Of a stretch of 64,000 nt of DNA, positions 1 to 64,000 are shown piece after piece. The notes beneath the pieces are model-generated. The model was not told the origin of the DNA. It saw only the letters and a list, made by a program, of their open reading frames with translations, and ran no database searches. How positions within the stretch are numbered: position 1 is the first letter of the stretch; each line of letters begins with the position of its first letter. The position numbers and the translations under genes were made by a program. Origin of the DNA: Candidatus Staskawiczbacteria bacterium RIFOXYD1_FULL_32_13 (GTDB lineage Bacteria; Patescibacteriota; Minisyncoccia; Minisyncoccales; Staskawiczbacteraceae); contig MHPU01000039.1 of the NCBI GenBank assembly GCA_001820485.1, positions 30,904 through 94,903 of the forward strand, written 5' to 3'.

Positions 1-3
1 AAT

Positions 4-843
4 ATGACAGCTGAAGTTAAAATTTTAATAGAGGGATATACGGGGATTGATAATTTAACTGGTCAAGAGAGAACTCAGTCAACTATTACTTTGGTTAAAG
101 ATAAAGACATAATAATGGTTGTAGATCCGGGCGTTCTGCCATCACAACAAGTTTTAATTGATAAATTAGCAGAAGAAAATTTACAGCTTGATGATGTAAA
201 TTATGTTTTTATTACTCACTCTCACCTAGATCACTATAGAAATGTTGGAATGTTTGTTAATGCTAAAGTTATAGAATATTTTGGTGTTTGGGATAAAAAT
301 AGAGTAGAAGATAGGGTAGAAAATTTAACAGAAAATTTAAGAATACTCGTGACGCCAGGGCATGATTATACGGCTTTAACTTTATTTGTTAACACAGAGC
401 AAGGTGTTGTAGCTATTTGTGGAGATGTATTTTGGCAAGAAAACAAACCAGAGGTTGATCCTTATGCTAAAGATTTAACAAAATTAAATCAAAGCAGACA
501 AATGATCTTACAAGTAGCAGATTTTGTAATTCCTGGGCATGGGGCGATGTATAAAGTTAAAGAAAGAGTTTTCGACACGCAAGAAGTTGTAAGAGATAAT
601 ATCAAAAAAATTTCAAATTATAGTTTTAATAAAATAAAAATTGCGAGTAAGATTTTTTCAACAAATATTTTAGCAAGCATAAAAAATAAATTAATTATAA
701 AAAGGTTGGGTAATTGTAAAAAATGCGGCAATTCTTTTAAAAAAATTGAAGATAAATGTGTTTGTCAAACACAATTTTGTTTTAGATGTTGCGAATGTGA
801 CATAGATTGCGATTTATGTAATTGCAAACACAAAATAAAGTAA
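4..843 (+). CDS. MBL-fold metallo-hydrolase with a Cys-rich C-terminal tail
   Basis: The HxHxDH metal-binding motif (THSHLDHY) and a downstream GHD/PGHG are both present. The final ~45 aa are dense in CxxC pairs (CKKCG...CVCQ...CFRCCECDIDCDLCNC). Confidence 0.6.
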   Translation: MTAEVKILIEGYTGIDNLTGQERTQSTITLVKDKDIIMVVDPGVLPSQQVLIDKLAEENLQLDDVNYVFITHSHLDHYRNVGMFVNAKVIEYFGVWDKNRVEDRVENLTENLRILVTPGHDYTALTLFVNTEQGVVAICGDVFWQENKPEVDPYAKDLTKLNQSRQMILQVADFVIPGHGAMYKVKERVFDTQEVVRDNIKKISNYSFNKIKIASKIFSTNILASIKNKLIIKRLGNCKKCGNSFKKIEDKCVCQTQFCFRCCECDIDCDLCNCKHKIK

Positions 844-846
844 AGC

Positions 847-2226
847 ATGAAAAATAAAATATTCATATTTTTAGTTGTTCTATTGTTTTTAGGAATAGCT
901 GGTTTTGGCTATGCTTATTTACCGAGAATTGTTTATACAGAATTAGGGGATATTATTGTGGAAAAGCCAGAAGATTTACAGTTTTTTTATGATGAATTAA
1001 ATGAAAAACCTAGAAATTATTTTATTAATTCAGAAGTAGAATTTAATCTTTATATAAACATTTTAGTTCCAGCTTCAACAAATCAAAATGGAAGATATTC
1101 TGCTAATATTTTTTTGGTAAAAGATGGAGTTGAAGAAAAAATCGCATTTGTAGATGGACAAACAGATTTTGTTTGGCAAGAATATTATGATGAATTTGGT
1201 AGAGATTATTATTATAAAGGGCCAGAATTAGAGAAAAAATTATCTGCTGGTAATTACAAAATAGAGATTTTTTCTTATACAAATAAAGGTAAATATGTTT
1301 TGGATATAGGCAAAAATGAAACATTTCTTATTCCGCGAAGTTTTGGCGAAGTAGTTCCAATTTTAGCAGAGGGCACAAGAGCTTACTGGATATTTCCTCA
1401 GCTTAAGATGCAATTTTTTAAAACATCTGTTCTCGAACTTTTGTTTACTCTATTTGGTTTTATTTTAATTGGCATAATTTCTGTAACACTACTTTTAATT
1501 GCATTCTTAATTTTTATTAGTTATTTTATAGACAAAATCAAGGATATAAAACTCAAAATGATGCTTCTGACTTCTTCGGGAATGGTTGGCTCTCGCGACG
1601 ATATAATGGCAATTTTACCAAAACCTGCAGATGCTATAAGAGTAGCTTATATTATTACAGCTTCAAAACCAGTGGAAAACAAATTTTATGTAGAGGAAGA
1701 TGCAAGATTAATGAAAGAAGCAGGTTTTAATGTTCATGAAATTGATATTGAAGGAAAAAATCCAGAACAACTTTTACATTTATTAAGTAATTTTGATATT
1801 ATTTATATGCAGGGTGGAAATCCTTATTATTTATTAGACAAAATAAGAAGAAGTGGTTTTAAAAAAGTGCTTAAAAAATTATTAAAAAAAGGTATAATTT
1901 ATGTTGGTGCTTCTGCTGGATCAATGGTTGCTGGAGTTAATATTGAAGCTGGTAATTGGAAAGATAAAGAAAGAGATAAATTTGGATTAACTAATTTGAG
2001 TGCAATGAATTTTATACCATATAGTATTTTTGTTCATTATGCTCCAGAACATCAAGAAATAATAAAGAAACAATCAAATAGAGTAAAAAATCAATTAAAA
2101 ATTTTAACTGATAGTCAAGCATTATTTGTTTTAGATGAAAAAATTACCTTAGTGGGTAGTGGAGATGCTATAATTGCTAAGGATTTTCAAGATGAAACTA
2201 AAAAAAGAAGATTTTGGTTTTTTTAA
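847..2226 (+). CDS. S51 (PepE/cyanophycinase-like) serine peptidase fused to an N-terminal signal/TM domain
   Basis: The C-terminal half carries a GASAGS nucleophile-elbow motif and a family-S51-like layout (YMQGGNP...YVGASAGSMVAG). The N-terminus has a hydrophobic signal and a central TM stretch. Confidence 0.5.
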   Translation: MKNKIFIFLVVLLFLGIAGFGYAYLPRIVYTELGDIIVEKPEDLQFFYDELNEKPRNYFINSEVEFNLYINILVPASTNQNGRYSANIFLVKDGVEEKIAFVDGQTDFVWQEYYDEFGRDYYYKGPELEKKLSAGNYKIEIFSYTNKGKYVLDIGKNETFLIPRSFGEVVPILAEGTRAYWIFPQLKMQFFKTSVLELLFTLFGFILIGIISVTLLLIAFLIFISYFIDKIKDIKLKMMLLTSSGMVGSRDDIMAILPKPADAIRVAYIITASKPVENKFYVEEDARLMKEAGFNVHEIDIEGKNPEQLLHLLSNFDIIYMQGGNPYYLLDKIRRSGFKKVLKKLLKKGIIYVGASAGSMVAGVNIEAGNWKDKERDKFGLTNLSAMNFIPYSIFVHYAPEHQEIIKKQSNRVKNQLKILTDSQALFVLDEKITLVGSGDAIIAKDFQDETKKRRFWFF

Positions 2227-2246
2227 TTTAATAGGGCTAATATATT

Positions 2247-2468
2247 ATGAGAATAAATGTAAAAGCAAAACCAAATTCAAAACACGAATCAATAGAAAAA
2301 ATTGATGAAAATAATTTTATTGTTTGTGTAAAAGAAGAACCAAGGCAAGGCAGGGCAAACTTAGCAATTAGAAATGCCTTGGCTGTTTATTTTAAAACTG
2401 GAACTAGTAATGTAAAAATTATTTCTGGACACACATCTCGAAATAAAATTATTGACATTATGTTTTAA
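2247..2468 (+). CDS. DUF167/YggU-like small protein
   Basis: It is 73 aa with the pattern V.V.AKP...RQGRANLAIRNALA that is typical of UPF0235/YggU. Confidence 0.4.
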   Translation: MRINVKAKPNSKHESIEKIDENNFIVCVKEEPRQGRANLAIRNALAVYFKTGTSNVKIISGHTSRNKIIDIMF

Positions 2469-2576
2469 ACGCGTATAATAAAATAGAAAGGTCGCAATAG
2501 TAAAATGAATAAACCGAAAGAAGCATTCTAAAAAGAAATATTTAAATTTGAAGATGTGAAAATCGGTTATAACAAA

Positions 2577-2894
2577 ATGGCAAAAGAAAAAGATCAAGAG
2601 TTTCTTGAATTTATTGTCAAGGAATTAGTTGACAATCCAAAAGATGTCAAAGTAGAAAGAAAAGTTGATGAAATGGGAGTTTTACTTTCATTAACTGTAA
2701 ACCCAGCAGATATGGGTCAAATCATTGGAAGAGAAGGTTCAACAGCTAAGGCAATTAGAAACTTAGTAAGAATCGTAGGACTTAAAAACCACGCCAGAGT
2801 AAACCTTAAAATTGAGGAACCAGAGGGTGGAAGAGCTCCAAGAGCTGAAAGAAAAGAAGTTTCTTCAGATGATATTGATAATATCTCTTTATAG
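2577..2894 (+). CDS. KH-domain RNA-binding protein (KhpA-like)
   Basis: It contains the GxxG KH motif (IGREGSTAKAIRNLVRIVG) and has an ATG at 2577. The ORF track opens at a GTG at 2556. The basic C-terminal tail is an extension. Confidence 0.6.
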   Translation: MAKEKDQEFLEFIVKELVDNPKDVKVERKVDEMGVLLSLTVNPADMGQIIGREGSTAKAIRNLVRIVGLKNHARVNLKIEEPEGGRAPRAERKEVSSDDIDNISL

Positions 2895-2920
2895 TTTATA
2901 AAGATTATAAAAAACAAAAG

Positions 2921-2952
2921 TCGCGATTTAGTTTAGATCGCGATTTTTGTTT
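2921..2952 (+). terminator. Rho-independent terminator after the KH gene
   Basis: The stem TCGCGAT/ATCGCGA has a 9-nt loop and is followed by TTTTTGTTT. Confidence 0.55.
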
Positions 2953-3132
2953 ATTTATAAATATAAATTTCAAGTATTTACATACGATTAAACTACGATC
3001 GTGGTGTAATCGTATGTAGAAATTATATAGATTATATAGATATTTTTATAAGTATATTTTTTATTAATTTTTTTGTAAAAAAACCCGGACCGTCGCAGTG
3101 CAACGATCACGGGTATGAAATGGAACCGTATT

Positions 3133-3543
3133 TCAAAGGTTCCCAAATGCCTTGAGTCTGGTCTTCAAATTTTTGAGCTCGGCTCGAAGCTCAGCGATTT
3201 CGTCTTGTCTTTGCTGGTTGGCTTCGAGCAAATCTTTGATGCTTTGCTCGAGCCGGCGATTTGTGGCTCGCAGTTCATCTGTTATAGCCATTAATTCGCC
3301 GATGTTGTGACGTTGCTCTTCGAGCTTCAGTGCCAGCTGAGCAGACATTGTCAGTCCGAAGGTTTGAAGATTTACGCCATCGCGACCGAAACAGTCGTCT
3401 GAAATCTCGCCGATAGGAGTAGTTGTCTCCGCTATCGTGTCCCGATCGATCAGATGATTGCTCAGCGAGATCAAATCTCCATTCTCTTTGACCAATGCCC
3501 AGTAATGAAAACGACTTTTGAATGTGCAGATAACGACCTTCAT
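3133..3543 (-). CDS. Hypothetical protein in GC-rich islet 1 (coiled-coil C-terminus)
   Basis: A roughly 50% GC block sits in a ~30% GC genome. The second Met (MKVV) has GGAG 9 nt upstream. The C-terminus has a heptad-like pattern (EQSIKDLLEANQQRQDEIAELRAELKNLK). A hairpin plus a T-tract lies on the minus strand just downstream at 3083-3118. Confidence 0.4.
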   Translation of the reverse strand: MKVVICTFKSRFHYWALVKENGDLISLSNHLIDRDTIAETTTPIGEISDDCFGRDGVNLQTFGLTMSAQLALKLEEQRHNIGELMAITDELRATNRRLEQSIKDLLEANQQRQDEIAELRAELKNLKTRLKAFGNL

Positions 3544-3650
3544 TGCAATAATCTCCATGAAGTGTGATGGTGAAAAACCATTTTAAGACTATGTCATATT
3601 TTATATATTGTCAAGTTTACAAAGTATATTATTTAGTGTATTATGATTTT

Positions 3651-4367
3651 ATGATTAAATTTGATGTCATTACAATTTTTCCGAAAATATTCAATTCTTA
3701 CATTGGGGAGAGTTTGATTGCAAGAGCCATTAAGAAAAAATTAATAAAAATAAATATTCATAATTTAAGAAAATGGACTACAGATAATCATCAAACAGTA
3801 GACGGCAGGCCATTTGGTGGAGGATTAGGAATGGTAATGATGGTAGAACCAATATACAAGGCGATCCGCGCTTTGGCGAAATCACAAATCACAAATCACA
3901 AATTACAAACAAATCACAAATCACAAGAAAAAATAAAACGAAAAGTGATTTTATTTACTCCACGGGGAGAGAAGTTTACGCAAAAAATGGCTTTTAAACT
4001 CTCCAAATTAGATCAAATTATTTTTATTTGTGGAAGATATGAAGGAGTTGATGAAAGAGTAGCAGAAAAGATAGCTGATATTAAATTATCTATTGGAGAT
4101 TATGATTTAATGGGTGGAGAATTGCCCACAATGGTTTGTATAGAAGCAATTTCGCGTTTGGTACCTGGAGTTATTGGCAAGGAAAAATTGCTCAAAGAAC
4201 GTATTACAAAATCTGGTGGATTTATTGAATATGCTCAATATACTCGTCCTGAAGTTTTTATAATTAAAGATAGAAAAAAGTGGAAAGTCCCACCAGTTCT
4301 TTTAACTGGAAATCATAAGAATATTGAAGAATGGAAAAAAGCTCATGCAAAAGAAATTTTAGATTAG
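3651..4367 (+). CDS. trmD: tRNA (guanine37-N1)-methyltransferase
   Basis: The N-terminus MIKFDVITIFP and downstream GGGxGMV, YEGVDER and LxGGE motifs match TrmD. The ORF-track start at 3564 is probably too far upstream. Confidence 0.85.
   Translation: MIKFDVITIFPKIFNSYIGESLIARAIKKKLIKINIHNLRKWTTDNHQTVDGRPFGGGLGMVMMVEPIYKAIRALAKSQITNHKLQTNHKSQEKIKRKVILFTPRGEKFTQKMAFKLSKLDQIIFICGRYEGVDERVAEKIADIKLSIGDYDLMGGELPTMVCIEAISRLVPGVIGKEKLLKERITKSGGFIEYAQYTRPEVFIIKDRKKWKVPPVLLTGNHKNIEEWKKAHAKEILD
3879..3925 (+). repeat. In-frame AAATCAC heptamer microsatellite inside trmD
   Basis: The run is AAATCAC x3, AAATTAC, AAAC, AAATCAC x2. It encodes a low-complexity loop (SQITNHKLQTNHKSQ). Confidence 0.7.
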
Positions 4368-4419
4368 CAATAGGCATTGAAAGAATAAGATTTTTGTGAT
4401 ATAAATATAAAATAGATTT

Positions 4420-4502
4420 GGGCAGGTGGCTGAGCAGCAAAGGCAACAGACTGTAAATCTGTCGGGGTTTCCCCTTCATAGGTGCAAGTCCTATCCTGCC
4501 CA
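4420..4502 (+). tRNA. tRNA-Tyr (GTA), long variable arm
   Basis: The acceptor stem is GGGCAGG/CCTGCCC. The anticodon stem ACAGA/TCTGT carries the loop CTGTAAA. There is a CGGGG-TTT-CCCC variable arm and a T arm ATAGG/CCTAT. No CCA is encoded. Confidence 0.75.
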
Positions 4503-4548
4503 CACTTCGAAGAAGTGCCCTGAGCGAAGTCGAAGGGCGTTAAATTAA

Positions 4549-4624
4549 GCCGATGTAGCTCAGGTAGCAGAGCACATTCTTGGTAAGAATGAGGTCCGCA
4601 GTGCAAATCTGCGCATCGGCTCCA
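4549..4624 (+). tRNA. tRNA-Thr (GGT)
   Basis: The acceptor stem is GCCGATG/CATCGGC, the D stem GCTC/GAGC, and the anticodon loop TTGGTAA. The T arm is CGCAG/CTGCG, and CCA is encoded. Confidence 0.85.
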
Positions 4625-4712
4625 TCGGAAGAAACTATAAAGCGTTTAGCTTTTAGCGTCTAGCGTCTAGTATAACTATACCCTATACCCTAAACTCTAT
4701 ACCCTAAATACA

Positions 4713-4874
4713 GTGGCAACAAAAAAACCATTTTTAAAGATACAATGCAGTGCTTGTAAAACAGTAAATTATTTTACAAAAAAATCAAAAAAAGTAGCAG
4801 AAACAAAACTTGAAATGCAAAAATTTTGTAATTCTTGCAAAAAACACACAAAACATAAAGAAACTCGTAAATAA
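4713..4874 (+). CDS. rpmG: 50S ribosomal protein L33
   Basis: The 53-aa protein has a GTG start and reads V/MATKKPFLKIQCSACKTVNYFTKKSKK...KFCNSCKKHTKHKETRK. It has the CxxC...CxxC zinc ribbon and the KHT.HKETK ending typical of L33. It is below the 60-aa ORF-track cutoff. Confidence 0.75.
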   Translation: MATKKPFLKIQCSACKTVNYFTKKSKKVAETKLEMQKFCNSCKKHTKHKETRK

Positions 4875-4926
4875 CTATACGGACTTTCTTAAGTTTGAGG
4901 ATATGATTTATCCTAAAACTGCAACT

Positions 4927-4954
4927 GGCGGGCTATAAGCCCGTCTTTTGTTTT
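4927..4954 (+). terminator. Rho-independent terminator after rpmG
   Basis: The stem CGGGCT/AGCCCG has an ATA loop and is followed by TCTTTTGTTTT. Confidence 0.6.
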
Positions 4955-5014
4955 GGTGGAGTTGAATTTATGTTGAAAAAGGAGTAAATTAAATATAAAA
5001 GTAAGTAAAAAATT

Positions 5015-5188
5015 ATGTTGCCAAAAGAAGCCATTGAAGAATTTAAGAAGCTGTATTTCAAAAATTACAAAATACAGCTTTCAGATGAAGAAGCAGTTCG
5101 CCGAGCAAATAACCTTGTGGATCTTTATAGTAAAGTTTATGGCGGTGATTGTGGTTCAATAAAGGATATTGATAAAAATAAAAATTAA
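5015..5188 (+). CDS. Small hypothetical protein (57 aa), one of a three-member paralog family
   Basis: The N-terminus ML..EAIEEFKKLYFKNYK...EEAVRRANNLV resembles the ORFs at 19816..20037 and 20059..20232. It is below the ORF-track cutoff. Confidence 0.35.
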   Translation: MLPKEAIEEFKKLYFKNYKIQLSDEEAVRRANNLVDLYSKVYGGDCGSIKDIDKNKN

Positions 5189-5189
5189 A

Positions 5190-5690
5190 ATGTTAGTAGA
5201 AAAAATACAAAAACAAAATGTTGGAAACGCCGGAGAATATTATATTGCTTCAAGATTATCTGCTTTGAATTTTGTAGCAACTATAACGCTCGGTCGGGCA
5301 GAAAAATACGACATATTGGCTATTAGCCCAAAAGGTAGGGTTGTTAAATTATCTGTAAAAACTACTCAAGTTGAAAAAGCAAAGGATTTTCCATTATCGC
5401 ACAAAGACGAATGTGGACAATCAGAAGATTTTTATTATGCTTTTGTAAAATTAAATAATTTTACCAAAGATCCTGATTTCTGGGTTATTCCAAGTAAAGT
5501 TTTATGTCCTTTGCTTAAAAATTCTCACGAAAAATGGGGGAATACTCTAAATAGAAAAGGAGAAAAACACGGACATTCAGATGTTAGATTGTTGCCGATT
5601 GAATTAACTGCTGGACAACGACAATATTACCCTGAAAACTGGGAGAAAGATGTTGAAAAATACTATAAAAATTTAAACCAATTATTATGA
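5190..5690 (+). CDS. Hypothetical protein, possibly with a PD-(D/E)xK-like nuclease fold
   Basis: I place the start at MLVEKIQ. A D...(K)LSVK pattern sits after a GNAGEYY segment. The gene is translationally coupled to the downstream PLD-SNF2 gene (ATGA overlap), but its function is not supported. Confidence 0.35.
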   Translation: MLVEKIQKQNVGNAGEYYIASRLSALNFVATITLGRAEKYDILAISPKGRVVKLSVKTTQVEKAKDFPLSHKDECGQSEDFYYAFVKLNNFTKDPDFWVIPSKVLCPLLKNSHEKWGNTLNRKGEKHGHSDVRLLPIELTAGQRQYYPENWEKDVEKYYKNLNQLL

Positions 5691-8600
5691 ATAATTTTAT
5701 TACAAATGCGGAGCAAAAAAACTTAAAAACACGACTTGTTGAGTTAATTAAGAAAAGCGATGAACTCAAATTTTTGGTCGGGTTTTTTTATTTTTCCGGA
5801 ATAAGAGAGCTGTATGAAGGATTGAAAGAAAATCCTAATGTCAAAATAAAAGTTTTAGTTGGCTTAAATGTTGATAAAAATTTAATTGAGTTTGCTGAAA
5901 ATATTGAGGGGCAATCAGATGACGAAAGGGTTTATAATCTTTTTAGTTCTCTGAAAAAATCATTAAATACAAAGGATTTTGATAATCAAGAGTTTTATAA
6001 TCAAGTGAAATATTTTGTTGAATTGATAAAGGAAGAGAGATTGATAATGAGGAAAACATTTAATCCAAATCATTCCAAAGTTTATATTTTTAGATTGGAA
6101 GAGGGGCAGGTTTCAAGGCAGAAATTATTTATTACGGGAAGTAGTAATTTAACAAAAGCTGGATTAACAACACAAGAGGAATTTAATGTAGAGATAAGTG
6201 ATTATGGTTTTGACGATGCAGAAAAGTATTTTGATAATCTTTGGGCAGAGGCGATAAAGATAACAGAAAATGATGTTTTGAGAAAGAAATTAGTAGATTT
6301 GATAGAAAAGGACACGCTTGTAAAAAACATTACCCCGTTTGAAGCATTTGTTCTTGTATTAAAGAACTACCTTGATTTTTATGATAACAAAAAGGAATTA
6401 GGAAGCTCTTTAATTGAGATATTAGAAAATAATGGATATAAAGCCTATCAATATCAATTAGACGCTATAAAGCAAGGATTGGCGATAATAGAGAAGGATA
6501 ATGGGGTTATTCTTGCTGATGTTGTTGGTTTGGGCAAAACGATAATTGCCTGTGCTATTGCTAACCAACTTAAAAGGAGGGGCTTGGTTATTTGTCCTCC
6601 CGGACTGGTGGGAGATAAAAATAGAGCTTCTGGGTGGAAAAAATATCTTGATCAATTCAAGCTGTATAATTTAGATTGGGAAGTAAGGTCTCTTGGAGAA
6701 ATGGAAAACACTTTTGACTTTGTTAAAAAGAATAAAGATATTGAGGTTATTATTGTTGATGAAGCTCATCGTTTTAGAAACGAAGACACTGAAGACTATG
6801 AAATTTTAAAAAATATTTGTCGTGATAAGATTGTAATTTTACTTTCTGCTACTCCGTTTAACAATAAACCAAGTGATATACTTTCTTTGTTGAAGTTATT
6901 TGTTGCTACAAAAAAATCTTTTATAACTCTTGATAATAATCTTGCTAATAAATTTAAGATTTTCAGTGGAACATTTGATAGGCTTGCTTATATTAAAAAG
7001 AATTGGAATTCTCTTAATGAGCAAAAAAGAAAATTAGTTCAGAAATACTATAAGAGTTTTTTTGGTGAAACAGGTAGCGAGAATATTGATTTATCAAAAG
7101 TTAAACAAAAATCTCACTATTTAGCAAAACAAATAAGAGATGTTGTGGAGCCAGTTACCATAAGGCGTAATCGTCTTGATTTACAAAATAACCCATTTTA
7201 TAAAGAAGAGGTAAAAGATTTGTCAAAGATCAAGGATCCGGAGGAATGGTTTTTTGAATTGTCAAAAGAGCAGTCAGATTTTTATGATAGAATTATTAGT
7301 GTTTATTTTGGCGATGAAGAGAACGGAGGAAAATTCAAGGGTGCAATATACAGACCATTTAAATATGAAGTAAAGATTGAAAAAGAGTTAGAAGAAGAAA
7401 AAGATGATAGGGAAACAAATTTTAAAAAATGGCAACAAAAAAACCTGTATGATTTTATGCGTAGATTGTTGGTTAAAAGATTTGAAAGTTCTTTTGGCTC
7501 ATTTGAGAAAAGTATTAAAAATTTTAAGACAATAACAGAAATTGTTTTAAAGTTCATTGAGAAGACCGATAAGTATATTCTTGATAGATATTTACTTGAA
7601 AAAATATACGACCGAGATGATGATGAGATAGAGGCAGAATTGATTGAATTTGCAGAGAAATTAAAGAGAGGAAATTATCCGAAAAACAATCATATTTATG
7701 AATTGAATAAAGATTTTAATGATAAAGAGGGTTTTATTAGGGATATTAAATCAGATCTTTCTCTTTATGACGATATTTTGAAAGAACTTTCAGATTTAAA
7801 ACTCATCAAGAATGACCCAAAATCATTATGCTTGATAGAAAATTTAAAAAAGGACATAAAAAACAAACAAGAAAAGGGAGAGCCCAAAAGGAAAGTAGTT
7901 ATATTCTCAGAATATGTTGATACTATAAAGCATCTTGAACCAACGCTTAAAAAGGAATTTGGAGATAAACTTTTAGTTGTTGCCGGTGATTTATCGCCTC
8001 AAAAAATATCTCAAATCAATAAAAACTTTGATGCTTCGTTTGAAGAGCAAGATAATGATTATGATGTTTTATTGGCTTCTGACCGAATATCAGAAGGATT
8101 TAACCTTAATAGAGCAGGAATAATTGTAAATTATGATATACCCTGGAACCCAGTAAGAGTAATCCAAAGAGTGGGGCGTATAAACCGTATAAGTAAAAAA
8201 GTTTTTAATAATCTTTATATTGCAAACTTTTTTCCAACAGAAAGAGGTTCTCAGCTCGTAAGATCAAGAGAAATAGCACAAAACAAAATGTTTTTAATTC
8301 ATAGTGTTTTGGGAGAAGATGCTAAAATTTTTGATATTGACGAAGAACCAACTCCATCAGGTCTATTTACAAAAATACAGCAAAACCCAGATAATTTGGA
8401 AGAAGAAAGTTTTAATACAAGGGCGTTAAAGAAGTTTGAAGAAATTAAAAAGGAAAATTCACAACTAATTCAAGAAATTGAGAATTATCCTCCAAGAGTT
8501 AAAGTTGCTAAAGAATTTAATGAAAGCGAACTTTTTGTTTTTATTAAGAAAAGTAAACTCTATGTTAGGGGAATAAAATATAATAAAGAGAATAATGAAA

Positions 8601-9049
8601 ATGAAATTTACGATACTACCTTTGAGGATGTATTTAATAGAGTTTTATGTGAGAAAGATGAAAAGCAGTTGCAATTAAGCAATGTGTTTTGGGATAATTA
8701 CGATAAAGCCAAGAATTTTAAAGAAAAATTTGTTCCACCAAGTGTTCAAAGTTTAGAGCAAAGAGCATTGGATAATCTTAAAATAATAATTGCAAATCCA
8801 TCAGAAAAATTATTACCGCATTTAAACTTTTTAAGAACATTAAGAGAAGATATTTTGGATTATGGCACTCTTGCTGATTATACATTTAGAACAATTATTG
8901 ATTTTAAAAATGCAAATGATGAGCAGACTATTTTAGATATTATAGAATTAAAAAATAAAATGGGAGAGAATTATTTGGATAGAGAAAAAGATAATAAAAA
9001 AGATTTATCAAAAGAAATTATTGTTGCTATTGAAAATCAAAAAATATGA
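5687..9049 (+). CDS. PLD (HKD) nuclease-SNF2 family helicase fusion protein
   Basis: The N-terminus has a single HKD motif (HSKVYIF...GSSNLT). The SNF2 part has a DEAH-type motif II (VIIVDEAHRFRN), motif III (LLSATPFNN) and helicase-C motifs (DIPWNPVRVIQRVGRINR). Confidence 0.8.
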   Translation: MNNFITNAEQKNLKTRLVELIKKSDELKFLVGFFYFSGIRELYEGLKENPNVKIKVLVGLNVDKNLIEFAENIEGQSDDERVYNLFSSLKKSLNTKDFDNQEFYNQVKYFVELIKEERLIMRKTFNPNHSKVYIFRLEEGQVSRQKLFITGSSNLTKAGLTTQEEFNVEISDYGFDDAEKYFDNLWAEAIKITENDVLRKKLVDLIEKDTLVKNITPFEAFVLVLKNYLDFYDNKKELGSSLIEILENNGYKAYQYQLDAIKQGLAIIEKDNGVILADVVGLGKTIIACAIANQLKRRGLVICPPGLVGDKNRASGWKKYLDQFKLYNLDWEVRSLGEMENTFDFVKKNKDIEVIIVDEAHRFRNEDTEDYEILKNICRDKIVILLSATPFNNKPSDILSLLKLFVATKKSFITLDNNLANKFKIFSGTFDRLAYIKKNWNSLNEQKRKLVQKYYKSFFGETGSENIDLSKVKQKSHYLAKQIRDVVEPVTIRRNRLDLQNNPFYKEEVKDLSKIKDPEEWFFELSKEQSDFYDRIISVYFGDEENGGKFKGAIYRPFKYEVKIEKELEEEKDDRETNFKKWQQKNLYDFMRRLLVKRFESSFGSFEKSIKNFKTITEIVLKFIEKTDKYILDRYLLEKIYDRDDDEIEAELIEFAEKLKRGNYPKNNHIYELNKDFNDKEGFIRDIKSDLSLYDDILKELSDLKLIKNDPKSLCLIENLKKDIKNKQEKGEPKRKVVIFSEYVDTIKHLEPTLKKEFGDKLLVVAGDLSPQKISQINKNFDASFEEQDNDYDVLLASDRISEGFNLNRAGIIVNYDIPWNPVRVIQRVGRINRISKKVFNNLYIANFFPTERGSQLVRSREIAQNKMFLIHSVLGEDAKIFDIDEEPTPSGLFTKIQQNPDNLEEESFNTRALKKFEEIKKENSQLIQEIENYPPRVKVAKEFNESELFVFIKKSKLYVRGIKYNKENNENEIYDTTFEDVFNRVLCEKDEKQLQLSNVFWDNYDKAKNFKEKFVPPSVQSLEQRALDNLKIIIANPSEKLLPHLNFLRTLREDILDYGTLADYTFRTIIDFKNANDEQTILDIIELKNKMGENYLDREKDNKKDLSKEIIVAIENQKI

Positions 9050-12000
9050 GTAGAGAAATTTTAGAGGATATAATCAAAGATTTTAATCCGGAAAAATTTG
9101 TTAGATTTTTTAGAGCAAAAAACTCTTCTACTTTTTTGCCTATTAAAGAGAATTTAGATCATTATAAAGATGCCAATTTTAAGGACGGGATTAAATTAGG
9201 GGAAATAAAGTTTTCAGAAGATGATAAATTGATAATTTGTGCGTTTAAGGCAGGCAAGTCTCTTTCTGAAAGGAGTGGTAAGAAGGCTCAATATGAACTT
9301 GGCAGAAAGGTTTTAAAGGAAAATCAAATTGATGCAGGAATTTTTATATTTTATGATGAGGAAAAAAAGTTTCGTTTTTCTTTAATTTATACAAATTATT
9401 TAGAGAGTAAGAAGAAAGATTGGAGTGCTTTTCGCAGATATACATATTTTGTCGGGGAGGGAACAAATAAGACATTTTTAAAACAAATTGGGGAAAAAGA
9501 TTTCTCAACCTTGAATAATGTTAAAAATGCCTTTTCAATTTCAGCTGTAACAGATATTTTTTATAATGATTTTTTTGCGGAATACGATAAAATTTTAAAA
9601 TCTGTTGTCATCGTAAATAAAATTGATAACACAGAGAGGGCAGAAAGCTTTGTTCTTTTATTTGCTATAAGGACTATTTTTTTAGGATTTATTCAAAAGA
9701 AAAGATGGATTGGAGATAATGAAAATTTTATTCAAGATTTTTTTACAGAGTATAAGAATAAATATTTTAAAGAAGATAAATTCTATAAAAGGTGGCTTTG
9801 CCCATTGTTTTTTGAAGCATTAAATTCGCCTCCCGGAAGAAAGGTTGCATATAATAACAATGAATTCTCAAAGGAAACAGAGCAACAGTTACAAATGTCG
9901 CCATATTTGAATGGGGGTCTTTTTAAGAAGAAAAATGACTTTGATGATCAGGGCTGGATAATTCCCGACAAAGAAATAGATAGTTTTTTTAATTTCCTTT
10001 TTTCTTATAGTTTTACAATAGAAGAAAACTCTCCCGAAGACGAGGACTTACAATTAAATCCGGAGTTTTTAGGGATTATTTTTGAAAGATTAGTTAATAA
10101 AAAAGATGGAGCCGTTTATACTCCAAGAACAGAAGTTGATTTAATGTGTAGATTAAGTTTGGTTAAATGGTTGCAAAAAAATCTTAAAGTTCAAGTAAAA
10201 ATAGATGACATTTACAAATTATTATTTAAGGAAAGTGATAAAGAACAACAAACAATAGGCGATTTATCAAAAGAAGATGCTGAGTATGTTTTGAAATTAT
10301 TGGAAAATGTTATTGTATGCGACCCTGCTGTTGGTTCAGGTGCTTTTCTTGTAGGAATGATGCAGGTTTTAGATGAGGTTGGATATAATCTTAATGAGAA
10401 AATAGGGGCTAAAAATAATAATGTTTTTGATAGAAAAAAGCAAATTATTGGTAGATCTCTTTATGGCGTAGAAGTAAAGGAATGGGCTGTTTGGATATGT
10501 CAGTTGCGTTTATGGTTATCATTATTTGTTGAAGCTCCAGATGATTTTAAAAATTCAATGGAAGCAATTTTACCAAGTTTAGATTTTAAAGTAAGGAAAG
10601 GCGATAGCCTTGTTCAAAGGGTTGGTTCAAAGTTATTTCCAATTACCGGACACATACAAATACAAAATAATTCTATAAAAGCAAAGATAACTCAATTAAA
10701 AAGTTTAAAAACAGAATACTACAATAACAAAGCAACAGTTTCAGATTGGGAGTTGAGGCAAAAGGAAAAACAAATTTATGATGATATTATAAATATTGAA
10801 ATTGATGAAAAACAAAATCAATTAAATAGTTTTAAAAACTACAAATCCAAAAAAACCGCTTCAATGTTTTCAGATATGACAGAGCCAGATCAAACAGAAC
10901 TTGAATTAGATAAAGATAAAATAGAAAAAATAAAATTGGAATTAGAGGATTTAAAAGAACAAAAAGCAATTTTATCAAAAGGAGAAAAGCCTTTGGTTTG
11001 GAGTATAGAGTTTGCCGAAGTTTTTGCAGAAAAAGGCGGATTTGATATTATTATTGGAAATCCACCATATGTTAGACAAGAGAGTATTTCAGATCCAACA
11101 GAAAAGATAAAAGATAAAAAAATATACAAAAACCTTCTTTCTGAAATGGTAAAAATGGATTTTCCAGATGATTTTTTAGCAAAGACAAAGATTAACGCTC
11201 AATCCGATTTATACACTTATTTTTATATTCGTGGACTGCGACTTTTAAACCCGTTGGGAGTGCATACTTTTATTTGTTCTAATTCGTGGTTAGATGTTGG
11301 TTATGGTGCTTGGCTTCAAGAGTTTTTATTAAAAAGATGCCCGGTTGATTTAATAATTGATAATCACGCAAAAAGAAGTTTTGAAGTAGCTGATGTTAAT
11401 ACTATAATTTCTATTGTTCACGCACCGCAAAAAAAAGTTGATGAAAATCATTTGGTAAAATTTGTTGCTTACAAAAGACCATTTGAAGAGATAATGTTTA
11501 CTGAAGATTTACTTATAGTTGAGAATACAAAAAAGGTTTTGGCGAATGATGGTTTTAGAGTTTATCCAATATCAGTAAAAGATTTAATAGATTTTGGCAC
11601 AGAATATGAGAATGAAAATCAGGAAAAATTAAAATCTGGAAAATACATTGGTGATAAGTGGGGAGGTAAATATCTCCGTGCTCCGGATATTTTCTTTACA
11701 ATTTTAGAGAAAGGAAAAGATAAGTTAGTAAAACTTGGCGATATCGCAAAAGTGAGCTTTGGAATTAAAACAGGAGTAAATGAATTTTTTTATCTTGATG
11801 ATGAAGCAATCAAAAAATGGGGGATTGAAAAGGATTTTTTAAAACCTGTCATTAAAAGTCCTCGTGAATGTAGAAGCATCTTGGTTGATCCTAAAGATTT
11901 AAAATACAAAATTTTTATTTGTAATAAAAGTAAAGAAGAGTTAAATGGAACAAATGCGTTGAAGTATATTGAATGGGGAGAAAAGCAAAAAACCAAAGAG

Positions 12001-12567
12001 GGCGTTTATTGGAAAAATGTTCCAAGCGTTTCTTCGCGTAAATTTTGGTGGGAAGCATCAATCCAAGAGTTTGCTTTTTGTTCATATCCAATGATAAATA
12101 ATATTAGGCTTATTTTTTTCAAAAATAACTTTATTCTAAATGACGCTAATTTGGTTGGAATTTATCCAAAAAAAGATTTTGGAAATTCTTTACTTGTTTC
12201 CTTAAATTCAACATATAATATGATAAATATGGAACTAATGGGTATAGCAAATTTAGGAGAAGGGGCGATAAAGCAAAATCCGATTTATATCAAAAAATCA
12301 ATCATTATTGACCCTGAAATAATACCAAACTATAAAGTAGAACCGTTTTTTAATCGGGAAATTTATTCAATTTTCGAGGAGTGTGGAATTGATCCAAAAT
12401 CGGAAACCCCCATTGAAGAGCAAGAACCAAAACCGTTACCGGATAGGGCAGAGTTAGACAATATAGTTTTTGATGCTTTGGGACTTAATAATGATGAACG
12501 TAAAGAAGTTTATCGTTCCGTTTGTCGTCTTGTTTGGAATAGAATAAGTAAAGCTAAGAGTGTTTAA
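9046..12567 (+). CDS. Large N6-adenine DNA methyltransferase (gamma-class, Eco57I/MmeI-like architecture), possibly with an N-terminal nuclease domain
   Basis: It has motif I VCDPAVGSGAFLV and motif IV IIGNPPYV. At 1173 aa it is the size of a Type IIG or DISARM/BREX MTase. A D...EEK segment near the N-terminus could be a PD-ExK site. It overlaps the upstream gene by 4 nt. Confidence 0.8.
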   Translation: MSREILEDIIKDFNPEKFVRFFRAKNSSTFLPIKENLDHYKDANFKDGIKLGEIKFSEDDKLIICAFKAGKSLSERSGKKAQYELGRKVLKENQIDAGIFIFYDEEKKFRFSLIYTNYLESKKKDWSAFRRYTYFVGEGTNKTFLKQIGEKDFSTLNNVKNAFSISAVTDIFYNDFFAEYDKILKSVVIVNKIDNTERAESFVLLFAIRTIFLGFIQKKRWIGDNENFIQDFFTEYKNKYFKEDKFYKRWLCPLFFEALNSPPGRKVAYNNNEFSKETEQQLQMSPYLNGGLFKKKNDFDDQGWIIPDKEIDSFFNFLFSYSFTIEENSPEDEDLQLNPEFLGIIFERLVNKKDGAVYTPRTEVDLMCRLSLVKWLQKNLKVQVKIDDIYKLLFKESDKEQQTIGDLSKEDAEYVLKLLENVIVCDPAVGSGAFLVGMMQVLDEVGYNLNEKIGAKNNNVFDRKKQIIGRSLYGVEVKEWAVWICQLRLWLSLFVEAPDDFKNSMEAILPSLDFKVRKGDSLVQRVGSKLFPITGHIQIQNNSIKAKITQLKSLKTEYYNNKATVSDWELRQKEKQIYDDIINIEIDEKQNQLNSFKNYKSKKTASMFSDMTEPDQTELELDKDKIEKIKLELEDLKEQKAILSKGEKPLVWSIEFAEVFAEKGGFDIIIGNPPYVRQESISDPTEKIKDKKIYKNLLSEMVKMDFPDDFLAKTKINAQSDLYTYFYIRGLRLLNPLGVHTFICSNSWLDVGYGAWLQEFLLKRCPVDLIIDNHAKRSFEVADVNTIISIVHAPQKKVDENHLVKFVAYKRPFEEIMFTEDLLIVENTKKVLANDGFRVYPISVKDLIDFGTEYENENQEKLKSGKYIGDKWGGKYLRAPDIFFTILEKGKDKLVKLGDIAKVSFGIKTGVNEFFYLDDEAIKKWGIEKDFLKPVIKSPRECRSILVDPKDLKYKIFICNKSKEELNGTNALKYIEWGEKQKTKEGVYWKNVPSVSSRKFWWEASIQEFAFCSYPMINNIRLIFFKNNFILNDANLVGIYPKKDFGNSLLVSLNSTYNMINMELMGIANLGEGAIKQNPIYIKKSIIIDPEIIPNYKVEPFFNREIYSIFEECGIDPKSETPIEEQEPKPLPDRAELDNIVFDALGLNNDERKEVYRSVCRLVWNRISKAKSV

Positions 12568-12579
12568 ATTACTAAAAAT

Positions 12580-15500
12580 ATGGATGAAAAAGGATTAAAT
12601 CCAAATATAAATGAAACATTTGAAATCAAGCCACATCAGAAATGGATTTGTGATTATTTAGATCGTCTTAATGAAAAGGAAAAGATATGTTCAGATGCGG
12701 TTATTCCTTCAAATTTAATTATAGGTGCTTTAATTGCAATTCACAATAAAGAAAAAAATCCTGATTGGATGGCACAGTCCGCTCACTCGTACAGGGAGAT
12801 ATTTTATTGGTTGGGCGGTAAAAGAGATAAAGGTGTTTTTTTTAAAATTAAATCATTTTCCTATGGTTGGCTTCATAAGCTTGGAATTAGAAATAAAGCA
12901 ATTGAAAGAATTGTTAATTATAAAATAAATAGCCAAAATAAAAAGAAGATAGAATATGTTCTACAAGTTTTGCACGAACAAAAGAGAGCAGAAATTATTG
13001 CAAACACCTTATATAAAATTTATTTGGCATTTACCAAAATTTCTCATCATTTTGCGAAAAAGGATAGCAGAAAAGATACAATCAAAATTTTTAGGCAGTT
13101 AGGGATAATTGTTGATGAGAAGAATTTCCCAACCAATGATAATTTTATTGACCTTGTTCGGATATTTGAAAATGTTTTGAGAGAGTCTTCGCTTGATCCT
13201 TTAAAAATTCACGAAAATATTGATTTATTCATTAAAGAAAGAAATAAAGATGCACCTTATTTGCGTTTACTTTTTTCGTTGAATTATGATGCTAAAAGAT
13301 TTTTCTTTTATCAGGCCGATGAAAATTGGTTGAGTTGGCTTTGGAAAAATGGCTTTTTAGACAATATAAAAAAGAAGGCAGAAAACTCAAATCAATATTC
13401 GTTCCGTATGCCTGAATTAAATTATTTGGTAAAAGTTACCGAGAAGAAACCTGTAGAGGTTATTGAGATTATAAAGTCAATAGAGATTTCAGGGCAAAAT
13501 TTTAATCCGGAAGTTGTTGATCGTTTCTTGTGGATCGCAAGGTCTTTGCCTGTAGATAAGGTTGGAGAATTAGTTGAGGGTGGCAGAATTGGTAAGTGGA
13601 TTTATTTAATGCACGCATATAATTTTAGGAAATCAGGATATGAATTTATGGAAATTATCAAAAATATTGAGAAAGCCAAAGAATACAAGGCATTGTTGGG
13701 TTTAGCAAAATCACTGCTTTCAATTAAAAAAGAAATTAAAAACGACACAGAAAGTTTTGGCGAAGACAATCCTTTTTATATAGCTGATTTAGATGCCTCT
13801 GGTGTTTTTAGTGCTTTGGCAGACATAGATAATGATGAACATACAGAGAGTGCTTTAATTTTAACTGTTGAAAAACTATCAGAAATTGTAAAATTGGGAG
13901 GCGTAAATAATGAAAAAGTTTTTGATTATCAAGATTTATTTTCTTTGCTTGATGTTGATATTTTTACTCTTGAAGTTGAGGAAAGTGGTGGAATTTCTTA
14001 TAGACAGGATGTTAAAAATTTAGTTGCCACAATCAAGAAGTTAATTGAGAGAACTATTGGCAATAATTGTGGCGATGAGAAAAAAGCAAGAAAAATGTTT
14101 GAACACATAAATAACCTATCATCTTGCCGTTCATCTTGGCGAATAAAATTATTTGCTTTATCACAATGTCCGGAAGTATTCAAGAGAGAACTTAAAGAAG
14201 CATTTTTTAGAGTATTTATTGACGATTATTACCAAATTGAAGGCGGAACAGAGTATAAAAAAACACTTGGAACTGCTTTTTATGTATTAGAAAAAACAGA
14301 TAGGCAAAAATACATTGATAAAGTTTTCGAGTTTTTTTCTAAAAAAGATGCAGAAAAAGAAAATGATAAGGAAGTTTGGCACAGAAGAACGGGTTGGGAA
14401 ATCTTGTCTGTGATATATTCTATTGGTCTTTTGAATAAAGAATATGAAAATAAATGTGAGCAAGTGTTTGGCAAAAAACCTAAAAAAGATTATGAACCAG
14501 AGCCTGTAATAGGCGAAACAAGAGGAGGAACTGTGATAGACAGGTCACCATTTGAATTAGCGGGTTTCTCGCCAGATCAAATAGCGGTAAATCTTAAATC
14601 AGAGTGGACTGTTAAAAAAATTGCAGATCTTTATAAAAATGATGATTTTTTACGCCCGCGAAATGCAGAGGGATTAGGTGATGCCTTGAAAGAGGACATA
14701 AAAGTGAGAACAACAGAATATCTTGAAAATATAAATAAGTTTTTTGATAGGGAGAAAATGCACTCTCATTATGTTTATTCTATTTTGCGTGGGATTGATG
14801 ATATATTAAGAAACAAACAACAATTAAAGCCTGAGCAAATAAAACAAATTTTTGATTTTTTTAAAATAATTATAAGTAGCGGTAAAAAAGAAGCATTTAT
14901 TGCAGAGAAAAGTGAGAATGGTTGGCTTGCAGATTGGATAACTGTTTGTAGGACAATGACGGACATATTGCTATATACAACGGAAAATAAAGAAACAAGA
15001 AAAGAAATACATAGTGACCACAAAGAATTTATAAAAAACTGCATAGCTTATCTTTTAACAATTACGCAAAGCCTTTCGGCAGAAGAAGAAAAACCGGAAT
15101 ACGGAGAATTATACACAGTTGCAATAAATTCTGTAAGAGGGAGGGCATATGAATTACTCGTTGTTTTTACAGAAAACGATGGTAATGTTTTAAGTGATGA
15201 TGTAAAAAGTATTTTCAAAAAAACACTCAAAGACAATTCTCTTGCAGTAAGGTTTGTAATAGGCAGATACTTGGCAACATTATATTTTAGAGATAAGGAT
15301 TTTGTGAAAGGTTTATTTTCAGATATTTTTACTATAAAAAATTCTGATAAAAAAGATGTTTATTTAGCAACTTGGGAAGGATATTTATCAAGTTCCTTGT
15401 ATGGAGAATTATTCAATGAATTAAAGGAATATTATGTTAATGCTATAAATTTTAATCCGGAAGAATATACCAAAAGAAAATACTATAAAGGGTTAGATGA

Positions 15501-16140
15501 AGCGTTGGCAATACATTTGGCTCTTGCTTTTATCTATTTAGATTTGAAGATAGGAGATCCGCTGTTTGAAGAGTTTTGGAAAGCTGAGAATACAAAAAGA
15601 CAAGAAGAATTCATATCTTTTATAGGTCAAAAATGTTTTTCAAGGAATAATTTTGAATATGGAGAAGAGGACAAATTTGATAGGAATAAGATGATTGAGT
15701 TTTGGAATTGGGCATTGAACAAAAAATTAAATCCGAAGATTTTGTCTGGCTTTGGTTTTTGGGTAAATCCAAAAAAGGAAATTATAGATGATAATTTATT
15801 GGCAGATAAAATTGCCGAAACAATGGAGCAATCTGACGGAGATATTGATTGGGACTATGGAATAATCGAGCGTTTATTGAAGTTTGCTGAAAAAAATAAG
15901 GAAAAAACATTGCAGATTATAAAAAATTATTTTCTTGATAAAGATAATAATCTTAATCAGCATCGCCGTGTTCCTATGTTTAGCACTGATAATGAGATCA
16001 AGGAAGCGTTAAAATATATTTATAATAATTCAGACAGCGAAGTAAAAGAAAAAGTTGAGGCGTTAATAGGTTTGCTCATAGAGAAAGGCAGTGATATGTT
16101 TTGGGGATTAAAGGAAATTATAAATAAAAGTAATTTATAA
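12580..16140 (+). CDS. Large hypothetical protein (1186 aa), no recognisable catalytic motif
   Basis: The reading frame is long and clean with no Walker A. Helical repeat-like composition is an unverified impression. It is tightly linked to the MTase, 13 bp downstream. Confidence 0.5.
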   Translation: MDEKGLNPNINETFEIKPHQKWICDYLDRLNEKEKICSDAVIPSNLIIGALIAIHNKEKNPDWMAQSAHSYREIFYWLGGKRDKGVFFKIKSFSYGWLHKLGIRNKAIERIVNYKINSQNKKKIEYVLQVLHEQKRAEIIANTLYKIYLAFTKISHHFAKKDSRKDTIKIFRQLGIIVDEKNFPTNDNFIDLVRIFENVLRESSLDPLKIHENIDLFIKERNKDAPYLRLLFSLNYDAKRFFFYQADENWLSWLWKNGFLDNIKKKAENSNQYSFRMPELNYLVKVTEKKPVEVIEIIKSIEISGQNFNPEVVDRFLWIARSLPVDKVGELVEGGRIGKWIYLMHAYNFRKSGYEFMEIIKNIEKAKEYKALLGLAKSLLSIKKEIKNDTESFGEDNPFYIADLDASGVFSALADIDNDEHTESALILTVEKLSEIVKLGGVNNEKVFDYQDLFSLLDVDIFTLEVEESGGISYRQDVKNLVATIKKLIERTIGNNCGDEKKARKMFEHINNLSSCRSSWRIKLFALSQCPEVFKRELKEAFFRVFIDDYYQIEGGTEYKKTLGTAFYVLEKTDRQKYIDKVFEFFSKKDAEKENDKEVWHRRTGWEILSVIYSIGLLNKEYENKCEQVFGKKPKKDYEPEPVIGETRGGTVIDRSPFELAGFSPDQIAVNLKSEWTVKKIADLYKNDDFLRPRNAEGLGDALKEDIKVRTTEYLENINKFFDREKMHSHYVYSILRGIDDILRNKQQLKPEQIKQIFDFFKIIISSGKKEAFIAEKSENGWLADWITVCRTMTDILLYTTENKETRKEIHSDHKEFIKNCIAYLLTITQSLSAEEEKPEYGELYTVAINSVRGRAYELLVVFTENDGNVLSDDVKSIFKKTLKDNSLAVRFVIGRYLATLYFRDKDFVKGLFSDIFTIKNSDKKDVYLATWEGYLSSSLYGELFNELKEYYVNAINFNPEEYTKRKYYKGLDEALAIHLALAFIYLDLKIGDPLFEEFWKAENTKRQEEFISFIGQKCFSRNNFEYGEEDKFDRNKMIEFWNWALNKKLNPKILSGFGFWVNPKKEIIDDNLLADKIAETMEQSDGDIDWDYGIIERLLKFAEKNKEKTLQIIKNYFLDKDNNLNQHRRVPMFSTDNEIKEALKYIYNNSDSEVKEKVEALIGLLIEKGSDMFWGLKEIINKSNL

Positions 16141-16141
16141 A

Positions 16142-16972
16142 ATGGATTATAAAACACCGGAAAATAAGAGCGAAAATAAATTACATAAAAAGTGGTGGTT
16201 TTGGATTGTGGTTGCAATGGTATTATTGAGTTTGATTAACAATAGATCTGAAAAGAAAGCAATAATAGAGAAAGGTAATTTAGCAAACTCGCAACAGGCA
16301 GAAGAAATAATTGATAATGATGAAGAGGAGTTAATTGATAATTCTGATAAAGAACTTTATGAGGTTGTAAAAGTTGTTGATGGCGACACCATCAATGTAA
16401 ATATAAATGGCAAAGTGGAAACATTAAGGCTAATTGGGATAAATACTCCGGAAACAGTTGATCCAAGAAAGGCAGTGATATGTTTTGGTAAAGAAGCATC
16501 TGATAAAGCAAAGCAGTTGCTAACAAATAAAAAGGTTCGTTTAGAAGGCGATGCAACGCAAGGAGAAAGAGATAAATATCAAAGACTTTTGCGTTATGTG
16601 TGGTTGGAAGACGGAACATTTTTTAATAAACTTATGATAAGTGAGGGTTATGCTTTTGAATATACCTACGATACTATTTACAAATATCAAGCAGAATTCA
16701 AACAAGCAGAAATAAGTGCAAGAACATCAAAAAAAGGATTGTGGGCTGATAATGTTTGTGACCAAACAAAAGTGCAAACTCCTGTTCAAATAATAACAAG
16801 CCAACCAGCAGATACAAGCAAAATTAACTGTTCGTCAAATACTTATAACTGCACAGATTTTAAGAGACAAAAAGAAGCTCAACAAGTATTTGATTTTTGT
16901 GGAGGAGTAAATAATGATATTCACAAACTTGATGCAGATAAAGACGGGCTTGTTTGTGAAAGTTTGCCTTGA
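16142..16972 (+). CDS. Membrane-anchored thermonuclease (SNase) homologue with a C-terminal Excalibur Ca-binding domain
   Basis: There is an N-terminal TM (WWFWIVVAMVLLSLI). The SNase core reads VVDGDTI...RLIGINTPE...RYVWLEDG. The C-terminus has DADKDGLVCE, an Excalibur DxDxDGxxCE motif. Confidence 0.75.
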   Translation: MDYKTPENKSENKLHKKWWFWIVVAMVLLSLINNRSEKKAIIEKGNLANSQQAEEIIDNDEEELIDNSDKELYEVVKVVDGDTINVNINGKVETLRLIGINTPETVDPRKAVICFGKEASDKAKQLLTNKKVRLEGDATQGERDKYQRLLRYVWLEDGTFFNKLMISEGYAFEYTYDTIYKYQAEFKQAEISARTSKKGLWADNVCDQTKVQTPVQIITSQPADTSKINCSSNTYNCTDFKRQKEAQQVFDFCGGVNNDIHKLDADKDGLVCESLP

Positions 16973-17173
16973 TTGTTTTTCTGAAAGTAGTATTATAAAG
17001 TTGAAAACTTAATAATTCGTGCCTAACCCTTATAAGAAATTATAAGGTATGGCATAAAATCGTTGAACACATTAAACCCGTCATTCGGGGGTCGTGTTCA
17101 ACGTTATACAGGGAAACTTGTATATGAGTCGCAAGACTCACCCTTCTGTGGCGGGTTTTGTGTTATGTGATAT

Positions 17174-17653
17174 ATGAATTCCATAAATAATTTTATAAAT
17201 AAAAAATTAACTCAAGTCGCAAGATGGATATTATTTATACCCGTTAGTTTTATAGTTTATTGGTCATCCACATTTATAGTTTACATTGGAATTACATTTC
17301 TATATTATTTTTTGAGTCAGTTGAAATGGTATTTTTTAATTCCAGCAATTTTTCCGGCTTTTTTTATTTTGTCAATTATCGCAGGAGGACTTTGGTCTTG
17401 TTTTTATATTGGGCTGTTTTTAAGTCCAAACAGATTATTATGTTGGTTGCTTGCGGGGTGGTTTATTTTTTCAGCACTTTCTGGGATTTCAGGATATTGT
17501 ACGCCAATACCAGTATCTGAAGATAAAGTTATTATACAGTTGCCTTGTTGGGCTTATATTATTTTGCAGTTATATATTGTGATTTGTCTGGTCATTTCTG
17601 CAATTATTGCGAGTGTTAATATTGGAGAAAGGAATAAAGTAAAGAATATTTAA
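17174..17653 (+). CDS. Polytopic membrane protein, unknown function
   Basis: It has 4-5 hydrophobic helices and no recognised family motif. Confidence 0.45.
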   Translation: MNSINNFINKKLTQVARWILFIPVSFIVYWSSTFIVYIGITFLYYFLSQLKWYFLIPAIFPAFFILSIIAGGLWSCFYIGLFLSPNRLLCWLLAGWFIFSALSGISGYCTPIPVSEDKVIIQLPCWAYIILQLYIVICLVISAIIASVNIGERNKVKNI

Positions 17654-17660
17654 TAATTTT

Positions 17661-18599
17661 ATGTTTATAAAAAATGTAAAAATAATTAAAATAACAGGAA
17701 TGATTGTATTGGGCGTTTTTGTTATATTTATTTTTATAATTGGTTTTATTCAATATAAAAATTATATTTATAATGAAGATATTGTAAAAAAACAATCTCA
17801 GTCTTTTGTAGAAGATCAAAATAGAAAGTTAGAGGAGGCGAAAAAAGAGTTTGAAGCGTTCAAAATTGAAAGTCAGCAAAAGATGGACGAAGTCAAAAAT
17901 CAGATAAAAAATAATCCGATAAACAAGGAAATTATTGTTAAAGATGTTCAAAAAGCCGGAACAGAAGAAAGTCTATCTACGATTGTATCGCAATGGAGAC
18001 CGATAATAGCTTACATATCTTGCAAATGGATTTATAGTTCAACAGGAGAAACTCTTGCTACTTCTACTGGGTCGGGAGTATTGGTTCAATTAAGTGGAAG
18101 TATTTATGTCATTACCAATAGGCACGTTTTAGAGAGTAGTTTTGATGCATTAAGAAATGGGGAAAAGTATGGAGCAGATTTTTGTGATATTACACTCCCG
18201 AATGGAAATTATGCATTTAAAGTTTATCAAAGTTCATTTAAAGGATCCTCAACAAACGATTTAGGTGGATTGAAGATAGAATATCCAACAGATTATATTA
18301 AAAATCTTTCTGCTGTTGATTTTCTAAGATGCAAAAATAAGGCTCTTATAGGAGATGCTGTGGCAATTATCGGTTATCCTGGAATAGGGTCAAAAGTAGA
18401 TATTACAGTTACAAAAGGAATTATTTCTGGTTATGAAGGGGACTATTATATTACTGATGCAAAGGTTGAACACGGTAATTCCGGTGGCGTAGCAATATTA
18501 TTAAAAGATAATTGCTATTTGGGAATACCAACATATGCAATATCGGGAGAAGTAGAAACTCTTGCGAGGATATTAGATCAGTCAATAGTTTTTAAATAA
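17661..18599 (+). CDS. Trypsin-like (S1) serine protease with N-terminal TM anchor
   Basis: There is an N-terminal TM and a coiled-coil linker. A TNRHV segment is histidine-like. The catalytic serine motif GNSGG lies in a GYPG...context, and no PDZ domain is seen. Confidence 0.65.
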   Translation: MFIKNVKIIKITGMIVLGVFVIFIFIIGFIQYKNYIYNEDIVKKQSQSFVEDQNRKLEEAKKEFEAFKIESQQKMDEVKNQIKNNPINKEIIVKDVQKAGTEESLSTIVSQWRPIIAYISCKWIYSSTGETLATSTGSGVLVQLSGSIYVITNRHVLESSFDALRNGEKYGADFCDITLPNGNYAFKVYQSSFKGSSTNDLGGLKIEYPTDYIKNLSAVDFLRCKNKALIGDAVAIIGYPGIGSKVDITVTKGIISGYEGDYYITDAKVEHGNSGGVAILLKDNCYLGIPTYAISGEVETLARILDQSIVFK

Positions 18600-18604
18600 A
18601 AGTT

Positions 18605-18787
18605 ATGGAAGAAAATATAAAAAAATATTTAATATGGATTGTTGTTTTTGTGGTAGTTGCAGTAGTTTTTTATATTTTGTGTCCGAAGTATTATTTCATA
18701 ATAGATTATGGTGTATGGCATAGGTGCAATGAAATAACTGGAACTTGCGAATATTTTTCAGATAATAGTAAATGGATACCGCGTTAA
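18605..18787 (+). CDS. Small single-TM protein
   Basis: It is 60 aa with a hydrophobic core. Confidence 0.3.
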   Translation: MEENIKKYLIWIVVFVVVAVVFYILCPKYYFIIDYGVWHRCNEITGTCEYFSDNSKWIPR

Positions 18788-18793
18788 AAATTT

Positions 18794-19804
18794 ATGAAAC
18801 CAATTAAATGTCCAAAATGTAATGCAGTGCAGGAAGAAATAAATAATGCAGAAGATATGTGCGAGTTGCTTGGGTTAGATGCAAGTGAGCGAGAAAATAA
18901 AACTTGGTGGTGTGGGAAATGCAGTTATTTTTTTAATGACGACGAAGCAGAATTTGAGATTGATGAATATGATCTTAAAAATATGAGATTAAGTCAAATT
19001 TCTGATTTAATTTATAGAAACTGGAATAATATGCCACTGAATGCTTATCGTTATGTTGAGGCAATGTTTCAGCTTGATAATATAAATGAAAGTTTTAATA
19101 ATGAAACAGGAGTTGAAATTATCTCATATTTTTTAGCAAATGCTAAAAGTTGGCAGGGAGATGTTGCAAAAGATGTTAAACAATACTTAAATAATTTAAT
19201 TAAAAATAATGGAAAAATGGAGGAACAATCAAAGGTTCAAGAAAGTCAGCAAGCGAAAAATAATCCGCCACCAATTACAAAATGTATAAAATGTTCAGCA
19301 GAGTTTTTTGCGTTTCATAAAAATTTTAGATGTCCTAATTGCAACGAATTAACAAGAGATTTTTTTGATTATATCCCTTATCTTATGGATATAATGCAAC
19401 GCAACAAACAAAAACACGGAAAGTATAAAATAAAGGACGATTATGATAATCATTCAGAATATCTTGAAAAACATATTTTTGATATTCTTGATATTCTTGA
19501 ACAGAATAAATATGATGATCCGGAAGATTTTATAAAATGGGCTTTGAAAAAAGATAATTGGAAAAATCACGATTATTTAAGAGAGCATATACAAGCTATT
19601 ACCCTTATAATAGCAAAACAATTACAATGGCAAGGAGAAGATATAGAGGTGGAAAAACTTATGAAAGCTAAAACAGGACAACCTTTGGAATTTACTGGTT
19701 ATGAGGTTGTTGATAAAAATGGAAATGGCACTGGTAGATTTTTTGCTCGCAAAGAAGATGCTGAAGAATATCAAAAAGCTCTTTGGGGAATAGATAAAAA
19801 TTAA
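18794..19804 (+). CDS. Hypothetical protein with two CxxC...CxxC zinc-ribbon-like motifs
   Basis: The motifs are CPKCN...CGKC and CIKCS...CPNC. Confidence 0.4.
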   Translation: MKPIKCPKCNAVQEEINNAEDMCELLGLDASERENKTWWCGKCSYFFNDDEAEFEIDEYDLKNMRLSQISDLIYRNWNNMPLNAYRYVEAMFQLDNINESFNNETGVEIISYFLANAKSWQGDVAKDVKQYLNNLIKNNGKMEEQSKVQESQQAKNNPPPITKCIKCSAEFFAFHKNFRCPNCNELTRDFFDYIPYLMDIMQRNKQKHGKYKIKDDYDNHSEYLEKHIFDILDILEQNKYDDPEDFIKWALKKDNWKNHDYLREHIQAITLIIAKQLQWQGEDIEVEKLMKAKTGQPLEFTGYEVVDKNGNGTGRFFARKEDAEEYQKALWGIDKN

Positions 19805-19815
19805 AATATAAAAAT

Positions 19816-20037
19816 ATGCTTTCAGAAAAAGCGTTAGAAGATTTTAAGAAAATATTGCAGGAGGAATATAAGGAAGAAATTTCAAATGAGAGAGCAGTAG
19901 AACTTGCTATAAATTTACTTACATTTTTTGATAATGTTTATCGTCCGGTCAGAAAAGAGTGGCTTGATGAAGCAATTAAAAAAGAGAATGAAAATAAAAA
20001 TATAAAATATCCAATAAGGGAAGAGAAAATTTATTGA
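19816..20037 (+). CDS. Small hypothetical protein (paralog of 5015 and 20059)
   Basis: The N-terminus MLSEKALEDFKKILQEEYK...ERAVELAINLL shares a pattern with the other two copies. Confidence 0.35.
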   Translation: MLSEKALEDFKKILQEEYKEEISNERAVELAINLLTFFDNVYRPVRKEWLDEAIKKENENKNIKYPIREEKIY

Positions 20038-20058
20038 TAATATAAATGAAAATAAAAA

Positions 20059-20232
20059 ATGATTAAAAAAGAAACTATAAAAAAATTTCAAGAGGCTGTA
20101 AAAAAAGATTGCGGTAAAGAGTTAAATTTTGACGAAGCAGGGAAAATATTAATTGGTATCGTAAATTACCTTAGTGTGCTTGAAAAAATTTATTGCAGAA
20201 TGAAACCCAGCAGTAAGATAAAAAAGTCATAA
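20059..20232 (+). CDS. Small hypothetical protein (paralog of 5015 and 19816)
   Basis: It is 57 aa and reads MIKKETIKKFQEAVKKDCGKELNFDEAGKILIGIVNYL. Confidence 0.3.
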   Translation: MIKKETIKKFQEAVKKDCGKELNFDEAGKILIGIVNYLSVLEKIYCRMKPSSKIKKS

Positions 20233-20258
20233 ATTAAATAATAGTAAGGTTTTATTAT

Positions 20259-20287
20259 ATTGCCCGAAGGGGCATTTTTTGTTAAAA
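20259..20287 (+). terminator. Rho-independent terminator
   Basis: It is a GCCC-GAAG-GGGC hairpin followed by ATTTTTTG. Confidence 0.55.
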
Positions 20288-20317
20288 TAAATAATTAAGA
20301 AGTTATAAGATAATAAT

Positions 20318-21025
20318 ATGATTGATTTAGAGGAGTTATCAAAAGAAGATTGCGAGGATATAAAGACAATTTTAGAAACCGTTCTGAAGCAGTGTGATTT
20401 TTTGGGTGTAAAAGAAAATAGAGTATCAATTCCAATATCTGATTTTAACAATATTCCGGCTCAACGTGTGATAAATTTATGCGAAAAAATTTTTAGAGAA
20501 GAAGACGGCATAATAAGATGTAATTTCCCTGTTCCTCCAATGCGTCGTGAATATGAGGGGATATCAATAAAACCGAGAGATCCAAATTCGGTTGAGAGGG
20601 ATTTTAGGAATGAAAGCATTGAATATGAGCAAAAAAGAGATAATTTAGAGTTTTTTATAAACAGCGTTAATAAGATAAAAAAATTGTTTGAGAAAATTAA
20701 CGAAAGATCACAATATTTGATTTGTGGAAAAATAAAATTAAATATAAATACTGGTGATTGTTGTTATGCGAGAACGAATACATTTTTTAAGCCCGAGAGT
20801 GACGAATATAAATTATTAAAGGCACTTATGGAAAAACCGGAAATAATAATTAGCTATTCAGATATAAATAGTAATGTTTTGGGTCTGGATGAGGATAAAG
20901 GAAAAAATGACAGAGAAATTGGTTTTATTATGAGAAACATCAAAAAGAAATTAGAGATAATAGGAAAAATTCATAAAAATGAAAACATATTTGTTTGTAG
21001 GTTTGGCTATATGATAAGAATTTAA
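20318..21025 (+). CDS. Hypothetical protein
   Basis: It is a clean 235-aa ORF with no recognised motifs. Confidence 0.4.
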   Translation: MIDLEELSKEDCEDIKTILETVLKQCDFLGVKENRVSIPISDFNNIPAQRVINLCEKIFREEDGIIRCNFPVPPMRREYEGISIKPRDPNSVERDFRNESIEYEQKRDNLEFFINSVNKIKKLFEKINERSQYLICGKIKLNINTGDCCYARTNTFFKPESDEYKLLKALMEKPEIIISYSDINSNVLGLDEDKGKNDREIGFIMRNIKKKLEIIGKIHKNENIFVCRFGYMIRI

Positions 21026-21046
21026 TATAACAATAATCGTAGCGAA

Positions 21047-21078
21047 CGCCACCTTTTGAAGGTGGTTTTTTATTTTTG
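21047..21078 (+). terminator. Rho-independent terminator
   Basis: The stem CCACCTT/AAGGTGG has a TTG(A) loop and is followed by TTTTTTATTTTT. Confidence 0.65.
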
Positions 21079-21192
21079 TCACATATTTTCCGTATTGTTC
21101 TATCGGCATTTTACATTTTTTTCGCAAAAATATCACATATTTTCCGTTTTTAATAATCGTCAGTTTATTATAATAAATTAAAAAATATATAT

Positions 21193-21423
21193 ATGAAATA
21201 CACAGGACAATTTCCAAAATATGAGTTTAGTGAAATTCGAAGGTTAAATCCTTATTGGTCTTCGCTTGTTTGTTTTCACAAAACCATTAAGGGAAGAAAC
21301 TCATTACACCCAAGATTGATTAGAAAATGGTTCGGAAAACTTATAGATCAAGATGATTATGTAATGGAAGATAGAAACGAAGTTATCAATTATGCAATAA
21401 TGTTGGCGAGTGGTAATGCATAG
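21193..21423 (+). CDS. Hypothetical small protein
   Basis: It is a 76-aa ORF. Confidence 0.3.
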   Translation: MKYTGQFPKYEFSEIRRLNPYWSSLVCFHKTIKGRNSLHPRLIRKWFGKLIDQDDYVMEDRNEVINYAIMLASGNA

Positions 21424-21832
21424 AAGGGTAAATTCCCCTTATAGATTTAAGCAAATATCATTTATAGCAAGGGGAAAAGAGATAGGTGTGCCAAAAGTAT
21501 GTCATAAATCGTCTTGACAAGAAAATACGAAAAGTTGTTCTCAAATTATAATTATTAGAAATTTGTTTTAGCGGTTTGTTTTTATAAGAAAATAAACCAG
21601 TGAAACAAAATTTCACAAGTTGGGGAAGGGCAGATCCATACTGCTGACCGAATAACGACTATAAATAAGTTCGGTAGAGATTATGGACGACCGACCGAAG
21701 CGACCGATATACCGAATATAAAGATTTTTCGCAAAAAAAATTTTTGCAGGAAATATCTTACTTATATACTAATATTCGGGTTGAGGGAGCGAGGGAGGGA
21801 GGGGAAAAAGCAAAACACTAAAGCAAGTAATT

Positions 21833-21994
21833 ATGTCAACAAATTTACAAAAATTTAAAAGAGAAACAAAACAGATAAGAATATCTGCTGATTTGCATAA
21901 AGAAGTGAAGTTAAGATCTATTGAATGCGGAATGACGATTTCAAAATTTGTAGATAAAATAATAAAAAAATATTTTAAGCTAAATAAAAATTAA
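21833..21994 (+). CDS. Ribbon-helix-helix (CopG/Arc-like) DNA-binding protein
   Basis: It is 53 aa. KQIRISADLHKEVK is followed by two predicted helices (SIECGMTISKFVDKIIKKY), which gives the RHH beta-alpha-alpha pattern. It is below the ORF-track cutoff. Confidence 0.4.
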   Translation: MSTNLQKFKRETKQIRISADLHKEVKLRSIECGMTISKFVDKIIKKYFKLNKN

Positions 21995-22047
21995 AAACTA
22001 AATATAGGTTTTCTTAAATAATTATCGCTTTTTCAAAATCAATAATT

Positions 22048-22356
22048 ATGAATAAATCCTATGAATTTATGGAAAATAGAGAAAATAAATTAACTAATTG
22101 CAGAGATAAAATAATAATTGATGCAATTCGCGTGGAAGAAATTCAGTGTAGGGCATTAGATAATTTTGGGAGAGAGTTAACTGATATTGAGTTAAACAGG
22201 CTTTTGGTATGCGGTTGTGATGAAGAGGAGTTGTGGGGGGCAAGATTTGATTTAGTGATAAGAGCAATTTGCGAAGCAATAAACAATACAAATAATTGTT
22301 GGAAGAAAGTTGATGAAGATTATATTAAGTCTTTGGGAGAGAAAAATGGGCAATGA
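22048..22356 (+). CDS. Hypothetical protein
   Basis: It is a 102-aa ORF. Confidence 0.35.
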   Translation: MNKSYEFMENRENKLTNCRDKIIIDAIRVEEIQCRALDNFGRELTDIELNRLLVCGCDEEELWGARFDLVIRAICEAINNTNNCWKKVDEDYIKSLGEKNGQ

Positions 22357-22392
22357 TTAACTTACCCCTACAAGCTTAACTTATTAGAACTT

Positions 22393-22674
22393 ATGTCTAT
22401 TAACAAATTAAGAATTAAAAAGATAGAAAAGATTTTTAAGAATTTAGAACCCAAATATGTCTATTTTGCTGTTAGTGATGGAGTTAATCCACTTGATATT
22501 ATTGAAACTAAAAATAGGAAAACAGAGAGAATAATTAAAGGATCAAGTAAGGAGGGTCAGGAATTAGTTAAAAATTCTTTAGTGGAATATCCGGAAGTTC
22601 CGATACTTATTGTAAAAAGATGGCGAAAAACAATAGAAAATTCTAAACCGAAAATAGATTATGATAAACATTAA
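22393..22674 (+). CDS. Hypothetical protein (tandem paralog A)
   Basis: Along its whole length it resembles the next ORF (RIKK.E.I...L.P.Y.F......P..I.E.....R.I...S.EG..L.K.NLV.YP......I....W....NSKPK). Confidence 0.4.
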   Translation: MSINKLRIKKIEKIFKNLEPKYVYFAVSDGVNPLDIIETKNRKTERIIKGSSKEGQELVKNSLVEYPEVPILIVKRWRKTIENSKPKIDYDKH

Positions 22675-22936
22675 AAACAGAATTAAAAAAATGGAAAGCA
22701 TCTTGGAGGATCTTAGACCAAGATATGAATTTTCATCTGTTCAGAGTGAGGACGAGCCGTGGACTATAAAAGAAGTTATCAATGGAGAATATGGAAGAAC
22801 AATTAGTTCTGATAGTGAAGAAGGTAAGAAGCTTATAAAAGAAAATTTAGTTAAATATCCAAAAAATAATCCCATAATAATTTTAGATGATAGTAAATGG
22901 GAAAATCTAAAAAATAGCAAACCCAAACAAATATGA
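22661..22936 (+). CDS. Hypothetical protein (tandem paralog B)
   Basis: See the previous entry. The two genes overlap by 14 nt. Confidence 0.4.
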   Translation: MINIKNRIKKMESILEDLRPRYEFSSVQSEDEPWTIKEVINGEYGRTISSDSEEGKKLIKENLVKYPKNNPIIILDDSKWENLKNSKPKQI

Positions 22937-23313
22937 GAAAGAACAAAAACTCAAAACAATGTAGTTTTATAAAACCGAATGGTAAGCTCTGCGGTGCTTG
23001 GGCTATGGAGAATAGTGAGTTTTGCTTTACACATAATCCGGAAACAAAAGATTTAAGAAAAGAGGCAGTTATTAAGGGCGGAAAGGGAAATAAAAAAGAA
23101 ACTCATAGTTTAGATTTGATTAGGGTTGAGAACTCAAAAGATGTTGTTGATTTAATTGTTAAAACAGTAAATGAATTGAGAACCGGACTGATTGATGTAA
23201 GAGTTGCGAATTGCACTTTTTATGGGAGTGGTCAGCTGATTAAAGCTTTAGAAACTTCTGATTTGGAAAAAAGGCTTGAAGAGATTGAGAAAATACTTGA
23301 AGAAAAAAAATAA
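22933..23313 (+). CDS. Hypothetical protein with N-terminal Cys cluster
   Basis: It contains CSFIKPNGKLCGAW...FCFTHNP. Confidence 0.35.
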   Translation: MRKNKNSKQCSFIKPNGKLCGAWAMENSEFCFTHNPETKDLRKEAVIKGGKGNKKETHSLDLIRVENSKDVVDLIVKTVNELRTGLIDVRVANCTFYGSGQLIKALETSDLEKRLEEIEKILEEKK

Positions 23314-23326
23314 CAAAAATTGTTAA

Positions 23327-23524
23327 TTGAAAATGAATATAGAAGAAATCAAAGAAATTATGCAATCCCCAAAACCTATAACGAAAGGAATGAAAATAAT
23401 TATTCAGTTGACTGATAAGTATGTTGATTTCGCTGATTTTATAAACGAAGTTATTGATTTTGAAGGTTCAAAAGTAAACCCAGAAATATATAAAAAATTA
23501 ACAGGTAAACAAAAGCCCCCATAA
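23327..23524 (+). CDS. Hypothetical small protein
   Basis: It is a 65-aa ORF. Confidence 0.3.
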   Translation: MKMNIEEIKEIMQSPKPITKGMKIIIQLTDKYVDFADFINEVIDFEGSKVNPEIYKKLTGKQKPP

Positions 23525-23633
23525 AAAATAATAGATTTGTAAAGGAGAAATCAGAAACAAATAAACGACCGCTTTGTTTACAAAGTAAAAGCAAAACTTG
23601 ACACGCACATTTATAATTTGTTATGATTAAGTT

Positions 23634-23749
23634 GTTAAGGTTAATCGGGTTTAGCGTGGGGAATTTTATTTATTAAAAATAGAATATCAACAGGGGCTGA
23701 AAGCCGGTTAACCTTAACAATTAACCCTTCGCTTTTCAGCCCCTTTTGG
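23634..23749. promoter_or_regulatory. Candidate res/recombination site upstream of the resolvase
   Basis: GTTAAGGTTAATCGG (23634-48) and CCGGTTAACCTTAAC (23704-18) form a 15-bp inverted repeat with one mismatch. A 12-bp-stem hairpin GGGGCTGAAAGC/GCTTTTCAGCCCC spans 23693-23743. Confidence 0.4.
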
Positions 23750-23760
23750 TTTGTAAAAAT

Positions 23761-24309
23761 ATGCAAAACAATAAATGTGTTCTTTATACGAGAGTGTCAA
23801 AAAATGACGAAAGTCAAAATCCCGAAAATCAAAAAGAGCCGTTAAAGAATTTCGCTGGATTATTGGGATTAGAAATTGTTGGGGAATATGTTGATATGGC
23901 TTCGGGTGGAAATTCAAATAGACCAAAGTTTCAAGAAATGTTAAAAGACGCAAGGGAAAGAAAATTTGGCACAATTTTAGTTTGGAGTTTGGACAGATTT
24001 TCAAGAGAGGGGATTAGTAATACTTTGCATTATTTAGAAGAGTTAAAAAGATCCGGAGTGGCTTTGAAGAGTTTGCAGGAGAGTTGGCTTGATACTTCAG
24101 ATAATGGAATGGGGCAACTTTTAATAGCCATATTCAGTTGGGTAGCAAAACAGGAAAGAGAAAGAATATCAGAAAGAACCAAAGCAGGGCTTGTGCGAGC
24201 AAAGGCAAATGGCAAATTATTAGGTCGTAGATTTGGATCAAAAGATAAGGGTCGTAGAAAAAAGTCGGGCTACCTTTTAAGGTGGCAAAATAAAAAAGTT
24301 TTAATTTAA
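23761..24309 (+). CDS. Small serine recombinase (resolvase/invertase family)
   Basis: The catalytic N-terminus reads VLYTRVSKNDESQNPENQ, and the SxDRxSREG motif is LDRFSREG. I prefer the ATG at 23761 to the TTG at 23746 used by the ORF track. Confidence 0.8.
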   Translation: MQNNKCVLYTRVSKNDESQNPENQKEPLKNFAGLLGLEIVGEYVDMASGGNSNRPKFQEMLKDARERKFGTILVWSLDRFSREGISNTLHYLEELKRSGVALKSLQESWLDTSDNGMGQLLIAIFSWVAKQERERISERTKAGLVRAKANGKLLGRRFGSKDKGRRKKSGYLLRWQNKKVLI

Positions 24310-24311
24310 TT

Positions 24312-25934
24312 ATGGAAACAATTAGTGGAATTTATTTAAGGGTCAGCACAGAAGATCAACACCCGGAAAATCAAATAGCAGATTTAAAAAAACTTGCAGA
24401 CGCTTTGCATTGCAAAGTATTTGAAACTTATGTAGATAGGGAGTCCGGTCAATATTCGGACAGAAAAGAATTTCAAAGAATGATAAACGATGCAGAAGCG
24501 GGGAAATTCAAAATACTTTTTATATGGGCATTAGATAGATTTTCAAGAGAAGGAATAAAGGCAACATTAACTCATATTGAGAGGTTAAAGGATGTTGGTG
24601 TTGCTATTAAATCATATCAGGAGTCTTGGCTTGATACCTCAAACGAAGGGATTTGGCAACTCTTGGTGGCTGTTATGTCTTGGGCGGCGAAAGAAGAACT
24701 TAAAAGATTTAAAGAACGATCAATGGCTGGAAAGAGAACAATGTTGAACGCAGGTAGGCTTATCGGTTGCACTCCGCCATATGGTAGGAAATATATCAAA
24801 AGAGATAGAGAAAAAGGAGTTGACGGTCGTTTTGAACGAAATGAAGCAGAAATTGAAATTATCAACAAAATTTATAAATGGTATTTAGAATTAGAAAGCA
24901 TTTTTTTGGTAGCCAAAAGATTATACGATATGGGAATTAAAGCAAGGAATGGAAAGTTTTTTCACGCTTCAACGGTTAGGAAAATTTTAACAAGCGAAAG
25001 TAATATAGGTAATTTTTATTATGGGAAAAGTCGTGCTTGCGAAGCAAAATATCATATTCATAAGGTTAGGAAATATAAATTATCCGGAAGGAAAAAGAAC
25101 CCAAAATCGGAATATAAATTGATAAAAATTGAGCCAATTATTGACGAGGCTATATTTCGGGAAGTGCAAAATGTAATTAAAAAAAGAGGAAGAAAAGATA
25201 TGAGAATAAGACAATCTAAATATGAATTTTTATGTCAGGGTTTGGTAAGGTGTATTTATTGTGGGAGAATTTATGGAACTAAAATTCAAAATAAGCACTA
25301 TCAACTTTATGCTTGTCCTCAAAGGCGATTTTCTAATTTTAATGATCCGTTTTGTAAGGCAAGGTCAATATCAAGTAGGAAATTAGATGGCGAGGTTTGG
25401 AATTATGTGAAAGGTTTGATTGAAAATGAGAAACTAATAAAGGAAAAGATAAAATTTTCAAAAGACCGTCGAGAAAAAGATAAGGTAAGCAATCAAAAGA
25501 GGTGCGATATATTGATAAACGAAAAGAGTTTAATTAAAAATAAAAAAAATAAGTTATTTGAATTATATTCTGAAACACAAATATCAGAAGCGACAAAACA
25601 AGATATTAAAAATAAATTGAAAGATTTTGAGGATAGGGAAGCGAGTTTAGATAATCAAATATTGGAAAATAAAAAGAAAATGACAGATTTCTATAATATG
25701 GAAGTTTTAGAAACAGAAATTGAGAGAATATGCAATATATATCGTGGTAAACTTAATAATCCGGATTTTGAACTAAAGAGATATATTACAAGAAGGTGGG
25801 TTGAAGAAATAAATATTTTAAAGGATGGATCTGTTGTTATAAAAATGAAAGTCCCGTTTGAATTGCCTGATAACATTATAAAAGGCGAGCAGAACATTCA
25901 CTGCATAAGGAGAGCAAGAAAGGATAATTTATAA
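24312..25934 (+). CDS. Large serine recombinase (serine integrase family)
   Basis: It has the resolvase N-terminus (IYLRVSTEDQHPENQ, DRFSREG) and a recombinase domain. A zinc ribbon (CIYCGRIY...YACPQRR) and a C-terminal coiled coil follow. Confidence 0.85.
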   Translation: METISGIYLRVSTEDQHPENQIADLKKLADALHCKVFETYVDRESGQYSDRKEFQRMINDAEAGKFKILFIWALDRFSREGIKATLTHIERLKDVGVAIKSYQESWLDTSNEGIWQLLVAVMSWAAKEELKRFKERSMAGKRTMLNAGRLIGCTPPYGRKYIKRDREKGVDGRFERNEAEIEIINKIYKWYLELESIFLVAKRLYDMGIKARNGKFFHASTVRKILTSESNIGNFYYGKSRACEAKYHIHKVRKYKLSGRKKNPKSEYKLIKIEPIIDEAIFREVQNVIKKRGRKDMRIRQSKYEFLCQGLVRCIYCGRIYGTKIQNKHYQLYACPQRRFSNFNDPFCKARSISSRKLDGEVWNYVKGLIENEKLIKEKIKFSKDRREKDKVSNQKRCDILINEKSLIKNKKNKLFELYSETQISEATKQDIKNKLKDFEDREASLDNQILENKKKMTDFYNMEVLETEIERICNIYRGKLNNPDFELKRYITRRWVEEINILKDGSVVIKMKVPFELPDNIIKGEQNIHCIRRARKDNL

Positions 25935-26039
25935 TAATTATTGTGTGGTAAAACACTTCTATACATCTATGCGTAGAAGTGTTTTTGTTTTTAAGATTGA
26001 AAAATTAAAAATTTTGTGTTATATTTTAATTAAGAAACG

Positions 26040-26110
26040 GGGGACTTAGTTTAGTGGTAAAATGACTGTCTCCAAAACAGTAGATAGGGGTTCGATTCCC
26101 TTAGTCCCCG
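26040..26110 (+). tRNA. tRNA-Trp (CCA)
   Basis: The acceptor stem is GGGGACT/AGTCCCC. The anticodon stem ACTGT/ACAGT carries the loop CTCCAAA. The T loop is GGTTCGATTCC. No CCA is encoded. Confidence 0.85.
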
Positions 26111-26123
26111 CTAATTTTATAAA

Positions 26124-26444
26124 ATGTTAAGTAAAAATGAAAAGAGTCCCAATTTACCGATTAATGATTTGATTCTGTATTGCATACATTCAATAGTTTC
26201 AAATAATGAAGAGTGTAGTTTTGATAGATTGCTAAAAGAATGTTTTACATTATTTCCAGAATCAATAGAATTTCAAAGATATCCAATTTGGCCAGATTCA
26301 AGAAAATTAGATAGGCCATTAAGATTTTTAAGAAATCAGCGCTTAATAATTGGAGAGCCAAAAACCTTTTTTATACTAACTTTAGAGGGAAAGAAAAAGG
26401 CAATTGAATTAAGTAGATTATTAAAACAAGGAAAACTATTATAA
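26124..26444 (+). CDS. Hypothetical protein
   Basis: It is a 106-aa ORF. Confidence 0.35.
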   Translation: MLSKNEKSPNLPINDLILYCIHSIVSNNEECSFDRLLKECFTLFPESIEFQRYPIWPDSRKLDRPLRFLRNQRLIIGEPKTFFILTLEGKKKAIELSRLLKQGKLL

Positions 26445-27445
26445 TGAATAAAATTTCTAAAATATTTTATGGATTATTGTTTGTAATATTTTTTGCAGTG
26501 ATTTTGTTTTGGTATGAAATTTATATTCCAAATGATTTATTTACAGGAAAAATAATAAATTATAAAGCGGAAAGGGGCCTTGGGGATGATGAGATTGCTG
26601 TTGAATTGCAAAAGCAAGATATTATAAAAAGTAATTTATTTTTTAGATTTTATGTTATCTTCTCAGGGAATCATGGTAAAATTCAAGCAGGAAATTATGT
26701 TTTAGGTTCTAATATGTCTGTAGCCCAAATTGTAGAGAAATTTGTTTTAGGAGATGTTATTAAAGATGAAATTACAATTATTGAGGGGTGGAATTTAAAT
26801 GACATCCAAAATTATTTATTCGAGAAGAAAGTTTGCAATAAAGAAGATTTCCTAGAAATTGTTGCGAGAGATTTTAGTAATGAATTTATATTTTTAGAGG
26901 ATAAGCCAAAAAATGTAGATTTAGAAGGATATATTTTCCCAGATACTTATGAAATATTAACTGGCGAAAGTTGTGAACAAATTATTAAAAAAACTTTAGT
27001 AAATTTTGGAAAAAAATTAGATTATAAATTACAAGAAGAAATAATAAAACAAAAAAGAAATATTTTTGATGTAGTTGTTTTAGCTTCTATAATAGAAAAA
27101 GAAGTAATAACTATTGAAGATAAAAAAATAGTAGCTGGGATTTTAAATAATAGACTTGAGAGTGGTATGCCCTTGCAGGTTGATTCTACAATAAATTATA
27201 TTACAGGTAAAAATCATCCAGGGGCCTTAATTATAGATACAAAAATAGATTCGCCATATAATACTTACAAATATGCAGGTTTGCCTTTGGGCCCTATTTC
27301 AAACCCTGGCCTTGATTCAATAAAAGCTGTTATTTATCCTACAGAAAGTAATTATTTTTATTATTTGTCTACAAAAGATGGCAAAACAATTTTTAGCAAA
27401 ACATTAGATGAACATAACATTGCTCGCGCAAAGTATTTAAGATAA
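26444..27445 (+). CDS. mltG: Endolytic murein transglycosylase (YceG family)
   Basis: There is an N-terminal TM. The YceG-like core reads GNYVLGSNMSVAQIVEK...IIEGW...ASIIEKE...LQVDSTINY...YNTY. Confidence 0.75.
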   Translation: MNKISKIFYGLLFVIFFAVILFWYEIYIPNDLFTGKIINYKAERGLGDDEIAVELQKQDIIKSNLFFRFYVIFSGNHGKIQAGNYVLGSNMSVAQIVEKFVLGDVIKDEITIIEGWNLNDIQNYLFEKKVCNKEDFLEIVARDFSNEFIFLEDKPKNVDLEGYIFPDTYEILTGESCEQIIKKTLVNFGKKLDYKLQEEIIKQKRNIFDVVVLASIIEKEVITIEDKKIVAGILNNRLESGMPLQVDSTINYITGKNHPGALIIDTKIDSPYNTYKYAGLPLGPISNPGLDSIKAVIYPTESNYFYYLSTKDGKTIFSKTLDEHNIARAKYLR

Positions 27446-27449
27446 AAAA

Positions 27450-27755
27450 ATGATTCTAAATTTAACTTCAGATTCAATTTTTTTAATATTTGGTTTTCTG
27501 GGATATGTTATTGGAAGATGGGGAGATAATCATTTAAATTTTTTGATGAGAGATCCTTGGTGGACGCCTCATCATTGGATATATGGGTTTTTACTAATGA
27601 TTATTAGTTTCTATTTTTTTCATGAATTTTGGTTGCAAATATTTTCTTTTGGGCTTGGATTATTTGTAAGTGATTTAAAAGATTTTTTACATTTTAGAAT
27701 TTTAGGTTCTGATAAGAAAATTAAGGAAAATGTTAAATTTTGGCACATTGATTAA
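27450..27755 (+). CDS. Small membrane protein
   Basis: It has three hydrophobic segments. Confidence 0.35.
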   Translation: MILNLTSDSIFLIFGFLGYVIGRWGDNHLNFLMRDPWWTPHHWIYGFLLMIISFYFFHEFWLQIFSFGLGLFVSDLKDFLHFRILGSDKKIKENVKFWHID

Positions 27756-27826
27756 AAAATAATTATGATTATTATATAACATAAACAAAAAGCACTTAAT
27801 TGGTGCTTTTTTGATTTTCTAAATAT

Positions 27827-28630
27827 TTAAACTGTTTTTAAAAATTCGCTAGAATATTTTGATGGAAGTTTTATTGGTTTTGATATTTTCCAGATTTGCT
27901 CAAACTGTACTCTAATTAAATCAGAAAACTCTTGGCTATGGATAAGAAATCCAAAACCTTCATTTTTTGAAGAAACAAAAGCTACTTTGTCTGCATAAAG
28001 CCAATAGCCCATATTCCAGGTCATACTTCTTGGAGCTAGTCGTAATTTTCTTTTGTGTTTTTTGCCAACCCCTAAAAATGTATTTATTTTTGCATCAATC
28101 ACATTGTCGTTTGGCCAGATGGCTTTAACTGAAATGTTTTGCCTGATTCTTCTACGATTTAAATCTTCATGATATTCTTTACCTAGAATTTTTACCATTT
28201 CACTAATTGGCCACATAGATAACGATTCAATATCTTTATACCAAAGCATATCTTTAAGGACTTGCTTGATTCCTGTTGTGCCAGAATAAAACTTAATTTT
28301 TGGTTCTAGTGCTTTAATATTTAGATTTAAAGTTGGAAGAATATCAGTAATCATTTTATCTTTTTTCTTTAAATCATCTATTTTTGTATGTATCAAATGT
28401 TGCAGGTTTTTTACATCATCGGCACCAAATAATTTTTTGTTATCTTCTATCTTTTCCGTTACAAGGCCACTATCAATTAATAATCTTAAATTATCATAAA
28501 TAGTTGGTCTTGGCATATTTAGGTTTTCTGCTAATTGGCGAGCAGAGGAATAGCCAGTTTCTAAAAGTCTGGTATATATTCTTATACAATTATCTGAAAA
28601 GCCGATTTCTTTTAATATTGAGTTAATCAT
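27827..28630 (-). CDS. TrmB-family transcriptional regulator
   Basis: The N-terminal winged HTH reads IYTRLLETGYSSARQLAENLNMPRPTIYDNLRLLIDSGLV, and the C-terminal domain has TrmB-like length. Confidence 0.6.
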   Translation of the reverse strand: MINSILKEIGFSDNCIRIYTRLLETGYSSARQLAENLNMPRPTIYDNLRLLIDSGLVTEKIEDNKKLFGADDVKNLQHLIHTKIDDLKKKDKMITDILPTLNLNIKALEPKIKFYSGTTGIKQVLKDMLWYKDIESLSMWPISEMVKILGKEYHEDLNRRRIRQNISVKAIWPNDNVIDAKINTFLGVGKKHKRKLRLAPRSMTWNMGYWLYADKVAFVSSKNEGFGFLIHSQEFSDLIRVQFEQIWKISKPIKLPSKYSSEFLKTV

Positions 28631-28907
28631 AAAATTTTAATTCATTTGTTATTATATTTGTCGCTTGGCGACGACATATTTACAATTTAATAATACATCA
28701 TATATAATAAAAAAGCAAGAGATAATAATTAACTGTTAGACCTGTTGCTAAATAAGACTCGTGCCTAAATTTGAAATTTTGACTGCAAATTTATAAAAAT
28801 TCGTCGGCTTGCCTAAAGGCAAACTTTCTCATTTTTCTAAATTTTCGTACAAAATTTCTGCATTTCGCTTACTCGTCTTATCTAACAACAGGTCTATTTA
28901 TAAAATT

Positions 28908-29912
28908 ATGCAAAATAAAAATATTTGGATTGTGATTGGTATTATCATCATTTTTATTATTACGGCGCTTTTCATGTTTCAAAAACCAGAACAAACTGGC
29001 CTGCAACATGTAACTGTTGGTATACAAACTGGACCTGCCAATGCTTTGGTGATGGTTGCTAAAGATAAAGGATTTTTTGAAAAACAAGGTTTAAATGTTG
29101 AGCTAAAAGAATTTGCCGCAGGCAAAGATGCCTTGATTGCATTTTTAGGTGGTTCACTTGATTTTTCTATTTCTGGTGATGTTCCAGTAACGCTTTCAAC
29201 TTTGGCTGGTAATAAATTTGTTGTGCCTGCACAGGTTGTTGGTAAAACTAAAAATGAGGTTCGTGTTGTTGCAAGAAATGAGAATACCTTGGATACTGCT
29301 GATAAATTCTTTAAAGCCAAAAAACGTAAACTTTCAACATCTATTGGCGGTGGACCAGAATTTTTTACTTACGAGTTTTTAAATAAGCTTGGTATTACTA
29401 AAGATCAAGTTGAAATAATTGCTCAAAAGCCTGGTGATATGCCCGCTGCACTTATTAGTGGAAGCGTTGATGCAATAGCCATTTTTGATCCTTTTGCTTT
29501 TATTGCGGAGAAACAGCTAGGCGATAAAGCAATTACTTTTACTGATGAAAGCCTATATTCTGAGTTATATGTTATTGAGGCAAAAGAGTCTGTAAAACAA
29601 GACTTTACGACTCTTGAAAAACTTTTGAATGGATTAATTGAAGCAGAAAAATTTACTAAAGATAATCCAGAAGAAGCAAAAATTATAGTTATAAAATATA
29701 CCAAACTTGATAAAGAAACAATTGATGGAATTTGGAACAGTTTTGATTTCCGTATTGCATTAACGCCACAACTTTTAGAATATTTAAATAGAGAGGCACA
29801 ATGGGCAATAGATACTGCAAAAGTAACAAAGGAAACTGTAATACCAAATTTCCGCGATATAATTTTTGACATCCCATTAAAGAAAATTTCTCCTTCTGCT
29901 GTTGAAATATAA
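28908..29912 (+). CDS. ABC transporter substrate-binding protein (NMT1/SsuA/TauA-like)
   Basis: A signal/TM is followed by an NMT1-like periplasmic binding fold. I place the start at MQNKNIW, downstream of the ORF-track start. Confidence 0.7.
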   Translation: MQNKNIWIVIGIIIIFIITALFMFQKPEQTGLQHVTVGIQTGPANALVMVAKDKGFFEKQGLNVELKEFAAGKDALIAFLGGSLDFSISGDVPVTLSTLAGNKFVVPAQVVGKTKNEVRVVARNENTLDTADKFFKAKKRKLSTSIGGGPEFFTYEFLNKLGITKDQVEIIAQKPGDMPAALISGSVDAIAIFDPFAFIAEKQLGDKAITFTDESLYSELYVIEAKESVKQDFTTLEKLLNGLIEAEKFTKDNPEEAKIIVIKYTKLDKETIDGIWNSFDFRIALTPQLLEYLNREAQWAIDTAKVTKETVIPNFRDIIFDIPLKKISPSAVEI

Positions 29913-29918
29913 TTATAC

Positions 29919-30674
29919 ATGAAAAAGTTTTTATGGTTTATTCTACCAATTATTTTTCTTCTCATACTTTGGGAAATGATTTCGCATAGTGGTTTTGTTA
30001 GTATTACTCTTTTTCCTCCTCCATCTAAAGTTTTTGCTTCGCTCTGGGAAATGATAATATCTAAAACAATATTTTTAGATTTGCGTGATAGTTTATGGCG
30101 CCTTATCTTAGGACTTTTCCTAGGCTCAGCGTTTGGTGTTATTATAGGGTTGTTTACTGGAAGAAACAAAATTTTTGAAAATATTTTTTTACCTATTATC
30201 CAAATATTTCGCCCACTTCCGCCAGTAGCAATTATTCCGCTTGTAATTATTTGGTTTGGTATTGATGACGGGGCAAAAATATTTTCTATTGCATTTGCAG
30301 TATTTTTTCCTGTTTGGCTTAATACTCATATTGGAGTTGGAAGAATAGCACAAGAATTTTTATGGAGTGCAAAACTTCTCACAGCGTCCTCGATAAAAAT
30401 ATTTCATAAAATCGTTTTTCCTTCGGCAATTCCATTTATAATTGCTGGAATAAGAACAGGTATTGCTGTAGCTTTTGTTATGGTTTTTGTTTCGGAACTC
30501 TCAGGAGCGTCAGGTGGATTAGGGTATAGAATTTCTATTTCTAGTTTAACGTATCGCATTGATGAAATGATAGCAGCTTTAATTGTACTTGGTGCGCTTG
30601 GTGCCCTAACAGATCAATTGTTTGTTTTTGCAACAAATAAAATTTTTCCTTGGATTAAATTTTCAATAAAATGA
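29919..30674 (+). CDS. ABC transporter permease (SsuC/TauC-like)
   Basis: It has six TM helices with an EAA-like loop (SELSGASGGLGY). Confidence 0.8.
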   Translation: MKKFLWFILPIIFLLILWEMISHSGFVSITLFPPPSKVFASLWEMIISKTIFLDLRDSLWRLILGLFLGSAFGVIIGLFTGRNKIFENIFLPIIQIFRPLPPVAIIPLVIIWFGIDDGAKIFSIAFAVFFPVWLNTHIGVGRIAQEFLWSAKLLTASSIKIFHKIVFPSAIPFIIAGIRTGIAVAFVMVFVSELSGASGGLGYRISISSLTYRIDEMIAALIVLGALGALTDQLFVFATNKIFPWIKFSIK

Positions 30675-31384
30675 ACCATATTTTAGTAAAAAATTTATCA
30701 GTTAATTATAAAAATTTTTGCGCTTTAAAGAGCGTAAATTTTGATGTTAATAAAGGTGAATTTGTAGCTATAGTCGGTAAATCTGGAAGTGGAAAAACTA
30801 CTTTTTTGAAAGCGCTTGCTGGGTTTGTTCCATTTTTGGGTCAAGTTACTATACCAAAGAATATTGGTATGATGTTTCAGAATTATGCCACTTTTGCCTG
30901 GCTCACTGTTTCGGAAAATATAGCTTTTGGTCTGGATGGAAAAAATAGCAAAGAGCAAATTAAGATAATTGATGAACATTTAAAATTAGCAGAACTTGAG
31001 GATAAAAGAGATAAGTACCCCGCTGAGCTCTCAGGTGGGCAGATGCAACGTGTTGCTCTTGCTCGATCTTTGGCACATAATTCAGAGGTATTGTTAATGG
31101 ATGAGCCATATGGTTCATTAGATGCATATACAAGAGACAAGATGCAACAGTGGCTTTTGAATATTTGGACAAAGTATAATAAGACTATTGTGTTTGTAAC
31201 GCACAATATTGAAGAAGCAATTTTTCTTGCTGATCGAGTTTTAGTTCTAAATGATCAAAAATTTGTTGGTGAATATAAAATATCATTTACGCGACCACGC
31301 AATGAAAGTATTAAATTTTCACCAGAATTTAATATATTACGTCAGGAAATCTTTGAATCACTAAATCAGCATCTCGTGTCATAG
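30671..31384 (+). CDS. ABC transporter ATP-binding protein
   Basis: The Walker A is GKSGSGKTT, the signature LSGGQMQRVALAR, and the Walker B LLMDEPYGSLD. It overlaps the upstream gene by 4 nt. Confidence 0.85.
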   Translation: MNHILVKNLSVNYKNFCALKSVNFDVNKGEFVAIVGKSGSGKTTFLKALAGFVPFLGQVTIPKNIGMMFQNYATFAWLTVSENIAFGLDGKNSKEQIKIIDEHLKLAELEDKRDKYPAELSGGQMQRVALARSLAHNSEVLLMDEPYGSLDAYTRDKMQQWLLNIWTKYNKTIVFVTHNIEEAIFLADRVLVLNDQKFVGEYKISFTRPRNESIKFSPEFNILRQEIFESLNQHLVS

Positions 31385-31478
31385 TTTAGATTTATTATTA
31401 CAAACAAAAAATTATTGTACTGACAGGTAAATATTATAAATAAAATATTATTAATTTAAAAATAATAGAACTTTAAGG

Positions 31479-31507
31479 TTGACATATTTAAAATAATAGA
31501 ATAATAT
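31479..31507 (+). promoter_or_regulatory. Sigma70-type promoter for the rplJ-rplL operon
   Basis: The -35 TTGACA (31479-84) and the -10 TAATAT (31502-07) are separated by an exact 17-nt spacer. Confidence 0.7.
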
Positions 31508-31513
31508 ATAAAC

Positions 31514-31778
31514 ATAGTCCGCAGACGGTTTTGCCTCGCAAATATGCGAAATAATTTGGAGTTTTGCTCCAAGCAAGCCATAGGATCAAGTTTTAGATAA
31601 TAGCGTAGTTTGTTCTACTACAACCTACTCACTACTACCTACAAACTAAATTCGTCTGCGAAAAAGGTCGCAGTTTTTTTATTTCAAGGCGATACCAATG
31701 AAACGAATAACATATACCAATGAAACTAATATTAGTATAATTGGTATGAAATTAGTATATTAGTATCGCGATGACGAA
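31514..31778 (+). promoter_or_regulatory. Candidate L10 (rplJ) leader autoregulatory RNA
   Basis: The roughly 265-nt leader has a long-range inverted repeat, GTCCGCAGACG (31518-28) against CGTCTGCG (31645-52). A GGTCGCAG hairpin plus TTTTTTT gives an attenuator-like terminator. Confidence 0.45.
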
Positions 31779-32270
31779 ATGGCATTAAATAAAGATCAGA
31801 AAAAAAAGCAGTTAGAGAGTTTAAAAGAAAAGATTGTAAATCAAAAATCAATAGTTTTTGTTGATTTCTCAAAAGTAGCATCAGATAAAATGTTTACTTT
31901 AAGAAAAAAACTTAAAGAAGAAGGATGTAATTTAAAAATTGGAAAGAAAACATTAATTAGAGTAGCTTTTGGACAAGCAGGAATTTCTTTTTGGAATGTA
32001 ATGAAAAAGAGTATCCCTGGGCAATTAGCTTTGGTTTTTGGAATTGAAGACGAAATAGCACCTGCTAGAATCTCAAATCAATTTTCAAAAGATAATGAAA
32101 ATTTTAAGATTTTAGGAGGTATTTTTGAAAGTAGGTTTATTGATAGAGAAAAAGTATTGGTACTTGCGAATATTCCACCAAGAAATGAATTACTTGGTAG
32201 ATTGGTTGGTTCGCTCGCCAGTCCAATGGCAAGTTTTGTAAGAGTATTAGATAAAATAGCAACAAAATAA
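31779..32270 (+). CDS. rplJ: 50S ribosomal protein L10
   Basis: The protein reads MALNKDQKKKQLESLKEKIVNQKSIVFVDF...LVGSLASPM, which matches the L10 family. Confidence 0.85.
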   Translation: MALNKDQKKKQLESLKEKIVNQKSIVFVDFSKVASDKMFTLRKKLKEEGCNLKIGKKTLIRVAFGQAGISFWNVMKKSIPGQLALVFGIEDEIAPARISNQFSKDNENFKILGGIFESRFIDREKVLVLANIPPRNELLGRLVGSLASPMASFVRVLDKIATK

Positions 32271-32442
32271 TTAATTTATCGCTCGTAAATTAAATTTTTT
32301 CGCTCAGGATATTACTTTCCAAATGACGCGATAATTTTTACCTGTTGGTAAAAATTTCACTCAGTTCTCAGCCACTGCGGTGGCTTCCGAAAAGCATTTG
32401 GAAAATAACATCCTTCGCTCAAAATTTATTTTTATAAAAAAA

Positions 32443-32844
32443 ATGACAGATGAAATAAAAGCAGAAGTGCCAGCTAAATTTAAAAATTTGGTTGAGGAAA
32501 TAAAAAAACTTCCAGTTGTGGAACTGGCAGAACTTGTAAAAGTTTTGGAAGCAGAGTTTGGAGTTTCAGCAGCAGCTCCAGTAGCTGTAGCTGGACCTGC
32601 AGCAGGCCCAGTAGAGGAGAAAACAGCTTTTAATGTAGAATTAAAAGAAGTTGGAGCTCAAAAGATTGAAGTTATTAAAGTTGTAAGAGATGTTACAGCA
32701 AAAGGATTAAAAGAATCAAAAGACTTGGTTGACTTAGCAGCAGCTGGAACAGCTCAATTGATTAAAGAAGGGGTAAAGAAAGAAGAAGCTGATGAAATTG
32801 CAAAGAGATTTACAACCGCAGGAGCAAAAGTAGAGATAAAATAA
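32443..32844 (+). CDS. rplL: 50S ribosomal protein L7/L12
   Basis: It begins MTDEIKAEV...[29 protein letters not shown] and ends KVEIK. The ORF-track start at 32380 is upstream of the true start. Confidence 0.85.
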
Positions 32845-32851
32845 AACACTC

Positions 32852-32884
32852 GTCATTGCGAGGAGCAAAGCGACGAAGCAATCT
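32852..32884. repeat. Truncated copy of the GTCATTGCGAGG MITE-like repeat
   Basis: It reads GTCATTGCGAGGAGCAAAGCGACGAAGCAATCT, which is only the left arm. Confidence 0.55.
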
Positions 32885-32908
32885 AAACAGGGGTAAAACC
32901 CTGTTTTT
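32885..32908 (+). terminator. Rho-independent terminator after rplL
   Basis: The stem AAACAGGG/CCCTGTTT has a GTAAAA loop and is followed by TT. Confidence 0.65.
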
Positions 32909-33029
32909 GCTTGCAAAATTTTATAGTCGGAGTAACATTAACTAATATGACCAACGCACAACCGACATGGTGCCGTGTTGCGTCGCTGGCCAATGTCCTT
33001 TCTTTTAGGCATTTGCCTGGAGGGGTACG

Positions 33030-33263
33030 ATGGCCGATTTGGAATTTACTAAGAAAAATTTTCGGGCGTTGTATTGGCTGTGGAAAAACTACTTGTCTTC
33101 TGCTAAAGGAATGGCAACTGAAGTAGTTGAAGGGGCTGGGCGGTTGTATAGTGTTTTGATCTTTCAAATTCATTGTGAGGACAAAAACTCTGAATTTGAC
33201 AAGCCGATTTCCGATCGTGCACGGATGTTGTGGCAACAATTCTTGGCATATATCACTATTTGA
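33030..33263 (+). CDS. Hypothetical protein in GC-rich islet 4
   Basis: It is a 77-aa ORF in a roughly 45% GC block. GGAGG lies 6 nt upstream of the ATG. A hairpin GGGCTTTGCGGAGCCC plus a T-tract follows at 33290-33318. Confidence 0.4.
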   Translation: MADLEFTKKNFRALYWLWKNYLSSAKGMATEVVEGAGRLYSVLIFQIHCEDKNSEFDKPISDRARMLWQQFLAYITI

Positions 33264-33289
33264 CTTTCGTGATATTGCCAAGAAGGAAG

Positions 33290-33318
33290 AGGGCTTTGCG
33301 GAGCCCTTTTTGTTTTTT
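33290..33318 (+). terminator. Rho-independent terminator of the islet-4 ORF
   Basis: The stem GGGCTTTG/CGGAGCCC is followed by TTTTTGTTTTTT. Confidence 0.6.
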
Positions 33319-33342
33319 ATATTTTTTGGTAATATATAATAT

Positions 33343-34305
33343 ATGAAAGATGATATATATAATAATTTAAAATTAGATTTGCCAGAACTCAAGGAAGGCG
33401 TTTTGTTAAAAGATTATACAACTTTTAAAATTGGCGGTTTGGCCAAATATTTTTTTATTGCACATAGCAAAGAAATTTTAATAAAAGTAATAAAATTAGC
33501 AAAGACAAACAAAATTCCAATTTTTGTTTTAGGTGGTGGAAGCAATCTTTTAATATCTGATAAAGGGTTTAAGGGATTAGTTATAAAGTTAAAAGTTAAA
33601 AGTTATAAAGTAAATAAAAATAAAATTGTAGTTGATGCTGGGGTGGGTTTATCAAAATTAGTAAATTTAGTTTTAGAAAATAGTTTAACTGGAATGGATT
33701 GGGCTGCGGGGATTCCGGGGAGCACTGGTGGTGCAATTTATGGTAATGCTCAGGCATTTGGGGAAAAAATTTCAGATAATTTGATGGAAGTAGAATATCT
33801 TGATGTGAAAAGTTTAAAAATAAAAAAAGTATCTAAAAAACAGTGTAAATTTACCTTAAAAAATAGCATATTTAAAAAAAATAAAAATTTGATAGTTTTA
33901 TCTGCAACTTTTGATTTAAAGAAAGGAAATATTAATGAGATTCGTAAAAATGTATTAGAGCATATAAATTATAGAAAGAAAAATCATCCGATTAATTTTC
34001 CTTCAGCTGGTTCAGTTTTTGTAAATACTGAAACAAAAATAACTAATAAAAAATTGCTTGCAAAGTTTCCTGAATTAAAGTATTTTAATAGTAAGGGGGT
34101 AATTCCTTCAGGCTACTTAATTGAAAAGGTGGGGCTTTCCGGAAAACAAATTGGAGGAGCTAAGTTTTCTGATGTTCATGCAAATTTTATTGTAAACACG
34201 GGTAATGCGAAAGCACAAGATGTTTTAAAATTAATCAAATTAGCCAAAAAAAAAGTAAAAAAAATTTTTAATATTAATCTGGAAACAGAAATACAAATAT
34301 TATGA
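33343..34305 (+). CDS. murB: UDP-N-acetylenolpyruvoylglucosamine reductase
   Basis: The FAD-binding domain contains GGGSNLLISD, and the C-terminal MurB domain contains SAGSVF. Confidence 0.85.
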   Translation: MKDDIYNNLKLDLPELKEGVLLKDYTTFKIGGLAKYFFIAHSKEILIKVIKLAKTNKIPIFVLGGGSNLLISDKGFKGLVIKLKVKSYKVNKNKIVVDAGVGLSKLVNLVLENSLTGMDWAAGIPGSTGGAIYGNAQAFGEKISDNLMEVEYLDVKSLKIKKVSKKQCKFTLKNSIFKKNKNLIVLSATFDLKKGNINEIRKNVLEHINYRKKNHPINFPSAGSVFVNTETKITNKKLLAKFPELKYFNSKGVIPSGYLIEKVGLSGKQIGGAKFSDVHANFIVNTGNAKAQDVLKLIKLAKKKVKKIFNINLETEIQIL

Positions 34306-34682
34306 AAATAATAATTAAAACGAAGAATTTGGAATTGACGCCATCATTGGAAAATTATATTAATGAGAAAATTGGTAGTTTAGAAAAATTTATAAAAAAT
34401 TTGCAAAAAGAGGAAGAGGGGAAAACATTGTCAGAAATCTTTGTAGAAGTAGAGAAAGAGTCAAAGCATCATAGGCATGGCGATATTTTTAGAGCAACAG
34501 CACAAGTTATTCTTCCAGGTAAAAGTTTGATAGCTGAAGCTAAAGGAGAAGATTTGCTCTTAGTAATTGTAGAAGTAAAAGACGAACTTCAGCAGGAAAT
34601 TAAAAAATATAAACTAAAAAAAATGGATGCGAAAATAAAAGGTGGTAGGAAAGCAAAGGATCAATTAAAATCAGAAACATAA
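34302..34682 (+). CDS. hpf: Ribosome hibernation promoting factor / RaiA family
   Basis: The beta-alpha-beta-beta-beta-alpha pattern reads MKIIIKTKNLELTPSLENYINEKIGSLEKF...FRATAQVILPGKSLIAEA. Confidence 0.75.
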   Translation: MKIIIKTKNLELTPSLENYINEKIGSLEKFIKNLQKEEEGKTLSEIFVEVEKESKHHRHGDIFRATAQVILPGKSLIAEAKGEDLLLVIVEVKDELQQEIKKYKLKKMDAKIKGGRKAKDQLKSET

Positions 34683-34686
34683 AACA

Positions 34687-37152
34687 ATGTCAATTTTAAC
34701 AAAAATTTTTGGTGATCCAAATGAAAAGTATATAAAGAGTTTACAGCCAATTGTAGAAAAAATAAATTCTTTTGAAATAGAATTTTCAAAACTTTCATTA
34801 CAAGAAATTAAAGAAAAAACCTTTCGACTTCGCTCAGGGCTAGCAAGTGGGAAAACTTTAGACGATATTCTCCCAGAGGCTTTTGCTTTGGTTAGAGAAG
34901 CAGGAAAAAGAACTTTAAATCAAAGGCATTTTGATAGTCAATTAATTGGAGGAATTGTTTTACATCAAGGTAAAATTGCAGAAATGAGAACCGGAGAAGG
35001 TAAAACTTTGTCTGCTACTTTGCCAGCTTATTTAAATGCACTTTTAGGTAAAGGAGTTCATATTGTTACAGTTAACGAATATTTAGCAAAAAGAGATATG
35101 ATTTGGATGGGACAGATTTATAATGCATTAGGATTAACTGCAGGATGCATTACAAATTCAGGAGGTTTTATTTATGATGAAAACTATAAAAATGAAAACG
35201 AAAAAGATGCAAAGAGAGATATAGTGGGAGGATTTTTAGTGGTGGAAGATTTTTTAAAACCAGTTTCAAAAAAAGAAGCTTATAGTGCTGATATAACATA
35301 TGGAACTAATAATGAATTTGGTTTTGATTATTTAAGAGATAATATGGTTTTTGATTTAGAACAAAAGGCACAAAGAGATTTTAATTTTGCAATTGTGGAC
35401 GAAGTAGATTCAATTTTAATTGACGAAGCAAGAGTTCCTTTAATAATTTCTGGAGAAGCTGAGCCTGCAACTGAAAAATATTCATTATTTGCAAAAATTG
35501 TATCAAGTTTGGAAAAAGAAACAGATTATGTTTTAGATGAAAAATTAAAAACAGTCACTTTTACAGAAGAAGGTCAAAATAAAGTGGTAAATAAGTTGGG
35601 CCAAGATCCTTGGCAAGATAATGACATTACAGCTACTCATCAATTGGAATCAGCTTTAAGAGCTAAGGCTTTGTTTATTAAAGATAGAGATTATGTTGCA
35701 CAAAATGGCGAGATTTTAATTATTGATGAATTTACAGGAAGAATTTTGCCTGGTAGAAGATGGTCAGCTGGTTTGCATCAAGCAGTTGAAGCTAAGGAAG
35801 GAGTAAGAGTGCAACCCGAGTCTGTAACTTATGCCACAATAACTTTTCAAAATTATTTTCGCCTTTATAAAAAATTATCTGGAATGACAGGAACTGCTTT
35901 TACTTCAGCTGAAGAATTTGATAAAGTTTATAAATTAGAAGTAGCAATTGTGCCAACAAATAAAACTATTGTTAGAAAAGATTTGCCAGATAAAATTTTT
36001 AAATCTGAAGCTGGAAAATTTAAGGCAGTTGTAAGGGAAATAAAAGAATTAAATCAAAGGGGCCAACCAATTTTAGTTGGAACAAGATCTGTAGAAAGAA
36101 ATGAATATCTTGGAAGATTACTTGAAATGGAAGGAATTAAGCACGAAATTTTAAATGCCAAAAATCATCAAAGAGAAGGAGAAATAATTGCTCAAGCTGG
36201 CAGAAAAGGAGCTGTAACAATTGCTACAAATATGGCAGGTCGAGGGGTTGACATCATACTTGGTGGCAACCCCGTAGACCCTGAGCATAGTCGAAGGGTC
36301 CGTGAATTGGGAGGTTTACACGTTATGGGTACAGAAAGACACGAAGCTCGCAGAATTGATAATCAATTAAGGGGCAGGTCTGGTAGACAGGGAGATCCAG
36401 GAACTACTCAATTTTTTGTTTCTTTAGAAGATGATTTAATGCGTATTTTTGGAGGAGATAGAATAAAGAATTTAATGACCACTTTCAATGTAGCCGAAGA
36501 CGAACCAATTTCAGCTGGGATTTTGTCCGGTGCTTTAGAGTCAGCTCAAAGTAAAATAGAAGGTTTTAATTTTGATTCTCGCCATCATTTGCTTGAATAT
36601 GATGATGTAATGAATAAGCATAGAGAAATAATATATAAAAAAAGAAATGAATTTTTAGAAAAATCAGTATTGGAAGGCCCGTCCTTGCAACAATATGTTC
36701 TAGAGCTTGTAAAAAAAGCTGGGCACACAGAACAAGAATATTTAAATAAAGAAAAAGAATTAGGTGAGCAAAATATGAGGAATGTAGAGAAATTTGTGTG
36801 TTTAAAAGTTTTAGATACTTTATGGCAAGATCATTTAAGCAATATGGAACATATGAGAGATTCTGTAAGACTTAGAGCTTATGGTGGAAAAGATCCTTTA
36901 GTTGAGTATAAAAATGAGGGACACCGAATGTTTGGCGAACTATTAAAAGAAATGGATTTTGAAATAGCACAAGATATTATGAGTGCTGGTTTAACGAAGC
37001 CATCTCAACAGATTAATACAGATTTGAAAACAGATTTACACAGATCACAGACTGGCGGAAAACAAATCGGGCGGAACGATCCATGTCCGTGCGGAAGCGG
37101 AAAGAAATGGAAAAATTGCGGATTAATTAATGCCCCGGAGCACAAAAAATAA
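34687..37152 (+). CDS. secA: Preprotein translocase ATPase SecA
   Basis: The Walker A reads MRTGEGKT. A DEVDSILIDEARVPLIISG motif is present, and the C-terminal zinc-binding tail reads CPCGSGKKWKNC. Confidence 0.9.
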   Translation: MSILTKIFGDPNEKYIKSLQPIVEKINSFEIEFSKLSLQEIKEKTFRLRSGLASGKTLDDILPEAFALVREAGKRTLNQRHFDSQLIGGIVLHQGKIAEMRTGEGKTLSATLPAYLNALLGKGVHIVTVNEYLAKRDMIWMGQIYNALGLTAGCITNSGGFIYDENYKNENEKDAKRDIVGGFLVVEDFLKPVSKKEAYSADITYGTNNEFGFDYLRDNMVFDLEQKAQRDFNFAIVDEVDSILIDEARVPLIISGEAEPATEKYSLFAKIVSSLEKETDYVLDEKLKTVTFTEEGQNKVVNKLGQDPWQDNDITATHQLESALRAKALFIKDRDYVAQNGEILIIDEFTGRILPGRRWSAGLHQAVEAKEGVRVQPESVTYATITFQNYFRLYKKLSGMTGTAFTSAEEFDKVYKLEVAIVPTNKTIVRKDLPDKIFKSEAGKFKAVVREIKELNQRGQPILVGTRSVERNEYLGRLLEMEGIKHEILNAKNHQREGEIIAQAGRKGAVTIATNMAGRGVDIILGGNPVDPEHSRRVRELGGLHVMGTERHEARRIDNQLRGRSGRQGDPGTTQFFVSLEDDLMRIFGGDRIKNLMTTFNVAEDEPISAGILSGALESAQSKIEGFNFDSRHHLLEYDDVMNKHREIIYKKRNEFLEKSVLEGPSLQQYVLELVKKAGHTEQEYLNKEKELGEQNMRNVEKFVCLKVLDTLWQDHLSNMEHMRDSVRLRAYGGKDPLVEYKNEGHRMFGELLKEMDFEIAQDIMSAGLTKPSQQINTDLKTDLHRSQTGGKQIGRNDPCPCGSGKKWKNCGLINAPEHKK

Positions 37153-37228
37153 CTTTTTTGTAAAAGAAAACCCGGGCCTCGACGAATCAAGGCGCACGGG
37201 TTGAGTACTCGCGATGAGGTTGGTTTTC

Positions 37229-37636
37229 TCAGCACAGAACCAAAACATCGCCGGCTGAGAATCCAAAATCATCCATGTAGAATTGCCAGTCCTCGGGACC
37301 TTCGCCGACCATGGGCTTGGCCCATATTAGCGTGGGGACGCAATTGTCTCCGTCGGTGTAGTACCAGTGTTCCGGAAACACCAAAGTCTTTCCTCGTAGT
37401 TCCGTGGGGATCCTGTCTTTCTGTGTTAGCATGCTTCGGGCATGGCTAGCGCCAGTGCGTTTTCCCAGCTTACCGACGATTCCCACCACTTCCTGACTTT
37501 TCCCACTCTGTTCGATGGGGAAGAAATTGGGTCGGAATTCCTGACCCAACTCGGCCGGCACCTCTCCTTGGCAAACCCAGTCATCCCTGCGCGGTTCCCA
37601 CAAATCAGTCATTCGGAAAACCACATTGGTTTCCAT
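37229..37636 (-). CDS. Hypothetical protein in GC-rich islet 2
   Basis: It is a 135-aa ORF in a roughly 52% GC block. AAGGAG lies 6 nt upstream of the ATG. A minus-strand hairpin plus TTTTTT tail sits at 37153-37195. Confidence 0.4.
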   Translation of the reverse strand: METNVVFRMTDLWEPRRDDWVCQGEVPAELGQEFRPNFFPIEQSGKSQEVVGIVGKLGKRTGASHARSMLTQKDRIPTELRGKTLVFPEHWYYTDGDNCVPTLIWAKPMVGEGPEDWQFYMDDFGFSAGDVLVLC

Positions 37637-37718
37637 TTCGTTCTCCTTGCAATAGGGGGGGTAAAAACTTTAGCACAATTCTATAGTTTTATTATATCAT
37701 ATTATATAATCTTGTCAA

Positions 37719-38945
37719 GTGAAAAATGAAGAAATTTCAAAATCTAACACAAACAGAATAATAGCACATTTGGATATGGATGCATTTTTTGCGAGTATAG
37801 AAGAAGCAGATAGCCCAATTTTTAAAGGAAAACCAATTGCAGTGGGATCTGAGGCGCTAAATGGTAATGGAAGGGGGGTTGTTTCTACTGCAAATTATAA
37901 AGCTCGCGAATATGGTATTCATTCTGCTTTGCCCATTTCACAGGCATGGCAACTCTCACAAAAAGCCAAAAAAGAAGGCAAGGATGAAGTGATTTTTTTA
38001 CCAGTAGATATGGAAAGATATGAGCAAGTATCTTGTGGAATTTATGATATAATAAAAAAATACGCTAATGTTGTGGAACCAGCTAGCATTGATGAATTTT
38101 ATTTCGATTTAACACCCAGTTTGTCATTGCGAGGAGCGACCGAAGGGAGCGACGCGGCAATCCAGAGTAGTAGCACGAATTCTAGATTGCTACGTCGTCC
38201 TGCAAAGGCGGGACTCCTCGCAATGACAGGTGAGGACGATGAGTGGAAACAAGCAGAGAAAATTTGTTTGAAAATAAAAAAAGAAATAAAAGAAAAATTT
38301 AAAATTACTTGTTCTGTGGGCCTTGCTCCTAATAAATTAATTTCTAAAATTGCTGCTGGCAAGAAAAAGCCAGATGGATTTGTTATTGTGCGACAGGAAG
38401 AGGTAGAAGTTTTTCTAGAACCATTGTCAGTGCGTGAATTGCCGGGAGTAGGCCCTAAGACAGGGGAAGTTTTAAGAAAAAATGGCGTAGAAAAAATAAA
38501 AGATTTAAAAAAGTTTTCGTACGAGGATTTATATGATATACTTGGAAAATATGGATTAGATTTGTATTATAAAGCTAAAGGAATTGATGACTCAGAACTT
38601 ATTGAAAGTAGGGAGGTAAAATCTATTGGAGAACAAACAACTTTTGATAAGGACACTCAAGATGCAGTTTATATTGGAGATATTTTTGAAAAACTGTGTT
38701 CTGATGTATTTTTAAGATTTAAAGAATCAGGATTTAAAAGTTTTAAAACAATTGCAATTACTGTAAGATTTAAAGGATTTGAAACAAAAACTACAGCCAA
38801 GACTTTAAAAGAATCAATTAGTAGCGAGAAAATATTTAAATTAGAAGCTTTAAAACTTTTATTACCATATTTAGATAGCAGGAAAAATCCAAATAATAAA
38901 TTAATTAGATTAATTGGCGTTAGTATAAAAAATTTTAATAATTAA
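37719..38945 (+). CDS. dinB: DNA polymerase IV (Y-family) carrying an in-frame 35-aa MITE-derived insertion
   Basis: The N-terminus reads HLDMDAFFASIE. The catalytic SIDEFYFDLT segment is present, and the later motifs are intact. Codons 38123-38227 are the repeat element. Confidence 0.85.
   Translation: MKNEEISKSNTNRIIAHLDMDAFFASIEEADSPIFKGKPIAVGSEALNGNGRGVVSTANYKAREYGIHSALPISQAWQLSQKAKKEGKDEVIFLPVDMERYEQVSCGIYDIIKKYANVVEPASIDEFYFDLTPSLSLRGATEGSDAAIQSSSTNSRLLRRPAKAGLLAMTGEDDEWKQAEKICLKIKKEIKEKFKITCSVGLAPNKLISKIAAGKKKPDGFVIVRQEEVEVFLEPLSVRELPGVGPKTGEVLRKNGVEKIKDLKKFSYEDLYDILGKYGLDLYYKAKGIDDSELIESREVKSIGEQTTFDKDTQDAVYIGDIFEKLCSDVFLRFKESGFKSFKTIAITVRFKGFETKTTAKTLKESISSEKIFKLEALKLLLPYLDSRKNPNNKLIRLIGVSIKNFNN
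38123..38227. repeat. Complete 105-bp copy of the GTCATTGCGAGG...CCTCGCAATGAC MITE-like palindromic repeat, inside the dinB CDS
   Basis: The terminal inverted repeat is GTCATTGCGAGGAG...CTCCTCGCAATGAC. The internal arms GCGACGCGGCAATCCAGAG and CTAGATTGCTACGTCGTC are complementary. Confidence 0.7.
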
Positions 38946-38951
38946 AAACTT

Positions 38952-39833
38952 ATGAACAAAATTTTTTTAGGGATTTTATCAATAATTTTAATTGTTCTAG
39001 TTTTTGGAGCTGGAATTTATTTTAATAATGAAATTTATTCTTTTTTTGGTGGAATAAATAAAAATATTGAAGATTTTAAGAAAACCGAAATAGGAAATTT
39101 AATAAATCAAGTTGGCAATGAAGTTTTAAATCCCTCTCCTTTAAAAGTTAACAATCCATTCAAAAATGTTGTTTTAACAAGTGAAAAAGTATTTTTGGAA
39201 ACAAATATTCAAAGAAACATTAATGGATTTTTGCCACTTTCAAGAAATGCTGTTTTAGATAAATCAGCATTAGCCAAAGCCAATGATATGTTTAAAAATC
39301 AGTATTTTGAACACAATTCACCTTCGGGAGTGAGTCCTGCTGAATTAGTTAAAAGTTTTGGATATAATTATATAGTTACTGGAGAGAATTTGATTTTAGG
39401 GAATTTTGATTCCGAATATAAATTGGTTGAGGCTTGGATGAATAGCCCTGGGCATAGGGCAAATATTTTAAATAAAAGATATACAGAAGTGGGCATTGCA
39501 GTTGTAAAAGGAACTTATAATGGGCAAACAACTTGGATTGGGGTTCAAGAGTTTGGCTTGCCTTTGTCTGCGTGCACAAAACCAGATATTGATTTAAAAA
39601 ATCAAATTGATATATTAAAAGTAAAAATAGATAATTTATCATTGCAAATTGAACAAAAAAAACAAGAAATTGATAGCATAAGCTCAAACGCCAAAAAATT
39701 TAATATGTTAGCTAAAGAGTATAATGATTTGATTAGAGAGTATGAAAATTTAGCTAATCAAATAAAAATTTTAATTACAAAATATAATAATGAGGTTTCA
39801 ATATTTAATAATTGTGTTGCTGGTAGTAATTAA
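38952..39833 (+). CDS. CAP/SCP (PR-1-like) domain secreted protein with C-terminal coiled coil
   Basis: An N-terminal TM/signal is present. The CAP core reads NDMFKNQYFEHNSP...GENL...EAWMNSPGHRANIL...YTEVGIAVV. Confidence 0.65.
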   Translation: MNKIFLGILSIILIVLVFGAGIYFNNEIYSFFGGINKNIEDFKKTEIGNLINQVGNEVLNPSPLKVNNPFKNVVLTSEKVFLETNIQRNINGFLPLSRNAVLDKSALAKANDMFKNQYFEHNSPSGVSPAELVKSFGYNYIVTGENLILGNFDSEYKLVEAWMNSPGHRANILNKRYTEVGIAVVKGTYNGQTTWIGVQEFGLPLSACTKPDIDLKNQIDILKVKIDNLSLQIEQKKQEIDSISSNAKKFNMLAKEYNDLIREYENLANQIKILITKYNNEVSIFNNCVAGSN

Positions 39834-39839
39834 TAATTT

Positions 39840-40619
39840 ATGAAAATTTTTGCAGTTAAAACAAGGGCTATGTTACCACCAAAAGATGATTTGTTCTCCT
39901 TGATTAGGAGTAGTTTTCTATACAATAAAATAAAATTGAAAGAAAAATCAATAATTGTAATTACTTCAAAAATTGTTACTATTGCTCAAGGCAGATGTGT
40001 AAAAATAAATACAGATTTGAATAAAGAACATCAAAGAAAGGAGAAAGATAAATTGATAAAACAGGAAGCAGATTTTTTCATTGATCGTAAACACGTTCCG
40101 CATCAGTTAGTAACTTTAACAATCAAAAATAATATTTTAATTCCAACTTCTGGTATTGATGAAAGTAATGCAAATGGATATTATATTTTATGGCCTAAAA
40201 AACCATTTTTGGAAGCTAAAAAAATTCATGCATTTATAAAAAAAGAATTTGGTGTAAAAAAAGTTGGTATAATAATTTCTGATAGCCATACAACTCCCTT
40301 AAGAGCTGGAATTTCTGGAATTTCAATTGCTTATTTTGGCTTTTATCCATTAAGAGATTACAGAGGTAAAAAAGATATATTTGCAAGAGAGCTTAAAATG
40401 TCACAAACAAATATTGTAGATTCTTTAGCTGATATTGCAGTTTTTGCAATGGGTGAGGGAAATGAGCAAACTCCAATTGCAATTATTGAGGATGCCTTGG
40501 GAATTAAGTTTGGTTTTGATAGTGTAAAAAATGATCCTTTAATAATTGATAAAAAACAAGACATTTATTGGCCATTAGTAAATGGTGCAAAATGGAGTAA
40601 AGGTAAAAATAAAAAGTAG
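39840..40619 (+). CDS. CofE-like (F420-0:gamma-glutamyl ligase family) protein
   Basis: The family motifs present are VITSKIVTIAQGR, SGIDESNA and IIISDSHTTPLRAG. Confidence 0.55.
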   Translation: MKIFAVKTRAMLPPKDDLFSLIRSSFLYNKIKLKEKSIIVITSKIVTIAQGRCVKINTDLNKEHQRKEKDKLIKQEADFFIDRKHVPHQLVTLTIKNNILIPTSGIDESNANGYYILWPKKPFLEAKKIHAFIKKEFGVKKVGIIISDSHTTPLRAGISGISIAYFGFYPLRDYRGKKDIFARELKMSQTNIVDSLADIAVFAMGEGNEQTPIAIIEDALGIKFGFDSVKNDPLIIDKKQDIYWPLVNGAKWSKGKNKK

Positions 40620-40622
40620 AAT

Positions 40623-41159
40623 ATGAAATTTGCAATTGTTTCAGATAGTCATAATAATGTAAAAAATTTTAAAAAAATTATTGTATTTTTGAATAAAGAA
40701 AATATTAAGTTGATTTTGCATTGTGGAGATATTGGAAGTCCAGAATTTTTAGAAGAATCATTACAAGATTTTGATGGAAAGTTTTTTGGAGTTTTAGGAA
40801 ATATGGATAGAGATTATAGAATATTAGTGGTTGATTATAATAAAATTAAAAATGTGAAGATTGAAGAAAGAGTTTTGGAAATTCCAATTGATAAAAAAAT
40901 GACAGCTATTACACATTATCCAGAAACTGCACGAAGTTTGGCTGAGTCTGGTAAATATAATTTAGTTTTTTATGGACACACACATAAGCCTTGGCTTGAC
41001 TCGCTGAAGCTCGCAAGCGAAAGCGGTGAAGAGAAAAAGTGTTTGCTTGTTAATCCTGGAGAAACTGCTGGACAAATATTTAAACCTTGTTTTGCAATTT
41101 ATGATACAGAAAAAGATTTTCTTGAACTTAAAATTTTAGAAAGATTAGAACAACGCTAA
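40623..41159 (+). CDS. Metallophosphoesterase (YfcE/MJ0936 family)
   Basis: The metal-binding motifs present are VSDSHNN, HCGDIGS, GNMD, ITHYPE and YGHTHKPW. Confidence 0.75.
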   Translation: MKFAIVSDSHNNVKNFKKIIVFLNKENIKLILHCGDIGSPEFLEESLQDFDGKFFGVLGNMDRDYRILVVDYNKIKNVKIEERVLEIPIDKKMTAITHYPETARSLAESGKYNLVFYGHTHKPWLDSLKLASESGEEKKCLLVNPGETAGQIFKPCFAIYDTEKDFLELKILERLEQR

Positions 41160-41173
41160 GTTGTCTAGAAAGG

Positions 41174-41201
41174 TTGACTATTTATAGAAAAAGAGTAAAA
41201 T
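41174..41201 (+). promoter_or_regulatory. Candidate sigma70 promoter upstream of secD
   Basis: The -35 TTGACT and the -10 TAAAAT are separated by a 16-nt spacer. Confidence 0.45.
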
Positions 41202-41248
41202 ATAACTATTATAAAAAATGAATAATAAAAATTAAAATTCAAACTTAC

Positions 41249-42670
41249 ATGAAATCTAAATATTATATTCTTATAGCTATTATTGTGTTAGCTTTTTTAG
41301 TTGGAAATTTTGCAAACCCAATTTACTTTAATAAATCTGTTGATTTTTTAAATTCTAAATTTTCTTGGACACTGCCACATTTTTGGAACAAACCATTTAC
41401 TTTAGGTCTTGATTTGCAAGGTGGTGTAAATTTAGTTTATCAGGCAGATTTAAGCCAAACAATTGATAAGGATGGGGCTATGGCAGGTTTGAGAGATGTA
41501 ATTGAAAGAAGAGTTAATATGTTTGGAGTATCTGAGCCTGTTGTGCAAATTCAGGGCGAGGATAGGCTTTTGGTAGAGCTTCCTGGAGTGAAAAATGTAC
41601 AAGAAGCAATACAAATGATTGGAGAAACTCCATATTTAGAGTTTTTGGAGCAGAGAGAAGAAAAAGATTCTCAAATAATTTTAGATAAAATGAAAGAAAT
41701 TCAAACAGCACAGGAGAAAGGAGAAGATATTTCAAAAATTATAGATTGGCAAATAGCGTTGCAAAGTCCTTATTTTAAGCCAACAGAATTAACTGGAAAA
41801 TATTTAAAATCTGCTAATGTTATTTTCAATCAAACAACATTTAAACCTGAAATTGAACTTCAATTTAATGATGATGGAGCTAAGTTGTTTGAAACTATTA
41901 CAGAAAGAAATGCAAATAAACCTTTGGCAATATTTTTAGATGGAGCTTCGATTATAGATACATCGGGAGATAATAAAATTGATGGAAATGATTTATACGC
42001 TCCAATTGTTCAAGGTAAAATTTCTGGCGGGCGAGCTGTAATTACAGGAAATATGTCAACACAAACTGCAAATGATATTAAGAGACGATTAAATTCAGGA
42101 GCTTTGCCAGTTAAAATTGGTGCGCCAATTTCTCAAGAAACAGTAGGACCTACTTTAGGATCTGTTTCTTTGCAAAAGTCTTTATGGGCAGGAGTTTGGG
42201 GTCTTTTAGCTGTAGCTTTGTTTATGATTGTATTTTATAGATTGCCAGGACTTTTGGCTTCTATTGCTTTGGTAATTTATGTTGCAATTGTTTTATCTAT
42301 ATTTAAATTAGTGCCTGTAACTTTAACTTTAGCTGGAATTGGTGGATTTATTTTGTCTATTGGAATGGCAGTTGATGCTAATATTTTGATTTTTGCTAGA
42401 ATGAAGGAAGAAATAAATAATGGTAAAAGCTTAGGACTTGCAATTGATGAAGGTTTTAAAAGAGCCTGGCCATCAATTAGAGATAGTAACTTAAATTCTT
42501 TGATCGTTTGTGCAATTTTATTTTTATTTGCAACCTCGTTTATTAAGGGATTTGCTTTGACTTTGAGCATTGGTATTTTAGTAAGTTTATTTTCAGCAAT
42601 ATTCATCACTAGAATTTTACTACAAATATTTATTGGAAATTGGGCAGAAAAAGTCAAGTGGCTTTTGTAA
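41249..42670 (+). CDS. secD: Protein translocase subunit SecD
   Basis: It has an N-terminal TM, a periplasmic domain, and a C-terminal 6-TM bundle (GLDLQGG...GPTLG...IAGIGGFILSIGMAVDANILIFARMKEE). Confidence 0.9.
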   Translation: MKSKYYILIAIIVLAFLVGNFANPIYFNKSVDFLNSKFSWTLPHFWNKPFTLGLDLQGGVNLVYQADLSQTIDKDGAMAGLRDVIERRVNMFGVSEPVVQIQGEDRLLVELPGVKNVQEAIQMIGETPYLEFLEQREEKDSQIILDKMKEIQTAQEKGEDISKIIDWQIALQSPYFKPTELTGKYLKSANVIFNQTTFKPEIELQFNDDGAKLFETITERNANKPLAIFLDGASIIDTSGDNKIDGNDLYAPIVQGKISGGRAVITGNMSTQTANDIKRRLNSGALPVKIGAPISQETVGPTLGSVSLQKSLWAGVWGLLAVALFMIVFYRLPGLLASIALVIYVAIVLSIFKLVPVTLTLAGIGGFILSIGMAVDANILIFARMKEEINNGKSLGLAIDEGFKRAWPSIRDSNLNSLIVCAILFLFATSFIKGFALTLSIGILVSLFSAIFITRILLQIFIGNWAEKVKWLL

Positions 42671-42701
42671 AATAATTTTGTAATTTGAAAAGTCTCTTTC
42701 T

Positions 42702-42782
42702 GTCATTGCGAGGAGCCCGCAGGCGACGTGGCAATTTAGAAGTTTGAGATTGCTTCGGCTATTGCGATAGCCTCGCAATGAC
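42702..42782. repeat. 81-bp copy of the MITE-like palindromic repeat
   Basis: It reads GTCATTGCGAGGAGCCCGCAGGCGACGTGGCAATTTAGAAG...CCTCGCAATGAC and lies directly after the secD stop. Confidence 0.65.
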
Positions 42783-42874
42783 GGAAGAGAACTAATTTTG
42801 TAAAAAAAGAGACGCTGGGTCGTCCGAGAAAAATTCGGATTACTCCCAGCGCCATGCTGACGAAAAAGCGGTTT

Positions 42875-43162
42875 TCACGCCGGGTATTCGTCAACTGGAC
42901 GTTGCCACGGTTCTCGCTCATTGCTTTTCGGTCGGCTACGATGATCATCGGTTCCCTGTTTTATTGGGTCGCTTTCTTCCTTTTCTTCCGTGGGTTGTTC
43001 GCCATCGAACAGCACAAGTGCTTCACGATTTGCCAGATCTACGGCGACTATTGAGACCGATCCGCCCCTCTTCAGTGCTTCGTTGAGTCTTCTCACAAAG
43101 CATTCACTCGAGCGACCAGTTTCCACTTCGCGAACTGTTGGTTCTATGAGTTCCACATACAT
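42875..43162 (-). CDS. Hypothetical protein in GC-rich islet 3
   Basis: The 95-aa ORF starts at MYVELI, with AAGGAG 6 nt upstream. A minus-strand hairpin (GCTGGG/CCCAGC) plus TTTTTTTACAAAA lies downstream at 42790-42850. Confidence 0.4.
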   Translation of the reverse strand: MYVELIEPTVREVETGRSSECFVRRLNEALKRGGSVSIVAVDLANREALVLFDGEQPTEEKEESDPIKQGTDDHRSRPKSNEREPWQRPVDEYPA

Positions 43163-43253
43163 AATCATCTCCTTAAAATCAGGGATTCGAAACCATAGAA
43201 ATAATATCAAAAATAAAATTAATTGTCAAATAAAATATTAAAAAAATAAAAAT

Positions 43254-44150
43254 ATGAATTTCAATTATACAAAGTATTCGCCAATATATTACACAATCTC
43301 TGGGGTTTTAATTATTGCCTCAATTGTTTGTTTGTCTGTTTTTGGATTAAAGTTTGGAATTGAATTTACAGGTGGTAGTAATATGCAAATTGAATTTTTG
43401 GAAAATAGACCGTCAAATGAAGATATAAATAAATCTCTGGTTGATTTTAAATTAGGAGACATAGTAATTCAGCCAACAGGCCAAAAAGGTGTTATTTTGC
43501 AATTTAAGGGCGTAGATGAGGCGATTCATCAGCAAATTTTGGCAAAAATAAATGAGCTTTCAAAATCAGAAGAAAAAAGCTTTCAATTTATTGGGCCATC
43601 TGTTGGTCAAGAATTAAAAAACAAGACTCAAATTGCTATTGTAATGGTGCTTTTAGCAATTACAATTTATATTGCATTTGCTTTCAGAAAAGTTTCTCGC
43701 CCCGTTGCTTCTTGGAAATATGGAGTTACTTCTTTAATCGCATTGTTTCATGATATTTTAATCCCACTTGGAGTATTTGCTGTTTTAGGAAAATTTTATA
43801 ATGTTGAAATTACAATTCCAATTATTGCTGCTTTGCTTACAGTTTTAGGATTTTCGGTTCATGACACAATTGTTATTTTTGACAGAATCAGGGAAAATAT
43901 TTTAAGAAAAGGAATGGGGCAGTTTAAAGAAAATGTAGATCTGAGTTTAAACCAAACCTTAGGTAGATCTTTAAGTACTGTATTTAGTACATTAATTCCA
44001 CTTTTTGCAATGTACTTTTTTGGAGGAGAAACTTTAAAATATTTTTCTTTGGCTTTAATAATTGGAATAACTTCTGGGGCTTATTCTTCAATATTTATTG
44101 CAGGCCCCTTATTGGTTTCTTGGAGAAAATGGGATGAAAAGAAATTCTAA
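43254..44150 (+). CDS. secF: Protein translocase subunit SecF
   Basis: The 6-TM SecF motifs present are GIEFTGG and VHDTIVIFDRIRE. Confidence 0.9.
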   Translation: MNFNYTKYSPIYYTISGVLIIASIVCLSVFGLKFGIEFTGGSNMQIEFLENRPSNEDINKSLVDFKLGDIVIQPTGQKGVILQFKGVDEAIHQQILAKINELSKSEEKSFQFIGPSVGQELKNKTQIAIVMVLLAITIYIAFAFRKVSRPVASWKYGVTSLIALFHDILIPLGVFAVLGKFYNVEITIPIIAALLTVLGFSVHDTIVIFDRIRENILRKGMGQFKENVDLSLNQTLGRSLSTVFSTLIPLFAMYFFGGETLKYFSLALIIGITSGAYSSIFIAGPLLVSWRKWDEKKF

Positions 44151-44303
44151 AAATAGTTATTAACAGTTAAGTCTTCAAGACTCTTGACATATAAACTAAT
44201 ATATGCTAACATTATATATTAAACTATAAACTATTAATAGTGCTATATTTTTTAGCCTTAAAACCAACCTAAAAATTATCGCAATATTTAGTAACATATT
44301 AAA

Positions 44304-45332
44304 ATGACAAAATTAAATTACGCACAATTATATACAAAATTAACCAAAGGTCTTTCTCCAAAATCAAAGAATATTTTTGATAGACGTTTTGGAGTAAAAA
44401 ATGGTAAACCAGAAACCTTAGAATCAATAGGGGATTCTTTGCATATTACCAGAGAAAGAGTTAGGCAGATTGAAGAAGTTGGTTTTAACTTTGTAAGAAA
44501 AAATAATCAAGAAACTTTAGATAAAGTTTTTAAAGAATTTGTTGATTATTTTACCAAAAATGGTGGTTTAAGACGTGAGGATTTAGTACTTGAAGAATTA
44601 GGAGGTAAGAAAAATAAACCATTTGTTTTATTCTTTTTAACAATTTCTGATTTGTTTACTAGAGTTTGTGAGAAAAAAGACTTTTTCTATTTTTGGTCAA
44701 TAATTCCAGATGCTAAAAATAAAGTTAAAGAAACTTTAGATTCTCTAGTAAAAGATATTGATGTAGTTGGAAAAGTTATGGCTAGAAAAGATGTGATTGT
44801 TTCTTTTGCTTCAAAAAATAATTTAAGTAATGAGGCTGTTTCTTCTTATCTTGAAATTTCCAAAAATATTCAGACAAATAGAGAAGGGAAATTGGGTTTG
44901 GTTCACTGGCCAGAAATAAAACCAAGAGGTGTAAAGGATAGAGCATTTTTAACTTTTAAGAAACATGGCAAACCTTTGCATTTTACAGATGTAGCTAAAA
45001 TGATTGATAAATTGGAATATAATCAGCCAAATAAAAAAACTTATGCTCAAACAGTGCATAATGAACTGATTAAGGATTCAAGATTTGTTTTAGTGGGTAG
45101 GGGCACTTATGCTTTATCAGAATGGGGATATACTCCAGGAACAATTAAAGATGTTATTATTAAAGTATTGCAAACCAAAAATCAACCAACACATAAAGAT
45201 GAAATTGTTAAGGAAGTTTTGTCTCAAAGAATGGTTGCAAAAAATACAGTGCTTATGAATTTGAACATCAAAAATAATTTTGATAAAGATGATAAAGGAA
45301 ATTATTTTATCAGAAAAATCGAATCAGTGTAA
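44304..45332 (+). CDS. Sigma-70 region-4-like HTH protein with C-terminal HARE-HTH domain
   Basis: The N-terminal sigma70_r4-like segment reads TLESIGDSLHITRERVRQIEEVGF. The C-terminal segment LHFTDVAKMIDKL...TVHNELIKDSRFVLVGRGTYALSEWGY fits HARE-HTH. Confidence 0.5.
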   Translation: MTKLNYAQLYTKLTKGLSPKSKNIFDRRFGVKNGKPETLESIGDSLHITRERVRQIEEVGFNFVRKNNQETLDKVFKEFVDYFTKNGGLRREDLVLEELGGKKNKPFVLFFLTISDLFTRVCEKKDFFYFWSIIPDAKNKVKETLDSLVKDIDVVGKVMARKDVIVSFASKNNLSNEAVSSYLEISKNIQTNREGKLGLVHWPEIKPRGVKDRAFLTFKKHGKPLHFTDVAKMIDKLEYNQPNKKTYAQTVHNELIKDSRFVLVGRGTYALSEWGYTPGTIKDVIIKVLQTKNQPTHKDEIVKEVLSQRMVAKNTVLMNLNIKNNFDKDDKGNYFIRKIESV

Positions 45333-45516
45333 AAGTACATAAATAAAAGTGTGACTACTGTCACGTTTTTATTTTGTAAAAATAAATATCGCAAGAAAGT
45401 AGCGATCGCCATTTTTGTGCGATAATAATTTTTATTTTATAGCTTGTTTGTTGATTTTAAAATCTGTGAGGAGTATAATAATATAATGAATTTGAAATTT
45501 AAAATTTGAAATTTTA

Positions 45517-45735
45517 ATGAATTATTTTTTTATTGGTTTATATATTTTATTGGCACTTACAGCAGTTTATTATATTGTATTTTTTGCATTACTTTATTAT
45601 TGGCATGAGAAAAAAGCTACTTTTGTAGTAGTTCCTATAATCTTTACATTTTACTTTTTTGCAATAGGTTTTTTAATTGTTTCTATTATCTCATTAGCTA
45701 TTGAATATTTACCAAGTTTTTTAAATAATTTATAA
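45517..45735 (+). CDS. Small 2-TM membrane protein
   Basis: It is 72 aa and almost entirely hydrophobic. Confidence 0.35.
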   Translation: MNYFFIGLYILLALTAVYYIVFFALLYYWHEKKATFVVVPIIFTFYFFAIGFLIVSIISLAIEYLPSFLNNL

Positions 45736-45753
45736 AATTATTTTTTTAAAAAA

Positions 45754-47154
45754 ATGGCAAGCAAAATTTACAAAACATATTTTTTCTTTATGCCTTGGGC
45801 AAGGAAGGCATTTTGGGATCCTTTTTGGTGGGCGATTTTATTTGTAGTAATTTTGTTTATTCCTTTTTTAAGACCTTGGGGATGGTTTTTTCTTCCAATG
45901 ATGTTAATTGTGCAACTAAAAGAACTTTATCTTTGGTGGATAATGTGGGATTTTACTTATGCAAAATTCAAATGGGTAGTAATTGAAATGATTCCACCAA
46001 AAGAAGTTTTGGCTCCGTTTAAAGCTATGGAAGATGTTTTTACTAGTCTTTGGCCAATATATGATTCTGGTAATTGGCGTGAGCAGTGGTGTGAGGGAGA
46101 ATTTGCTGAATCAGCATATTGGTTTTCTTGGGAAATTGTAAGTGCTGAAGGATCGGTCCATTTTTATTTAAGATGTCTTGCTCAGCATAGAAGGACTATA
46201 GAATCAATTATTTATGGTCATTATCCGGAAATAGAAATGCGTGAAGTGCCTGATTACTTAAAAGCTATTCCGCAAGATATACCCAACCAAGAGTGGGATT
46301 TGTATGGAGAAGATTGGATGTTTGAAAAAATAGATTGTTATCCTATTAGAACTTATGAAAAGTTTTTTGAGCCACAAGGCGAAAGGATTTCAGCAGAGGA
46401 AAAAAGAATAGATCCAATGGCCTCCTTACTTGAAGGGCTTTCTAGATTAGGTCCAGGTGAGCATTTTTGGATTCAATTTATTACAACTCCAGTTGTTGAT
46501 TCTGAAGTTGGACTTAATGCAATAGCAAAAAAAGAAATTGATAGAATTGCGAGGCGACCTGTTAAAAAAGAGAAAACATTTCTGCAAGATATAGGAGATT
46601 TGTTATATTACTTGATTATGGGACCTACAAAAGAGGGTAGTGGCGAAAAAGCAACTTATAAATTTCTCCCAAGAGTAATGGAGGATGAAGGTGATGATAA
46701 TGAGCTTATGTTAACTCCTGGAGAAAAAGAAGTTTTACTTGGTATTGAAGATAAAATGAAAAAGCCAATTTTTAAATGTTCTGTGAGAGGTGCTTATGTA
46801 GCTAAAAGGGAGAATTGGAGCGGGGCAAGTAAAAATGCTGGGAGAGGTTATTTTGGGCATTTTAAAACAATGCATTTAAATGCTCTAAGATATACTGGTG
46901 ATACAAGACCAAAGACTCATTATCTTTTTAGAAAAAGAAGAGCATATTTTAGAGCAAGAAAAATGTTTAGAAATATTGTTCGTCGTTTTCCTGCAATGTA
47001 TCCAGATATGAAAGCATATACAATACTTTTAAATTCTGAAGAATTGGCAACATTATTTCACTTTCCAAATAAACTTACAGGACTTGTTTCTCCATCAGTG
47101 GCAAGGGTGGAATCAAAGAGAGGTGGACCTCCAGAAAATTTGCCAATAGAATAA
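45754..47154 (+). CDS. Membrane-anchored hypothetical protein (2 N-terminal TM helices and a ~400-aa soluble domain)
   Basis: The N-terminus is rich in W/F with two TM helices, and the remainder is basic and aromatic with no known motif. It is the first gene of the zinc-ribbon paralog locus. Confidence 0.5.
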   Translation: MASKIYKTYFFFMPWARKAFWDPFWWAILFVVILFIPFLRPWGWFFLPMMLIVQLKELYLWWIMWDFTYAKFKWVVIEMIPPKEVLAPFKAMEDVFTSLWPIYDSGNWREQWCEGEFAESAYWFSWEIVSAEGSVHFYLRCLAQHRRTIESIIYGHYPEIEMREVPDYLKAIPQDIPNQEWDLYGEDWMFEKIDCYPIRTYEKFFEPQGERISAEEKRIDPMASLLEGLSRLGPGEHFWIQFITTPVVDSEVGLNAIAKKEIDRIARRPVKKEKTFLQDIGDLLYYLIMGPTKEGSGEKATYKFLPRVMEDEGDDNELMLTPGEKEVLLGIEDKMKKPIFKCSVRGAYVAKRENWSGASKNAGRGYFGHFKTMHLNALRYTGDTRPKTHYLFRKRRAYFRARKMFRNIVRRFPAMYPDMKAYTILLNSEELATLFHFPNKLTGLVSPSVARVESKRGGPPENLPIE

Positions 47155-47179
47155 AAAGCTATGTAATCATAAGTAAAAT

Positions 47180-47284
47180 CAGTGTCATTGCGAGCCCCGC
47201 TATAGCGGGGCGTGGCAATCTAGAGTTTGCATATAAAATTCTGGATTGCCACGCTCGCCTGCAGGCTCGCTCGCAATGACACTG
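47180..47284. repeat. 105-bp copy of the MITE-like palindromic repeat (extended TIR CAGTGTCATTGCGAG...CTCGCAATGACACTG)
   Basis: It lies between the 466-aa gene and paralog P1. The internal arms CGTGGCAATCTAGAG and CTGGATTGCCACG pair with each other. Confidence 0.7.
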
Positions 47285-47315
47285 CTACTATTGTTAAAAT
47301 AATTATTTAATTTAT

Positions 47316-49049
47316 ATGCAAAGCGAAACAAAAACACATTCGACAAGCTCAGTGCAAGCTTGTCAAAATTGCAAAAATGACTTTACCATAGAGCCTGATG
47401 ATTTTGTATTTTATGAAAAAATGAAAGTCCCAGCTCCTACTTTTTGTCCGGAGTGTAGGATTATAAGAAGAATGACTTGGAGAAATGAGCGCACACTTTA
47501 TCATAGAAAGTGCGATGCCACTGGAAAAAATATTATTACAATGTTTGCTCCAGAACAGCCGGTTGTTGTTTATGAAAGGGATTATTGGTGGAGTGATTCT
47601 TGGGATCAGCTAGCTTCAGGTCAAGATTATGATTTTTCAAAACCATTTTTTCAGCAATTCCGCGAGCTTTTTGAAAAAGCTCCACTTTCTAATCTTGCTA
47701 ATACTAATATTGTAAATTCTGATTACTCAAATCATAGTTTGAATCTGAAAAATTGTTATCTTTTTTATGCTGGCATGAGATGCGAAGATATGTTATATTC
47801 TACTGGAGCTATGGATTGTAAAAATTCTATTGATCTATATAATGTGGGAAATTTAATACAATGTTACGACGATACTTTGTGTGGAGATCTAAATCGCGTT
47901 TCTTTTTCATATGATAGCGACGAAAGCGTAAATTGTGCATTTTTACATGCGTGCAAAAATATGATGGATTCTTTGGGATGTATAAATTTGCGTAATAAAT
48001 CAAATTGCATTTTTAATCAGCAATATACCAAAGAAGAATATGCAAAAGAACGCGCCAAATACGATTTTGGTAGTTATAAAAATCTTGAGGGATTTAAGAA
48101 AAAATTTGTAGAGTTTAAAAAGCAATATCCGCGACGCCATGGTTTTATTCATAAATGTGCAAATACAATTGGAGACAATATCATAAATTGCAAAAATATT
48201 TATATGGGCTTTGATATTTTTGGAGATGCTCAAGACAGTAAGTACGTTATTCATGGCGCAGAATTTAATAATATTTATGATGGATATGGAATTGGTGCAA
48301 CTCATAGTAACTCCTATGAAATTGTAGACACGGGCGATAATGCCACACTTAATCGGTTTGCTGTTTTTACTCATTCATGTCTAGACACACATTATACTTA
48401 CGCCTGTAAAAATTCCCAAAACTTATTTGGTTGTGTGGGGCTTCGCAGTAAAAGATATTGCATTTTAAATAAACAATATACCAAAGAAGAATATGAGACT
48501 CTGGTGCCAAAAATTATTAATCATATGAATGAAATGCCCTATATTGATGCAAAAGGTAGAGTTTATAAGTATGGCGAGTTTTTCCCAACAGAACTTTCAC
48601 CTTTTGCTTACAATGAAACTATTGCTCAAGAATATTACTCAAAAACTAAGGAAGATGTTTTAGAATCTGGTTTTAGGTGGAGAGAGCCAGAAACAAAAAA
48701 CTATAACATAACCTTAAAACCGCAAGATTTACCAGATCACATAAAGGACGTAACAGATGATATTTTAAATCAAGTAATAGCTTGTGAGCATGAAGGTAAA
48801 TGTAATCACCAATGTATGGGAGCTTTCAAAATTATTGCTTCTGAACTTGCATTTTACCGTGCAATGAATTTGGCTTTGCCAAGGTTGTGTTCTAATTGTA
48901 GGCACTATGCCAGGCTAGCTCAGCGCACGCCGTTTAAGTTGTGGGATAGAAATTGCGCAAAATGTGGAAAAGAAATTAAAACTTCTTATGCACCAGAAAG
49001 GCTAGAAATTATATATTGTGAAAGTTGTTATAATAATGAAGTAGCGTAA
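47316..49049 (+). CDS. Zinc-ribbon-rich paralog P1 (577 aa), unknown function
   Basis: The N-terminal ribbon reads CQNCKNDFTIEPDDFVFYEKMKVPAPTFCPECRIIRR. There are internal duplicated Cys-rich units (...C.NLRNK.NCIFNQQYTKEEY / ...FGCVGLRSKRYCILNKQYTKEEY). The C-terminal ribbons read CSNCRHY...CAKCGKEIKTSYAPERLEIIYCESCYNNEVA. Confidence 0.6.
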   Translation: MQSETKTHSTSSVQACQNCKNDFTIEPDDFVFYEKMKVPAPTFCPECRIIRRMTWRNERTLYHRKCDATGKNIITMFAPEQPVVVYERDYWWSDSWDQLASGQDYDFSKPFFQQFRELFEKAPLSNLANTNIVNSDYSNHSLNLKNCYLFYAGMRCEDMLYSTGAMDCKNSIDLYNVGNLIQCYDDTLCGDLNRVSFSYDSDESVNCAFLHACKNMMDSLGCINLRNKSNCIFNQQYTKEEYAKERAKYDFGSYKNLEGFKKKFVEFKKQYPRRHGFIHKCANTIGDNIINCKNIYMGFDIFGDAQDSKYVIHGAEFNNIYDGYGIGATHSNSYEIVDTGDNATLNRFAVFTHSCLDTHYTYACKNSQNLFGCVGLRSKRYCILNKQYTKEEYETLVPKIINHMNEMPYIDAKGRVYKYGEFFPTELSPFAYNETIAQEYYSKTKEDVLESGFRWREPETKNYNITLKPQDLPDHIKDVTDDILNQVIACEHEGKCNHQCMGAFKIIASELAFYRAMNLALPRLCSNCRHYARLAQRTPFKLWDRNCAKCGKEIKTSYAPERLEIIYCESCYNNEVA

Positions 49050-49061
49050 AAATAAAAAAAT

Positions 49062-51563
49062 ATGGCAAAAGATATAACTTATATCGCTCAAACAAATTTT
49101 AGAGGAGCTAATCAGAAATTTGGAATTAGAAGAACTGACAGACGTCAGCATATGTATGTGATTGGAAAAACTGGAACTGGTAAAACTCAATTTCTAAAAA
49201 ATATGGCTTTGCAAGATGTAGAAAATGGCGAAGGTCTTGCAGTTATAGATCCTCATGGGGAATTTGTTGAAGAAATTTTAGAAAGCATTCCAAGACACAG
49301 AATGAAAGATGTGGTTTATTTTAATCCTGCAGATATGGATTATCCGGTAAGTTTTAATATTATGGATGTGCAAGACCCAAGATATAAGCATTTGATTGCT
49401 TCTGGTTTAATCGGTATTTTCACTAAGATTTGGGCAAATGTTTGGTCAGCTCGTATGGAATATATTTTAGCAAATAGTATCTTAGCTTTATTAGATACCC
49501 CAGGAACCACTCTTTTGGGTATACCAAGAATGCTGGTAGATAGAGATTATAGACAGAAAATTATAAATAATTTACAAGATCCAGTTGTAAAATCATTTTG
49601 GATTAATGAATACGAAGAATGGGAATCAAGGTACAGAAATGAAGCCATAGCTCCTGTGCAAAACAAAGTGGGGCAGTTTTTAAATGTTTCTTTTGTAAGA
49701 AATATTGTAGGGCAAGCAAAAAATACCATAGATATTGAAGATATAATGAACAACGGAAAAATTTTATTAGTTAATGTTTCAAAAGGAAGAATTGGAGAAG
49801 ATAACTCAGCAATTTTAGGAGCAATGATTATAACAAAAATACAATTATCAGCTATGGAACGTGTAAGAATTCCTGAAGGCGATAGAAGAGATTTTTATTT
49901 GTATGTTGATGAATTCCAGAATTTTGCTACTGATTCATTTCGTAATATTTTGTCTGAGGCTAGAAAATATAGGTTAAATTTAATTATGGCGCATCAATAT
50001 ATTGGCCAATTAGTTACAGACAAAAATACTGCTGTAAGAGATGCTGTTTTTGGAAACGTGGGGACAGAGGTTTCTTTTAGAGTCGGAGCTGAAGATGCTG
50101 AATTTTTAGAAAAGGAATTTACTCCAGAATTTTTACAGGATGATTTTGTGCGCTTAGCAAATCGAGATACTTATATAAAACTTATGATAGGAGGTATCAC
50201 TTCAAGGCCATTTTCTGCTAAAACTATTACTATACCTGCAATTCCTAAAGACGACATAAAGCGAAATGAATTGATTAATCTTACAAGAGAAAAATATGCT
50301 CGTACTAAGCAAGCAGTTGAAGATGAAATTAACCGCTGGGCTGCTAACTTGGATGTTTTAAGCAAAGGTGCTGTACCTGTTTCGTGGCAAAATAATCAAA
50401 AGCAAGTGCAAGGTCATAAACAACAAGATGGAACAATGCTTTATGATGCTGTATGTTCTAGTTGTGGTAAAAAAACGAAAGTTGTTTTTGAACCTACTTC
50501 AGGTAAACCTGTTTATTGTAAAACCTGTTTTAAGAATAAGAAACCCGACAAAAGCCAAAGGCATTTTGACGAGCCCGCCACAATTCCCCAACAAAAGCAA
50601 GAGCATTTTGATGGGGATTTAGGCAGGGATGAGTCAGATAGCGCTTTGGCAAGTTTAGGGATAGAGTTTGGTTCATCAAAAATAGTAAAAAAAGTGGAGC
50701 AAAGTCGACCCCAGCAAAAACCCTTCGACTCTGCTCAGGGCAAGCCTCAGCAAATTAGTAATCAAAATAAAGTTTCAAATATAGAAAATAAATTATCAGC
50801 AAAGCCTCAGGTTCGAGAATCAGCTAAAGTTGAAAATATTGATTTTGCTCATCAAAAATATAATACAGAAAGGGATAATGGTTATAGACCGATGCAAAAT
50901 AATACAAAAAGAGAAATAAATTTGGCAGAATTGAGAAAAGTGCTTGCAGAATCCTTGGAAAAAGAGGAGAAAACCGACAAAAGCCCTAAAGGGTATTTTG
51001 ACGAGTCCGCCACAATGCCAGCTGAGCGGGCTTTAGGCGGGGAAGAAAAAATAAAGCAAGAAAATAAGATTGAGAAAACAGAAACACCACCACAACCTGA
51101 AGTTATTTTGCCTGTCATTACTGCGGAAGCAGGAATCCAGAGTGAAGTTAAAAAATCCTGGATTTCCAATCGGGCTGAGAATGATACTGAAAATAAAGAA
51201 GTAAAAGAAGTAAATATAAAAGAAGAAGAAAAAAAATCAGAGGTACAAGAAGTCAAACTTTTAGAAAACCCATTAGAATTAAAACCTGAGTTACAACCAC
51301 AGAAGCAGAAAGTTGTTGTACCCGTCATTCTCGCAAAAGTAGAAATTCAGAGTGAAATTCAAAAACCTTTAATTCTTGATCAAGTTGGGAATGACAATAG
51401 AGAAGAAAAAAAGACTGAAAGTTCTGATGACGAGCTTCAAAAAAGAATTGCATTGGAAAAAATGGCAGATGAGGCAATGAATATGATGGCAATTGGAAAT
51501 GATGATGATAAGAAACAATCAAAAAAAGGAGTAATAAATCCTGGTGAAACAATAAAGTTTTAA
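49062..51563 (+). CDS. VirD4/TraD/TraG-like (T4CP-like, FtsK-HerA superfamily) P-loop ATPase A with a low-complexity repeat tail and a paralog-type zinc ribbon
   Basis: The Walker A is VIGKTGTGKTQ, the Walker B LYVDEFQNF, and MAHQYIGQL is also present. At aa ~465-495 the ribbon CSSCGKKTKVVFEPTSGKPVYCKTCFKN appears. The C-terminal ~300 aa contain imperfect repeats (VVPVILAKVEIQSEIQK / ILPVITAEAGIQSEVKK). Confidence 0.65.
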   Translation: MAKDITYIAQTNFRGANQKFGIRRTDRRQHMYVIGKTGTGKTQFLKNMALQDVENGEGLAVIDPHGEFVEEILESIPRHRMKDVVYFNPADMDYPVSFNIMDVQDPRYKHLIASGLIGIFTKIWANVWSARMEYILANSILALLDTPGTTLLGIPRMLVDRDYRQKIINNLQDPVVKSFWINEYEEWESRYRNEAIAPVQNKVGQFLNVSFVRNIVGQAKNTIDIEDIMNNGKILLVNVSKGRIGEDNSAILGAMIITKIQLSAMERVRIPEGDRRDFYLYVDEFQNFATDSFRNILSEARKYRLNLIMAHQYIGQLVTDKNTAVRDAVFGNVGTEVSFRVGAEDAEFLEKEFTPEFLQDDFVRLANRDTYIKLMIGGITSRPFSAKTITIPAIPKDDIKRNELINLTREKYARTKQAVEDEINRWAANLDVLSKGAVPVSWQNNQKQVQGHKQQDGTMLYDAVCSSCGKKTKVVFEPTSGKPVYCKTCFKNKKPDKSQRHFDEPATIPQQKQEHFDGDLGRDESDSALASLGIEFGSSKIVKKVEQSRPQQKPFDSAQGKPQQISNQNKVSNIENKLSAKPQVRESAKVENIDFAHQKYNTERDNGYRPMQNNTKREINLAELRKVLAESLEKEEKTDKSPKGYFDESATMPAERALGGEEKIKQENKIEKTETPPQPEVILPVITAEAGIQSEVKKSWISNRAENDTENKEVKEVNIKEEEKKSEVQEVKLLENPLELKPELQPQKQKVVVPVILAKVEIQSEIQKPLILDQVGNDNREEKKTESSDDELQKRIALEKMADEAMNMMAIGNDDDKKQSKKGVINPGETIKF

Positions 51564-51588
51564 AAAGTTAAGGGTTGGCATATTTAAC

Positions 51589-51672
51589 GTCATTGTGAGG
51601 AGGTTTACAAACCGACGAAGCAATCTCAACGACTAGATTGCCACGCTCGCTTGTGGGCTCGCTCGCAATGAC
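51589..51672. repeat. 84-bp copy of the MITE-like palindromic repeat (variant TIR GTCATTGTGAGG)
   Basis: It reads GTCATTGTGAGGAGG...GACGAAGCAATCTCAAC...CTAGATTGCCACGCTCGC...GCTCGCAATGAC and overlaps the 5' end of cutA. Confidence 0.65.
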
Positions 51673-51682
51673 AATGATAACG

Positions 51683-51988
51683 ATGATTTTTATTTATGTG
51701 CCGTGTCAAAATTTAAATACAGCCAAAATTATTGCTAAGCTTTTAGTTGAGAAAAGGCTAGCAGGTAAAGTGGATATTATGTCCACGGATTCGTTTACTT
51801 GTGGGAACGATGGAGTGTCCGAGATTTCCGGGGCAACCTTGATTATTATGACTATAGATAAACATGTTCAAGCTATAGAGGACATTGTTAGAGAATATTA
51901 TCAAGATGGTATTCCTTGTATGGCTACAATTTCACTTTATCGTTTAAATAGGGATTTTAAAGATTGGTTAATAGGAGCTACAAGTTAG
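51683..51988 (+). CDS. cutA: CutA1 divalent-cation tolerance protein homologue
   Basis: MIFIYVPCQNLNTAKIIAKLLVEKRLAGKVDI...ATLIIMTIDKHVQAIEDIVREY fits the CutA fold pattern. Alternative ATG starts at 51668 and 51674 lie inside the repeat. Confidence 0.55.
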   Translation: MIFIYVPCQNLNTAKIIAKLLVEKRLAGKVDIMSTDSFTCGNDGVSEISGATLIIMTIDKHVQAIEDIVREYYQDGIPCMATISLYRLNRDFKDWLIGATS

Positions 51989-52047
51989 AGTTGTTGAAAT
52001 TACTAAAAAAATTTATGATTATAAATAAAAATTATTTGTTCTATTGC

Positions 52048-52067
52048 AGGTTGTCATATGACAACCT
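52048..52067. promoter_or_regulatory. Perfect 20-bp palindrome AGGTTGTCATATGACAACCT
   Basis: It lies 9 bp upstream of the HTH gene and is a candidate operator. Confidence 0.6.
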
Positions 52068-52075
52068 AATAAATT

Positions 52076-52264
52076 ATGAATCAAATCGTAAAGAGAGATT
52101 TTTATACAACAAGTGAATTAGCTGTTGTGCTAGGAATCAGCAAACAATCTGTGTTAAAAAGAATGCACAATGGTTCGATTAAGGCAATAAAAATGGGGCG
52201 TGATTTTATAATTTTTAAGAAGCATATTAATCTAGAAAAATTGAAATCTATAATCAAACATTAA
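52076..52264 (+). CDS. Excisionase/MerR-superfamily small HTH DNA-binding protein
   Basis: The 62-aa protein reads TTSELAVVLGISKQSVLKRMHNGSIKAIKMGRDFIIF, an HTH_17-like segment. Confidence 0.55.
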   Translation: MNQIVKRDFYTTSELAVVLGISKQSVLKRMHNGSIKAIKMGRDFIIFKKHINLEKLKSIIKH

Positions 52265-52270
52265 AATATT

Positions 52271-52290
52271 AGGTTGTCGTATGACAACTT
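52271..52290. promoter_or_regulatory. Near-perfect 20-bp palindrome AGGTTGTCGTATGACAACTT
   Basis: It is a second copy of the operator-like palindrome. It lies 7 bp after the HTH gene and 41 bp upstream of paralog P2. Confidence 0.6.
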
Positions 52291-52330
52291 AATATTATCG
52301 GGAAAATAATAAATCTAGGTATAAAAAATT

Positions 52331-54064
52331 ATGGATAGTCAAACAAAAAATTGTCAAAATTGCAAGAAAGACTTTACTATAGAATCCGATGATTTTGCAT
52401 TTTATGAAAAAATGAAAGTCCCTGTGCCAACTTTTTGTTGGAAATGCAGAGCAATTAGAAGAATGTGTTTTCGAAATATGCGACAACTTTATATTAGAAA
52501 CTGTGATGCAACAGGTAAAAAAATATTTACTTTAATGCCTCCGGATAATCCGATGCCGGTTTATGATAATGATTATTGGCGTAGCGATGCTTGGGATCCT
52601 ATGAAATACGAAAAAAATTACGATTTTTCAAATGCGTTCTTTGAGCAAATAAAGGAATTATATAATTCTGTTCCATGGGGAATTATGTGGAGTATGGATA
52701 TGGTTAATTGTGAGTATAGTGGTGGGGTTTCCTTTTCTAAAAATTGTTATATGTGTTTTGATTCTGGATACGATGAAGATTGTATGTATAATGTTACAGT
52801 GCTCTATAGCAAAAAATGCCTTGATAGTATAAATTTAAAAGATTGCGAACTTTGTTATTATTGTATTAATACCAATAAGTCATATAAAACATTATTTTCA
52901 CGAAATTGTACTTCTTGTGTAGATGTATGGTTTAGTCAAGATTGTATCGGATGTACAAATTGTTTTGGGTGCAGTGGCTTAAAAAATAAAAGTTATTATA
53001 TTTTTAACGAAGTTTATGACAAGGCGACATACGAAACGAAAATTGCAGATTTAAAACTTGATAGTTGGTCGGGAATAAAAAGTGCCAAGAATCAGGCAAA
53101 AAATTTTTGGGAAAAATGTTCGGTAAAATTTTATCATGGCACTCAGGTAACAAAAAGTTTTGGAGATTATTTATATAATGGTACGGAATTAAGAAACTGT
53201 TTTTTTGTGGGAAATGCGCAGAATATGAAACACTGTCAAAGTGTAATTTATCCCCCAAATCAAGACAGTATGGATGTTACCTCAAGCGAAGGCACTGAAT
53301 TGGCTTATGAGGTATTTTGTTGTGGCAATGGAGTACGTAGATCGATTGGATTGGCTGAATGCTCTAATGTATATGATGCTTATTATTCAATAAACTGCAG
53401 GCAGTCAAATAATTTATTTGGATGCGTGTCTTTAAAAGGTAAGGAATATTGTATCTTAAATAAACAATATACGAAAGAAAAATATCTGGAAATGATTCCT
53501 AAAATTATAAAGCATATGAATGATATGCCATATATTGACGCGCTTGGAAGGGTTTATAAATACGGAGAATTTTTCCCAACGGACATGAGTTCTTATGGCT
53601 ATAATCAATCGCAGGCATTTGAATATTTTCCGATAAATGAGCAAGAAGCCAAAAAACAAGGATATCGTTGGCATGAGGCCAATGAGAGAAGTTACCAAAT
53701 CACTAAAAAATCAAGTGACTTACCAGAAAAAATAGAAGAAGTAAGTGACGAAATTTTAAAAGAAGTTATTCAATGTGAGCACGATGAATTTAAAAAACAT
53801 AAAGATGGATGTAATTTAGAGTGCACCCGCGCTTTTAAGATAACATTACAGGAATTGCAATTTTATAGGCAGATGGATCTACCTTTACCGAGGCTTTGTT
53901 TTAACTGCAGACATATTGATAGGGTTGCTTGGAGAAATCAACCAAAATTATATAAAAGAAAATGTATGAAACCAGGATGTCAAAATGAATTTGAAACTTC
54001 TTACGCTCCCGACAGACCAGAAATAGTTTATTGCGAAGCTTGCTACAATCAAGAAGTTGCATAA
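52331..54064 (+). CDS. Zinc-ribbon-rich paralog P2 (577 aa)
   Basis: It has the same architecture as P1: CQNCKKDFTIESDDFAFYEKMKVPVPTFCWKCRAIRR ... CFNCRHIDR...CMKPGCQNEFETSYAPDRPEIVYCEACYNQEVA. Confidence 0.6.
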   Translation: MDSQTKNCQNCKKDFTIESDDFAFYEKMKVPVPTFCWKCRAIRRMCFRNMRQLYIRNCDATGKKIFTLMPPDNPMPVYDNDYWRSDAWDPMKYEKNYDFSNAFFEQIKELYNSVPWGIMWSMDMVNCEYSGGVSFSKNCYMCFDSGYDEDCMYNVTVLYSKKCLDSINLKDCELCYYCINTNKSYKTLFSRNCTSCVDVWFSQDCIGCTNCFGCSGLKNKSYYIFNEVYDKATYETKIADLKLDSWSGIKSAKNQAKNFWEKCSVKFYHGTQVTKSFGDYLYNGTELRNCFFVGNAQNMKHCQSVIYPPNQDSMDVTSSEGTELAYEVFCCGNGVRRSIGLAECSNVYDAYYSINCRQSNNLFGCVSLKGKEYCILNKQYTKEKYLEMIPKIIKHMNDMPYIDALGRVYKYGEFFPTDMSSYGYNQSQAFEYFPINEQEAKKQGYRWHEANERSYQITKKSSDLPEKIEEVSDEILKEVIQCEHDEFKKHKDGCNLECTRAFKITLQELQFYRQMDLPLPRLCFNCRHIDRVAWRNQPKLYKRKCMKPGCQNEFETSYAPDRPEIVYCEACYNQEVA

Positions 54065-54126
54065 GAGTAAATGTATAGGTTTAACTGTATATTGTATAGA
54101 TTTATAATTTGTGATATAATATAAAT

Positions 54127-54855
54127 ATGATAGAAAATAATGAAGAATTATTAACTATTGGAGAAACAGCAGAATTATTGGGCGTTTCAATTATGACTTT
54201 AAGACGCTGGGATGAAAGTGGTCGGCTGATTTCTGTTAGAAAAAAAGAAGGTGGAAATAGGTATTACAGAAAATCAGATGTTGATATTTTTTTAAGTGAT
54301 TTGTTTAAAATTGCCAAAGAATGGGTTTTGAAAGAAAGTGATTTGCCAGAAAGTTTTTATTGTCAAAATAGCGCTGTTTTTCAAGCACGACTTGCAAAAA
54401 TGGAAAATTTGATGATTGCAAATAGAATGACAGAAGACTTTGCTTCTCGTATTGTTTCAATCGCCGGTGAAATTGGGAATAACTCATTTGACCATAATTT
54501 AGCTCAATGGCCCGATGTCCCTGGAATTTTCTTTGCTTTTGATTTAAATAAAAAACAACTTGTTTTAGCTGACAGGGGATTGGGAGTTTTTAAAACCTTA
54601 AAAAGAGTAAAGCCAGAAATTGAAAATGACAAGCAGGCTTTAGAAGTGGCATTCACTGAAATTATTTCTGGCAGGGCTCCAGAAGAAAGGGGTAATGGTT
54701 TAAAATATGTAAAATTCATTATTTCTAAAAATAATATAAATTTATTTTTTCAAACAGGAGGTGCAATATTAAATTTAAATGCCAATAGTTCTAGCTTGAA
54801 AATATCAGAGGCAAAAGATAATTTTCACGGATGTTTGGTTTTAATAAAATGGTAA
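54127..54855 (+). CDS. MerR-type HTH fused to a GHKL/HATPase_c (RsbW/SpoIIAB-like anti-sigma-factor kinase) domain
   Basis: The N-terminal HTH reads LTIGETAELLGVSIMTLRRWDESG. The C-terminal N-box is EIGNNSFDH, the G1 LADRGLG, and the G2 ERGNGL. Confidence 0.55.
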   Translation: MIENNEELLTIGETAELLGVSIMTLRRWDESGRLISVRKKEGGNRYYRKSDVDIFLSDLFKIAKEWVLKESDLPESFYCQNSAVFQARLAKMENLMIANRMTEDFASRIVSIAGEIGNNSFDHNLAQWPDVPGIFFAFDLNKKQLVLADRGLGVFKTLKRVKPEIENDKQALEVAFTEIISGRAPEERGNGLKYVKFIISKNNINLFFQTGGAILNLNANSSSLKISEAKDNFHGCLVLIKW

Positions 54856-55136
54856 TTGAATTAAAAAAAATTGGAACAACTTTAATTTCACGTCAAACCG
54901 GTAAAGAGGCTTTTTTAGCAATACAACCAATTCTTCAAAATTTGAAAAGTGATGAAAAGGTAGAAATTGATTTTGAAGGTGTGATGACTTTTTCTCCATC
55001 ATGGGGGGCGGAATTTTTAATGCCACTTTTTAAAAAGTATGGACAAAATTTAATTTTAAAAAACACTCATAATGGTTCAGTACAATCAACATTGGAATTT
55101 CTAGAACAAATTGAAAATATAAAATTTAAAAAATAA
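54849..55136 (+). CDS. STAS-like (anti-sigma-antagonist-like, DUF4325-type) small protein, copy 1
   Basis: It is 95 aa and reads MVIELKKIGTTLISRQTGKEAF...VEIDFEGVMTFSPSWGAEFL. It overlaps the upstream HATPase gene by 7 nt. Confidence 0.45.
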   Translation: MVIELKKIGTTLISRQTGKEAFLAIQPILQNLKSDEKVEIDFEGVMTFSPSWGAEFLMPLFKKYGQNLILKNTHNGSVQSTLEFLEQIENIKFKK

Positions 55137-55184
55137 AGTGTTAATTGTTACATATCAGGTTAATGAGCATTAACTTAAAATTTT

Positions 55185-56918
55185 ATGAATTCAGAAATTA
55201 AAAACTGCCAAAATTGTAAGCAAGAATTCACAATTGAATCTGAGGATTTTGATTTTTATGAAAAAGTGAAAGTCCCTGCGCCAACTTTTTGCCCCGAATG
55301 TAGAATGCAAAGAAGAATGATTTTTATGAATGAAAGAGCATTATATAAGCGTCAATGTGATTTATGCCATAAAGATGTTATTTCAGTATTTCCTGCAAAC
55401 GCAACCCATCCGGTTTATTGTACTCCTTGTTGGTGGTCTGATAATTGGAACCCATTAATTTATGGCAAGGATTACGATTTTTCTAAATCTTTTTTCCAGC
55501 AGTTTAAAGAACTAATGTCGGTTTTTCCGTGGCCGGCGCTTGATACTATTGAGCCATCAATGGTAAATAGTCCTTATTGTAGTATTAGTTCTTACCTTAA
55601 AAACTGTTATTTTTTTCATAATTCAGATTACAGTGAAAATTCTGCTTATGGGGCTTTTACAGAGCGCGCAAAAGATTCATATGACCTTTTTACAATTGAT
55701 GGTTGTGAGCAATGTTATGAGGGTGTAAATCTTGTAAACTGTAACTGTGCATTGTTTTCTATGAATTGTGAAAATTGTCACAATGTTTCTTTTTCAAGAG
55801 ATCTTACAGGTTGCTCTTATTGTTTTGGATGCATTAATTTGCGAAACAAAAACTATTATATTTTTAATGAACCGTATAGTAAAGAAGAATATTTTTCAAA
55901 ATTAAAAACATTTGATGCTGGTTCGTATAAAGCAGTTCAGGGTGTTAAAGAAAATGCAAAATCATTGTTTTTAAAATCTCCAAGGCGCTTTGCTCACTCG
56001 CGTAGAAACTCAAAAACAACTGGAGAATATGTTAATCAATCCAAGAATACTCAATTTGCTTATCAAGTTATTGGCGCTGAAGATTCAAAGTATGTGCATT
56101 TTCTAATTATTGCCCCAACAAAAGATAGTTATGATCTTACAATGTGGGGTGGAAATGCCAATCGACTCTATGAATGCATGGGGTGTGGTGGAGGTCAGGA
56201 TGATGTAAAATTTTCTTATGGTTGTTGGTCTGATGCAACAATGAATCTTGAATATTGTATGGTTGTAAAAGTGCCATGTACAAATCTTTTTGGATGTATT
56301 GGCTTAAGAAGAAAATCTTATTGTATACTTAACAAGCAATATACAAAAGAGGAATATAATTTATTGTGCGACAAAATAATTAAACACATGAATGATGCAC
56401 CTTTTATTGATAAGCTAGGAAAAGTTTATAAGTATGGTGAATTTTTTCCTGCAGAACTTGGTCAGTTTGCGTACAATGAAAGTGTTGCTCAACAATTTTT
56501 TCCTTTAGATAAGCAAGAAGCTATAAAGCAGGGCTATAATTGGAAAGACTCTGAAGAAAGAAATTATAAAATAGATTTAAAATCGCAAAATTTGCCAGAC
56601 CACATAAAAGATGTTTCAGATGACATAGCGGGTAAAGTTATTGAGTGTGCTCATAAAGGGGAGTGTAATGAGCAATGCACAACTGCTTATAAAATTATTC
56701 CACAAGAACTGCAATTTTATAAAAAAATGGATTTACCTTTGCCTAGATTGTGCCCAAACTGTAGACATTATCAAAGACTGGCTCAAAGAAATCCAATTAA
56801 ACTTTGGCATAGGCAGTGCATGAATGTGGGGTGTAAAAATGAATTTGAAACAAGCTATGCTCCAGATAGGCCAGAGATTATTTACTGTGAAACATGCTAT
56901 AACAACGAAGTGGCATAA
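55185..56918 (+). CDS. Zinc-ribbon-rich paralog P3 (577 aa)
   Basis: It reads CQNCKQEFTIESEDFDFYEKVKVPAPTFCPECRMQRR ... CPNCRHYQR...CMNVGCKNEFETSYAPDRPEIIYCETCYNNEVA. Confidence 0.6.
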   Translation: MNSEIKNCQNCKQEFTIESEDFDFYEKVKVPAPTFCPECRMQRRMIFMNERALYKRQCDLCHKDVISVFPANATHPVYCTPCWWSDNWNPLIYGKDYDFSKSFFQQFKELMSVFPWPALDTIEPSMVNSPYCSISSYLKNCYFFHNSDYSENSAYGAFTERAKDSYDLFTIDGCEQCYEGVNLVNCNCALFSMNCENCHNVSFSRDLTGCSYCFGCINLRNKNYYIFNEPYSKEEYFSKLKTFDAGSYKAVQGVKENAKSLFLKSPRRFAHSRRNSKTTGEYVNQSKNTQFAYQVIGAEDSKYVHFLIIAPTKDSYDLTMWGGNANRLYECMGCGGGQDDVKFSYGCWSDATMNLEYCMVVKVPCTNLFGCIGLRRKSYCILNKQYTKEEYNLLCDKIIKHMNDAPFIDKLGKVYKYGEFFPAELGQFAYNESVAQQFFPLDKQEAIKQGYNWKDSEERNYKIDLKSQNLPDHIKDVSDDIAGKVIECAHKGECNEQCTTAYKIIPQELQFYKKMDLPLPRLCPNCRHYQRLAQRNPIKLWHRQCMNVGCKNEFETSYAPDRPEIIYCETCYNNEVA

Positions 56919-57018
56919 AGGCATAAAATGTGGACTTTTGGGCTATAATGTGGTATTATAATCGTATATTATGTTAAAAATAACATAATTTAAGAATATA
57001 CTTAATAAATACAAGATT

Positions 57019-57633
57019 ATGCAATTTATTGAATTTAAGCAACAATTAAGTAATTTTGTAGCTTTTGATCTTACTGATATAAGGAAAATCCAAGCAGATT
57101 TTGATTTACGTAGATTGTCTGAGTGGCAAGATAAGGGCTATATTAAAATGATCCGCAAGGGTTATTATATTTTTTCTGATTTAGAAATTAATGAGCAGGT
57201 TTTGTTTTTAATTGCAAACAAAATTTATGAGCCATCATATGTTTCCTGCGAAATGGCATTATCTTTTTATGGACTTATCCCAGAAGGAGTTTATTCCATA
57301 ACTTCAATTACAACTAAGAATACAATTAAGTTTAGCACACCTATCGCGGAATTCTCATATCGCAAGGTAAAGCCGGAATTATTTTTTGGGTATAAGTTGC
57401 TAAAGATAGAAAATCAACAATACAAAATTGCAGAAATTGAAAAGACAGTTTTAGATTATTTATATTTAAACCCACAAATGCAGAATGATGCTAATTTTTC
57501 TGAATGGCGTTTTAATGCCCAAGATTTTTTGGCTAAAGCAGATTTGGCAAAGTTTAATGATTATTTAAAGGTTTTTAGCAATAAGCAATTAAACAAGCGA
57601 GTAGAAAAGTTTTTAAACTTTATTAAGCAATAA
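57019..57633 (+). CDS. AbiEi-like antitoxin/transcriptional regulator (type IV TA)
   Basis: The N-terminal AbiEi_4-like domain reads LSEWQDKGYIKMIRKGYYIF. The gene lies immediately upstream of an AbiEii nucleotidyltransferase. Confidence 0.55.
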   Translation: MQFIEFKQQLSNFVAFDLTDIRKIQADFDLRRLSEWQDKGYIKMIRKGYYIFSDLEINEQVLFLIANKIYEPSYVSCEMALSFYGLIPEGVYSITSITTKNTIKFSTPIAEFSYRKVKPELFFGYKLLKIENQQYKIAEIEKTVLDYLYLNPQMQNDANFSEWRFNAQDFLAKADLAKFNDYLKVFSNKQLNKRVEKFLNFIKQ

Positions 57634-57637
57634 GTTT

Positions 57638-58414
57638 ATGTTAACTCTTCAGCAAATTGAAAAGCAATATCCTGAAAACTTACAACCATTTAAGCGGGGA
57701 ATTTTACGCGAATATTTGCAATACAAAATTTTAGAGATTATTTTTTCTTCCAAGTTTGCCAACAAACTTTCTTTTATGGGTGGAACGGTTTTGCGACTTA
57801 TTTATGGAAACACAAGATTTTCAGAAGATTTAGATTTTGACAATTTTGCCTTGTCTGAAAAAGAGTTTGACGAGTTGTCTGGAATAATTAAAAAGAGCTT
57901 GGAATTACAGGGATTAAAAACAGAAATTAGTACAGTTGCCAAAGGAGCATTTAGGTGCAATATACGATTGCCGGAAATTTTGTTTGAGAATAATCTTTCT
58001 TTATTTAAGGAAGAGAAGATTTTAATTCAAGTGGATTCGTTTGCTCAAAATTTTGATTATAAGCCTGAGAAAAAAAACTTGAACAAATTTGATGTGTTTT
58101 CTGAAATTTTTATAACTCCGCCGGACATTTTACTTTCTCAAAAGATTTATGCAATTTTTAATCGCAAAAGAGCAAAGGGCAGGGATTTTTATGATATTGT
58201 GTTTTTACTTTCTTTTACTAAACCAAATTATAAATATTTAAAACAAAAATTGGATATTAATTCGCCCGAAGAATTAAAAAGAAAAATTATTTCCCTTTCT
58301 GTTGATTTAAATTTTGAGGAATTGGCAAAAGATGCAGAAATGTTTCTTTTTTCTGGGCAAGATAGCAAAAAAATTAAGTCATTTGTTGATTATATTAAAC
58401 AAATTGAATTATAA
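57638..58414 (+). CDS. AbiEii/AbiGii-family nucleotidyltransferase toxin (DUF1814)
   Basis: LREYLQYKILEII...FMGGTVLRLIYGNTRFSEDLDFD fits the pol-beta NTase GG[ST]x9-13DxD motif of the AbiEii family. Confidence 0.7.
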   Translation: MLTLQQIEKQYPENLQPFKRGILREYLQYKILEIIFSSKFANKLSFMGGTVLRLIYGNTRFSEDLDFDNFALSEKEFDELSGIIKKSLELQGLKTEISTVAKGAFRCNIRLPEILFENNLSLFKEEKILIQVDSFAQNFDYKPEKKNLNKFDVFSEIFITPPDILLSQKIYAIFNRKRAKGRDFYDIVFLLSFTKPNYKYLKQKLDINSPEELKRKIISLSVDLNFEELAKDAEMFLFSGQDSKKIKSFVDYIKQIEL

Positions 58415-58420
58415 AAAATT

Positions 58421-60184
58421 ATGGAATTTCAAAACCATTCGCCTGAGGGCTCAGGGCAAGCTAAAAATTGTCAAAACTGTAAGAAAGACTTTACCATAGA
58501 GCCTGATGATTTTGCATTTTATGAAAAAATTAAAGTACCTGTGCCAACTTTTTGTTCAGAGTGTAGAATGCAACGTAGATTGCTTTTTCGTAGTGAACGT
58601 TTTTTGTATAAACGTAAAAGCGATTTTTCTGGTAAGGAAATATTTTCTATGTGGCCACAGGAAAGCGATACTAAAGTTTATGAAAACAGCGTTTGGTTTT
58701 CTGATAAGTGGGATGCACTTGAGCACGGTAAAGATTATGATTTTTCTAAACCATTTTTTGAACAACTTTTAGATTTACGAAAAAATGTTCCAATCTACGC
58801 TTTATCAACTACGCTTGGAGTAGACAGTGATTATTGCAATAATTTTACAGCATTAAAGAATTGCTATTTAGTTTTTTCTTCTAATTATTCTGAAGATTGT
58901 ATGTATGGCACTGGAATAAATCATTCAAAAAACTGTATTGATAACATCAAGGTATTTAAAAGTGAAAATTGTCATGAAAATTTTTTTGTTAATTCCTCTT
59001 TCAATGTTTTCTTTTCTGCTCAATGTTCAGATTCAATGAATATTTGGTTTTGCAAGGATTGTGTGGGGTGTAACGATTGCATTGGATGTATTGGTTTGCG
59101 AAATAAAAGCTATTATATTTTTAATAAACCTTATACAAAAGAAGAATATCAAGCTGAATTTCAAAAATTTAATTTTGCTTCATATCAGGCGATGAAAGAT
59201 TTTTCTAAAAAAGTCCACGAATTTTGGCTTAAATTTCCAGTAAAGTATATGCAGGGTCTGAAGAACTCTAATGTTAGTGGAGAATATATAAAAAATTCAA
59301 AAAATGTTTTAAATTCATACTTAGTTTCTGGTGGTGAAAATTTGAGATATTGTAGTGAAATTAATGTTGAGCCAGTTAAAGATTGTTATGATTATTCTGT
59401 TTGGGGAGATAAGGCCGAGTTAGTTTATGAGTGCATGTCTTGTGGGCTAGGTGTAAACAACATAAAATTTTGTGCAGAGTGTTGGCCTGACTTTAGAGAT
59501 TCAGAATATTCTCTTTTTTGTCAATCATCATCAAATCTTTTTGGGTGTGTTGGTGTAAGAAAAAAAGAATATTGTATTTTAAATAAGCAGTACACAAAAG
59601 AAGAATATGAGCGCTTAAAAGAAAAGATTATCAAACATATGAAAGAAATGCCATATAAGGATGCAAGTGGCATGTTGTATAGTTATGGTGAATTTTTCCC
59701 TGGAATATTTTCTGGTGTGTTCTACAATAATTCTTTGGCTCACGAACACTTTCCATTAACAAAAACAGAAGCTGAAAGAAAAGGATATTTTTGGAAAGAT
59801 GAAACAAAACGTGCTTATGTTGTAACCAAAAAGTATAGTGACTTGCCAGATGACATTAAAGAGGTTCCAGTTTCGATTACTAGTGAAATTATTTCTTGCC
59901 AAGAATGGGAAGAAAACCAAGATATTGCAGTTCAGCACAATTGTACCGAAGGGTTTCGTATACTTGTCTCGGAATTGGAATTTTACAAAAAGTTTTCTTT
60001 ACCACTTCCTAGAAGGTGCCCTAACTGTAGATACCACGAACGTATAAAATGGCGCAACCCAATGAAGTTATGGCATAGAAAATGTATGAAACCTGGTTGC
60101 AATAATGAATTTGAAACATCTTATGCGCCAGATAGGCCAGAGATTGTATATTGTGAAACATGCTATAATAATGAAGTTGCATAA
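58421..60184 (+). CDS. Zinc-ribbon-rich paralog P4 (587 aa)
   Basis: It reads CQNCKKDFTIEPDDFAFYEKIKVPVPTFCSECRMQRR ... CPNCRYHER...CMKPGCNNEFETSYAPDRPEIVYCETCYNNEVA. Confidence 0.6.
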   Translation: MEFQNHSPEGSGQAKNCQNCKKDFTIEPDDFAFYEKIKVPVPTFCSECRMQRRLLFRSERFLYKRKSDFSGKEIFSMWPQESDTKVYENSVWFSDKWDALEHGKDYDFSKPFFEQLLDLRKNVPIYALSTTLGVDSDYCNNFTALKNCYLVFSSNYSEDCMYGTGINHSKNCIDNIKVFKSENCHENFFVNSSFNVFFSAQCSDSMNIWFCKDCVGCNDCIGCIGLRNKSYYIFNKPYTKEEYQAEFQKFNFASYQAMKDFSKKVHEFWLKFPVKYMQGLKNSNVSGEYIKNSKNVLNSYLVSGGENLRYCSEINVEPVKDCYDYSVWGDKAELVYECMSCGLGVNNIKFCAECWPDFRDSEYSLFCQSSSNLFGCVGVRKKEYCILNKQYTKEEYERLKEKIIKHMKEMPYKDASGMLYSYGEFFPGIFSGVFYNNSLAHEHFPLTKTEAERKGYFWKDETKRAYVVTKKYSDLPDDIKEVPVSITSEIISCQEWEENQDIAVQHNCTEGFRILVSELEFYKKFSLPLPRRCPNCRYHERIKWRNPMKLWHRKCMKPGCNNEFETSYAPDRPEIVYCETCYNNEVA

Positions 60185-60241
60185 GAGTAAATGTATAGGT
60201 TTGACTGTATATTGTATAGATTTATAAAAAATGTTAATAAA

Positions 60242-60529
60242 ATGGTAATTGAATTAAAAAAAATTGGGACAACTTTAATTTCAAGGCAAACTGGCAAGGA
60301 GGCTTTTTTGGCAATACAGCCGATATTGCAAAGTGTAAAAAACGAGGAAATAGTTGAAATTGATTTTGAGGGCGTAATGACTTTTTCTCCTTCTTGGGGG
60401 GCAGAATTTTTAATGCCACTTTTTAAAAAATATGGGCAAATTTTAGTTCTGAAAAATACGCACAATGGCTCAGTTAGTTTAACAATTGAATTTCTAGAAC
60501 AAATAGAAAATATAAAATTCAAAAAATAA
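60242..60529 (+). CDS. STAS-like small protein, copy 2
   Basis: It is close to identical to copy 1 by eye, and its upstream 50 bp duplicate the 54062-54120 segment. Confidence 0.45.
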   Translation: MVIELKKIGTTLISRQTGKEAFLAIQPILQSVKNEEIVEIDFEGVMTFSPSWGAEFLMPLFKKYGQILVLKNTHNGSVSLTIEFLEQIENIKFKK

Positions 60530-60532
60530 ATT

Positions 60533-62290
60533 ATGGATAGCCAAACCCATTTGCCTGCGGGCTTAGGGCAAGCCAAAAACTGTCAGAATTGTAAACAAGA
60601 ATTCGTCATTGAGAGCGATGATTTTGCATTTTATGGAAAAATAAAAGTTCCACCACCAACCTTTTGTCCGGATTGTAGATTACAGAGACGTCTTATATTT
60701 AGAAATGAGCATTTTTTATATAAAGTAAAAAGTGATTTTTCTGGCAAGGATATTTTTTCTATGCAACCTAGAGAAGGTGGATTAAAGATTTATGAGAATG
60801 ATGTGTGGTACTCTGATCAATGGAGCGCAACTAATTTTGGAATGGAGTATGATTTTTCTAAACTGTTTTTTTTCCAACTCAACAAATTACTTCGTACTGT
60901 GCCAATTTTTGCACTTTCTGTAATTCGCGGAGTAAACAGTCCTTATTCTAACAACTTCGATGGATTTAGAAATTGTTATTTGTGTTTTAATGGAAATTAT
61001 TGCGAAGATTGTATGTATGGTGTTACATTGAGTAATTCTAAAAATTCTTTAGATCTCTCTGCATGCTCAAAATGTGAAAATTGTTATGAAAGTTTTTGGC
61101 TTGAATCTTGCACGAATTGTTTTTATTGCAATCAATGTTCTGATTCTTTCAATTTATGGTTTTGTAAAAATTGCGTTGGTTGTAATGATTGTTTTGGTTC
61201 AGTTAATTTGCGAAATAAAAAATACTGTATATTTAACCAACAATATACAAGAGATCAATATATCGTAAAAATAAAAGAATTTAATATGGATTCGTACGCA
61301 TCTGTCTTACAAGTTATGAATGAAATCAATGCTTTTTGGTTGCGACATCCTGTAAAATTTTTGCAAGGTTTAAAAAATATGAATGTTTCTGGTAATTATG
61401 TTTATAATTCTAAAAATGCAAAAAACTCTTTCTTAATTCGAGAGGCTGAGAATGTTCGTTATTGTTCTTATATGGAAATTGGCCCATTACGTGATTGTTA
61501 TGATTATACTGTATGGGGGAATGGAGCAGAGCTTCTTTATGAAGCACTTAATACTGGTCTTGGCGCACATAATGTAAGGTTTTCTGCAGAATGTTGGCCA
61601 GAAGTGCGTAACATAGAATATTCGCTTTTTTGTCAGTCATCATCTAATCTTTTTGGATGTGTTGGTTTACGTAATAAACAATATTGTATTTTAAATAAAC
61701 AGTATACAAAAGAAGAATACGAAGCGCTTGTGCCTAAAATTATTGAACATATGAATGAAATGCCTTACGTTGATCCAAAAGGTAATTCTTATTGCTATGG
61801 TGAATTCTTTCCACCAATGATGTCACTTTATGCATATAATCATAGTCCCGCACAAGAACATTTTCCTATGATTAAAATTCAGGCTGAAGCGATTCAATGT
61901 TTTTGGATAGATTCTGAAGACCGAGGCTATCAAATAACAAAAAAATCATCAGAGTTACCCGATTCTATTAATGATGTAGATGATATAATAACTAAAGAAA
62001 TTATTTTATGCGAAGAATGGGGTAAAAATGAAGAAAAAGCAAAATTGAATAATTGTACCAAAGCATTTCGAATTTTGTCCAATGAATTGGAATTTTATCG
62101 TCGTTATAATATCCCTTTGCCTAGAAAATGTTTTTATTGTCGTCACAATAATCGTATTAAAAATAGAAATCCTTTTAAGTTGTGGAATCGTCAATGCACT
62201 AAATGTGGGAAAGAATTTGAGACAAGTTATGCTCCAGATAGGCCTGAGATTGTGTATTGTGAAACGTGCTACAACCAAGAAGTTGCTTAA
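60533..62290 (+). CDS. Zinc-ribbon-rich paralog P5 (585 aa)
   Basis: It reads CQNCKQEFVIESDDFAFYGKIKVPPPTFCPDCRLQRR ... CFYCRHNNR...CTKCGKEFETSYAPDRPEIVYCETCYNQEVA. Confidence 0.6.
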   Translation: MDSQTHLPAGLGQAKNCQNCKQEFVIESDDFAFYGKIKVPPPTFCPDCRLQRRLIFRNEHFLYKVKSDFSGKDIFSMQPREGGLKIYENDVWYSDQWSATNFGMEYDFSKLFFFQLNKLLRTVPIFALSVIRGVNSPYSNNFDGFRNCYLCFNGNYCEDCMYGVTLSNSKNSLDLSACSKCENCYESFWLESCTNCFYCNQCSDSFNLWFCKNCVGCNDCFGSVNLRNKKYCIFNQQYTRDQYIVKIKEFNMDSYASVLQVMNEINAFWLRHPVKFLQGLKNMNVSGNYVYNSKNAKNSFLIREAENVRYCSYMEIGPLRDCYDYTVWGNGAELLYEALNTGLGAHNVRFSAECWPEVRNIEYSLFCQSSSNLFGCVGLRNKQYCILNKQYTKEEYEALVPKIIEHMNEMPYVDPKGNSYCYGEFFPPMMSLYAYNHSPAQEHFPMIKIQAEAIQCFWIDSEDRGYQITKKSSELPDSINDVDDIITKEIILCEEWGKNEEKAKLNNCTKAFRILSNELEFYRRYNIPLPRKCFYCRHNNRIKNRNPFKLWNRQCTKCGKEFETSYAPDRPEIVYCETCYNQEVA

Positions 62291-62446
62291 ATAAAAAAGT
62301 TCCTATATTCTAGCATATAGGAACTTTTTGTGATAATATAAAAAAAGAAATATTTAAATAAAATAATTAAAAAATATATAAGAGTCTAATGTTTGGGGAA
62401 TGGTAAGTGACTGGACCCTAAACCCTATACCCTAGATCCTAATAAA

Positions 62447-63964
62447 ATGGCAGAGCAAAAACAAAATAGAATTCGTAGATTTAAACTAGCGCCACCTCCT
62501 CCAGAGCTTCCAATTTATGGCTCGGTAAAACCCGAGGACTGTTCTTTTATTGGTAAAACTAATTACGAAGCAGCTTTGCAAGAGCAAAAATATATTTTTG
62601 GTGTAAAGCGTGTTGATAGACGTAGGCATATGTATATTGTAGGAAAATCCGGGGTAGGGAAGTCTAAACTTCTTGAGCTTTTTGTTAGGCAAGATATTGG
62701 TTATGGTCATGGTATTTGTTTTATTGATCCTCACGGAGATGTTATAGAAGATATTCTACCTTTTATACCAGAAAACAGAATTAAAGATGTGGTGCTTATT
62801 GACCCGTCTGATGCAAAATTTCCAATTTCTTTTAATCCACTTGCAAATATTGATGTTAATTTTAAGCATCAATTGACCCAAGGATTAATTGAAGTTTTGG
62901 AAAAACAATTTGGTGCTAACTGGACGCCACGATTAGAACATGTATTTAGGTTTACATGTTTAGCACTTTTAGATTATCCGCACGGCACTATGCGTGGAAT
63001 GATTTCAATGCTTACAGATAGAAATTATCGTCAGCTTGTTGTGGAATATATTCAAGATGATATGGTAAAAAGATTTTGGGCCATTGAATTTGCCGATTGG
63101 TCTGAAAAATATGACACAGAAGCTATTATACCTTTGGTAAATAAACTTGCTCAATTTTTGTCTGATCCAATGCTTCGTGGAATTTTTGGACAAGAAGAAA
63201 ATAAGATTGATTTAGAGCAGATGATGAATGAAAAAAAGATTATTTTGATAAATTTATCTAAAGGTAAACTTGGTGAAGAAAATTCTAGTTTTTTTGGTTC
63301 AATGTTTATTACTAAGTTAAAGCAAGCTGGTATGGCACGTCAGTCTATACCAGAAAAAGATAGAGTTGATTTTTATTTGTATGTTGATGAGTTTCACAAC
63401 CTAATGACCGAAACTTTTGAAAACATTTTGTCTGAAGCTAGAAAATATGGTATGTGTCTTACTGTGGCTCACCAGTATATGGGTCAGCTTTTGCCAAAAG
63501 TTCAACAAGCAGTTTTAGGAAATACAGGAACTATTATTGTGTTTCGTGTAGGTGGTGAAGATGCAGTTAAATTGGAACCAGAAATGGCGCCGGTTTTTGG
63601 AGCCAAAGATATGGTAAACTTGGGAGTTCAAAATTTTTATATAAAAGAAACTATTGATGGGGAGGCTTACGATCCTTTTTCTGCTCAAACTCTTAAAGTT
63701 ATGCCACCAGCACATGAGTCTTTTAGAGAAGAGATCGTTGCAATGTCTCGCGAAAAATATGCTGTTCCGGCCGAGGCTGCACAGAAACTTATGCAACAAG
63801 AAGAATCAAAAATTATGCGAAGCTCGCACGAAAAATCCATAATTGAAGGCAAGGGAAAAGGTCCCGTCTCCGCTGAAGCTTCGGCGGGCAAGCCTGAAGT
63901 TAGAGAAGAAAAATCCTCCTCCGCTAAAGCTACGGAGGACAAGCCCGAAGAACCACTTATATAA
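62447..63964 (+). CDS. VirD4/TraD-like (T4CP-like) P-loop ATPase B (505 aa), a short paralog of ATPase A
   Basis: The Walker A is VGKSGVGKSK, the Walker B LYVDEFHNL, and VAHQYMGQL is also present. It aligns along the ATPase core of 49062..51563 but lacks the zinc ribbon and the long repeat tail. Confidence 0.65.
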   Translation: MAEQKQNRIRRFKLAPPPPELPIYGSVKPEDCSFIGKTNYEAALQEQKYIFGVKRVDRRRHMYIVGKSGVGKSKLLELFVRQDIGYGHGICFIDPHGDVIEDILPFIPENRIKDVVLIDPSDAKFPISFNPLANIDVNFKHQLTQGLIEVLEKQFGANWTPRLEHVFRFTCLALLDYPHGTMRGMISMLTDRNYRQLVVEYIQDDMVKRFWAIEFADWSEKYDTEAIIPLVNKLAQFLSDPMLRGIFGQEENKIDLEQMMNEKKIILINLSKGKLGEENSSFFGSMFITKLKQAGMARQSIPEKDRVDFYLYVDEFHNLMTETFENILSEARKYGMCLTVAHQYMGQLLPKVQQAVLGNTGTIIVFRVGGEDAVKLEPEMAPVFGAKDMVNLGVQNFYIKETIDGEAYDPFSAQTLKVMPPAHESFREEIVAMSREKYAVPAEAAQKLMQQEESKIMRSSHEKSIIEGKGKGPVSAEASAGKPEVREEKSSSAKATEDKPEEPLI

Positions 63965-64000
63965 CATTTTCGATTAATTCGATATAATAAATAATAGAAC

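Follow-up and report, generated by a model that had tools for sequence, protein, structure and literature searches.

Four GC-rich single-gene islets with their own expression signals lie between housekeeping genes of an AT-rich Candidatus Staskawiczbacteria chromosome

ORFans are usually more AT-rich than their host. As genomic islets or ORFan singletons, they are acquired by horizontal transfer. Phage morons, the "more DNA" units of the HK97 gp15 type, consist of one gene that brings along its own promoter and a factor-independent terminator, are located between genes that are adjacent in relatives, and have a deviant base composition (PMC3594210). Two further systems come into consideration, namely, integron gene cassettes and the variable proteins of diversity-generating retroelements (DGRs), which these elements hypermutate and which have a C-type-lectin fold (Mtd, TvpA, TaqVP, AvpA).

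We analyzed a window of 64,000 nucleotides from the very AT-rich chromosome of a groundwater Candidatus Staskawiczbacteria (Parcubacteria/CPR), with an overall GC content of 31.3%. Four islets of 43 to 53% GC (I1 to I4) each consist of one small ORF (O1 to O4, numbered by position in the window) (Table 1). A 150-bp sliding window with a threshold of GC ≥ 0.42 recovered them at 3058-3581 (45%), 32835-33170 (43%), 37025-37707 (49%), and 42670-43213 (46%), confirming that the four one-ORF islets first noticed in the sequence are real. The remaining GC bumps corresponded to a tRNA pair (4420-4624) or lay inside conserved genes. The GC richness initially ascribed to the islets needs one correction: part of the GC on the left side of islets 2 and 4 is supplied by a separate palindromic repeat (32847-32885 and 42698-42786), the second copy of which is a distinct element outside the O4 unit. 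GC3 values were 0.52 (O1), 0.44 (O2), 0.60 (O3), and 0.42 (O4), compared to 0.203 ± 0.032 for host genes (maximum, 0.257), and a CAI-like index ranged from 0.33 to 0.49 for the islet ORFs versus a host minimum of 0.64. As reported earlier, O1, O3, and O4 are on the minus strand, opposite to the local gene direction; three islets converge with the host gene that precedes them and diverge from the one that follows.

Table 1. Features of the four islets, in window coordinates
Feature	Position	Strand	Remarks
Islet 1			KhpA|TrmD
O1 terminator	3077..3114	-	hairpin 3083-3114, then T7 (plus-strand A-run 3077-3083)
O1 ORF	3133..3543	-	136 aa (141 aa from 3558)
Putative O1 promoter, TTGACA-17-TAGTCT	3586..3614	-	in AT-rich right flank; read from the sequence
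Islet 2			L7/L12|MurB
O2 promoter, TTGCAA-17-TAACAT	32911..32939	+	from sequence; by alignment, kept in sister species L009
O2 ORF	33030..33263	+	77 aa
O2 terminator	33286..33321	+	kept in L009
Islet 3			SecA|DinB
O3 terminator	37161..37201	-	hairpin 37170-37201, then TTTTCTTTT
O3 ORF	37229..37636	-	135 aa
O3 promoter, TTGACA-16-TATAAT with TG	37691..37718	-	score 12/12
Islet 4			SecD|SecF
Palindromic GC-rich repeat, GTCATTGCGAGGAGC family	42698..42786	none	between secD and O4 terminator; flanked by direct TAATTTTGTAA
O4 terminator	42802..42853	-	long hairpin ~42811-42852, then T7
O4 ORF	42875..43162	-	95 aa (97 aa from first ATG, 43168)
O4 promoter, TTGACA-17-TATTAT with TG	43201..43229	-	score 11/12

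The anti-Shine-Dalgarno (anti-SD) motif is missing in about half of Parcubacteria (PMC9297842). All four islet ORFs are preceded by a GGAG-type SD, namely, GGAG (9 nt) for O1, GGAGG (6 nt) for O2, and AAGGAG (6 nt) for both O3 and O4, whereas even AGGA at -20 to -5 was present at only 1 of 51 native starts (Fisher P = 1.5e-5). All other combinations of SD and start codon in the window fall within long genes. A hairpin followed by a T-tract lies downstream of each ORF; for O1, the terminator scan returned a 9-pair stem plus CGGGTTTTTT, and an MFE fold was also run. The O3 promoter is the best sigma70 match between 32 and 44.5 kb, and the O4 promoter is the second best there. The O1 promoter is back-to-back with a plus-strand trmD promoter (TTTACA-17-TATTAT, 3616-3644) that the scan did list; we regard the former as putative because it has a weak -10 element and was not among the promoters listed by the scan. 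With this proviso for O1, all four islets are autonomous units of a single gene, each with its own sigma70-like promoter, SD, and intrinsic terminator. The earlier observations on SDs and terminators were thus borne out, as was the contrast between islets and host, which extends from composition to codon usage and the translation signal.

The abrupt shift in composition, and nothing else that we found, could point to chimeric assembly. However, 42 assembly blocks, which stem from different samples and assemblers, have an index entry for the O3 protein, with one context in the 23 contigs read. Eight aligned loci were 99.7 to 100% identical to the window, junctions included, and these junctions recur in contigs from many samples and three assembly pipelines. 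Because the islets are reproduced across more than 40 independent assemblies, we exclude chimeras, already held unlikely in the sequence-only reading, as having practically no chance of being the explanation; the coherent positions of promoter, SD, and terminator at each islet's edges also argue against them. Structured noncoding RNAs, GC-rich in an AT-rich genome and carrying incidental ORFs, would fit the fold z-scores of I1 (-3.9), the I2 transcript (-5.6), and the L009 copy of I2 (-2.2), and stop codons are rare by chance in GC-rich DNA: compared to dinucleotide shuffles, the ORF length of O2 gave a P value of only about 0.07. Yet the P values of the other ORFs were about 0.002 (O1), 0.011 (O3), and 0.03 (O4), I3 and I4 reached z-scores of only -1.7 and -1.0, and no islet matched Rfam even at E ≤ 1. 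The correctly spaced SD in all four islets, the usual coding pattern of GC1 > GC2 in their ORFs, the protein-level conservation of O2 with unchanged ORF length, and the protein homologues and confident fold of O3 make this explanation highly improbable.

The islets had been likened to integron cassettes sharing an insertion module, on the basis of a common junction word. This word, TTTTGTAAAA, is indeed found at the left edge of the three minus-strand islets: it adjoins the O1 terminator (3071-3080), starts 4 nt past the secA stop codon (37156-37165), and lies at the O4 terminator end (42796-42805). Further islets of the same kind occur in L009 (11640-12290) and L093 (19000-21000), where it also adjoins the terminator end; the L009 islet is bracketed by TTTTGTATAAAA and TTTTGTTAAAA. 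With 9 occurrences in the window versus 2.7 expected, the word is 3.3-fold overrepresented, as might be anticipated if a site-specific system inserted cassettes at a shared TTTTGTAAAA site. However, it is not specific to islets, being present at native sites (the terminator at 45372, the secD stop codon at 42663, 5441, and 61160), it is always on the plus strand of the chromosome regardless of islet orientation, and its A-run half merely mirrors, as the complement, the terminator T-tract. We found no consistent TIR or TSD and no consistent right-hand repeat at the islets, TTGTCAA at the right-hand edges being the -35 hexamer. The attC core GTTRRRY was present at 1 of 8 islet edges, which is background, and the annotation of 83 kb contains no tyrosine integrase, the sole recombinase in it being a large serine recombinase that lies at a distance of 7 kb, next to tRNA-Trp. 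The islets resemble integron cassettes as small single-ORF units with a 3' palindromic element but differ in lacking IntI, attI, and attC, in having their own promoters, in being scattered over 40 kb without forming an array, mostly antisense to their neighbors, and in that their hairpins are ordinary terminators with T-tracts. In view of the missing integrase, attC, array, and consistent terminal repeats, we see no support for an integron-like or shared recombination module, and site-specific insertion at a shared TTTTGTAAAA site appears very improbable.

We then considered where the islets came from. Their ORFs matched no Pfam, NCBIfam, PHROG, or PADLOC family, no viral relatives were found, and the donor lineages expected from the sequence-only reading were found for none of the four. 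O1, modeled as a small beta N-domain followed by a ~70-residue helix, and O4, with a structured N-terminal half and a charged tail, are ORFans matched only in their own population. Comparison with relatives at L12|MurB (L009) and SecA|DinB (L009 and L014) likewise disclosed no clean empty site. O3 is absent from both relatives, and the SecA|DinB slot is variable: it holds nothing in L009 and, in L014, a hemerythrin-like gene whose GC resembles that of the host. SecA and DinB overlap in L009, which looks like a secondary deletion because L009 lacks the SecA tail common to the window and L014. At L12|MurB, the sister species L009 carries an O2 homologue (38% identity over 47 aa, E = 4e-10). The two orthologues share 34 to 38% amino acid identity and the same ORF length, and the L009 copy has kept its SD and a GC3 of 0.45 versus 0.21 for its host. 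The sequence-only reading had named islet ORFs at the same loci in relatives, with host-like GC, as a refutation of cassettes; for islet 2, a relative does have the ORF at the same locus, but this ORF is still GC-rich and not host-like.

We interpret the four islets, with a probability of about 0.55, as unrelated, self-contained monocistronic units that adjoin housekeeping genes at the 3' end, i.e., as moron-like accessory single-gene genomic islets. They match phage morons in composition, promoter, and terminator but are flanked by core genes (secD/secF, secA/dinB, the trmD operon, and L7/L12/murB) instead of residing in a prophage, do not simply differ from the host but exceed it in GC, and have no phage relatives that we could find. 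Like ORFan singletons, they are short, lineage restricted, without homologues, atypical in composition and codon usage, and present or absent between close relatives; in contrast to these, they are far GC-richer than the host, bear SDs in an SD-less genome, and, for O2, are conserved across species without ameliorating. Each unit runs from a sigma70-type promoter in the AT-rich flank (putative for O1) through a GGAG-type SD and a small GC-rich ORF to an intrinsic terminator. The islets may have been acquired one by one over time from a gene pool that is still unsampled, probably by illegitimate and not site-specific recombination, and the acquisition of O2 would predate the divergence from the Loclat species. 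The missing donor lineages, the lack of a clean empty site, and the weak O1 promoter count against this interpretation.

O3 is a confidently predicted protein (pLDDT, 87) whose modeled fold is weakly C-type-lectin-like, with weak similarity to CTLD/FGE-type folds including TvpA. Its remote homologues retain 11 invariant residues plus the start Met, and the family has no Pfam match. One member, on the AT-rich contig L105, is a bona fide DGR variable protein: its VR is C-terminal, 16 of 20 mismatches between this VR and the cognate TR are adenine specific, and bAvd and RT are adjacent. CPR genomes harbor a DGR clade of their own (PMC8144416). The window's O3 might therefore be a still-active DGR target with TR and RT elsewhere in the genome, a proposal limited to islet 3 and consistent with the lower A content of its last 150 nt (0.21 versus 0.28 in the rest of the ORF) and with a hairpin covering its stop codon. 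We consider this unlikely: no TR-like copy, Avd, or RT was found within 83 kb of O3, its sequence showed no visible diversification, being identical in all 8 compared contigs with the single variant seen falling outside the VR, and it lacks the GC-rich IMH-like end (GGTCGGCGCCCGC) common to the L105 VR and TR. Since TR, Avd, and RT are absent from these 83 kb and the O3 sequence is identical in the 8 contigs, we read O3 as a ligand-binding protein that stands alone and has either been retired or depends on a remote TR.

The O3 family also bears on the composition of the islets. Although its members share only 30 to 38% identity, the family is GC-rich in all but one of 7 distinct AT-rich contexts, with SDs where neighboring genes have none, and no member was found in any GC-rich genome. 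In the L105 DGR, where host genes are AT-rich, the lectin-like part of the target (51 to 63% GC) and the TR (51%) are far richer in GC than avd (27%) and RT (30%). The notion that GC-rich genes must be recent imports is weakened because the family is GC-rich on nearly all of these AT-rich contigs, even inside a DGR with AT-rich avd and RT. A broader proposal is that, in SD-poor, AT-rich Parcubacteria, a special class of small accessory genes, DGR targets included, maintains its high GC and its SDs, which would then not be a mark of recent transfer: an SD would be required by structured GC-rich mRNAs, or else selection or a retroelement-linked process would preserve the composition. Both O2 orthologues, with an SD and a GC3 of about 0.45 in hosts of 0.20 to 0.21 despite their divergence, agree with it. 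We regard it as a tentative, rather doubtful alternative, since no mechanism is known for sustaining a high GC3 outside the VR, homologues of O1 and O4 are entirely lacking, O3 is missing from two relatives, GC3 varies among the islets (0.42 to 0.60), the sample is small, and repeated transfer inside an unsampled mobile pool would give an identical picture. As a point against our preferred reading of moron-like islets, the retention of GC3 and SD by the O2 orthologues, together with the GC contrast of the L105 DGR, suggests that the composition of such islets can be a maintained trait rather than the footprint of import.

Overall GC content in the window, which comes from a Rifle groundwater member of Candidatus Staskawiczbacteria (Parcubacteria, CPR), is 31.3%. 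With a 150-bp sliding window, and with tRNA and core segments excluded, only four segments reached a GC content of at least 0.42, and gene calls placed one small ORF in each, amid core genes, as the sequence-only reading had described. Third-position GC (GC3) was 0.52, 0.44, 0.60, and 0.42 in the ORFs O1, O2, O3, and O4 of islets 1 to 4 (I1 to I4), respectively, against 0.203 ± 0.032 (maximum, 0.257) in 35 host genes. A CAI-like index gave 0.33 to 0.49 for the islet ORFs and a minimum of 0.64 for the host, so the codon usage check that had been suggested set all four ORFs outside the host range by both measures.

Coordinates of the GC-rich islets, their ORFs, the palindromic repeat copies, and the complete diversity-generating retroelement (DGR)
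Feature	Location	Strand	Size	Context
Islet 1	3058-3581			between KhpA and TrmD; GC at least 0.42
Islet 2	32835-33170			between L7/L12 and MurB; GC at least 0.42
Islet 3	37025-37707			between SecA and DinB; GC at least 0.42
Islet 4	42670-43213			between SecD and SecF; GC at least 0.42
O1	3133-3543	-	136 aa	
O2	33030-33263	+	77 aa	
O3	37229-37636	-	135 aa	
O4	42875-43162	-	95 aa	
GTCATTGCGAGGAGC family copies	window 32852, 38123/38213, 42702/42768, 47184, 51589; L009 (sister species) 8952-9036			
Complete DGR	L105 143-2629 (also L102, L106, L107)			AT-rich, CPR-like contig; order target gene, TR, bAvd, RT

A GGAG-type Shine-Dalgarno (SD) sequence lies 6 to 9 nt upstream of each islet ORF, whereas even AGGA was found at only 1 of 51 native starts (Fisher p = 1.5e-5). 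This contrast fits a report in which the anti-SD motif is missing from about half of Parcubacteria (PMC9297842). The remaining SD-start pairs of the window all lie within long genes. The only further ATG that has an SD before it and starts an ORF of 100 codons or more (48000-48305, minus strand; AGGAG at 5 nt, 101 aa) sits antisense within a 577-aa gene at 47316-49049. The promoters of O3 (TTGACA-16-TATAAT with TG, 12/12) and O4 (11/12 with TG) were the top two sigma70 matches in 32-44.5 kb; that of O1 is weak and was identified by eye. Downstream, all four ORFs end in the claimed GC hairpin plus T-tract. The hairpins differ in sequence, and we set aside a common origin of the O1 and O3 terminators, judging their similarity (ACCCGTG-N19-CCGGGTTTT) too generic. 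Because of the GC3 and CAI-like values and the SD, promoter, and terminator results, we consider the original observation confirmed, including its remark that the islets carry an SD and most native genes do not. Together, these results establish four autonomous monocistronic units whose composition and translation signal are both non-native; three of them are antisense inside conserved gene neighborhoods.

The doubt already cast on chimeric assembly proved justified. The O3 protein was indexed in 42 assembly blocks from various samples and assemblers, its placement between secA and dinB recurred in 23 of 23 contigs read, and eight aligned loci were 99.7 to 100% identical to the window, junctions included. 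Look-ups of neighboring genes showed the same reproducibility across assemblies for O1 and O4. The presence of the same islets and junctions in contigs from many samples and assemblers thus ruled out an assembly chimera. At the strain level the population is nearly clonal, apparent protein "variants" reflecting differing start calls plus two single substitutions, too little variation for dN/dS among strains.

Compared with dinucleotide shuffles, the ORF lengths gave p values of about 0.002 (O1), 0.07 (O2), 0.011 (O3), and 0.03 (O4), and GC1 exceeded GC2 in all four, which is the usual coding pattern. Fold z-scores were mixed (-3.9 for I1, -5.6 for I2, -1.7 for I3, and -1.0 for I4). A known structured noncoding RNA was ruled out, as an Rfam covariance-model search of the islets yielded no match at the gathering score or even at E <= 1. 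The AlphaFold model of O3, built from eight sequences only, had a pLDDT of 87 and a pTM of 0.84, and O2 showed protein-level similarity to a frame of 77 codons in the sister species (about 74 aa when read from its SD-proximal ATG), located at the same site. We therefore take O1 to O4 as protein coding, O2 being the least certain. Elsewhere in the window, 17020-17140 (plus strand) is a full-length match to the LOOT RNA (Rfam RF03000; score, 91.5 bits; gathering score, 46.4), and the 159-aa ORF downstream of it matches nothing in Pfam.

A word-index search of 5.8 billion proteins matched O1, O3, and O4 to their own population only. Pfam, NCBIfam, PHROGs, and PADLOC gave no family for O2 to O4 and only coiled-coil noise for O1, a PDB search with the O3-family sequence profile gave no match, and no further families emerged when every islet ORF was compared with some 1 Mb of retrieved loci. 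No viral relatives appeared in IMG/VR scans, in tblastn against GenBank phages, or in a BFVD fold search, and we rejected a viral origin on these results.

A full HMMER scan of 1.8 billion representative proteins recovered seven true homologues of O3 (30 to 38% identity), whose alignment holds 11 invariant residues and the start Met. In six of seven distinct family members with DNA, the gene was markedly GC-richer than its contig (64 versus ~38%, 48 versus 33%, 52 versus 35%, 50 versus 40%, 47 versus 34%, and, for O3 in the window, 53 versus 31%); the seventh lies on a 975-bp contig, which is uninformative for this contrast. Where neighbors could be judged, the homologues carried an SD and the neighbors mostly did not. 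One homologue cluster, P0014 (E = 2.8e-5 against O3 in the same scan; also P0021/P0023), is encoded at four loci (L102 and L105 to L107), with bAvd and a reverse transcriptase (RT; RVT_1) as neighbors. Its gene has a 132-nt variable repeat (VR) at the 3' end, the template repeat (TR) lies 468 nt downstream, and of the 20 mismatches between TR and VR, 16 are at TR adenines: the locus is a canonical DGR. The VR is identical across four assemblies, and in L105 a hairpin (8-bp stem, 4-nt loop) comes after it. Within this DGR, the lectin-like part of the target (51 to 63% GC) and the TR (51%) contrast with avd (27%), RT (30%), and the host genes (33 to 38%).

The predicted fold of the O3 family is only weakly C-type-lectin-like, and the closest known family for O3 is that of the DGR C-type-lectin variable proteins. 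Judged by homology, O3 belongs to a new, Pfam-less family that includes a DGR variable protein, and it stands alone within the window and its flanks. O3 might instead be served by a remote TR elsewhere in the genome, since a homologue of it has a demonstrated VR, but several results make this quite unlikely. Within the 83 kb formed by the window and 10 kb on each side, neither a TR-like nor any other repeat of the islet bodies was present, and there was no RT or Avd by tblastn with the L105 proteins and no RVT_1 or bAvd in the gene tables, so that O3 has neither a cognate TR nor RT/Avd over this distance. The GC-rich IMH-like block is absent from the O3 end, and among assembled sequences O3 was identical in 8 of 8 contigs compared, the one variant seen lying outside the VR.

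One metagenome scan and one genome scan recovered three syntenic relatives (L009, L013, and L014), none of which spans KhpA|TrmD or SecD|SecF. The closest other species recovered, L009, is a Staskawiczbacteria MAG from Loclat with core proteins 74 to 93% identical to those of the window. It is devoid of O3, and its secA and dinB overlap by 11 nt; the more distant L014 carries at this site a hemerythrin-like gene whose GC is host-like. When L009 7640-7770 was compared with window 37100-37760 and L014 4160-4270, the SecA of L009 lacked the C-terminal tail CG[LM][IL]N..EH.. common to the window and L014. Since the L014 tail resembles that of the window, the overlap in L009 is probably a deletion that removed intervening content, not a pristine empty site. 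At L12|MurB, L009 has an O2 homologue with conserved promoter and terminator, an SD, and a GC3 of 0.45 versus 0.21 for the host. The sequence-only reading had held that the same ORFs at the same loci with host-like GC in related genomes would speak against cassettes; the O2 site is indeed shared, but its GC is not host-like.

L009 also has a GC-rich islet of its own (11636-12347), with a 180-aa minus-strand ORF (GC3 0.66, no Pfam match) and flanked by TTTTGTATAAAA and TTTTGTTAAAA. It follows the metallophosphatase gene, at a position occupied in the window by 90 bp. In the genome of the window itself, an island of ~2 kb (45 to 54% GC) lies just outside, at 19000-21250 of locus L093 (about 71.4-73.7 kb on the window scale); its three plus-strand ORFs encode 267, 80, and 285 aa, the last ParB-like with DGRHR, and a tRNA gene comes after. 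Thus, with the O2 homologue, the islet of L009, and this island, GC-rich islets are recurrent, differ between species, and are of different ages. Single-ORF islets on two other AT-rich, CPR-like contigs (L097 14313-14705, a 93-aa Cys-rich ORF between uvrA and rnhB; L033 7371-7748, 125 aa) indicate that such units may be widespread in contigs of this kind.

A left-edge junction had been described as shared by the three minus-strand islets. Indeed, TTTTGTAAAA abuts their terminator ends and occurs nine times in the window versus 2.7 expected (1 of 100 shuffles reaches 9), but it is not islet specific, as one copy is found after a native terminator (45372) and another shares bases with the secD stop codon (42663). 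A near-copy, TTTTTGTATAAAA, abuts the terminator end of the L009 islet, and the plus-strand L093 island ends in hairpin-TTTTTTATTTTGTAAAAG; the word therefore keeps its chromosome orientation, whatever the islet direction. Its A-run half is the complement of the islet terminator T-tract, and native terminators in the window end in TTTTTGT. From this distribution, we read TTTTGTAAAA as host sequence, intergenic or from gene 3' ends, at which islets may preferentially land, rather than a cassette-borne site.

The likeness to integron cassettes was not borne out. Pfam analysis of most genes of the 83 kb revealed no tyrosine integrase/IntI with attI, the sole recombinase being a large serine recombinase (24312-25934), and the attC core GTTRRRY was found at one of eight islet edges against a background of 1.25 per kb. 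The islets have their own promoters and are scattered over 40 kb between core genes, without a co-oriented array; with integrase, attC, and promoterless-array tests all failing, we rejected this identity. An MITE or IS-type element was likewise rejected, as no second copy of any islet body occurs in the 83 kb, the islet edges show only short, AT-rich, inconsistent repeats and no consistent TIR or TSD, and the multicopy palindromic repeat is a separate neighbor. This GC-rich family (GTCATTGCGAGGAGC...; 7 hits versus 0.37 expected) accounts for part of the GC signal on the left side of islets 2 and 4. Within dinB, one inverted pair keeps the reading frame and adds about 45 residues, and direct TAATTTTGTAA borders the copy between secD and O4 on both sides and may be a target duplication.

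The serine recombinase (Resolvase, Recombinase, and Zn ribbon) adjoins tRNA-Trp (26040-26111). Upstream of it, a defense-like block (5687-16972) encodes a 1,120-aa PLD+SNF2 helicase, a 1,173-aa MmeI/Eco57I-type methyltransferase, a 1,186-aa protein of unknown function, and an SNase; block, recombinase, and tRNA-Trp may form one integrated element. A conjugation-like region (47316-63964; also in L093 and L094) contains two TrwB/TraG-type ATPases, AbiEii, MerR/HTH_17, and three 577-aa paralogues (47316, 52331, and 55185). The L094 assembly lacks a ~5.4-kb block of the window (577 aa, 204 aa, AbiEii, 587 aa, and 112 aa), which indicates structural polymorphism in the population.

We propose that the islets would have entered at different times, through illegitimate recombination at the 3' ends of genes, with an unsampled pool as their source, and that their genes would be expressed from strong promoters; O3 may have inherited a ligand-binding role from a DGR-target ancestry. 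In architecture they come closest to phage morons (PMC3594210), being independent promoter-ORF-terminator units of a composition unlike the flanking genes (GC3 0.42 to 0.60 versus 0.20 ± 0.03). Morons lie between genes that are adjacent in relatives; here, SecA and DinB abut in L009 (likely by deletion), L014 has another gene between them, and the O2 site is occupied in L009. Unlike morons, the islets do not reside in a prophage, since core genes flank them and there were no PHROG or phage hits. The closest category is the horizontally acquired ORFan genomic islet.

Islet composition might instead be a maintained trait, as opposed to a scar left by transfer. Despite deep divergence, O2 and the O3 family have kept their high GC and their SD, and the O3-family target is GC-rich beside AT-rich DGR machinery; we hold this alternative to be improbable, yet keep it open because that lasting state lacks an explanation. 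More doubtful still is a broader version, in which SD-poor Parcubacteria keep small accessory genes, including a DGR-diversified and maybe lectin-like family, GC-rich, SD-led, and strongly promoted, through a second expression regime or a retroelement-linked process (e.g., cDNA-derived insertion of whole transcripts at the A-runs of TTTTGTAAAA sites), composition being a functional signature. The O3 family is consistently GC-rich, even beside AT-rich avd and RT, and compositional islands in CPR genomes should therefore not automatically be considered recent transfers.

The genomes of CPR bacteria are regarded as small and streamlined, with little accessory content. The islets demonstrate that entire expression units of a foreign style can occupy otherwise conserved operons, such as secD/secF, and be stable across many samples. 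The SD contrast (4 of 4 islets versus 1 of 51 native starts) makes such genes easy to recognize in SD-poor lineages and raises the question of how they are translated there. By tying one islet to a family of DGR targets that had lacked annotation, our analysis adds a new variable-protein family. The main interest thus lies in the SD contrast, in the core-operon placement within a CPR genome, and in a DGR-target family that is consistently GC-rich.

What the first reader, a model, noticed from the sequence alone, without database searches (positions are those of the whole stretch)
5190..16140. Restriction/DISARM-like island with an unusual PLD-SNF2 fusion, a giant gamma-class MTase and a 1186-aa unknown partner
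There are four translationally coupled genes. The first is a 167-aa protein with a possible PD-(D/E)xK fold. The second is a fusion of a single-HKD PLD nuclease domain to a complete SNF2 helicase (1120 aa). The third is a 1173-aa N6-adenine MTase (FxGxG and NPPY motifs) of Type IIG/DrmMI/PglX size, with a D...EEK stretch near its N-terminus that could be a nuclease site. The fourth is a 1186-aa protein with no NTPase motif; I can only guess at its fold. PLD, SNF2 and a large adenine MTase are the hallmark parts of DISARM class 1. But DrmA (helicase) and DrmB (DUF1998) are missing, and PLD is fused to SNF2. That suggests either a compact DISARM variant or an uncharacterised MTase-coupled system in which the 1186-aa protein replaces DrmAB.
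Basis: partly seen in the sequence, partly recalled or inferred. Interest (0 to 1): 0.7.

Follow-up and report, generated by a model that had tools for sequence, protein, structure and literature searches.

The report
Stacked restriction system and phage sensor
This tightly packed gene string in a tiny groundwater bacterium is not a compact DISARM system: it is a common two-gene restriction-modification pair followed by a separate single-protein phage sensor, and that sensor family sits behind restriction operons of many kinds unusually often.

Summary
The four ORFs and most domain calls are real. The window matches Candidatus Staskawiczbacteria, a Patescibacteria/CPR lineage. Comparison with about 100 related loci splits the string into independent modules.

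- **g2 + g3 are a conserved pair.** g2 is a PLD(HKD)-SNF2 protein and g3 is a 1173-aa Eco57I-type N6-adenine methyltransferase. All 12 loci found through g2 carry a g3-like gene next to it, and none carries g1 or g4. The fusion is common (7297 homologues), and catalytic residues are invariant in 17 diverse homologues.
- **g3 has no conserved nuclease motif.** Its N-terminal "D...EEK/ExK" residues are not conserved, and its C-terminal specificity region is mosaic. I read the pair as a two-gene, ATP-dependent restriction-modification system.
- **g4 is neither DrmA/DrmB nor a helicase.** Its core is homologous to the Avs7/Dsr1-type sensor (hhalign probability 99.3%), recently reported to recognise phage major capsid proteins.
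- **g4's first ~230 aa are a separable helical domain.** It is fused in 22 loci and a separate upstream gene in 38; CHAT proteases replace it in 4. R72, E73 and H156 are invariant, and I take it to be a nuclease effector.
- **The g4 family often follows restriction genes.** A methyltransferase-motif gene lies in the upstream same-strand gene string in 27 of 66 loci (odds ratio 11.5).
- **g1 is an unrelated PDDEXK_5 gene.**

DISARM membership fails. Interest is moderate.

The parts
5015..5188 (+). g0: 57-aa ORF of unknown function, ending 1 nt before g1. It is called as a gene in public records (KKP33239.1).
   Evidence: Sequence read; exact protein present in the collection; no Pfam or PADLOC hit.
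5190..5690 (+). g1: 166-aa PDDEXK_5-family small protein (candidate PD-(D/E)xK endonuclease). Co-located here, but not a conserved partner of g2-g3.
   Evidence: Weak PF11645 hit. 322 homologues at 63-78% identity in Patescibacteria; many carry PF11645 and one is named 'group I intron-associated PD-(D/E)XK endonuclease'. Homologues sit in unrelated contexts, and none occurs in 12 g2-anchored loci.
5687..9049 (+). g2: 1120-aa restriction subunit. An N-terminal single-HKD PLD nuclease (aa 18-186, nt 5738-6244) is fused to an SNF2-family ATPase (aa ~250-840, nt 6440-8191) and a C-terminal region without a Pfam match.
   Evidence: Pfam, PADLOC and NCBIfam. PDB profile search gives CHD4, Sso Rad54-like, RapA and DDM1 as best hits. 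H129, K131, GSSN, GLGK284, D358-E359-H361 and Q827/R828/G830/R831 are invariant in 17 diverse homologues.
9046..12567 (+). g3: 1173-aa modification and specificity subunit. It has an N-terminal non-catalytic domain (aa 1-~330), a gamma-class N6-adenine methyltransferase core of Eco57I/MmeI type (aa ~413-779, nt 10282-11382) and a C-terminal target-recognition region (aa ~800-1173, nt 11443-12564).
   Evidence: Pfam Eco57I 1.2e-29 and MmeI_Mtase 1.3e-11; PADLOC REase_MTase_IIG 3.2e-47. Motifs. N-terminal acidic/Lys motif not conserved. TaqI_C in homologues. Mosaic identity to the L091 homologue: ~80% over aa 1-700, 16-43% over aa 800-1173.
12580..13284 (+). g4 N-terminal domain (aa 1-235): all-helical candidate effector. 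It is a separate gene in many relatives. R72, E73 and H156 are invariant.
13369..16137 (+). g4 core (aa ~264-1186): alpha-solenoid sensor homologous to the Avs7/Dsr1-type sensor domain. It has no NTPase.
   Evidence: PADLOC Dsr1 model 5.1e-18, hit by 11 of 21 family members, best 7.8e-26. hhalign probability 99.3%, E 2.3e-20 over 693 columns to the sensor of an AAA_16-fused haloarchaeal protein, which matches Dsr1 model positions 414-1219 at 5.5e-40. AlphaFold2 pLDDT 88.5, all-helical. Structure searches give only generic HEAT/ARM matches.
16142..16972 (+). g5: secreted staphylococcal-type nuclease with an Excalibur domain, starting 1 nt after g4. I treat it as a neighbour, not part of either system.
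   Evidence: SNase 4.5e-26 and Excalibur 2.2e-5. Similar genes lie near g4 homologues in only 3 of 84 loci, at varying positions.

Best explanation
The region is a small defence island on a Candidatus Staskawiczbacteria (Patescibacteria) chromosome. It is made of independent modules packed head to tail.

**Module A (g2 + g3): a two-gene, ATP-dependent restriction-modification system.**
- g3 recognises a DNA target through its C-terminal recognition region and N6-methylates adenine to mark host DNA.
- g2 is the restriction subunit. It is an SNF2 motor whose single HKD domain must pair with a second copy to form one PLD active site. Cleavage of unmethylated DNA should therefore need dimerisation or convergence of two motors, as in SauUSI, MtsD of MANTIS, and Type ISP/III enzymes.

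**Module B (g4): a stand-alone immune receptor.**
- It has an Avs7/Dsr1-type alpha-solenoid sensor. By homology this probably binds a conserved phage protein such as the major capsid protein.
- The sensor is fused to an N-terminal helical effector, probably a nuclease. Activating it would abort infection if restriction fails.

**g0 and g1 (a PDDEXK_5 protein) are co-located passengers.**

**Shown:** gene and domain content, catalytic-residue conservation, g2-g3 linkage, modularity of g1 and g4, homology of g4 to the sensor, split/fused and swapped effectors, and enrichment of g4 behind restriction-modification genes.

**Inferred:** all biochemical activities, the trigger of g4, and the nuclease nature of its N-terminal domain.
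For: - **g2-g3 linkage.** All 12 g2-anchored loci have a g3-like Eco57I methyltransferase adjacent, sometimes with one gene inserted.
- **Variable third gene.** In those loci it is a SLFN_AlbA_2 protein, a protein kinase, an AAA_15/21 ATPase or small unknowns.
- **g2 is probably active.** Nuclease and ATPase catalytic residues are invariant.
- **g3 lacks its own nuclease.** There is no conserved nuclease motif, and its recognition region is mosaic.
- **Experimental precedent for PLD-helicase effectors.** The MtsD dimer forms one PLD site and resembles SauUSI (bioRxiv 10.64898/2026.09.23.753747). HKD-Swi2/Snf2 effectors pair with N6-methyltransferases in BREX-related systems (PMC12839542).
- **g4 modularity.** Only 7 of 84 g4-anchored loci (82 distinct) carry a full g2+g3 pair, and sequence identities of g2 and g4 across them do not track each other. 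The nearest g2-g3 relative lacks g4.
- **g4 sensor homology**.
- **Published function of the sensor.** It recognises phage major capsid protein and pairs with NADase, nuclease, kinase and HEPN-like effectors in proteins without a STAND NTPase (PMC12803255).
- **Effector swapping.** The N-terminal domain is fused in 22 loci and split in 38; CHAT proteases take its place in 4 loci; a TIR gene is adjacent in L001.
Against: - No activity was measured for any protein.
- The N-terminal domain of g4 has only borderline similarity to a predicted nuclease family and weak fold similarity to HEPN RNases. It lacks the Rx4-6H motif and shows no relation to an AbiU2 HEPN.
- The order g2-g3-g4 recurs in 7 distant lineages.
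- The g4 family lies in the same-strand string behind methyltransferase-containing operons in 27 of 66 loci. Some functional coupling between restriction-modification systems and g4 therefore cannot be excluded.
- The MANTIS methyltransferase needs an ATPase loader. No such loader is present here, so g3 may behave differently from MtsC.
Confidence: 0.7

Rival explanations
1. Layered, functionally coupled unit. g4 is a PrrC-like second-line effector that physically monitors the restriction-modification complex (g2/g3, or methyltransferase/specificity subunits in general). It fires when restriction is blocked or overwhelmed, so the string acts as one 'restrict, then abort' system.
For: - The g4 family has a same-strand upstream neighbour in 62 of 66 loci, mostly with overlaps or gaps of a few nt.
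- A methyltransferase-motif gene lies in that upstream gene string in 27 of 66 loci and within 6 kb in 43 of 66. The odds ratio against flanking genes is 11.5, p 5e-10.
- The upstream partners span Type I, II, IIG, ISP and others.
- The order g2-g3-g4 recurs in 7 lineages.
- RNases embedded in restriction-modification operons are a documented theme, with PrrC as the example (PMC3710099).
Against: - 39 of 66 loci have no methyltransferase-motif gene in the upstream string.
- None of 12 g2-g3 loci has g4.
- The partners are too diverse for one specific protein interface.
- Patescibacteria genomes are densely co-directional, so operon-like spacing is weak evidence.
- The homologous sensor is reported to bind capsid protein, not host restriction proteins.
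Confidence: 0.15
2. Compact DISARM variant: g2 = DrmC+DrmD, g3 = DrmMI, and g4 functionally replaces DrmA/DrmB in one obligate four-gene system.
For: - PLD, SNF2 and a large adenine methyltransferase are the accessory parts of class 1 DISARM.
- PADLOC DrmD scores 5.9e-34 and DrmMI 5.7e-25.
Against: - No DrmA or DUF1998 was found in g1-g5 or in the other large window ORFs that were scanned.
- DrmD equivalog score is 145.5 bits against a 610 cut-off.
- g3 scores better as Type IIG (3.2e-47).
- g4 has no NTPase and belongs to a different, known sensor family.
- g4 is absent from all g2-anchored loci.
Confidence: 0.04
3. g3 is a self-sufficient Type IIG restriction-modification enzyme, and g2 is an independent Type IV-like or other defence helicase-nuclease that happens to be adjacent.
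For: - The best PADLOC models for g3 are REase_MTase_IIG.
- PLD-helicase enzymes such as SauUSI act autonomously.
Against: - g2 and g3 homologues are adjacent in 12 of 12 g2-anchored loci and in 7 g4-anchored loci, across phyla.
- The N-terminal region of g3 has no conserved acidic/Lys catalytic motif.
- g2 has no recognisable target-recognition or modified-base reader domain by Pfam.
Confidence: 0.08

Closest known systems
MANTIS / Type-2 BREX-related (Gao_RL) system: MtsA (DUF499 ATPase), MtsB, MtsC (methyltransferase), MtsD (PLD-SF2 helicase nuclease)
   Same: - An N-terminal single-HKD PLD nuclease fused to an SF2/Swi2-Snf2 motor, paired with an N6-adenine methyltransferase that sets specificity.
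- An expected dimeric PLD active site and ATP-dependent restriction of unmethylated DNA.
   Different: - No DUF499 AAA+ ATPase and no DUF3780/MtsB gene here.
- The methyltransferase is an Eco57I/MmeI-type enzyme with its own TaqI_C-like recognition region in homologues.
- The unit is two genes.
Class 1 DISARM (DrmA, DrmB, DrmC, DrmD, DrmMI)
   Same: The PLD nuclease, SNF2 helicase and large gamma-class adenine methyltransferase domains are the same kinds of parts.
   Different: - The defining DrmA helicase and DrmB (DUF1998) are absent.
- PLD is fused to SNF2.
- g2 fails the DrmD equivalog cut-off.
Type ISP restriction-modification enzymes (LlaGI/LlaBIII) and Type IIG enzymes (MmeI, Eco57I, BpuSI)
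   Same: - Nuclease + SF2 motor + gamma-class methyltransferase + recognition domain is the Type ISP parts list (own knowledge).
- The g3 methyltransferase core and recognition region are of Type IIG kind.
   Different: - Here the parts are split over two polypeptides.
- The nuclease is HKD/PLD rather than PD-(D/E)xK.
- g3 lacks the conserved N-terminal nuclease motif of Type IIG enzymes.
Avs7 / Dsr1 sensor-domain proteins (PMC12803255)
   Same: - The g4 core is homologous to this sensor.
- The architecture is an N-terminal effector followed by the sensor.
- Effectors are swappable, and non-STAND members with nuclease or HEPN-like effectors are described.
   Different: - g4 has neither SIR2 (so it is not Dsr1) nor a STAND NTPase (so it is not Avs7).
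- Its effector is a distinct helical domain, often encoded as a separate upstream gene.
- The family is concentrated in Patescibacteria and frequently follows restriction-modification operons.
- Its trigger is untested.
PrrC / RloC and other HEPN RNases embedded in restriction-modification operons (PMC3710099)
   Same: A candidate nuclease effector is encoded inside or at the end of restriction-modification operons, consistent with multi-layer defence.
   Different: - No ABC ATPase and no Rx4-6H motif.
- No evidence of physical control by the restriction-modification proteins.

Membership tests
DISARM (class 1) | DrmA: YprA-like helicase | tested here: not met
   g4 has no helicase or NTPase hit. 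The DrmA model hits to g2 cover only the generic helicase region. No DrmA hit among 9 further large ORFs of the window.
DISARM (class 1) | DrmB: DUF1998 protein | tested here: not met
   No DUF1998 or DrmB hit in g1-g5 or in the other ORFs scanned.
DISARM (class 1) | DrmC: PLD nuclease | tested here: met
   Present as the N-terminal domain of g2 (PLDc_2 1.5e-9). H129, K131 and GSSN are invariant.
DISARM (class 1) | DrmD SNF2 helicase (equivalog) | tested here: not met
   NCBIfam DISARM_DrmD scores 145.5 bits against a 610 cut-off. The PADLOC DrmD hit (5.9e-34) is partial.
DISARM (class 1) | DrmMI adenine methyltransferase | tested here: inconclusive
   DrmMI model scores 5.7e-25, but Type IIG models score better at 3.2e-47.
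Type-2 BREX-related / MANTIS | HKD nuclease fused N-terminally to a Swi2/Snf2 helicase | tested here: met
   definition in PMC12839542.
Type-2 BREX-related / MANTIS | DUF499 AAA+ ATPase (MtsA) | tested here: not met
   No DUF499 or AAA+ hit in g0-g5. g4 has no Walker A.
Type-2 BREX-related / MANTIS | DUF3780 protein (MtsB) | tested here: not met
   g0 and g1 give no such Pfam hit.
Type IIG restriction-modification enzyme | Gamma-class N6-adenine methyltransferase plus C-terminal recognition domain in one chain | tested here: met
   Motif I precedes NPPY. Eco57I and MmeI_Mtase hits. Mosaic C-terminus and TaqI_C in homologues.
Type IIG restriction-modification enzyme | N-terminal PD-(D/E)xK nuclease with conserved catalytic residues | tested here: not met
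   The candidate D42...E53-x-K55 and DEEK residues vary among 13 homologues. No nuclease Pfam hit. The fold of the N-terminal domain was not modelled.
Type ISP restriction-modification enzyme | Single polypeptide: nuclease, SF2 motor, methyltransferase, recognition domain | tested here: not met
   The functions are split between g2 and g3. The nuclease is PLD.
Avs7/Dsr1 sensor-domain superfamily | Sensor domain homologous to the Dsr1/Avs7 C-terminal region | tested here: met
   PADLOC Dsr1 model is hit by 11 of 21 family members. hhalign gives 99.3% over 693 columns to an AAA_16-fused protein carrying that sensor.
Dsr1 proper | N-terminal SIR2 NADase | tested here: not met
   No SIR2 hit. The Dsr1 model aligns only from position 746.
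Avs7 proper | STAND NTPase between effector and sensor | tested here: not met
   No P-loop motif or Pfam NTPase hit.
Avs7/Dsr1 sensor-domain superfamily | Activation by phage major capsid protein | not testable with these tools
   Reported for SeAvs7 and EcDsr1 only.
HEPN RNase (for the g4 N-terminal domain) | Helical bundle with an Rx4-6H motif | tested here: inconclusive

The most novel reading that the evidence does not exclude
The g4-type proteins may be a general 'restriction-operon rider'. In this reading they are capsid-sensor-like receptors, with a split or fused nuclease or a CHAT protease. They would be co-transcribed with restriction-modification systems of any type and be functionally coupled to them, for example as a guard that fires when restriction is evaded or inhibited. 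The window's string would then be one layered restrict-then-abort unit, and the family would be a dominant abortive-infection strategy in the small genomes of Patescibacteria.
Probability: 0.15. Interest if true: 0.65.

Novelty: new variant of a known kind. Interest (0 to 1): 0.35.

Why it matters
- **It corrects a tempting misreading.** PLD + SNF2 + a large methyltransferase does not mean DISARM. In dense Patescibacteria genomes, translational coupling is not evidence that genes form one system.
- **It defines a minimal restriction-modification architecture.** The two-gene HKD-SNF2 plus Eco57I-type methyltransferase pair is very common. It shares its effector design with MANTIS and SauUSI but lacks the loader ATPase, so it may be a simple model for how a PLD motor nuclease is directed by a methyltransferase.
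- **It extends a newly described sensor family.** The Avs7/Dsr1 sensor family reaches into candidate-phyla bacteria, with a new effector that can be fused or split.
- **It raises a testable question.** The sensor is statistically linked to restriction operons of many types. If that linkage is functional, it would say something about how layered immunity is organised in organisms with very small genomes.

Tried and rejected
- **g4 as fused DrmA-DrmB or any helicase:** rejected. There is no NTPase motif or hit.
- **DrmA/DrmB elsewhere in the window:** none found among 9 other large ORFs.
- **g3 N-terminal nuclease (D..ExK, DEEK):** rejected on conservation.
- **g1 as a system component:** rejected. 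Its homologues are highly conserved in Patescibacteria but sit in unrelated contexts.
- **g3 against PDB sequences:** only spurious hits.
- **g4 in phage genomes:** no match.
- **Metagenome scan with g2:** returned only 4 loci.
- **Supplementary tables of the Avs7/Dsr1 preprint:** not held.
- **Inverted repeats that could signal phase-variable recognition-domain shuffling:** none convincing.
- **Promoter and terminator scans:** not above shuffled expectation, apart from a terminator-like hairpin at 4927-4945 upstream of g0.

Full report
**Observation**

The window has about 30% G+C and nearly all genes on the + strand. Exact protein matches place it in Candidatus Staskawiczbacteria, Parcubacteria/Patescibacteria, from groundwater metagenome-assembled genomes.

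The reported ORFs exist:

| Gene | Coordinates | Length | Spacing |
|---|---|---|---|
| g1 | 5190-5690 (an upstream TTG at 5169 is also open) | 166 aa | overlaps g2 by 4 nt |
| g2 | 5687-9049 | 1120 aa | overlaps g3 by 4 nt |
| g3 | 9046-12567 | 1173 aa | 12 nt before g4 |
| g4 | 12580-16140 | 1186 aa | |

The tight string is longer than reported. A 57-aa ORF (g0, 5015-5188) ends 1 nt before g1. It follows an rpmG-like ORF and a terminator-like hairpin at 4927-4945. A secreted SNase/Excalibur gene (g5, 16142-16972) starts 1 nt after g4.

Tight packing is the norm in this genome. 56 of 64 genes are on the + strand, 26 of 47 co-directional neighbours are 15 nt apart or less, and coding density is about 0.92. 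Coupling alone therefore says little about function.

**Domain content**

- **g2.** It carries PLDc_2/RE_NgoFVII (aa 18-186), SNF2-rel_dom and Helicase_C. A profile of 17 diverse homologues hits bona fide SNF2 remodellers best: CHD4, Sso Rad54-like, RapA and DDM1. H129 and K131 of the single HKD motif, GSSN, the Walker A lysine, DEAH and motif VI are invariant.
- **g3.** It is an Eco57I/MmeI-type methyltransferase with motif I before NPPY, which is gamma-class order.
- **g4.** It has no Pfam domain and no P-loop.
- **g1.** It is a PDDEXK_5-family protein.

**The g2-g3 pair**

The PLD-SNF2 fusion is not unusual. There are 7297 homologues, and more than 120 clusters at 64-68% identity share the same architecture across Patescibacteria, Omnitrophota, Planctomycetes and others.

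I examined twelve loci found through g2:
- from long contigs;
- from plasmids of cultured Allomeiothermus and Parabacteroides;
- from a metagenome scan.

All twelve carry a g3-like Eco57I methyltransferase next to g2. It lies downstream in 11, sometimes with one gene inserted. None carries a g1 or g4 homologue.

The gene after the pair varies. Examples are a SLFN_AlbA_2/HATPase protein, a protein kinase, an AAA_15/21 ATPase and small unknown genes. The closest relative (L091, g2 88% identical) has g2-g3 followed by unrelated small genes.

Against the L091 homologue, g3 is about 80% identical over aa 1-700 but only 16-43% identical over aa 800-1173. Against L053, the same C-terminal stretch is conserved above average. 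This mosaic is the signature of a swappable target-recognition region. TaqI_C is detected there in homologues.

I conclude that g2+g3 form a self-contained, two-gene, ATP-dependent restriction-modification unit. g3 provides specificity and protective m6A. g2 provides translocation and cleavage.

Because g2 has one HKD half-site, cleavage should need two copies. This is seen in the MtsD dimer of MANTIS, which resembles SauUSI (bioRxiv 10.64898/2026.09.23.753747). The activities themselves are inferred, not shown.

**g4**

The g4 family has 163 close homologues, all annotated as hypothetical and mostly from Patescibacteria. It has 3044 representatives at E <= 1e-3 in the 1.84-billion-protein library.

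Among 84 g4-anchored loci (82 distinct), only 7 have a g2+g3 pair upstream (L006, L015, L050, L053, L054, L079, L081). Identities of g2 (30-61%) and g4 (31-55%) to the window copies do not track each other.

Elsewhere the g4 homologue ends a Type I operon (HsdM-Ymh-HsdS-HsdR-YgjP-g4) or faces a TIR gene.

The same-strand genes upstream of g4 homologues are dominated by restriction-modification families. These include N6_N4_Mtase, N6_Mtase, ResIII, Eco57I, HsdR-type SWI2_SNF2, DpnII, EcoRI and C5 methylases, Type_ISP_C, GmrSD and HNH.

By a motif proxy ([DNS]PP[YFW] or the C5 PCQ motif):
- 27 of 66 loci have a methyltransferase in the upstream same-strand gene string;
- 43 of 66 have one within 6 kb;
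- the odds ratio against flanking genes of the same loci is 11.5 (p 5e-10).

g4 is itself composite. Its first ~230 aa correspond to a separate ~185-aa gene immediately upstream of shorter (~980 aa) cores; the HMM hit has E 1.6e-20. Of 75 loci:
- 22 are fused;
- 38 are split;
- in 11 another gene takes the upstream position: a CHAT protease in 4, and unknown ~186-240-aa proteins in 7;
- in 4 no upstream gene was called.

The AlphaFold2 model of g4 is confident (pLDDT 88.5) and entirely helical. PDB searches return only generic HEAT/ARM solenoids.

Sequence profiles are more informative:
- The PADLOC Dsr1 model matches g4 aa 675-1159 (5.1e-18) and 11 of 21 family members.
- The g4 profile aligns over 693 columns (probability 99.3%, E 2.3e-20) with the sensor region of a haloarchaeal AAA_16-fused protein.
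- That protein matches Dsr1 model positions 414-1219 at 5.5e-40.

A 2026 preprint reports that Avs7 and Dsr1 share this repeat sensor and that it recognises phage major capsid protein. It also reports that proteins without a STAND NTPase carry the sensor with NADase, nuclease, kinase or HEPN-like effectors (PMC12803255). g4 fits that architecture.

Its N-terminal domain (model pLDDT 89.4) has these conserved residues:
- R72, E73 and H156 are invariant across both fused and split forms.
- S44, N60, D62, W63, Q66, S70 and H157 are invariant in fused forms.

**g1**

It has 322 homologues at 63-78% identity in Patescibacteria. They sit in unrelated neighbourhoods, next to a recombinase, RNase H, a C5 methylase with BglII, or a transposase. 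They are never next to g2 in the g2-anchored loci. I treat g1 and g0 as passengers.

**Comparison with known systems**

- **DISARM:** fails on DrmA and DrmB and on the DrmD equivalog score.
- **Type-2 BREX-related/MANTIS:** shares the HKD-Snf2 effector and a methyltransferase but lacks DUF499 and DUF3780.
- **Type IIG:** g3 lacks a conserved nuclease motif.
- **Type ISP:** the parts are split across two genes and the nuclease is PLD.
- **Dsr1/Avs7:** g4 belongs to the sensor superfamily but is neither Dsr1 (no SIR2) nor Avs7 (no STAND NTPase).

**Verdict**

The DISARM framing and the idea that g4 replaces DrmAB are not supported.

What remains of interest:
- a very common but, as far as the papers I could search show, uncharacterised two-gene HKD-SNF2/methyltransferase restriction unit;
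- a Patescibacteria-centred branch of the Avs7/Dsr1 sensor family, with a fused-or-split helical effector, that is strongly enriched at the 3' end of restriction operons of many types.

Whether that enrichment reflects functional coupling (a PrrC-like guard; PMC3710099) or only defence-island packing in dense genomes is open. I give coupling about 15%.

Noticed in passing
window 16082-16104 and 16466-16488: An exact 23-nt direct repeat (AGAAAGGCAGTGATATGTTTTGG) lies at the 3' end of g4 and inside the SNase gene g5. It is read in different frames in the two genes, and in g4 it encodes the conserved family motif EKGSxFW. My own estimate of the chance expectation is about 1e-6 for this region. 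It could be a recombination scar or island junction.
   Followed up: no
window 5015-5188: A 57-aa ORF (g0) ends 1 nt before g1. It has no family hit and is called as hypothetical in public records.
   Followed up: partly
window 4420-4945: tRNA-Tyr and tRNA-Thr are followed by an rpmG (ribosomal protein L33)-like small ORF at about 4714-4875 and a terminator-like hairpin at 4927-4945. Together these mark the upstream edge of the island. The L33 identification is from reading the translation, not from a search.
   Followed up: no
window 24312-26111: A large serine recombinase (Resolvase + Recombinase + Zn_ribbon_recom) lies directly upstream of tRNA-Trp. The ~20 kb between the tRNA-Tyr/Thr pair and this point may be an integrated element.
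   Followed up: no
window 47316-63964: There are five ORFs of 577-587 aa (starts at 47316, 52331, 55185, 58421 and 60533); whether they are paralogues was not tested, and they have no PADLOC hit where tested. There are also two HerA/VirB4-like ATPases (49062-51563, 62447-63964), possibly a secretion, pilus or conjugation locus.
   Followed up: no
L012, L028, L047, L059 (gene immediately upstream of the g4-type core): CHAT (caspase-like) protease genes occupy the position normally held by the g4 N-terminal-domain gene. This suggests effector exchange on the same sensor.
   Followed up: partly
L053 9361-10008: A HEPN_AbiU2 gene (30.1 bits, above the cut-off) is inserted between the g3 homologue and a full-length g4 homologue.
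   Followed up: partly
L001 8956-9651 and L002 59-754: A TIR_2 gene lies next to the g4 homologue on the opposite strand in a 4.3-Mb genome; in L001 an HD-domain gene directly follows it.
   Followed up: no
L072 6041-9250: A 1069-aa FRG + multi-TPR protein lies upstream of the g4 module in a Caldilineaceae genome. It clustered with the N-terminal-domain family in single-linkage clustering, so it may carry a related segment.
   Followed up: no
window 11443-12564 versus L091 and L053: The C-terminal ~370 aa of g3 are 16-43% identical to the otherwise ~80% identical L091 homologue, but 65-83% identical over aa 700-1000 to the more distant L053 homologue. This indicates exchange of the recognition domain between lineages.
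   Followed up: partly
L086 15803-20444: Downstream of a g2-g3 pair lies a protein kinase, then a C5 methylase, a MORC-like HATPase_c_3 protein and a Vsr endonuclease. This is another stacked defence island.
   Followed up: no

Follow-up and report, generated by a model that had tools for sequence, protein, structure and literature searches.

What are the palindromic repeats that recur through one part of a streamlined Candidatus Staskawiczbacteria (CPR) genome, and how might they have come to be there? In the 64-kb stretch of DNA analysed here (the window) there are four palindromic elements of 83–107 bp and one half element, all within 32.8–51.7 kb. Searching for GTCATTGCGAGG with at most one mismatch gave nine matches in the 64-kb window against 0.05 expected, a number reached by none of 100 shuffles, and the matches form four inverted pairs and one lone half unit at the positions where a preliminary description, made from the letters alone, had placed five copies (Table 1). 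The inner complementary arms (CGACGNNGCAATC and its complement) that it regarded as common to the copies were found in every one, and their GC content (0.49–0.56 vs 0.313 for the window) is raised as it had stated. A looser scan allowing three mismatches found no further copies in the 64 kb. A sixth copy on the contig, a singleton, lies 9 kb upstream.

Table 1. Repeat copies and associated features in the window (position 1 is the first nucleotide of the window).
Feature	Position	Strand	GTCATTGCGAGG matches	Composition	Setting
Single REP unit (rplL copy)	32851..32885	+	32852(+)	CGTC tag, ATTGC-GAG, variable segment GAGCAAAGCGAC, GAA-GCAAT, tail CTA	starts about 5-6 nt past rplL stop (32844); separate intrinsic-terminator hairpin after it, ~32887-32912
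dinB (Y-family DNA polymerase IV)	37719..38945	+		408 aa; all IMS, HHH and IMS_C domains	intact
Head-to-head REP dimer, 107 nt	38122..38228	+	38123(+)/38216-38227(-)	left unit 38122-38164, spacer 38165-38181, right unit 38182-38228 (minus-strand reading)	in frame within dinB
Head-to-head REP dimer, 83 nt	42701..42783	+	42702(+)/42771-42782(-)	tags TGTC and CGTC	starts 30 nt past secD stop (42670)
GC-rich orphan gene unit	ORF 43210-42875	-		terminator-like hairpin 42825-42810; promoter-like site 43229-43201	directly right of 42701-42783
Head-to-head REP dimer, 99 nt	47183..47281	+	47184(+)/47269-47280(-)		starts 28 nt past 466-aa gene stop (47154); ends 34 nt ahead of 577-aa paralog gene (47316), which is absent from relative L241
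Head-to-head REP dimer, 86 nt	51588..51673	+	51589(+)/51661-51672(-)	tags CGTC and TGTC; one left-core mismatch (ATTGTGAG)	starts 24 nt past TrwB-like ATPase gene stop (51563); ends directly ahead of in-frame ATG (51674) of CutA1-family ORF

The unit has the layout [C/T]GTC, ATTGC, GAG, a small variable hairpin of free sequence, GNN, GCAAT and C(C/T)A, and a full element consists of two inverted units with their tags outward. All nine half units in the window have a CGTC or TGTC tag, ATTGC...GCAAT arms and a 3-nt tail (CTA, CCA, TTA or CTC), and the L266 unit likewise has one of these two tags. Within a unit, the stem pairs over five contiguous base pairs (ATTGC/GCAAT), followed by the unpaired GAG/GNN and a nested hairpin of variable length. 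The nested hairpin differs in each of the ten units on the contig and is formed in eight of them, with a summed MFE of -47.7 kcal/mol vs -20.1 kcal/mol in shuffles; no recent identical copies were found among these ten units. Dimers on the contig are all head-to-head, four in number, and the other two copies are singletons; tail-to-tail and tandem pairs are absent.

Compared with shuffles, the four full copies fold much more strongly, both as RNA (-37.7 to -63.9 kcal/mol; z -4.9 to -10.1) and as DNA (z -4.5 to -8.8), while the rplL singleton alone folds weakly (DNA z -0.9). As a single strand the dimer forms an 11-bp outer stem, two small side hairpins and a long central hairpin, because at the dimer level the GAG pairs with the partner's CTC to extend the outer stem and yield a four-way fold. 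The single long hairpin proposed earlier for each copy does not hold for the 107-nt and 99-nt copies, which branch into the outer stem, a small hairpin, the long central hairpin and a second small hairpin; the 99-nt copy has the most regular four-way fold.

This anatomy points to a known class. REPs of the CGTC-tagged superfamily carry at one unit end an unpaired CGTC tag (variants TGTC and CCTC), have stem arms starting with complementary A-T at positions 1 and 2 and an unpaired 3-nt tail with the consensus CCA, occur mostly as head-to-head dimers with the tags outside and spacers of ~20–100 bp, lie near ORF 3' ends or, when intragenic, chiefly in replication and repair genes, and have no dedicated flanking transposase (Di Nocera, De Gregorio and Rocco 2013, BMC Genomics 14:522; PMC3733652). 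Set against these published features, the window units agree in tag, AT-starting stem, 3-nt tail and head-to-head pairing; their copies lie within ~30 nt downstream of ORFs or, in one case, in frame in a repair gene, dinB, and no transposase gene was found flanking copies of this type. It is thus likely, in our judgement, that the window repeats (four dimers and one singleton, together with the upstream singleton) are REP elements fitting most features of the superfamily, and the "REP-like" part of the preliminary description stands.

The fit is not complete. Table 1 of the survey gives stems of 8–9 bp and loops of 4–5 nt, and the published families have a continuous stem, whereas between ATTGC and GCAAT the window units have a 5-bp stem, the unpaired GAG/GNN and a nested hairpin of free length, with a four-way fold in the dimer (PMC3733652). 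The survey's authors note that bulged REP types may have escaped it. The survey gives the superfamily for five phyla with no CPR, to which the window's host belongs, and the peptides encoded by the window type (SLRAKRSNP, LAMT) are absent from its intragenic table. The closest family is CGTC-3, which shares the frame CGTCATTGC...GCAATCCA with the window unit; for this comparison we back-translated the CGTC-3 peptide VIAGLDPAIH as CGTC ATTGCCGGG CTTGA CCCGGCAAT CCA. The window type may already be contained in the published families, e.g. as the "Bradyrhizobium CGTC-1 with loops of different length". Literature searches with the literal sequence CATTGCGAG returned only unrelated primer matches, and those with the repeat-encoded peptides only unrelated text matches.

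Other repeat systems share parts of this picture. Two of the Rickettsia palindromic elements have counterparts among the CGTC families, CGTC-4 for RPE-4 and CGTC-1 for RPE-6 (PMC3733652). Like the dinB copy, Rickettsia elements are in-frame palindromes in protein genes of a small, AT-rich, host-dependent bacterium, inserted in a surface loop of a host protein that stays intact, but their stems are of ATTCC... types rather than ATTGCGAG, and on the window contig only one copy in 81 kb is intragenic, most being intergenic. The REPINs of Pseudomonas and the BIMEs of E. coli resemble the window copies in being inverted REP doublets that form long hairpins, in the conserved tetranucleotide beside the hairpin, in their intergenic position downstream of genes and in their remnant-like singletons; they differ in the GTAG tag, where the window has CGTC or TGTC, and no RAYT was found with the window type in the 268 records examined (see below). 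REPIN families as described are also lineage-specific and vertically inherited, whereas the core sequence of the window type is common to several phyla. Among the Neisseria dRS3 repeats/NIMEs, dRS3 has the core ATTCCC-N8-GGGAAT and is largely clustered in mosaics, whereas the window copies are isolated dimers. It is classed as CGTC-1 and shares with the window type the layout CGTC-AT...stem...AT-CCA and the tie to variable intergenic regions (PMC3733652).

If these are REPs, which enzyme moves them? The preliminary description had also likened them to MITEs. Classical MITEs have the terminal inverted repeats of an IS, flanked by target-site duplications and acted on by a DDE transposase, and on this reading the copies would be deletion derivatives of an IS whose terminal inverted repeats (GTCATTGCGAG) are bound by a transposase in trans. 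The perfect 11-bp inverted repeats at the termini, a length of 83–107 bp typical of small MITEs and the presence or absence of copies among close relatives are all compatible with it. However, wherever a filled junction has an empty counterpart for comparison, no target duplication is seen, lone half units with the full internal organisation exist, and the tag-stem-hairpin-stem-tail layout within each half is REP architecture and not that of IS ends. Neither a parent element nor a transposase family recurring within 4–10 kb of ~270 copies was found among the 240 loci listed. All-against-all clustering of the 8,431 ORFs of these 240 loci recovered only phage structural genes, from related GTA or HK97-like contigs, and generic families such as ABC ATPases, response regulators and dehydrogenases. 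We therefore regard a classical MITE as very unlikely.

REPIN-RAYT systems carry a single-copy RAYT gene, for a Y1 HUH transposase, with the same REPs on its flanks. An HMM of RAYT/TIRYT proteins, built from the alignment in PMC3733652 and recovering 14 of 14 positive controls, had no match in 13,279 ORFs of 268 records. No RAYT gene was found in ~81 kb of the contig or in the loci examined, and no donor enzyme near the copies in the DNA examined.

The setting of the copies bears on whether they serve the host. Five of the six copies on the contig begin 5–30 nt past a stop codon in a co-directional gene array, and the preliminary description was right in placing four window copies just past the stops of rplL, secD, the 466-aa gene and the ATPase (gaps of 5, 30, 28 and 24 nt); it had not noticed that the 107-nt copy lies in frame within the dinB ORF and is not intergenic. 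Such positions, together with very stable folds and nested hairpins that still pair although their sequences differ, would suit a host-serving RNA element kept by selection on RNA structure, i.e. a co-transcribed 3' structure that ends or stabilises mRNAs or insulates cistrons, or an sRNA, and many REPs are transcribed, as argued in PMC3733652. But none of the copies has a T-run behind it, and past the rplL copy there is a separate canonical terminator, so the sequence does not support the terminator role suggested earlier; nor is there support for an sRNA gene, as the copies have neither a promoter of their own nor an Rfam match, even at permissive thresholds. At the gathering threshold Rfam left the elements unmatched across the whole window, and its E-value mode with two copies gave only sub-threshold matches, mostly to miRNA-precursor hairpin models. 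Further, one copy lies within a coding region, a harmful place for a terminator, and G-T and A-C mismatches in the central stem of this copy are, in our reading, balanced, so that a strand-specific G-U signature is not seen. Finally, the genes flanking the copy sites have counterparts with 84–91% nucleotide identity in the syntenic relative L241, where they do without the copies. An element kept for the host's RNA is, on this balance, improbable. A hammerhead-like or other ribozyme reading of the GAG-hairpin-CGAA arrangement was rejected, as the copies lack the invariant ribozyme cores and Rfam gives no match.

The dinB copy encodes about residues 135–170 (SLRGATEGSDAAIQSSSTNSRLLRRPAKAGLLAMT) of DinB, a loop that follows the catalytic DEFYFDL strand. 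An AlphaFold model with a mean pLDDT of 87 gives residues 140–169 scores below 50 and no secondary structure, and the REP-encoded loop is thus predicted to be disordered. Among the 120 closest homologs, 97 have a loop of 8 aa at this site, three have REP-encoded loops of 37–47 aa, and several have remnant loops of 10–16 aa (e.g. SSLRGES). The three REP carriers all belong to one 8-member clade; the argument for a shared insertion draws, for the other two REP-bearing genes (P0002 and P0009), on protein sequences only. The core motifs are kept at the nucleic-acid level in the dinB copy while the surrounding loop has diverged or eroded in sister lineages, which points to constraint or conversion acting on DNA or RNA rather than on the protein.

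Comparison with relatives shows how variable the copies are. The relative L241 is mostly 80–91% identical at the nucleotide level and has no copy in 21 kb, so that presence or absence differs between close relatives. The element is also missing from all 24 more distant syntenic loci found by a metagenome scan with the 466-aa protein, and these therefore cannot be used as pairs of filled and empty sites. In the block common with L241, extra DNA sets the window apart at three of 14 core gene junctions, and the three intergenic copies lie at exactly these. The extra stretches are ~400 nt including a 77-aa ORF, a GC-rich islet of ~490 nt, and the 1.77-kb paralog gene. By our own count, this coincidence has a chance of 1/364 if the junctions are equivalent. 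The secD and secF genes overlap in L241. Two copies had been said to abut GC-rich islets; this is so for the 83-nt copy, and only that one truly adjoins an islet. Read as ncRNAs, the islets gave weak folds (z -1.6 and -0.8) and both have an AAGGAG and an AUG, so they are more likely to be small orphan protein genes.

The preliminary description had suggested recombination hotspots from which the islets arose, and the junctions raise the question of whether the palindromes act as recombination or integration landing pads by which foreign DNA, such as the GC-rich orphan genes and the paralog genes, enters. Site-specific insertion elements use dRS3 and other REPs as sites, and dRS3 is a phage integration site. 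In the block common with L241 every window-specific insertion has a REP at its edge, and dRS3 belongs to the same superfamily, as CGTC-1 (PMC3733652). Against this, comparable GC-rich islets on the minus strand, and extra genes, occur at three junctions of L241 although it is REP-free, each insertion has a REP at one edge with no second or degenerate copy at the other, and the insertions contain no integrase or IS110-type gene. The association may also have arisen indirectly, since in a compact genome REPs may fit only into junctions already opened by another insertion. A landing-pad function is accordingly doubtful. The possibility that the copies are integron-type attC or other known structured recombination sites draws on their being imperfect palindromes within the 57–141 bp size class beside small orphan genes, one of which (the unit at 43229-42810, minus strand) ends beside a copy. 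We consider it extremely unlikely, as the RYYYAAC/GTTRRRY core sites are absent from the element sequences, no cassette array or integron integrase is present among the annotated neighbours, the element stands ahead of and not after the 577-aa gene, and Rfam returned nothing beyond spurious hairpin matches.

The preliminary description had named a lack of copies elsewhere, which would mean a local duplication only, as weakening its reading; copies are in fact abundant in many phyla. Scans seeded with the dimer pattern, which biases by ascertainment how far head-to-head dimers predominate outside the window, found at least 120 viral-contig loci and at least 120 genome loci. The genome loci listed include Bradyrhizobium, other Alpha- and Gammaproteobacteria, Bacteroidota, Planctomycetota, Chloroflexota, Desulfobacterota, Ignavibacteriota and Patescibacteria, and the GC content across the viral-contig loci listed is 0.36–0.72. 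The core motifs also occur on prophage or GTA-like contigs. In a search of GenBank phages, prophage records of Helicobacter canis were the only ones with the unit. Of 578 half units in other genomes, TCATTGCGAG is preceded by CG in 374 and by TG in 177, the triplet before GCAAT is GAA, GTG or GCG in 565, and the tail is CCA in 279, CTC in 144 and CCC in 40. Their nested hairpin segment is 4–43 nt long, and the inner GAAGCAATCC motif is conserved although it lay outside the search pattern.

How could such REPs spread? Tetranucleotides beside hairpins are cleavage sites in the REP/RAYT and IS200/IS605 systems. By analogy with these, the elements would be non-autonomous, mostly selfish DNA, and an enzyme encoded at another site would probably act on them in trans, copying or moving them as single-stranded hairpins. 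Protein recognition would rest with the conserved tag and the ATTGC/GCAAT arms, and the nested hairpin would only have to pair. Copies would persist where they do least harm, namely downstream of stop codons and in permissive protein loops. E. coli REPs stabilise mRNA 3' ends, and the copies past stops, if co-transcribed, may similarly protect the ends of mRNAs.

A bolder proposal is that the CGTC REP of the ATTGCGAG type is a single, horizontally spreading, pan-bacterial palindromic replicator that has no dedicated transposase, has reached reduced CPR genomes as well as prophage or GTA regions, and owes its mobilisation or resolution to a host-universal enzyme that works on its cruciform or hairpin form. 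RuvC prefers to cleave at (A/T)TT(G/C), which resembles the ATT(G/C) kept at the foot of the stem in all CGTC families. We think this improbable as it stands; if it were true, the copies would mark or create junctions where accessory genes enter compact genomes.

CGTC-tagged REPs are widespread, and the known class now extends to a new phylum. That the ATTGCGAG core is nearly unchanged across many phyla, prophage-like contigs and a CPR genome of 31% GC is hard to square with a purely vertical, lineage-specific evolution of REPs. With few copies in simple contexts, this streamlined genome lets their gains and losses be traced by comparison with close relatives, and the REP-bearing junctions coincide with accessory-gene insertions. 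These observations do not overturn current views, but they offer a tractable case for population-level tests.

Scanning for GTCATTGCGAGG with at most one mismatch gave nine matches in the window against 0.05 expected, arranged as four inverted pairs (38123/38227, 42702/42782, 47184/47280 and 51589/51672) and a lone match at 32852. Inside every copy lie CGACGNNGCAATC and its complement, and a core scan allowing three mismatches revealed no further copies in the 64 kb. Compared with shuffled controls, the four pairs fold strongly both as RNA (z -4.9 to -10.1) and as DNA (z -4.5 to -8.8), and their GC content is 0.52-0.56 (lone unit, 0.49; window, 0.313). The motif scan, the folding and the GC content agree with the preliminary description of these repeats as a five-copy, palindromic REP-like family, in coordinates and in character, with three corrections: the single long hairpin ascribed to each copy does not hold for 38122-38228 and 47183-47281, which are branched into an outer stem, a side hairpin, a long central hairpin and another side hairpin; the copy at 38123 is intragenic; and only one copy, not two, truly abuts a GC-rich islet.

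Repeats, neighbouring features and expanded junctions, in window coordinates unless marked L266 (a stretch of the same source contig reaching upstream)
Feature	Position (strand)	Description
REP singleton	32851-32885	
REP dimers	38122-38228; 42701-42783; 47183-47281; 51588-51673	head-to-head
REP singleton, upstream flank	L266 2405-2455	
dinB	37719-38945 (+)	intact Y-family polymerase; domains IMS, HHH, IMS_C
GC-rich islets	37150-37720 (-); 42800-43230 (-)	GC 0.48-0.59 in a 0.31 genome
Islet promoters	37718-37691; 43229-43201	near-consensus sigma70-like; 12/12 with TG and 11/12
77-aa ORF	33030-33263 (+)	own terminator-like hairpin, 33286-33311
Five paralogous genes	47316-62290	about 577-587 aa; starts 47316, 52331, about 55200, about 58450, 60533
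rplL/murB junction		about +400 nt with the 77-aa ORF, versus L241
secD/secF junction		about +490 nt, GC-rich islet, versus L241
466-aa gene/ATPase junction		1.77-kb gene of the 577-aa paralog, versus L241
LOOT RNA (RF03000)	17020-17140 (+)	full-length Rfam match, 91.5 bits versus gathering score 46.4
Probable defence locus	L266 14841-21380 (about window 5.7-12.2 kb)	large SNF2/PLD-type helicase-nuclease gene adjoining an MmeI/Eco57I-like methyltransferase-restriction gene

Because lone units exist, the half is the basic REP unit. Read in the same sense, both halves are [C/T]GTC - ATTGC - GAG - variable segment - G(AA/TG/CG) - GCAAT - C(C/T)A. The flanks of the contig (~9 kb upstream of the window and ~7.5 kb downstream) add one singleton, 5 nt past the prfA stop, and among the ten units on the contig the variable segments are all different (for example CCCCGCTATAGCGGGG, GCTATCGCAATAGCC and GAGTCCCGCCTTTGCAGGACGAC); they fold as a 3-8 bp hairpin in eight units, with a summed MFE of -47.7 kcal/mol versus -20.1 kcal/mol for shuffles. 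In a pair the tags point outward, GTCATTGCGAG of one half pairs with CTCGCAATGAC of the other, and a short spacer separates the paired GCAATC(C/T)A arms. In the upstream singleton ATTGC and GCAAT enclose a nested hairpin. The perfect pairing kept despite differing sequences could reflect selection; it could also come from intrastrand template switching, a process that corrects quasi-palindromes.

Rfam holds no family for these elements. As defined by Di Nocera, De Gregorio and Rocco (2013; PMC3733652), CGTC-tagged REPs carry CGTC, in many cases TGTC, as a tag at one end, have stems that open with AT and a 3-nt CCA-like tail, occur predominantly as head-to-head dimers with 20-100 bp spacers, lie near ORF 3' ends with in-frame intragenic copies above all in genes for replication and repair, and have no associated transposase; the window REPs share all of these traits, from tag, AT stem, tail and dimers to ORF 3' ends, an in-frame copy and the absence of a transposase. 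The CGTC-3 sequence that we back-translated from peptides in the supplement of that paper, CGTC ATTGCCGGG CTTGA CCCGGCAAT CCA, has the CGTCATTGC...GCAATCCA frame in common with the window type. The families in the paper have stems of 8-9 bp and loops of 4-5 nt, dimensions that the window type does not share, and the peptides that the window type encodes are missing from the paper's intragenic table. Even so, this type may already be included there, for example among 'Bradyrhizobium CGTC-1 with loops of different length'. The paper covers five phyla, CPR not among them; a literature search found no paper linking 'extragenic palindromic' to CPR terms. The window REPs are best filed as a sub-type of the CGTC-tagged superfamily that is new for CPR.

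A pattern consisting of only the two outer 10-mers, spaced 55-85 nt, matched at least 120 loci in each of two collections, IMG/VR and the GTDB species genomes. Hosts among the matches listed include Proteobacteria (many Bradyrhizobium, other Alphaproteobacteria and Gammaproteobacteria), Bacteroidota (Mucilaginibacter, Pedobacter and Flavobacterium), Planctomycetota, Chloroflexota, Desulfobacterota, Ignavibacteriota and three other Patescibacteria, and the listed viral-contig loci span a GC content of 0.36-0.72. Features outside the search pattern are kept in 578 units from these loci, namely CG/TG ahead of the core, the GAA/GTG/GCG triplet, GCAAT and the CCA/CTC tail. The viral contigs are for the most part structural clusters of GTA or HK97-like type, related to one another and from high-GC hosts. 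Among GenBank phages, the unit was found only in Helicobacter canis prophage records; BK070053-BK070057 contain up to 8 places matching the half unit, which would widen the family to Campylobacterota prophages.

Ca. Staskawiczbacteria RIFOXYB2_FULL_32 has a protein identical to the dinB product. The 107-nt REP dimer lies in frame directly after the catalytic DEFYFDL strand and encodes SLRGATEGSDAAIQSSSTNSRLLRRPAKAGLLAMT, at a loop that has 8 residues in 97 of the 120 closest homologues. Two homologues, P0002 and P0009, have REP-encoded loops of 37 aa (SLRERSEATDVAIP...APRND) and 41 aa (SLRGARKQRSNP...GLAMT), and several others among the 120 have 10-16 residue loops resembling remnants, e.g. 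SSLRGES. In a neighbour-joining tree built with the loop left out, the three carriers fall within one clade of eight, whose remaining members have loops of 6, 8, 10, 10 and 15 residues. On these protein sequences, the most economical reading is a single old insertion that later eroded imprecisely. Each of the three carriers keeps the residues that the core encodes (SLR, AI/SNP and LAMT/PRND), whereas the middle varies, and disorder is predicted for the loop (residues 140-169, pLDDT <50; model mean pLDDT 87); therefore, we infer that conservation of the REP core acts on nucleic acid, not on protein. In a further homologue, P0010, a separate ~25-aa insertion elsewhere in dinB (…DSRFSPRFAVEVGRGNDAKE…) looks like the product of a CGTC-1-type REP (ATTCCCGC stem), and if so, more than one REP type has entered CPR dinB genes.

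The syntenic contig of a close relative, L241, aligns with the window from rplJ to the ATPase gene in blocks mostly of 80-91% nucleotide identity, and has no REP unit in 21 kb. Extra DNA is present in the window at exactly 3 of the 14 core junctions of the shared block, and at all three a REP sits at the edge adjoining the upstream gene, a coincidence with a chance of 1/364 by our own count. Three other junctions in L241 hold extra genes and GC-rich islets of its own but no REP; thus REPs are not needed for such insertions, and the link between the two may be indirect. Since secD and secF overlap in L241, a REP may fit only after the junction has been opened. Another 24, more distant syntenic loci showed no REP copy.

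Each islet holds one small ORF, of 135 aa and 111 aa respectively, with AAGGAG+AUG at its start. Neither ORF has a Pfam or PHROG match; the 111-aa one has a single sub-threshold NCBIfam match, and the 135-aa product, an ORFan, has no match but itself in a set of 5.8 billion proteins. With fold z-scores of just -1.6 and -0.8, the islets are more likely genes for orphan proteins than ncRNAs. The GC-rich minus-strand ORFs of L241 are unrelated to these; one lies at the same secA/dinB junction. The 77-aa ORF lies between the rplL REP singleton and murB, in the ~400 nt missing from L241. The five paralogs, the first of which is missing from L241, have repeated CxxC segments with a weak zf_Tbcl_2 match and are interspersed with TrwB/TraG-like coupling-protein ATPases (49062-51563 and 62447-63964). 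In L267, a record that covers this part of the contig and runs on downstream of the window, AbiEii- and MerR/HTH-family genes are annotated between the paralogs and a Fic-family gene just past the window's 3' end. The stretch resembles an accessory or conjugation-related region that is expanding.

The REPs are structure-forming inverted doublets placed after stop codons, with conserved tag and arm motifs and nested hairpins that are free in sequence yet pairing, and their presence differs between relatives. No linked transposase was found within 4-10 kb of the REP at 240 loci, and a search with a control found no RAYT-like protein in 268 records. By analogy with REP/RAYT and IS200/IS605, in which the tetranucleotide beside the hairpin is the cleaved site, the window REPs would be non-autonomous: an enzyme encoded elsewhere would copy or move them in trans in the form of single-stranded hairpins, and they would be tolerated at sites of least harm. 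The suggestion that they act as terminators does not stand in the canonical sense, because the window copies have no T-runs and rplL retains its own terminator downstream of the REP. In E. coli, REPs protect upstream mRNA 3' ends, and a similar role is plausible here. At its right end, the copy at 47183-47281 includes a -35-like hexamer, ATGACA, with AATAAT 16 nt on (47276-47303, +), just upstream of the start of the 577-aa gene; TGTC-tagged ends could, to judge from such motifs, donate -35 boxes to downstream genes. The family is of moderate interest for a core identical across phyla, a long-lived in-frame copy in dinB and its coincidence with accessory-DNA junctions.
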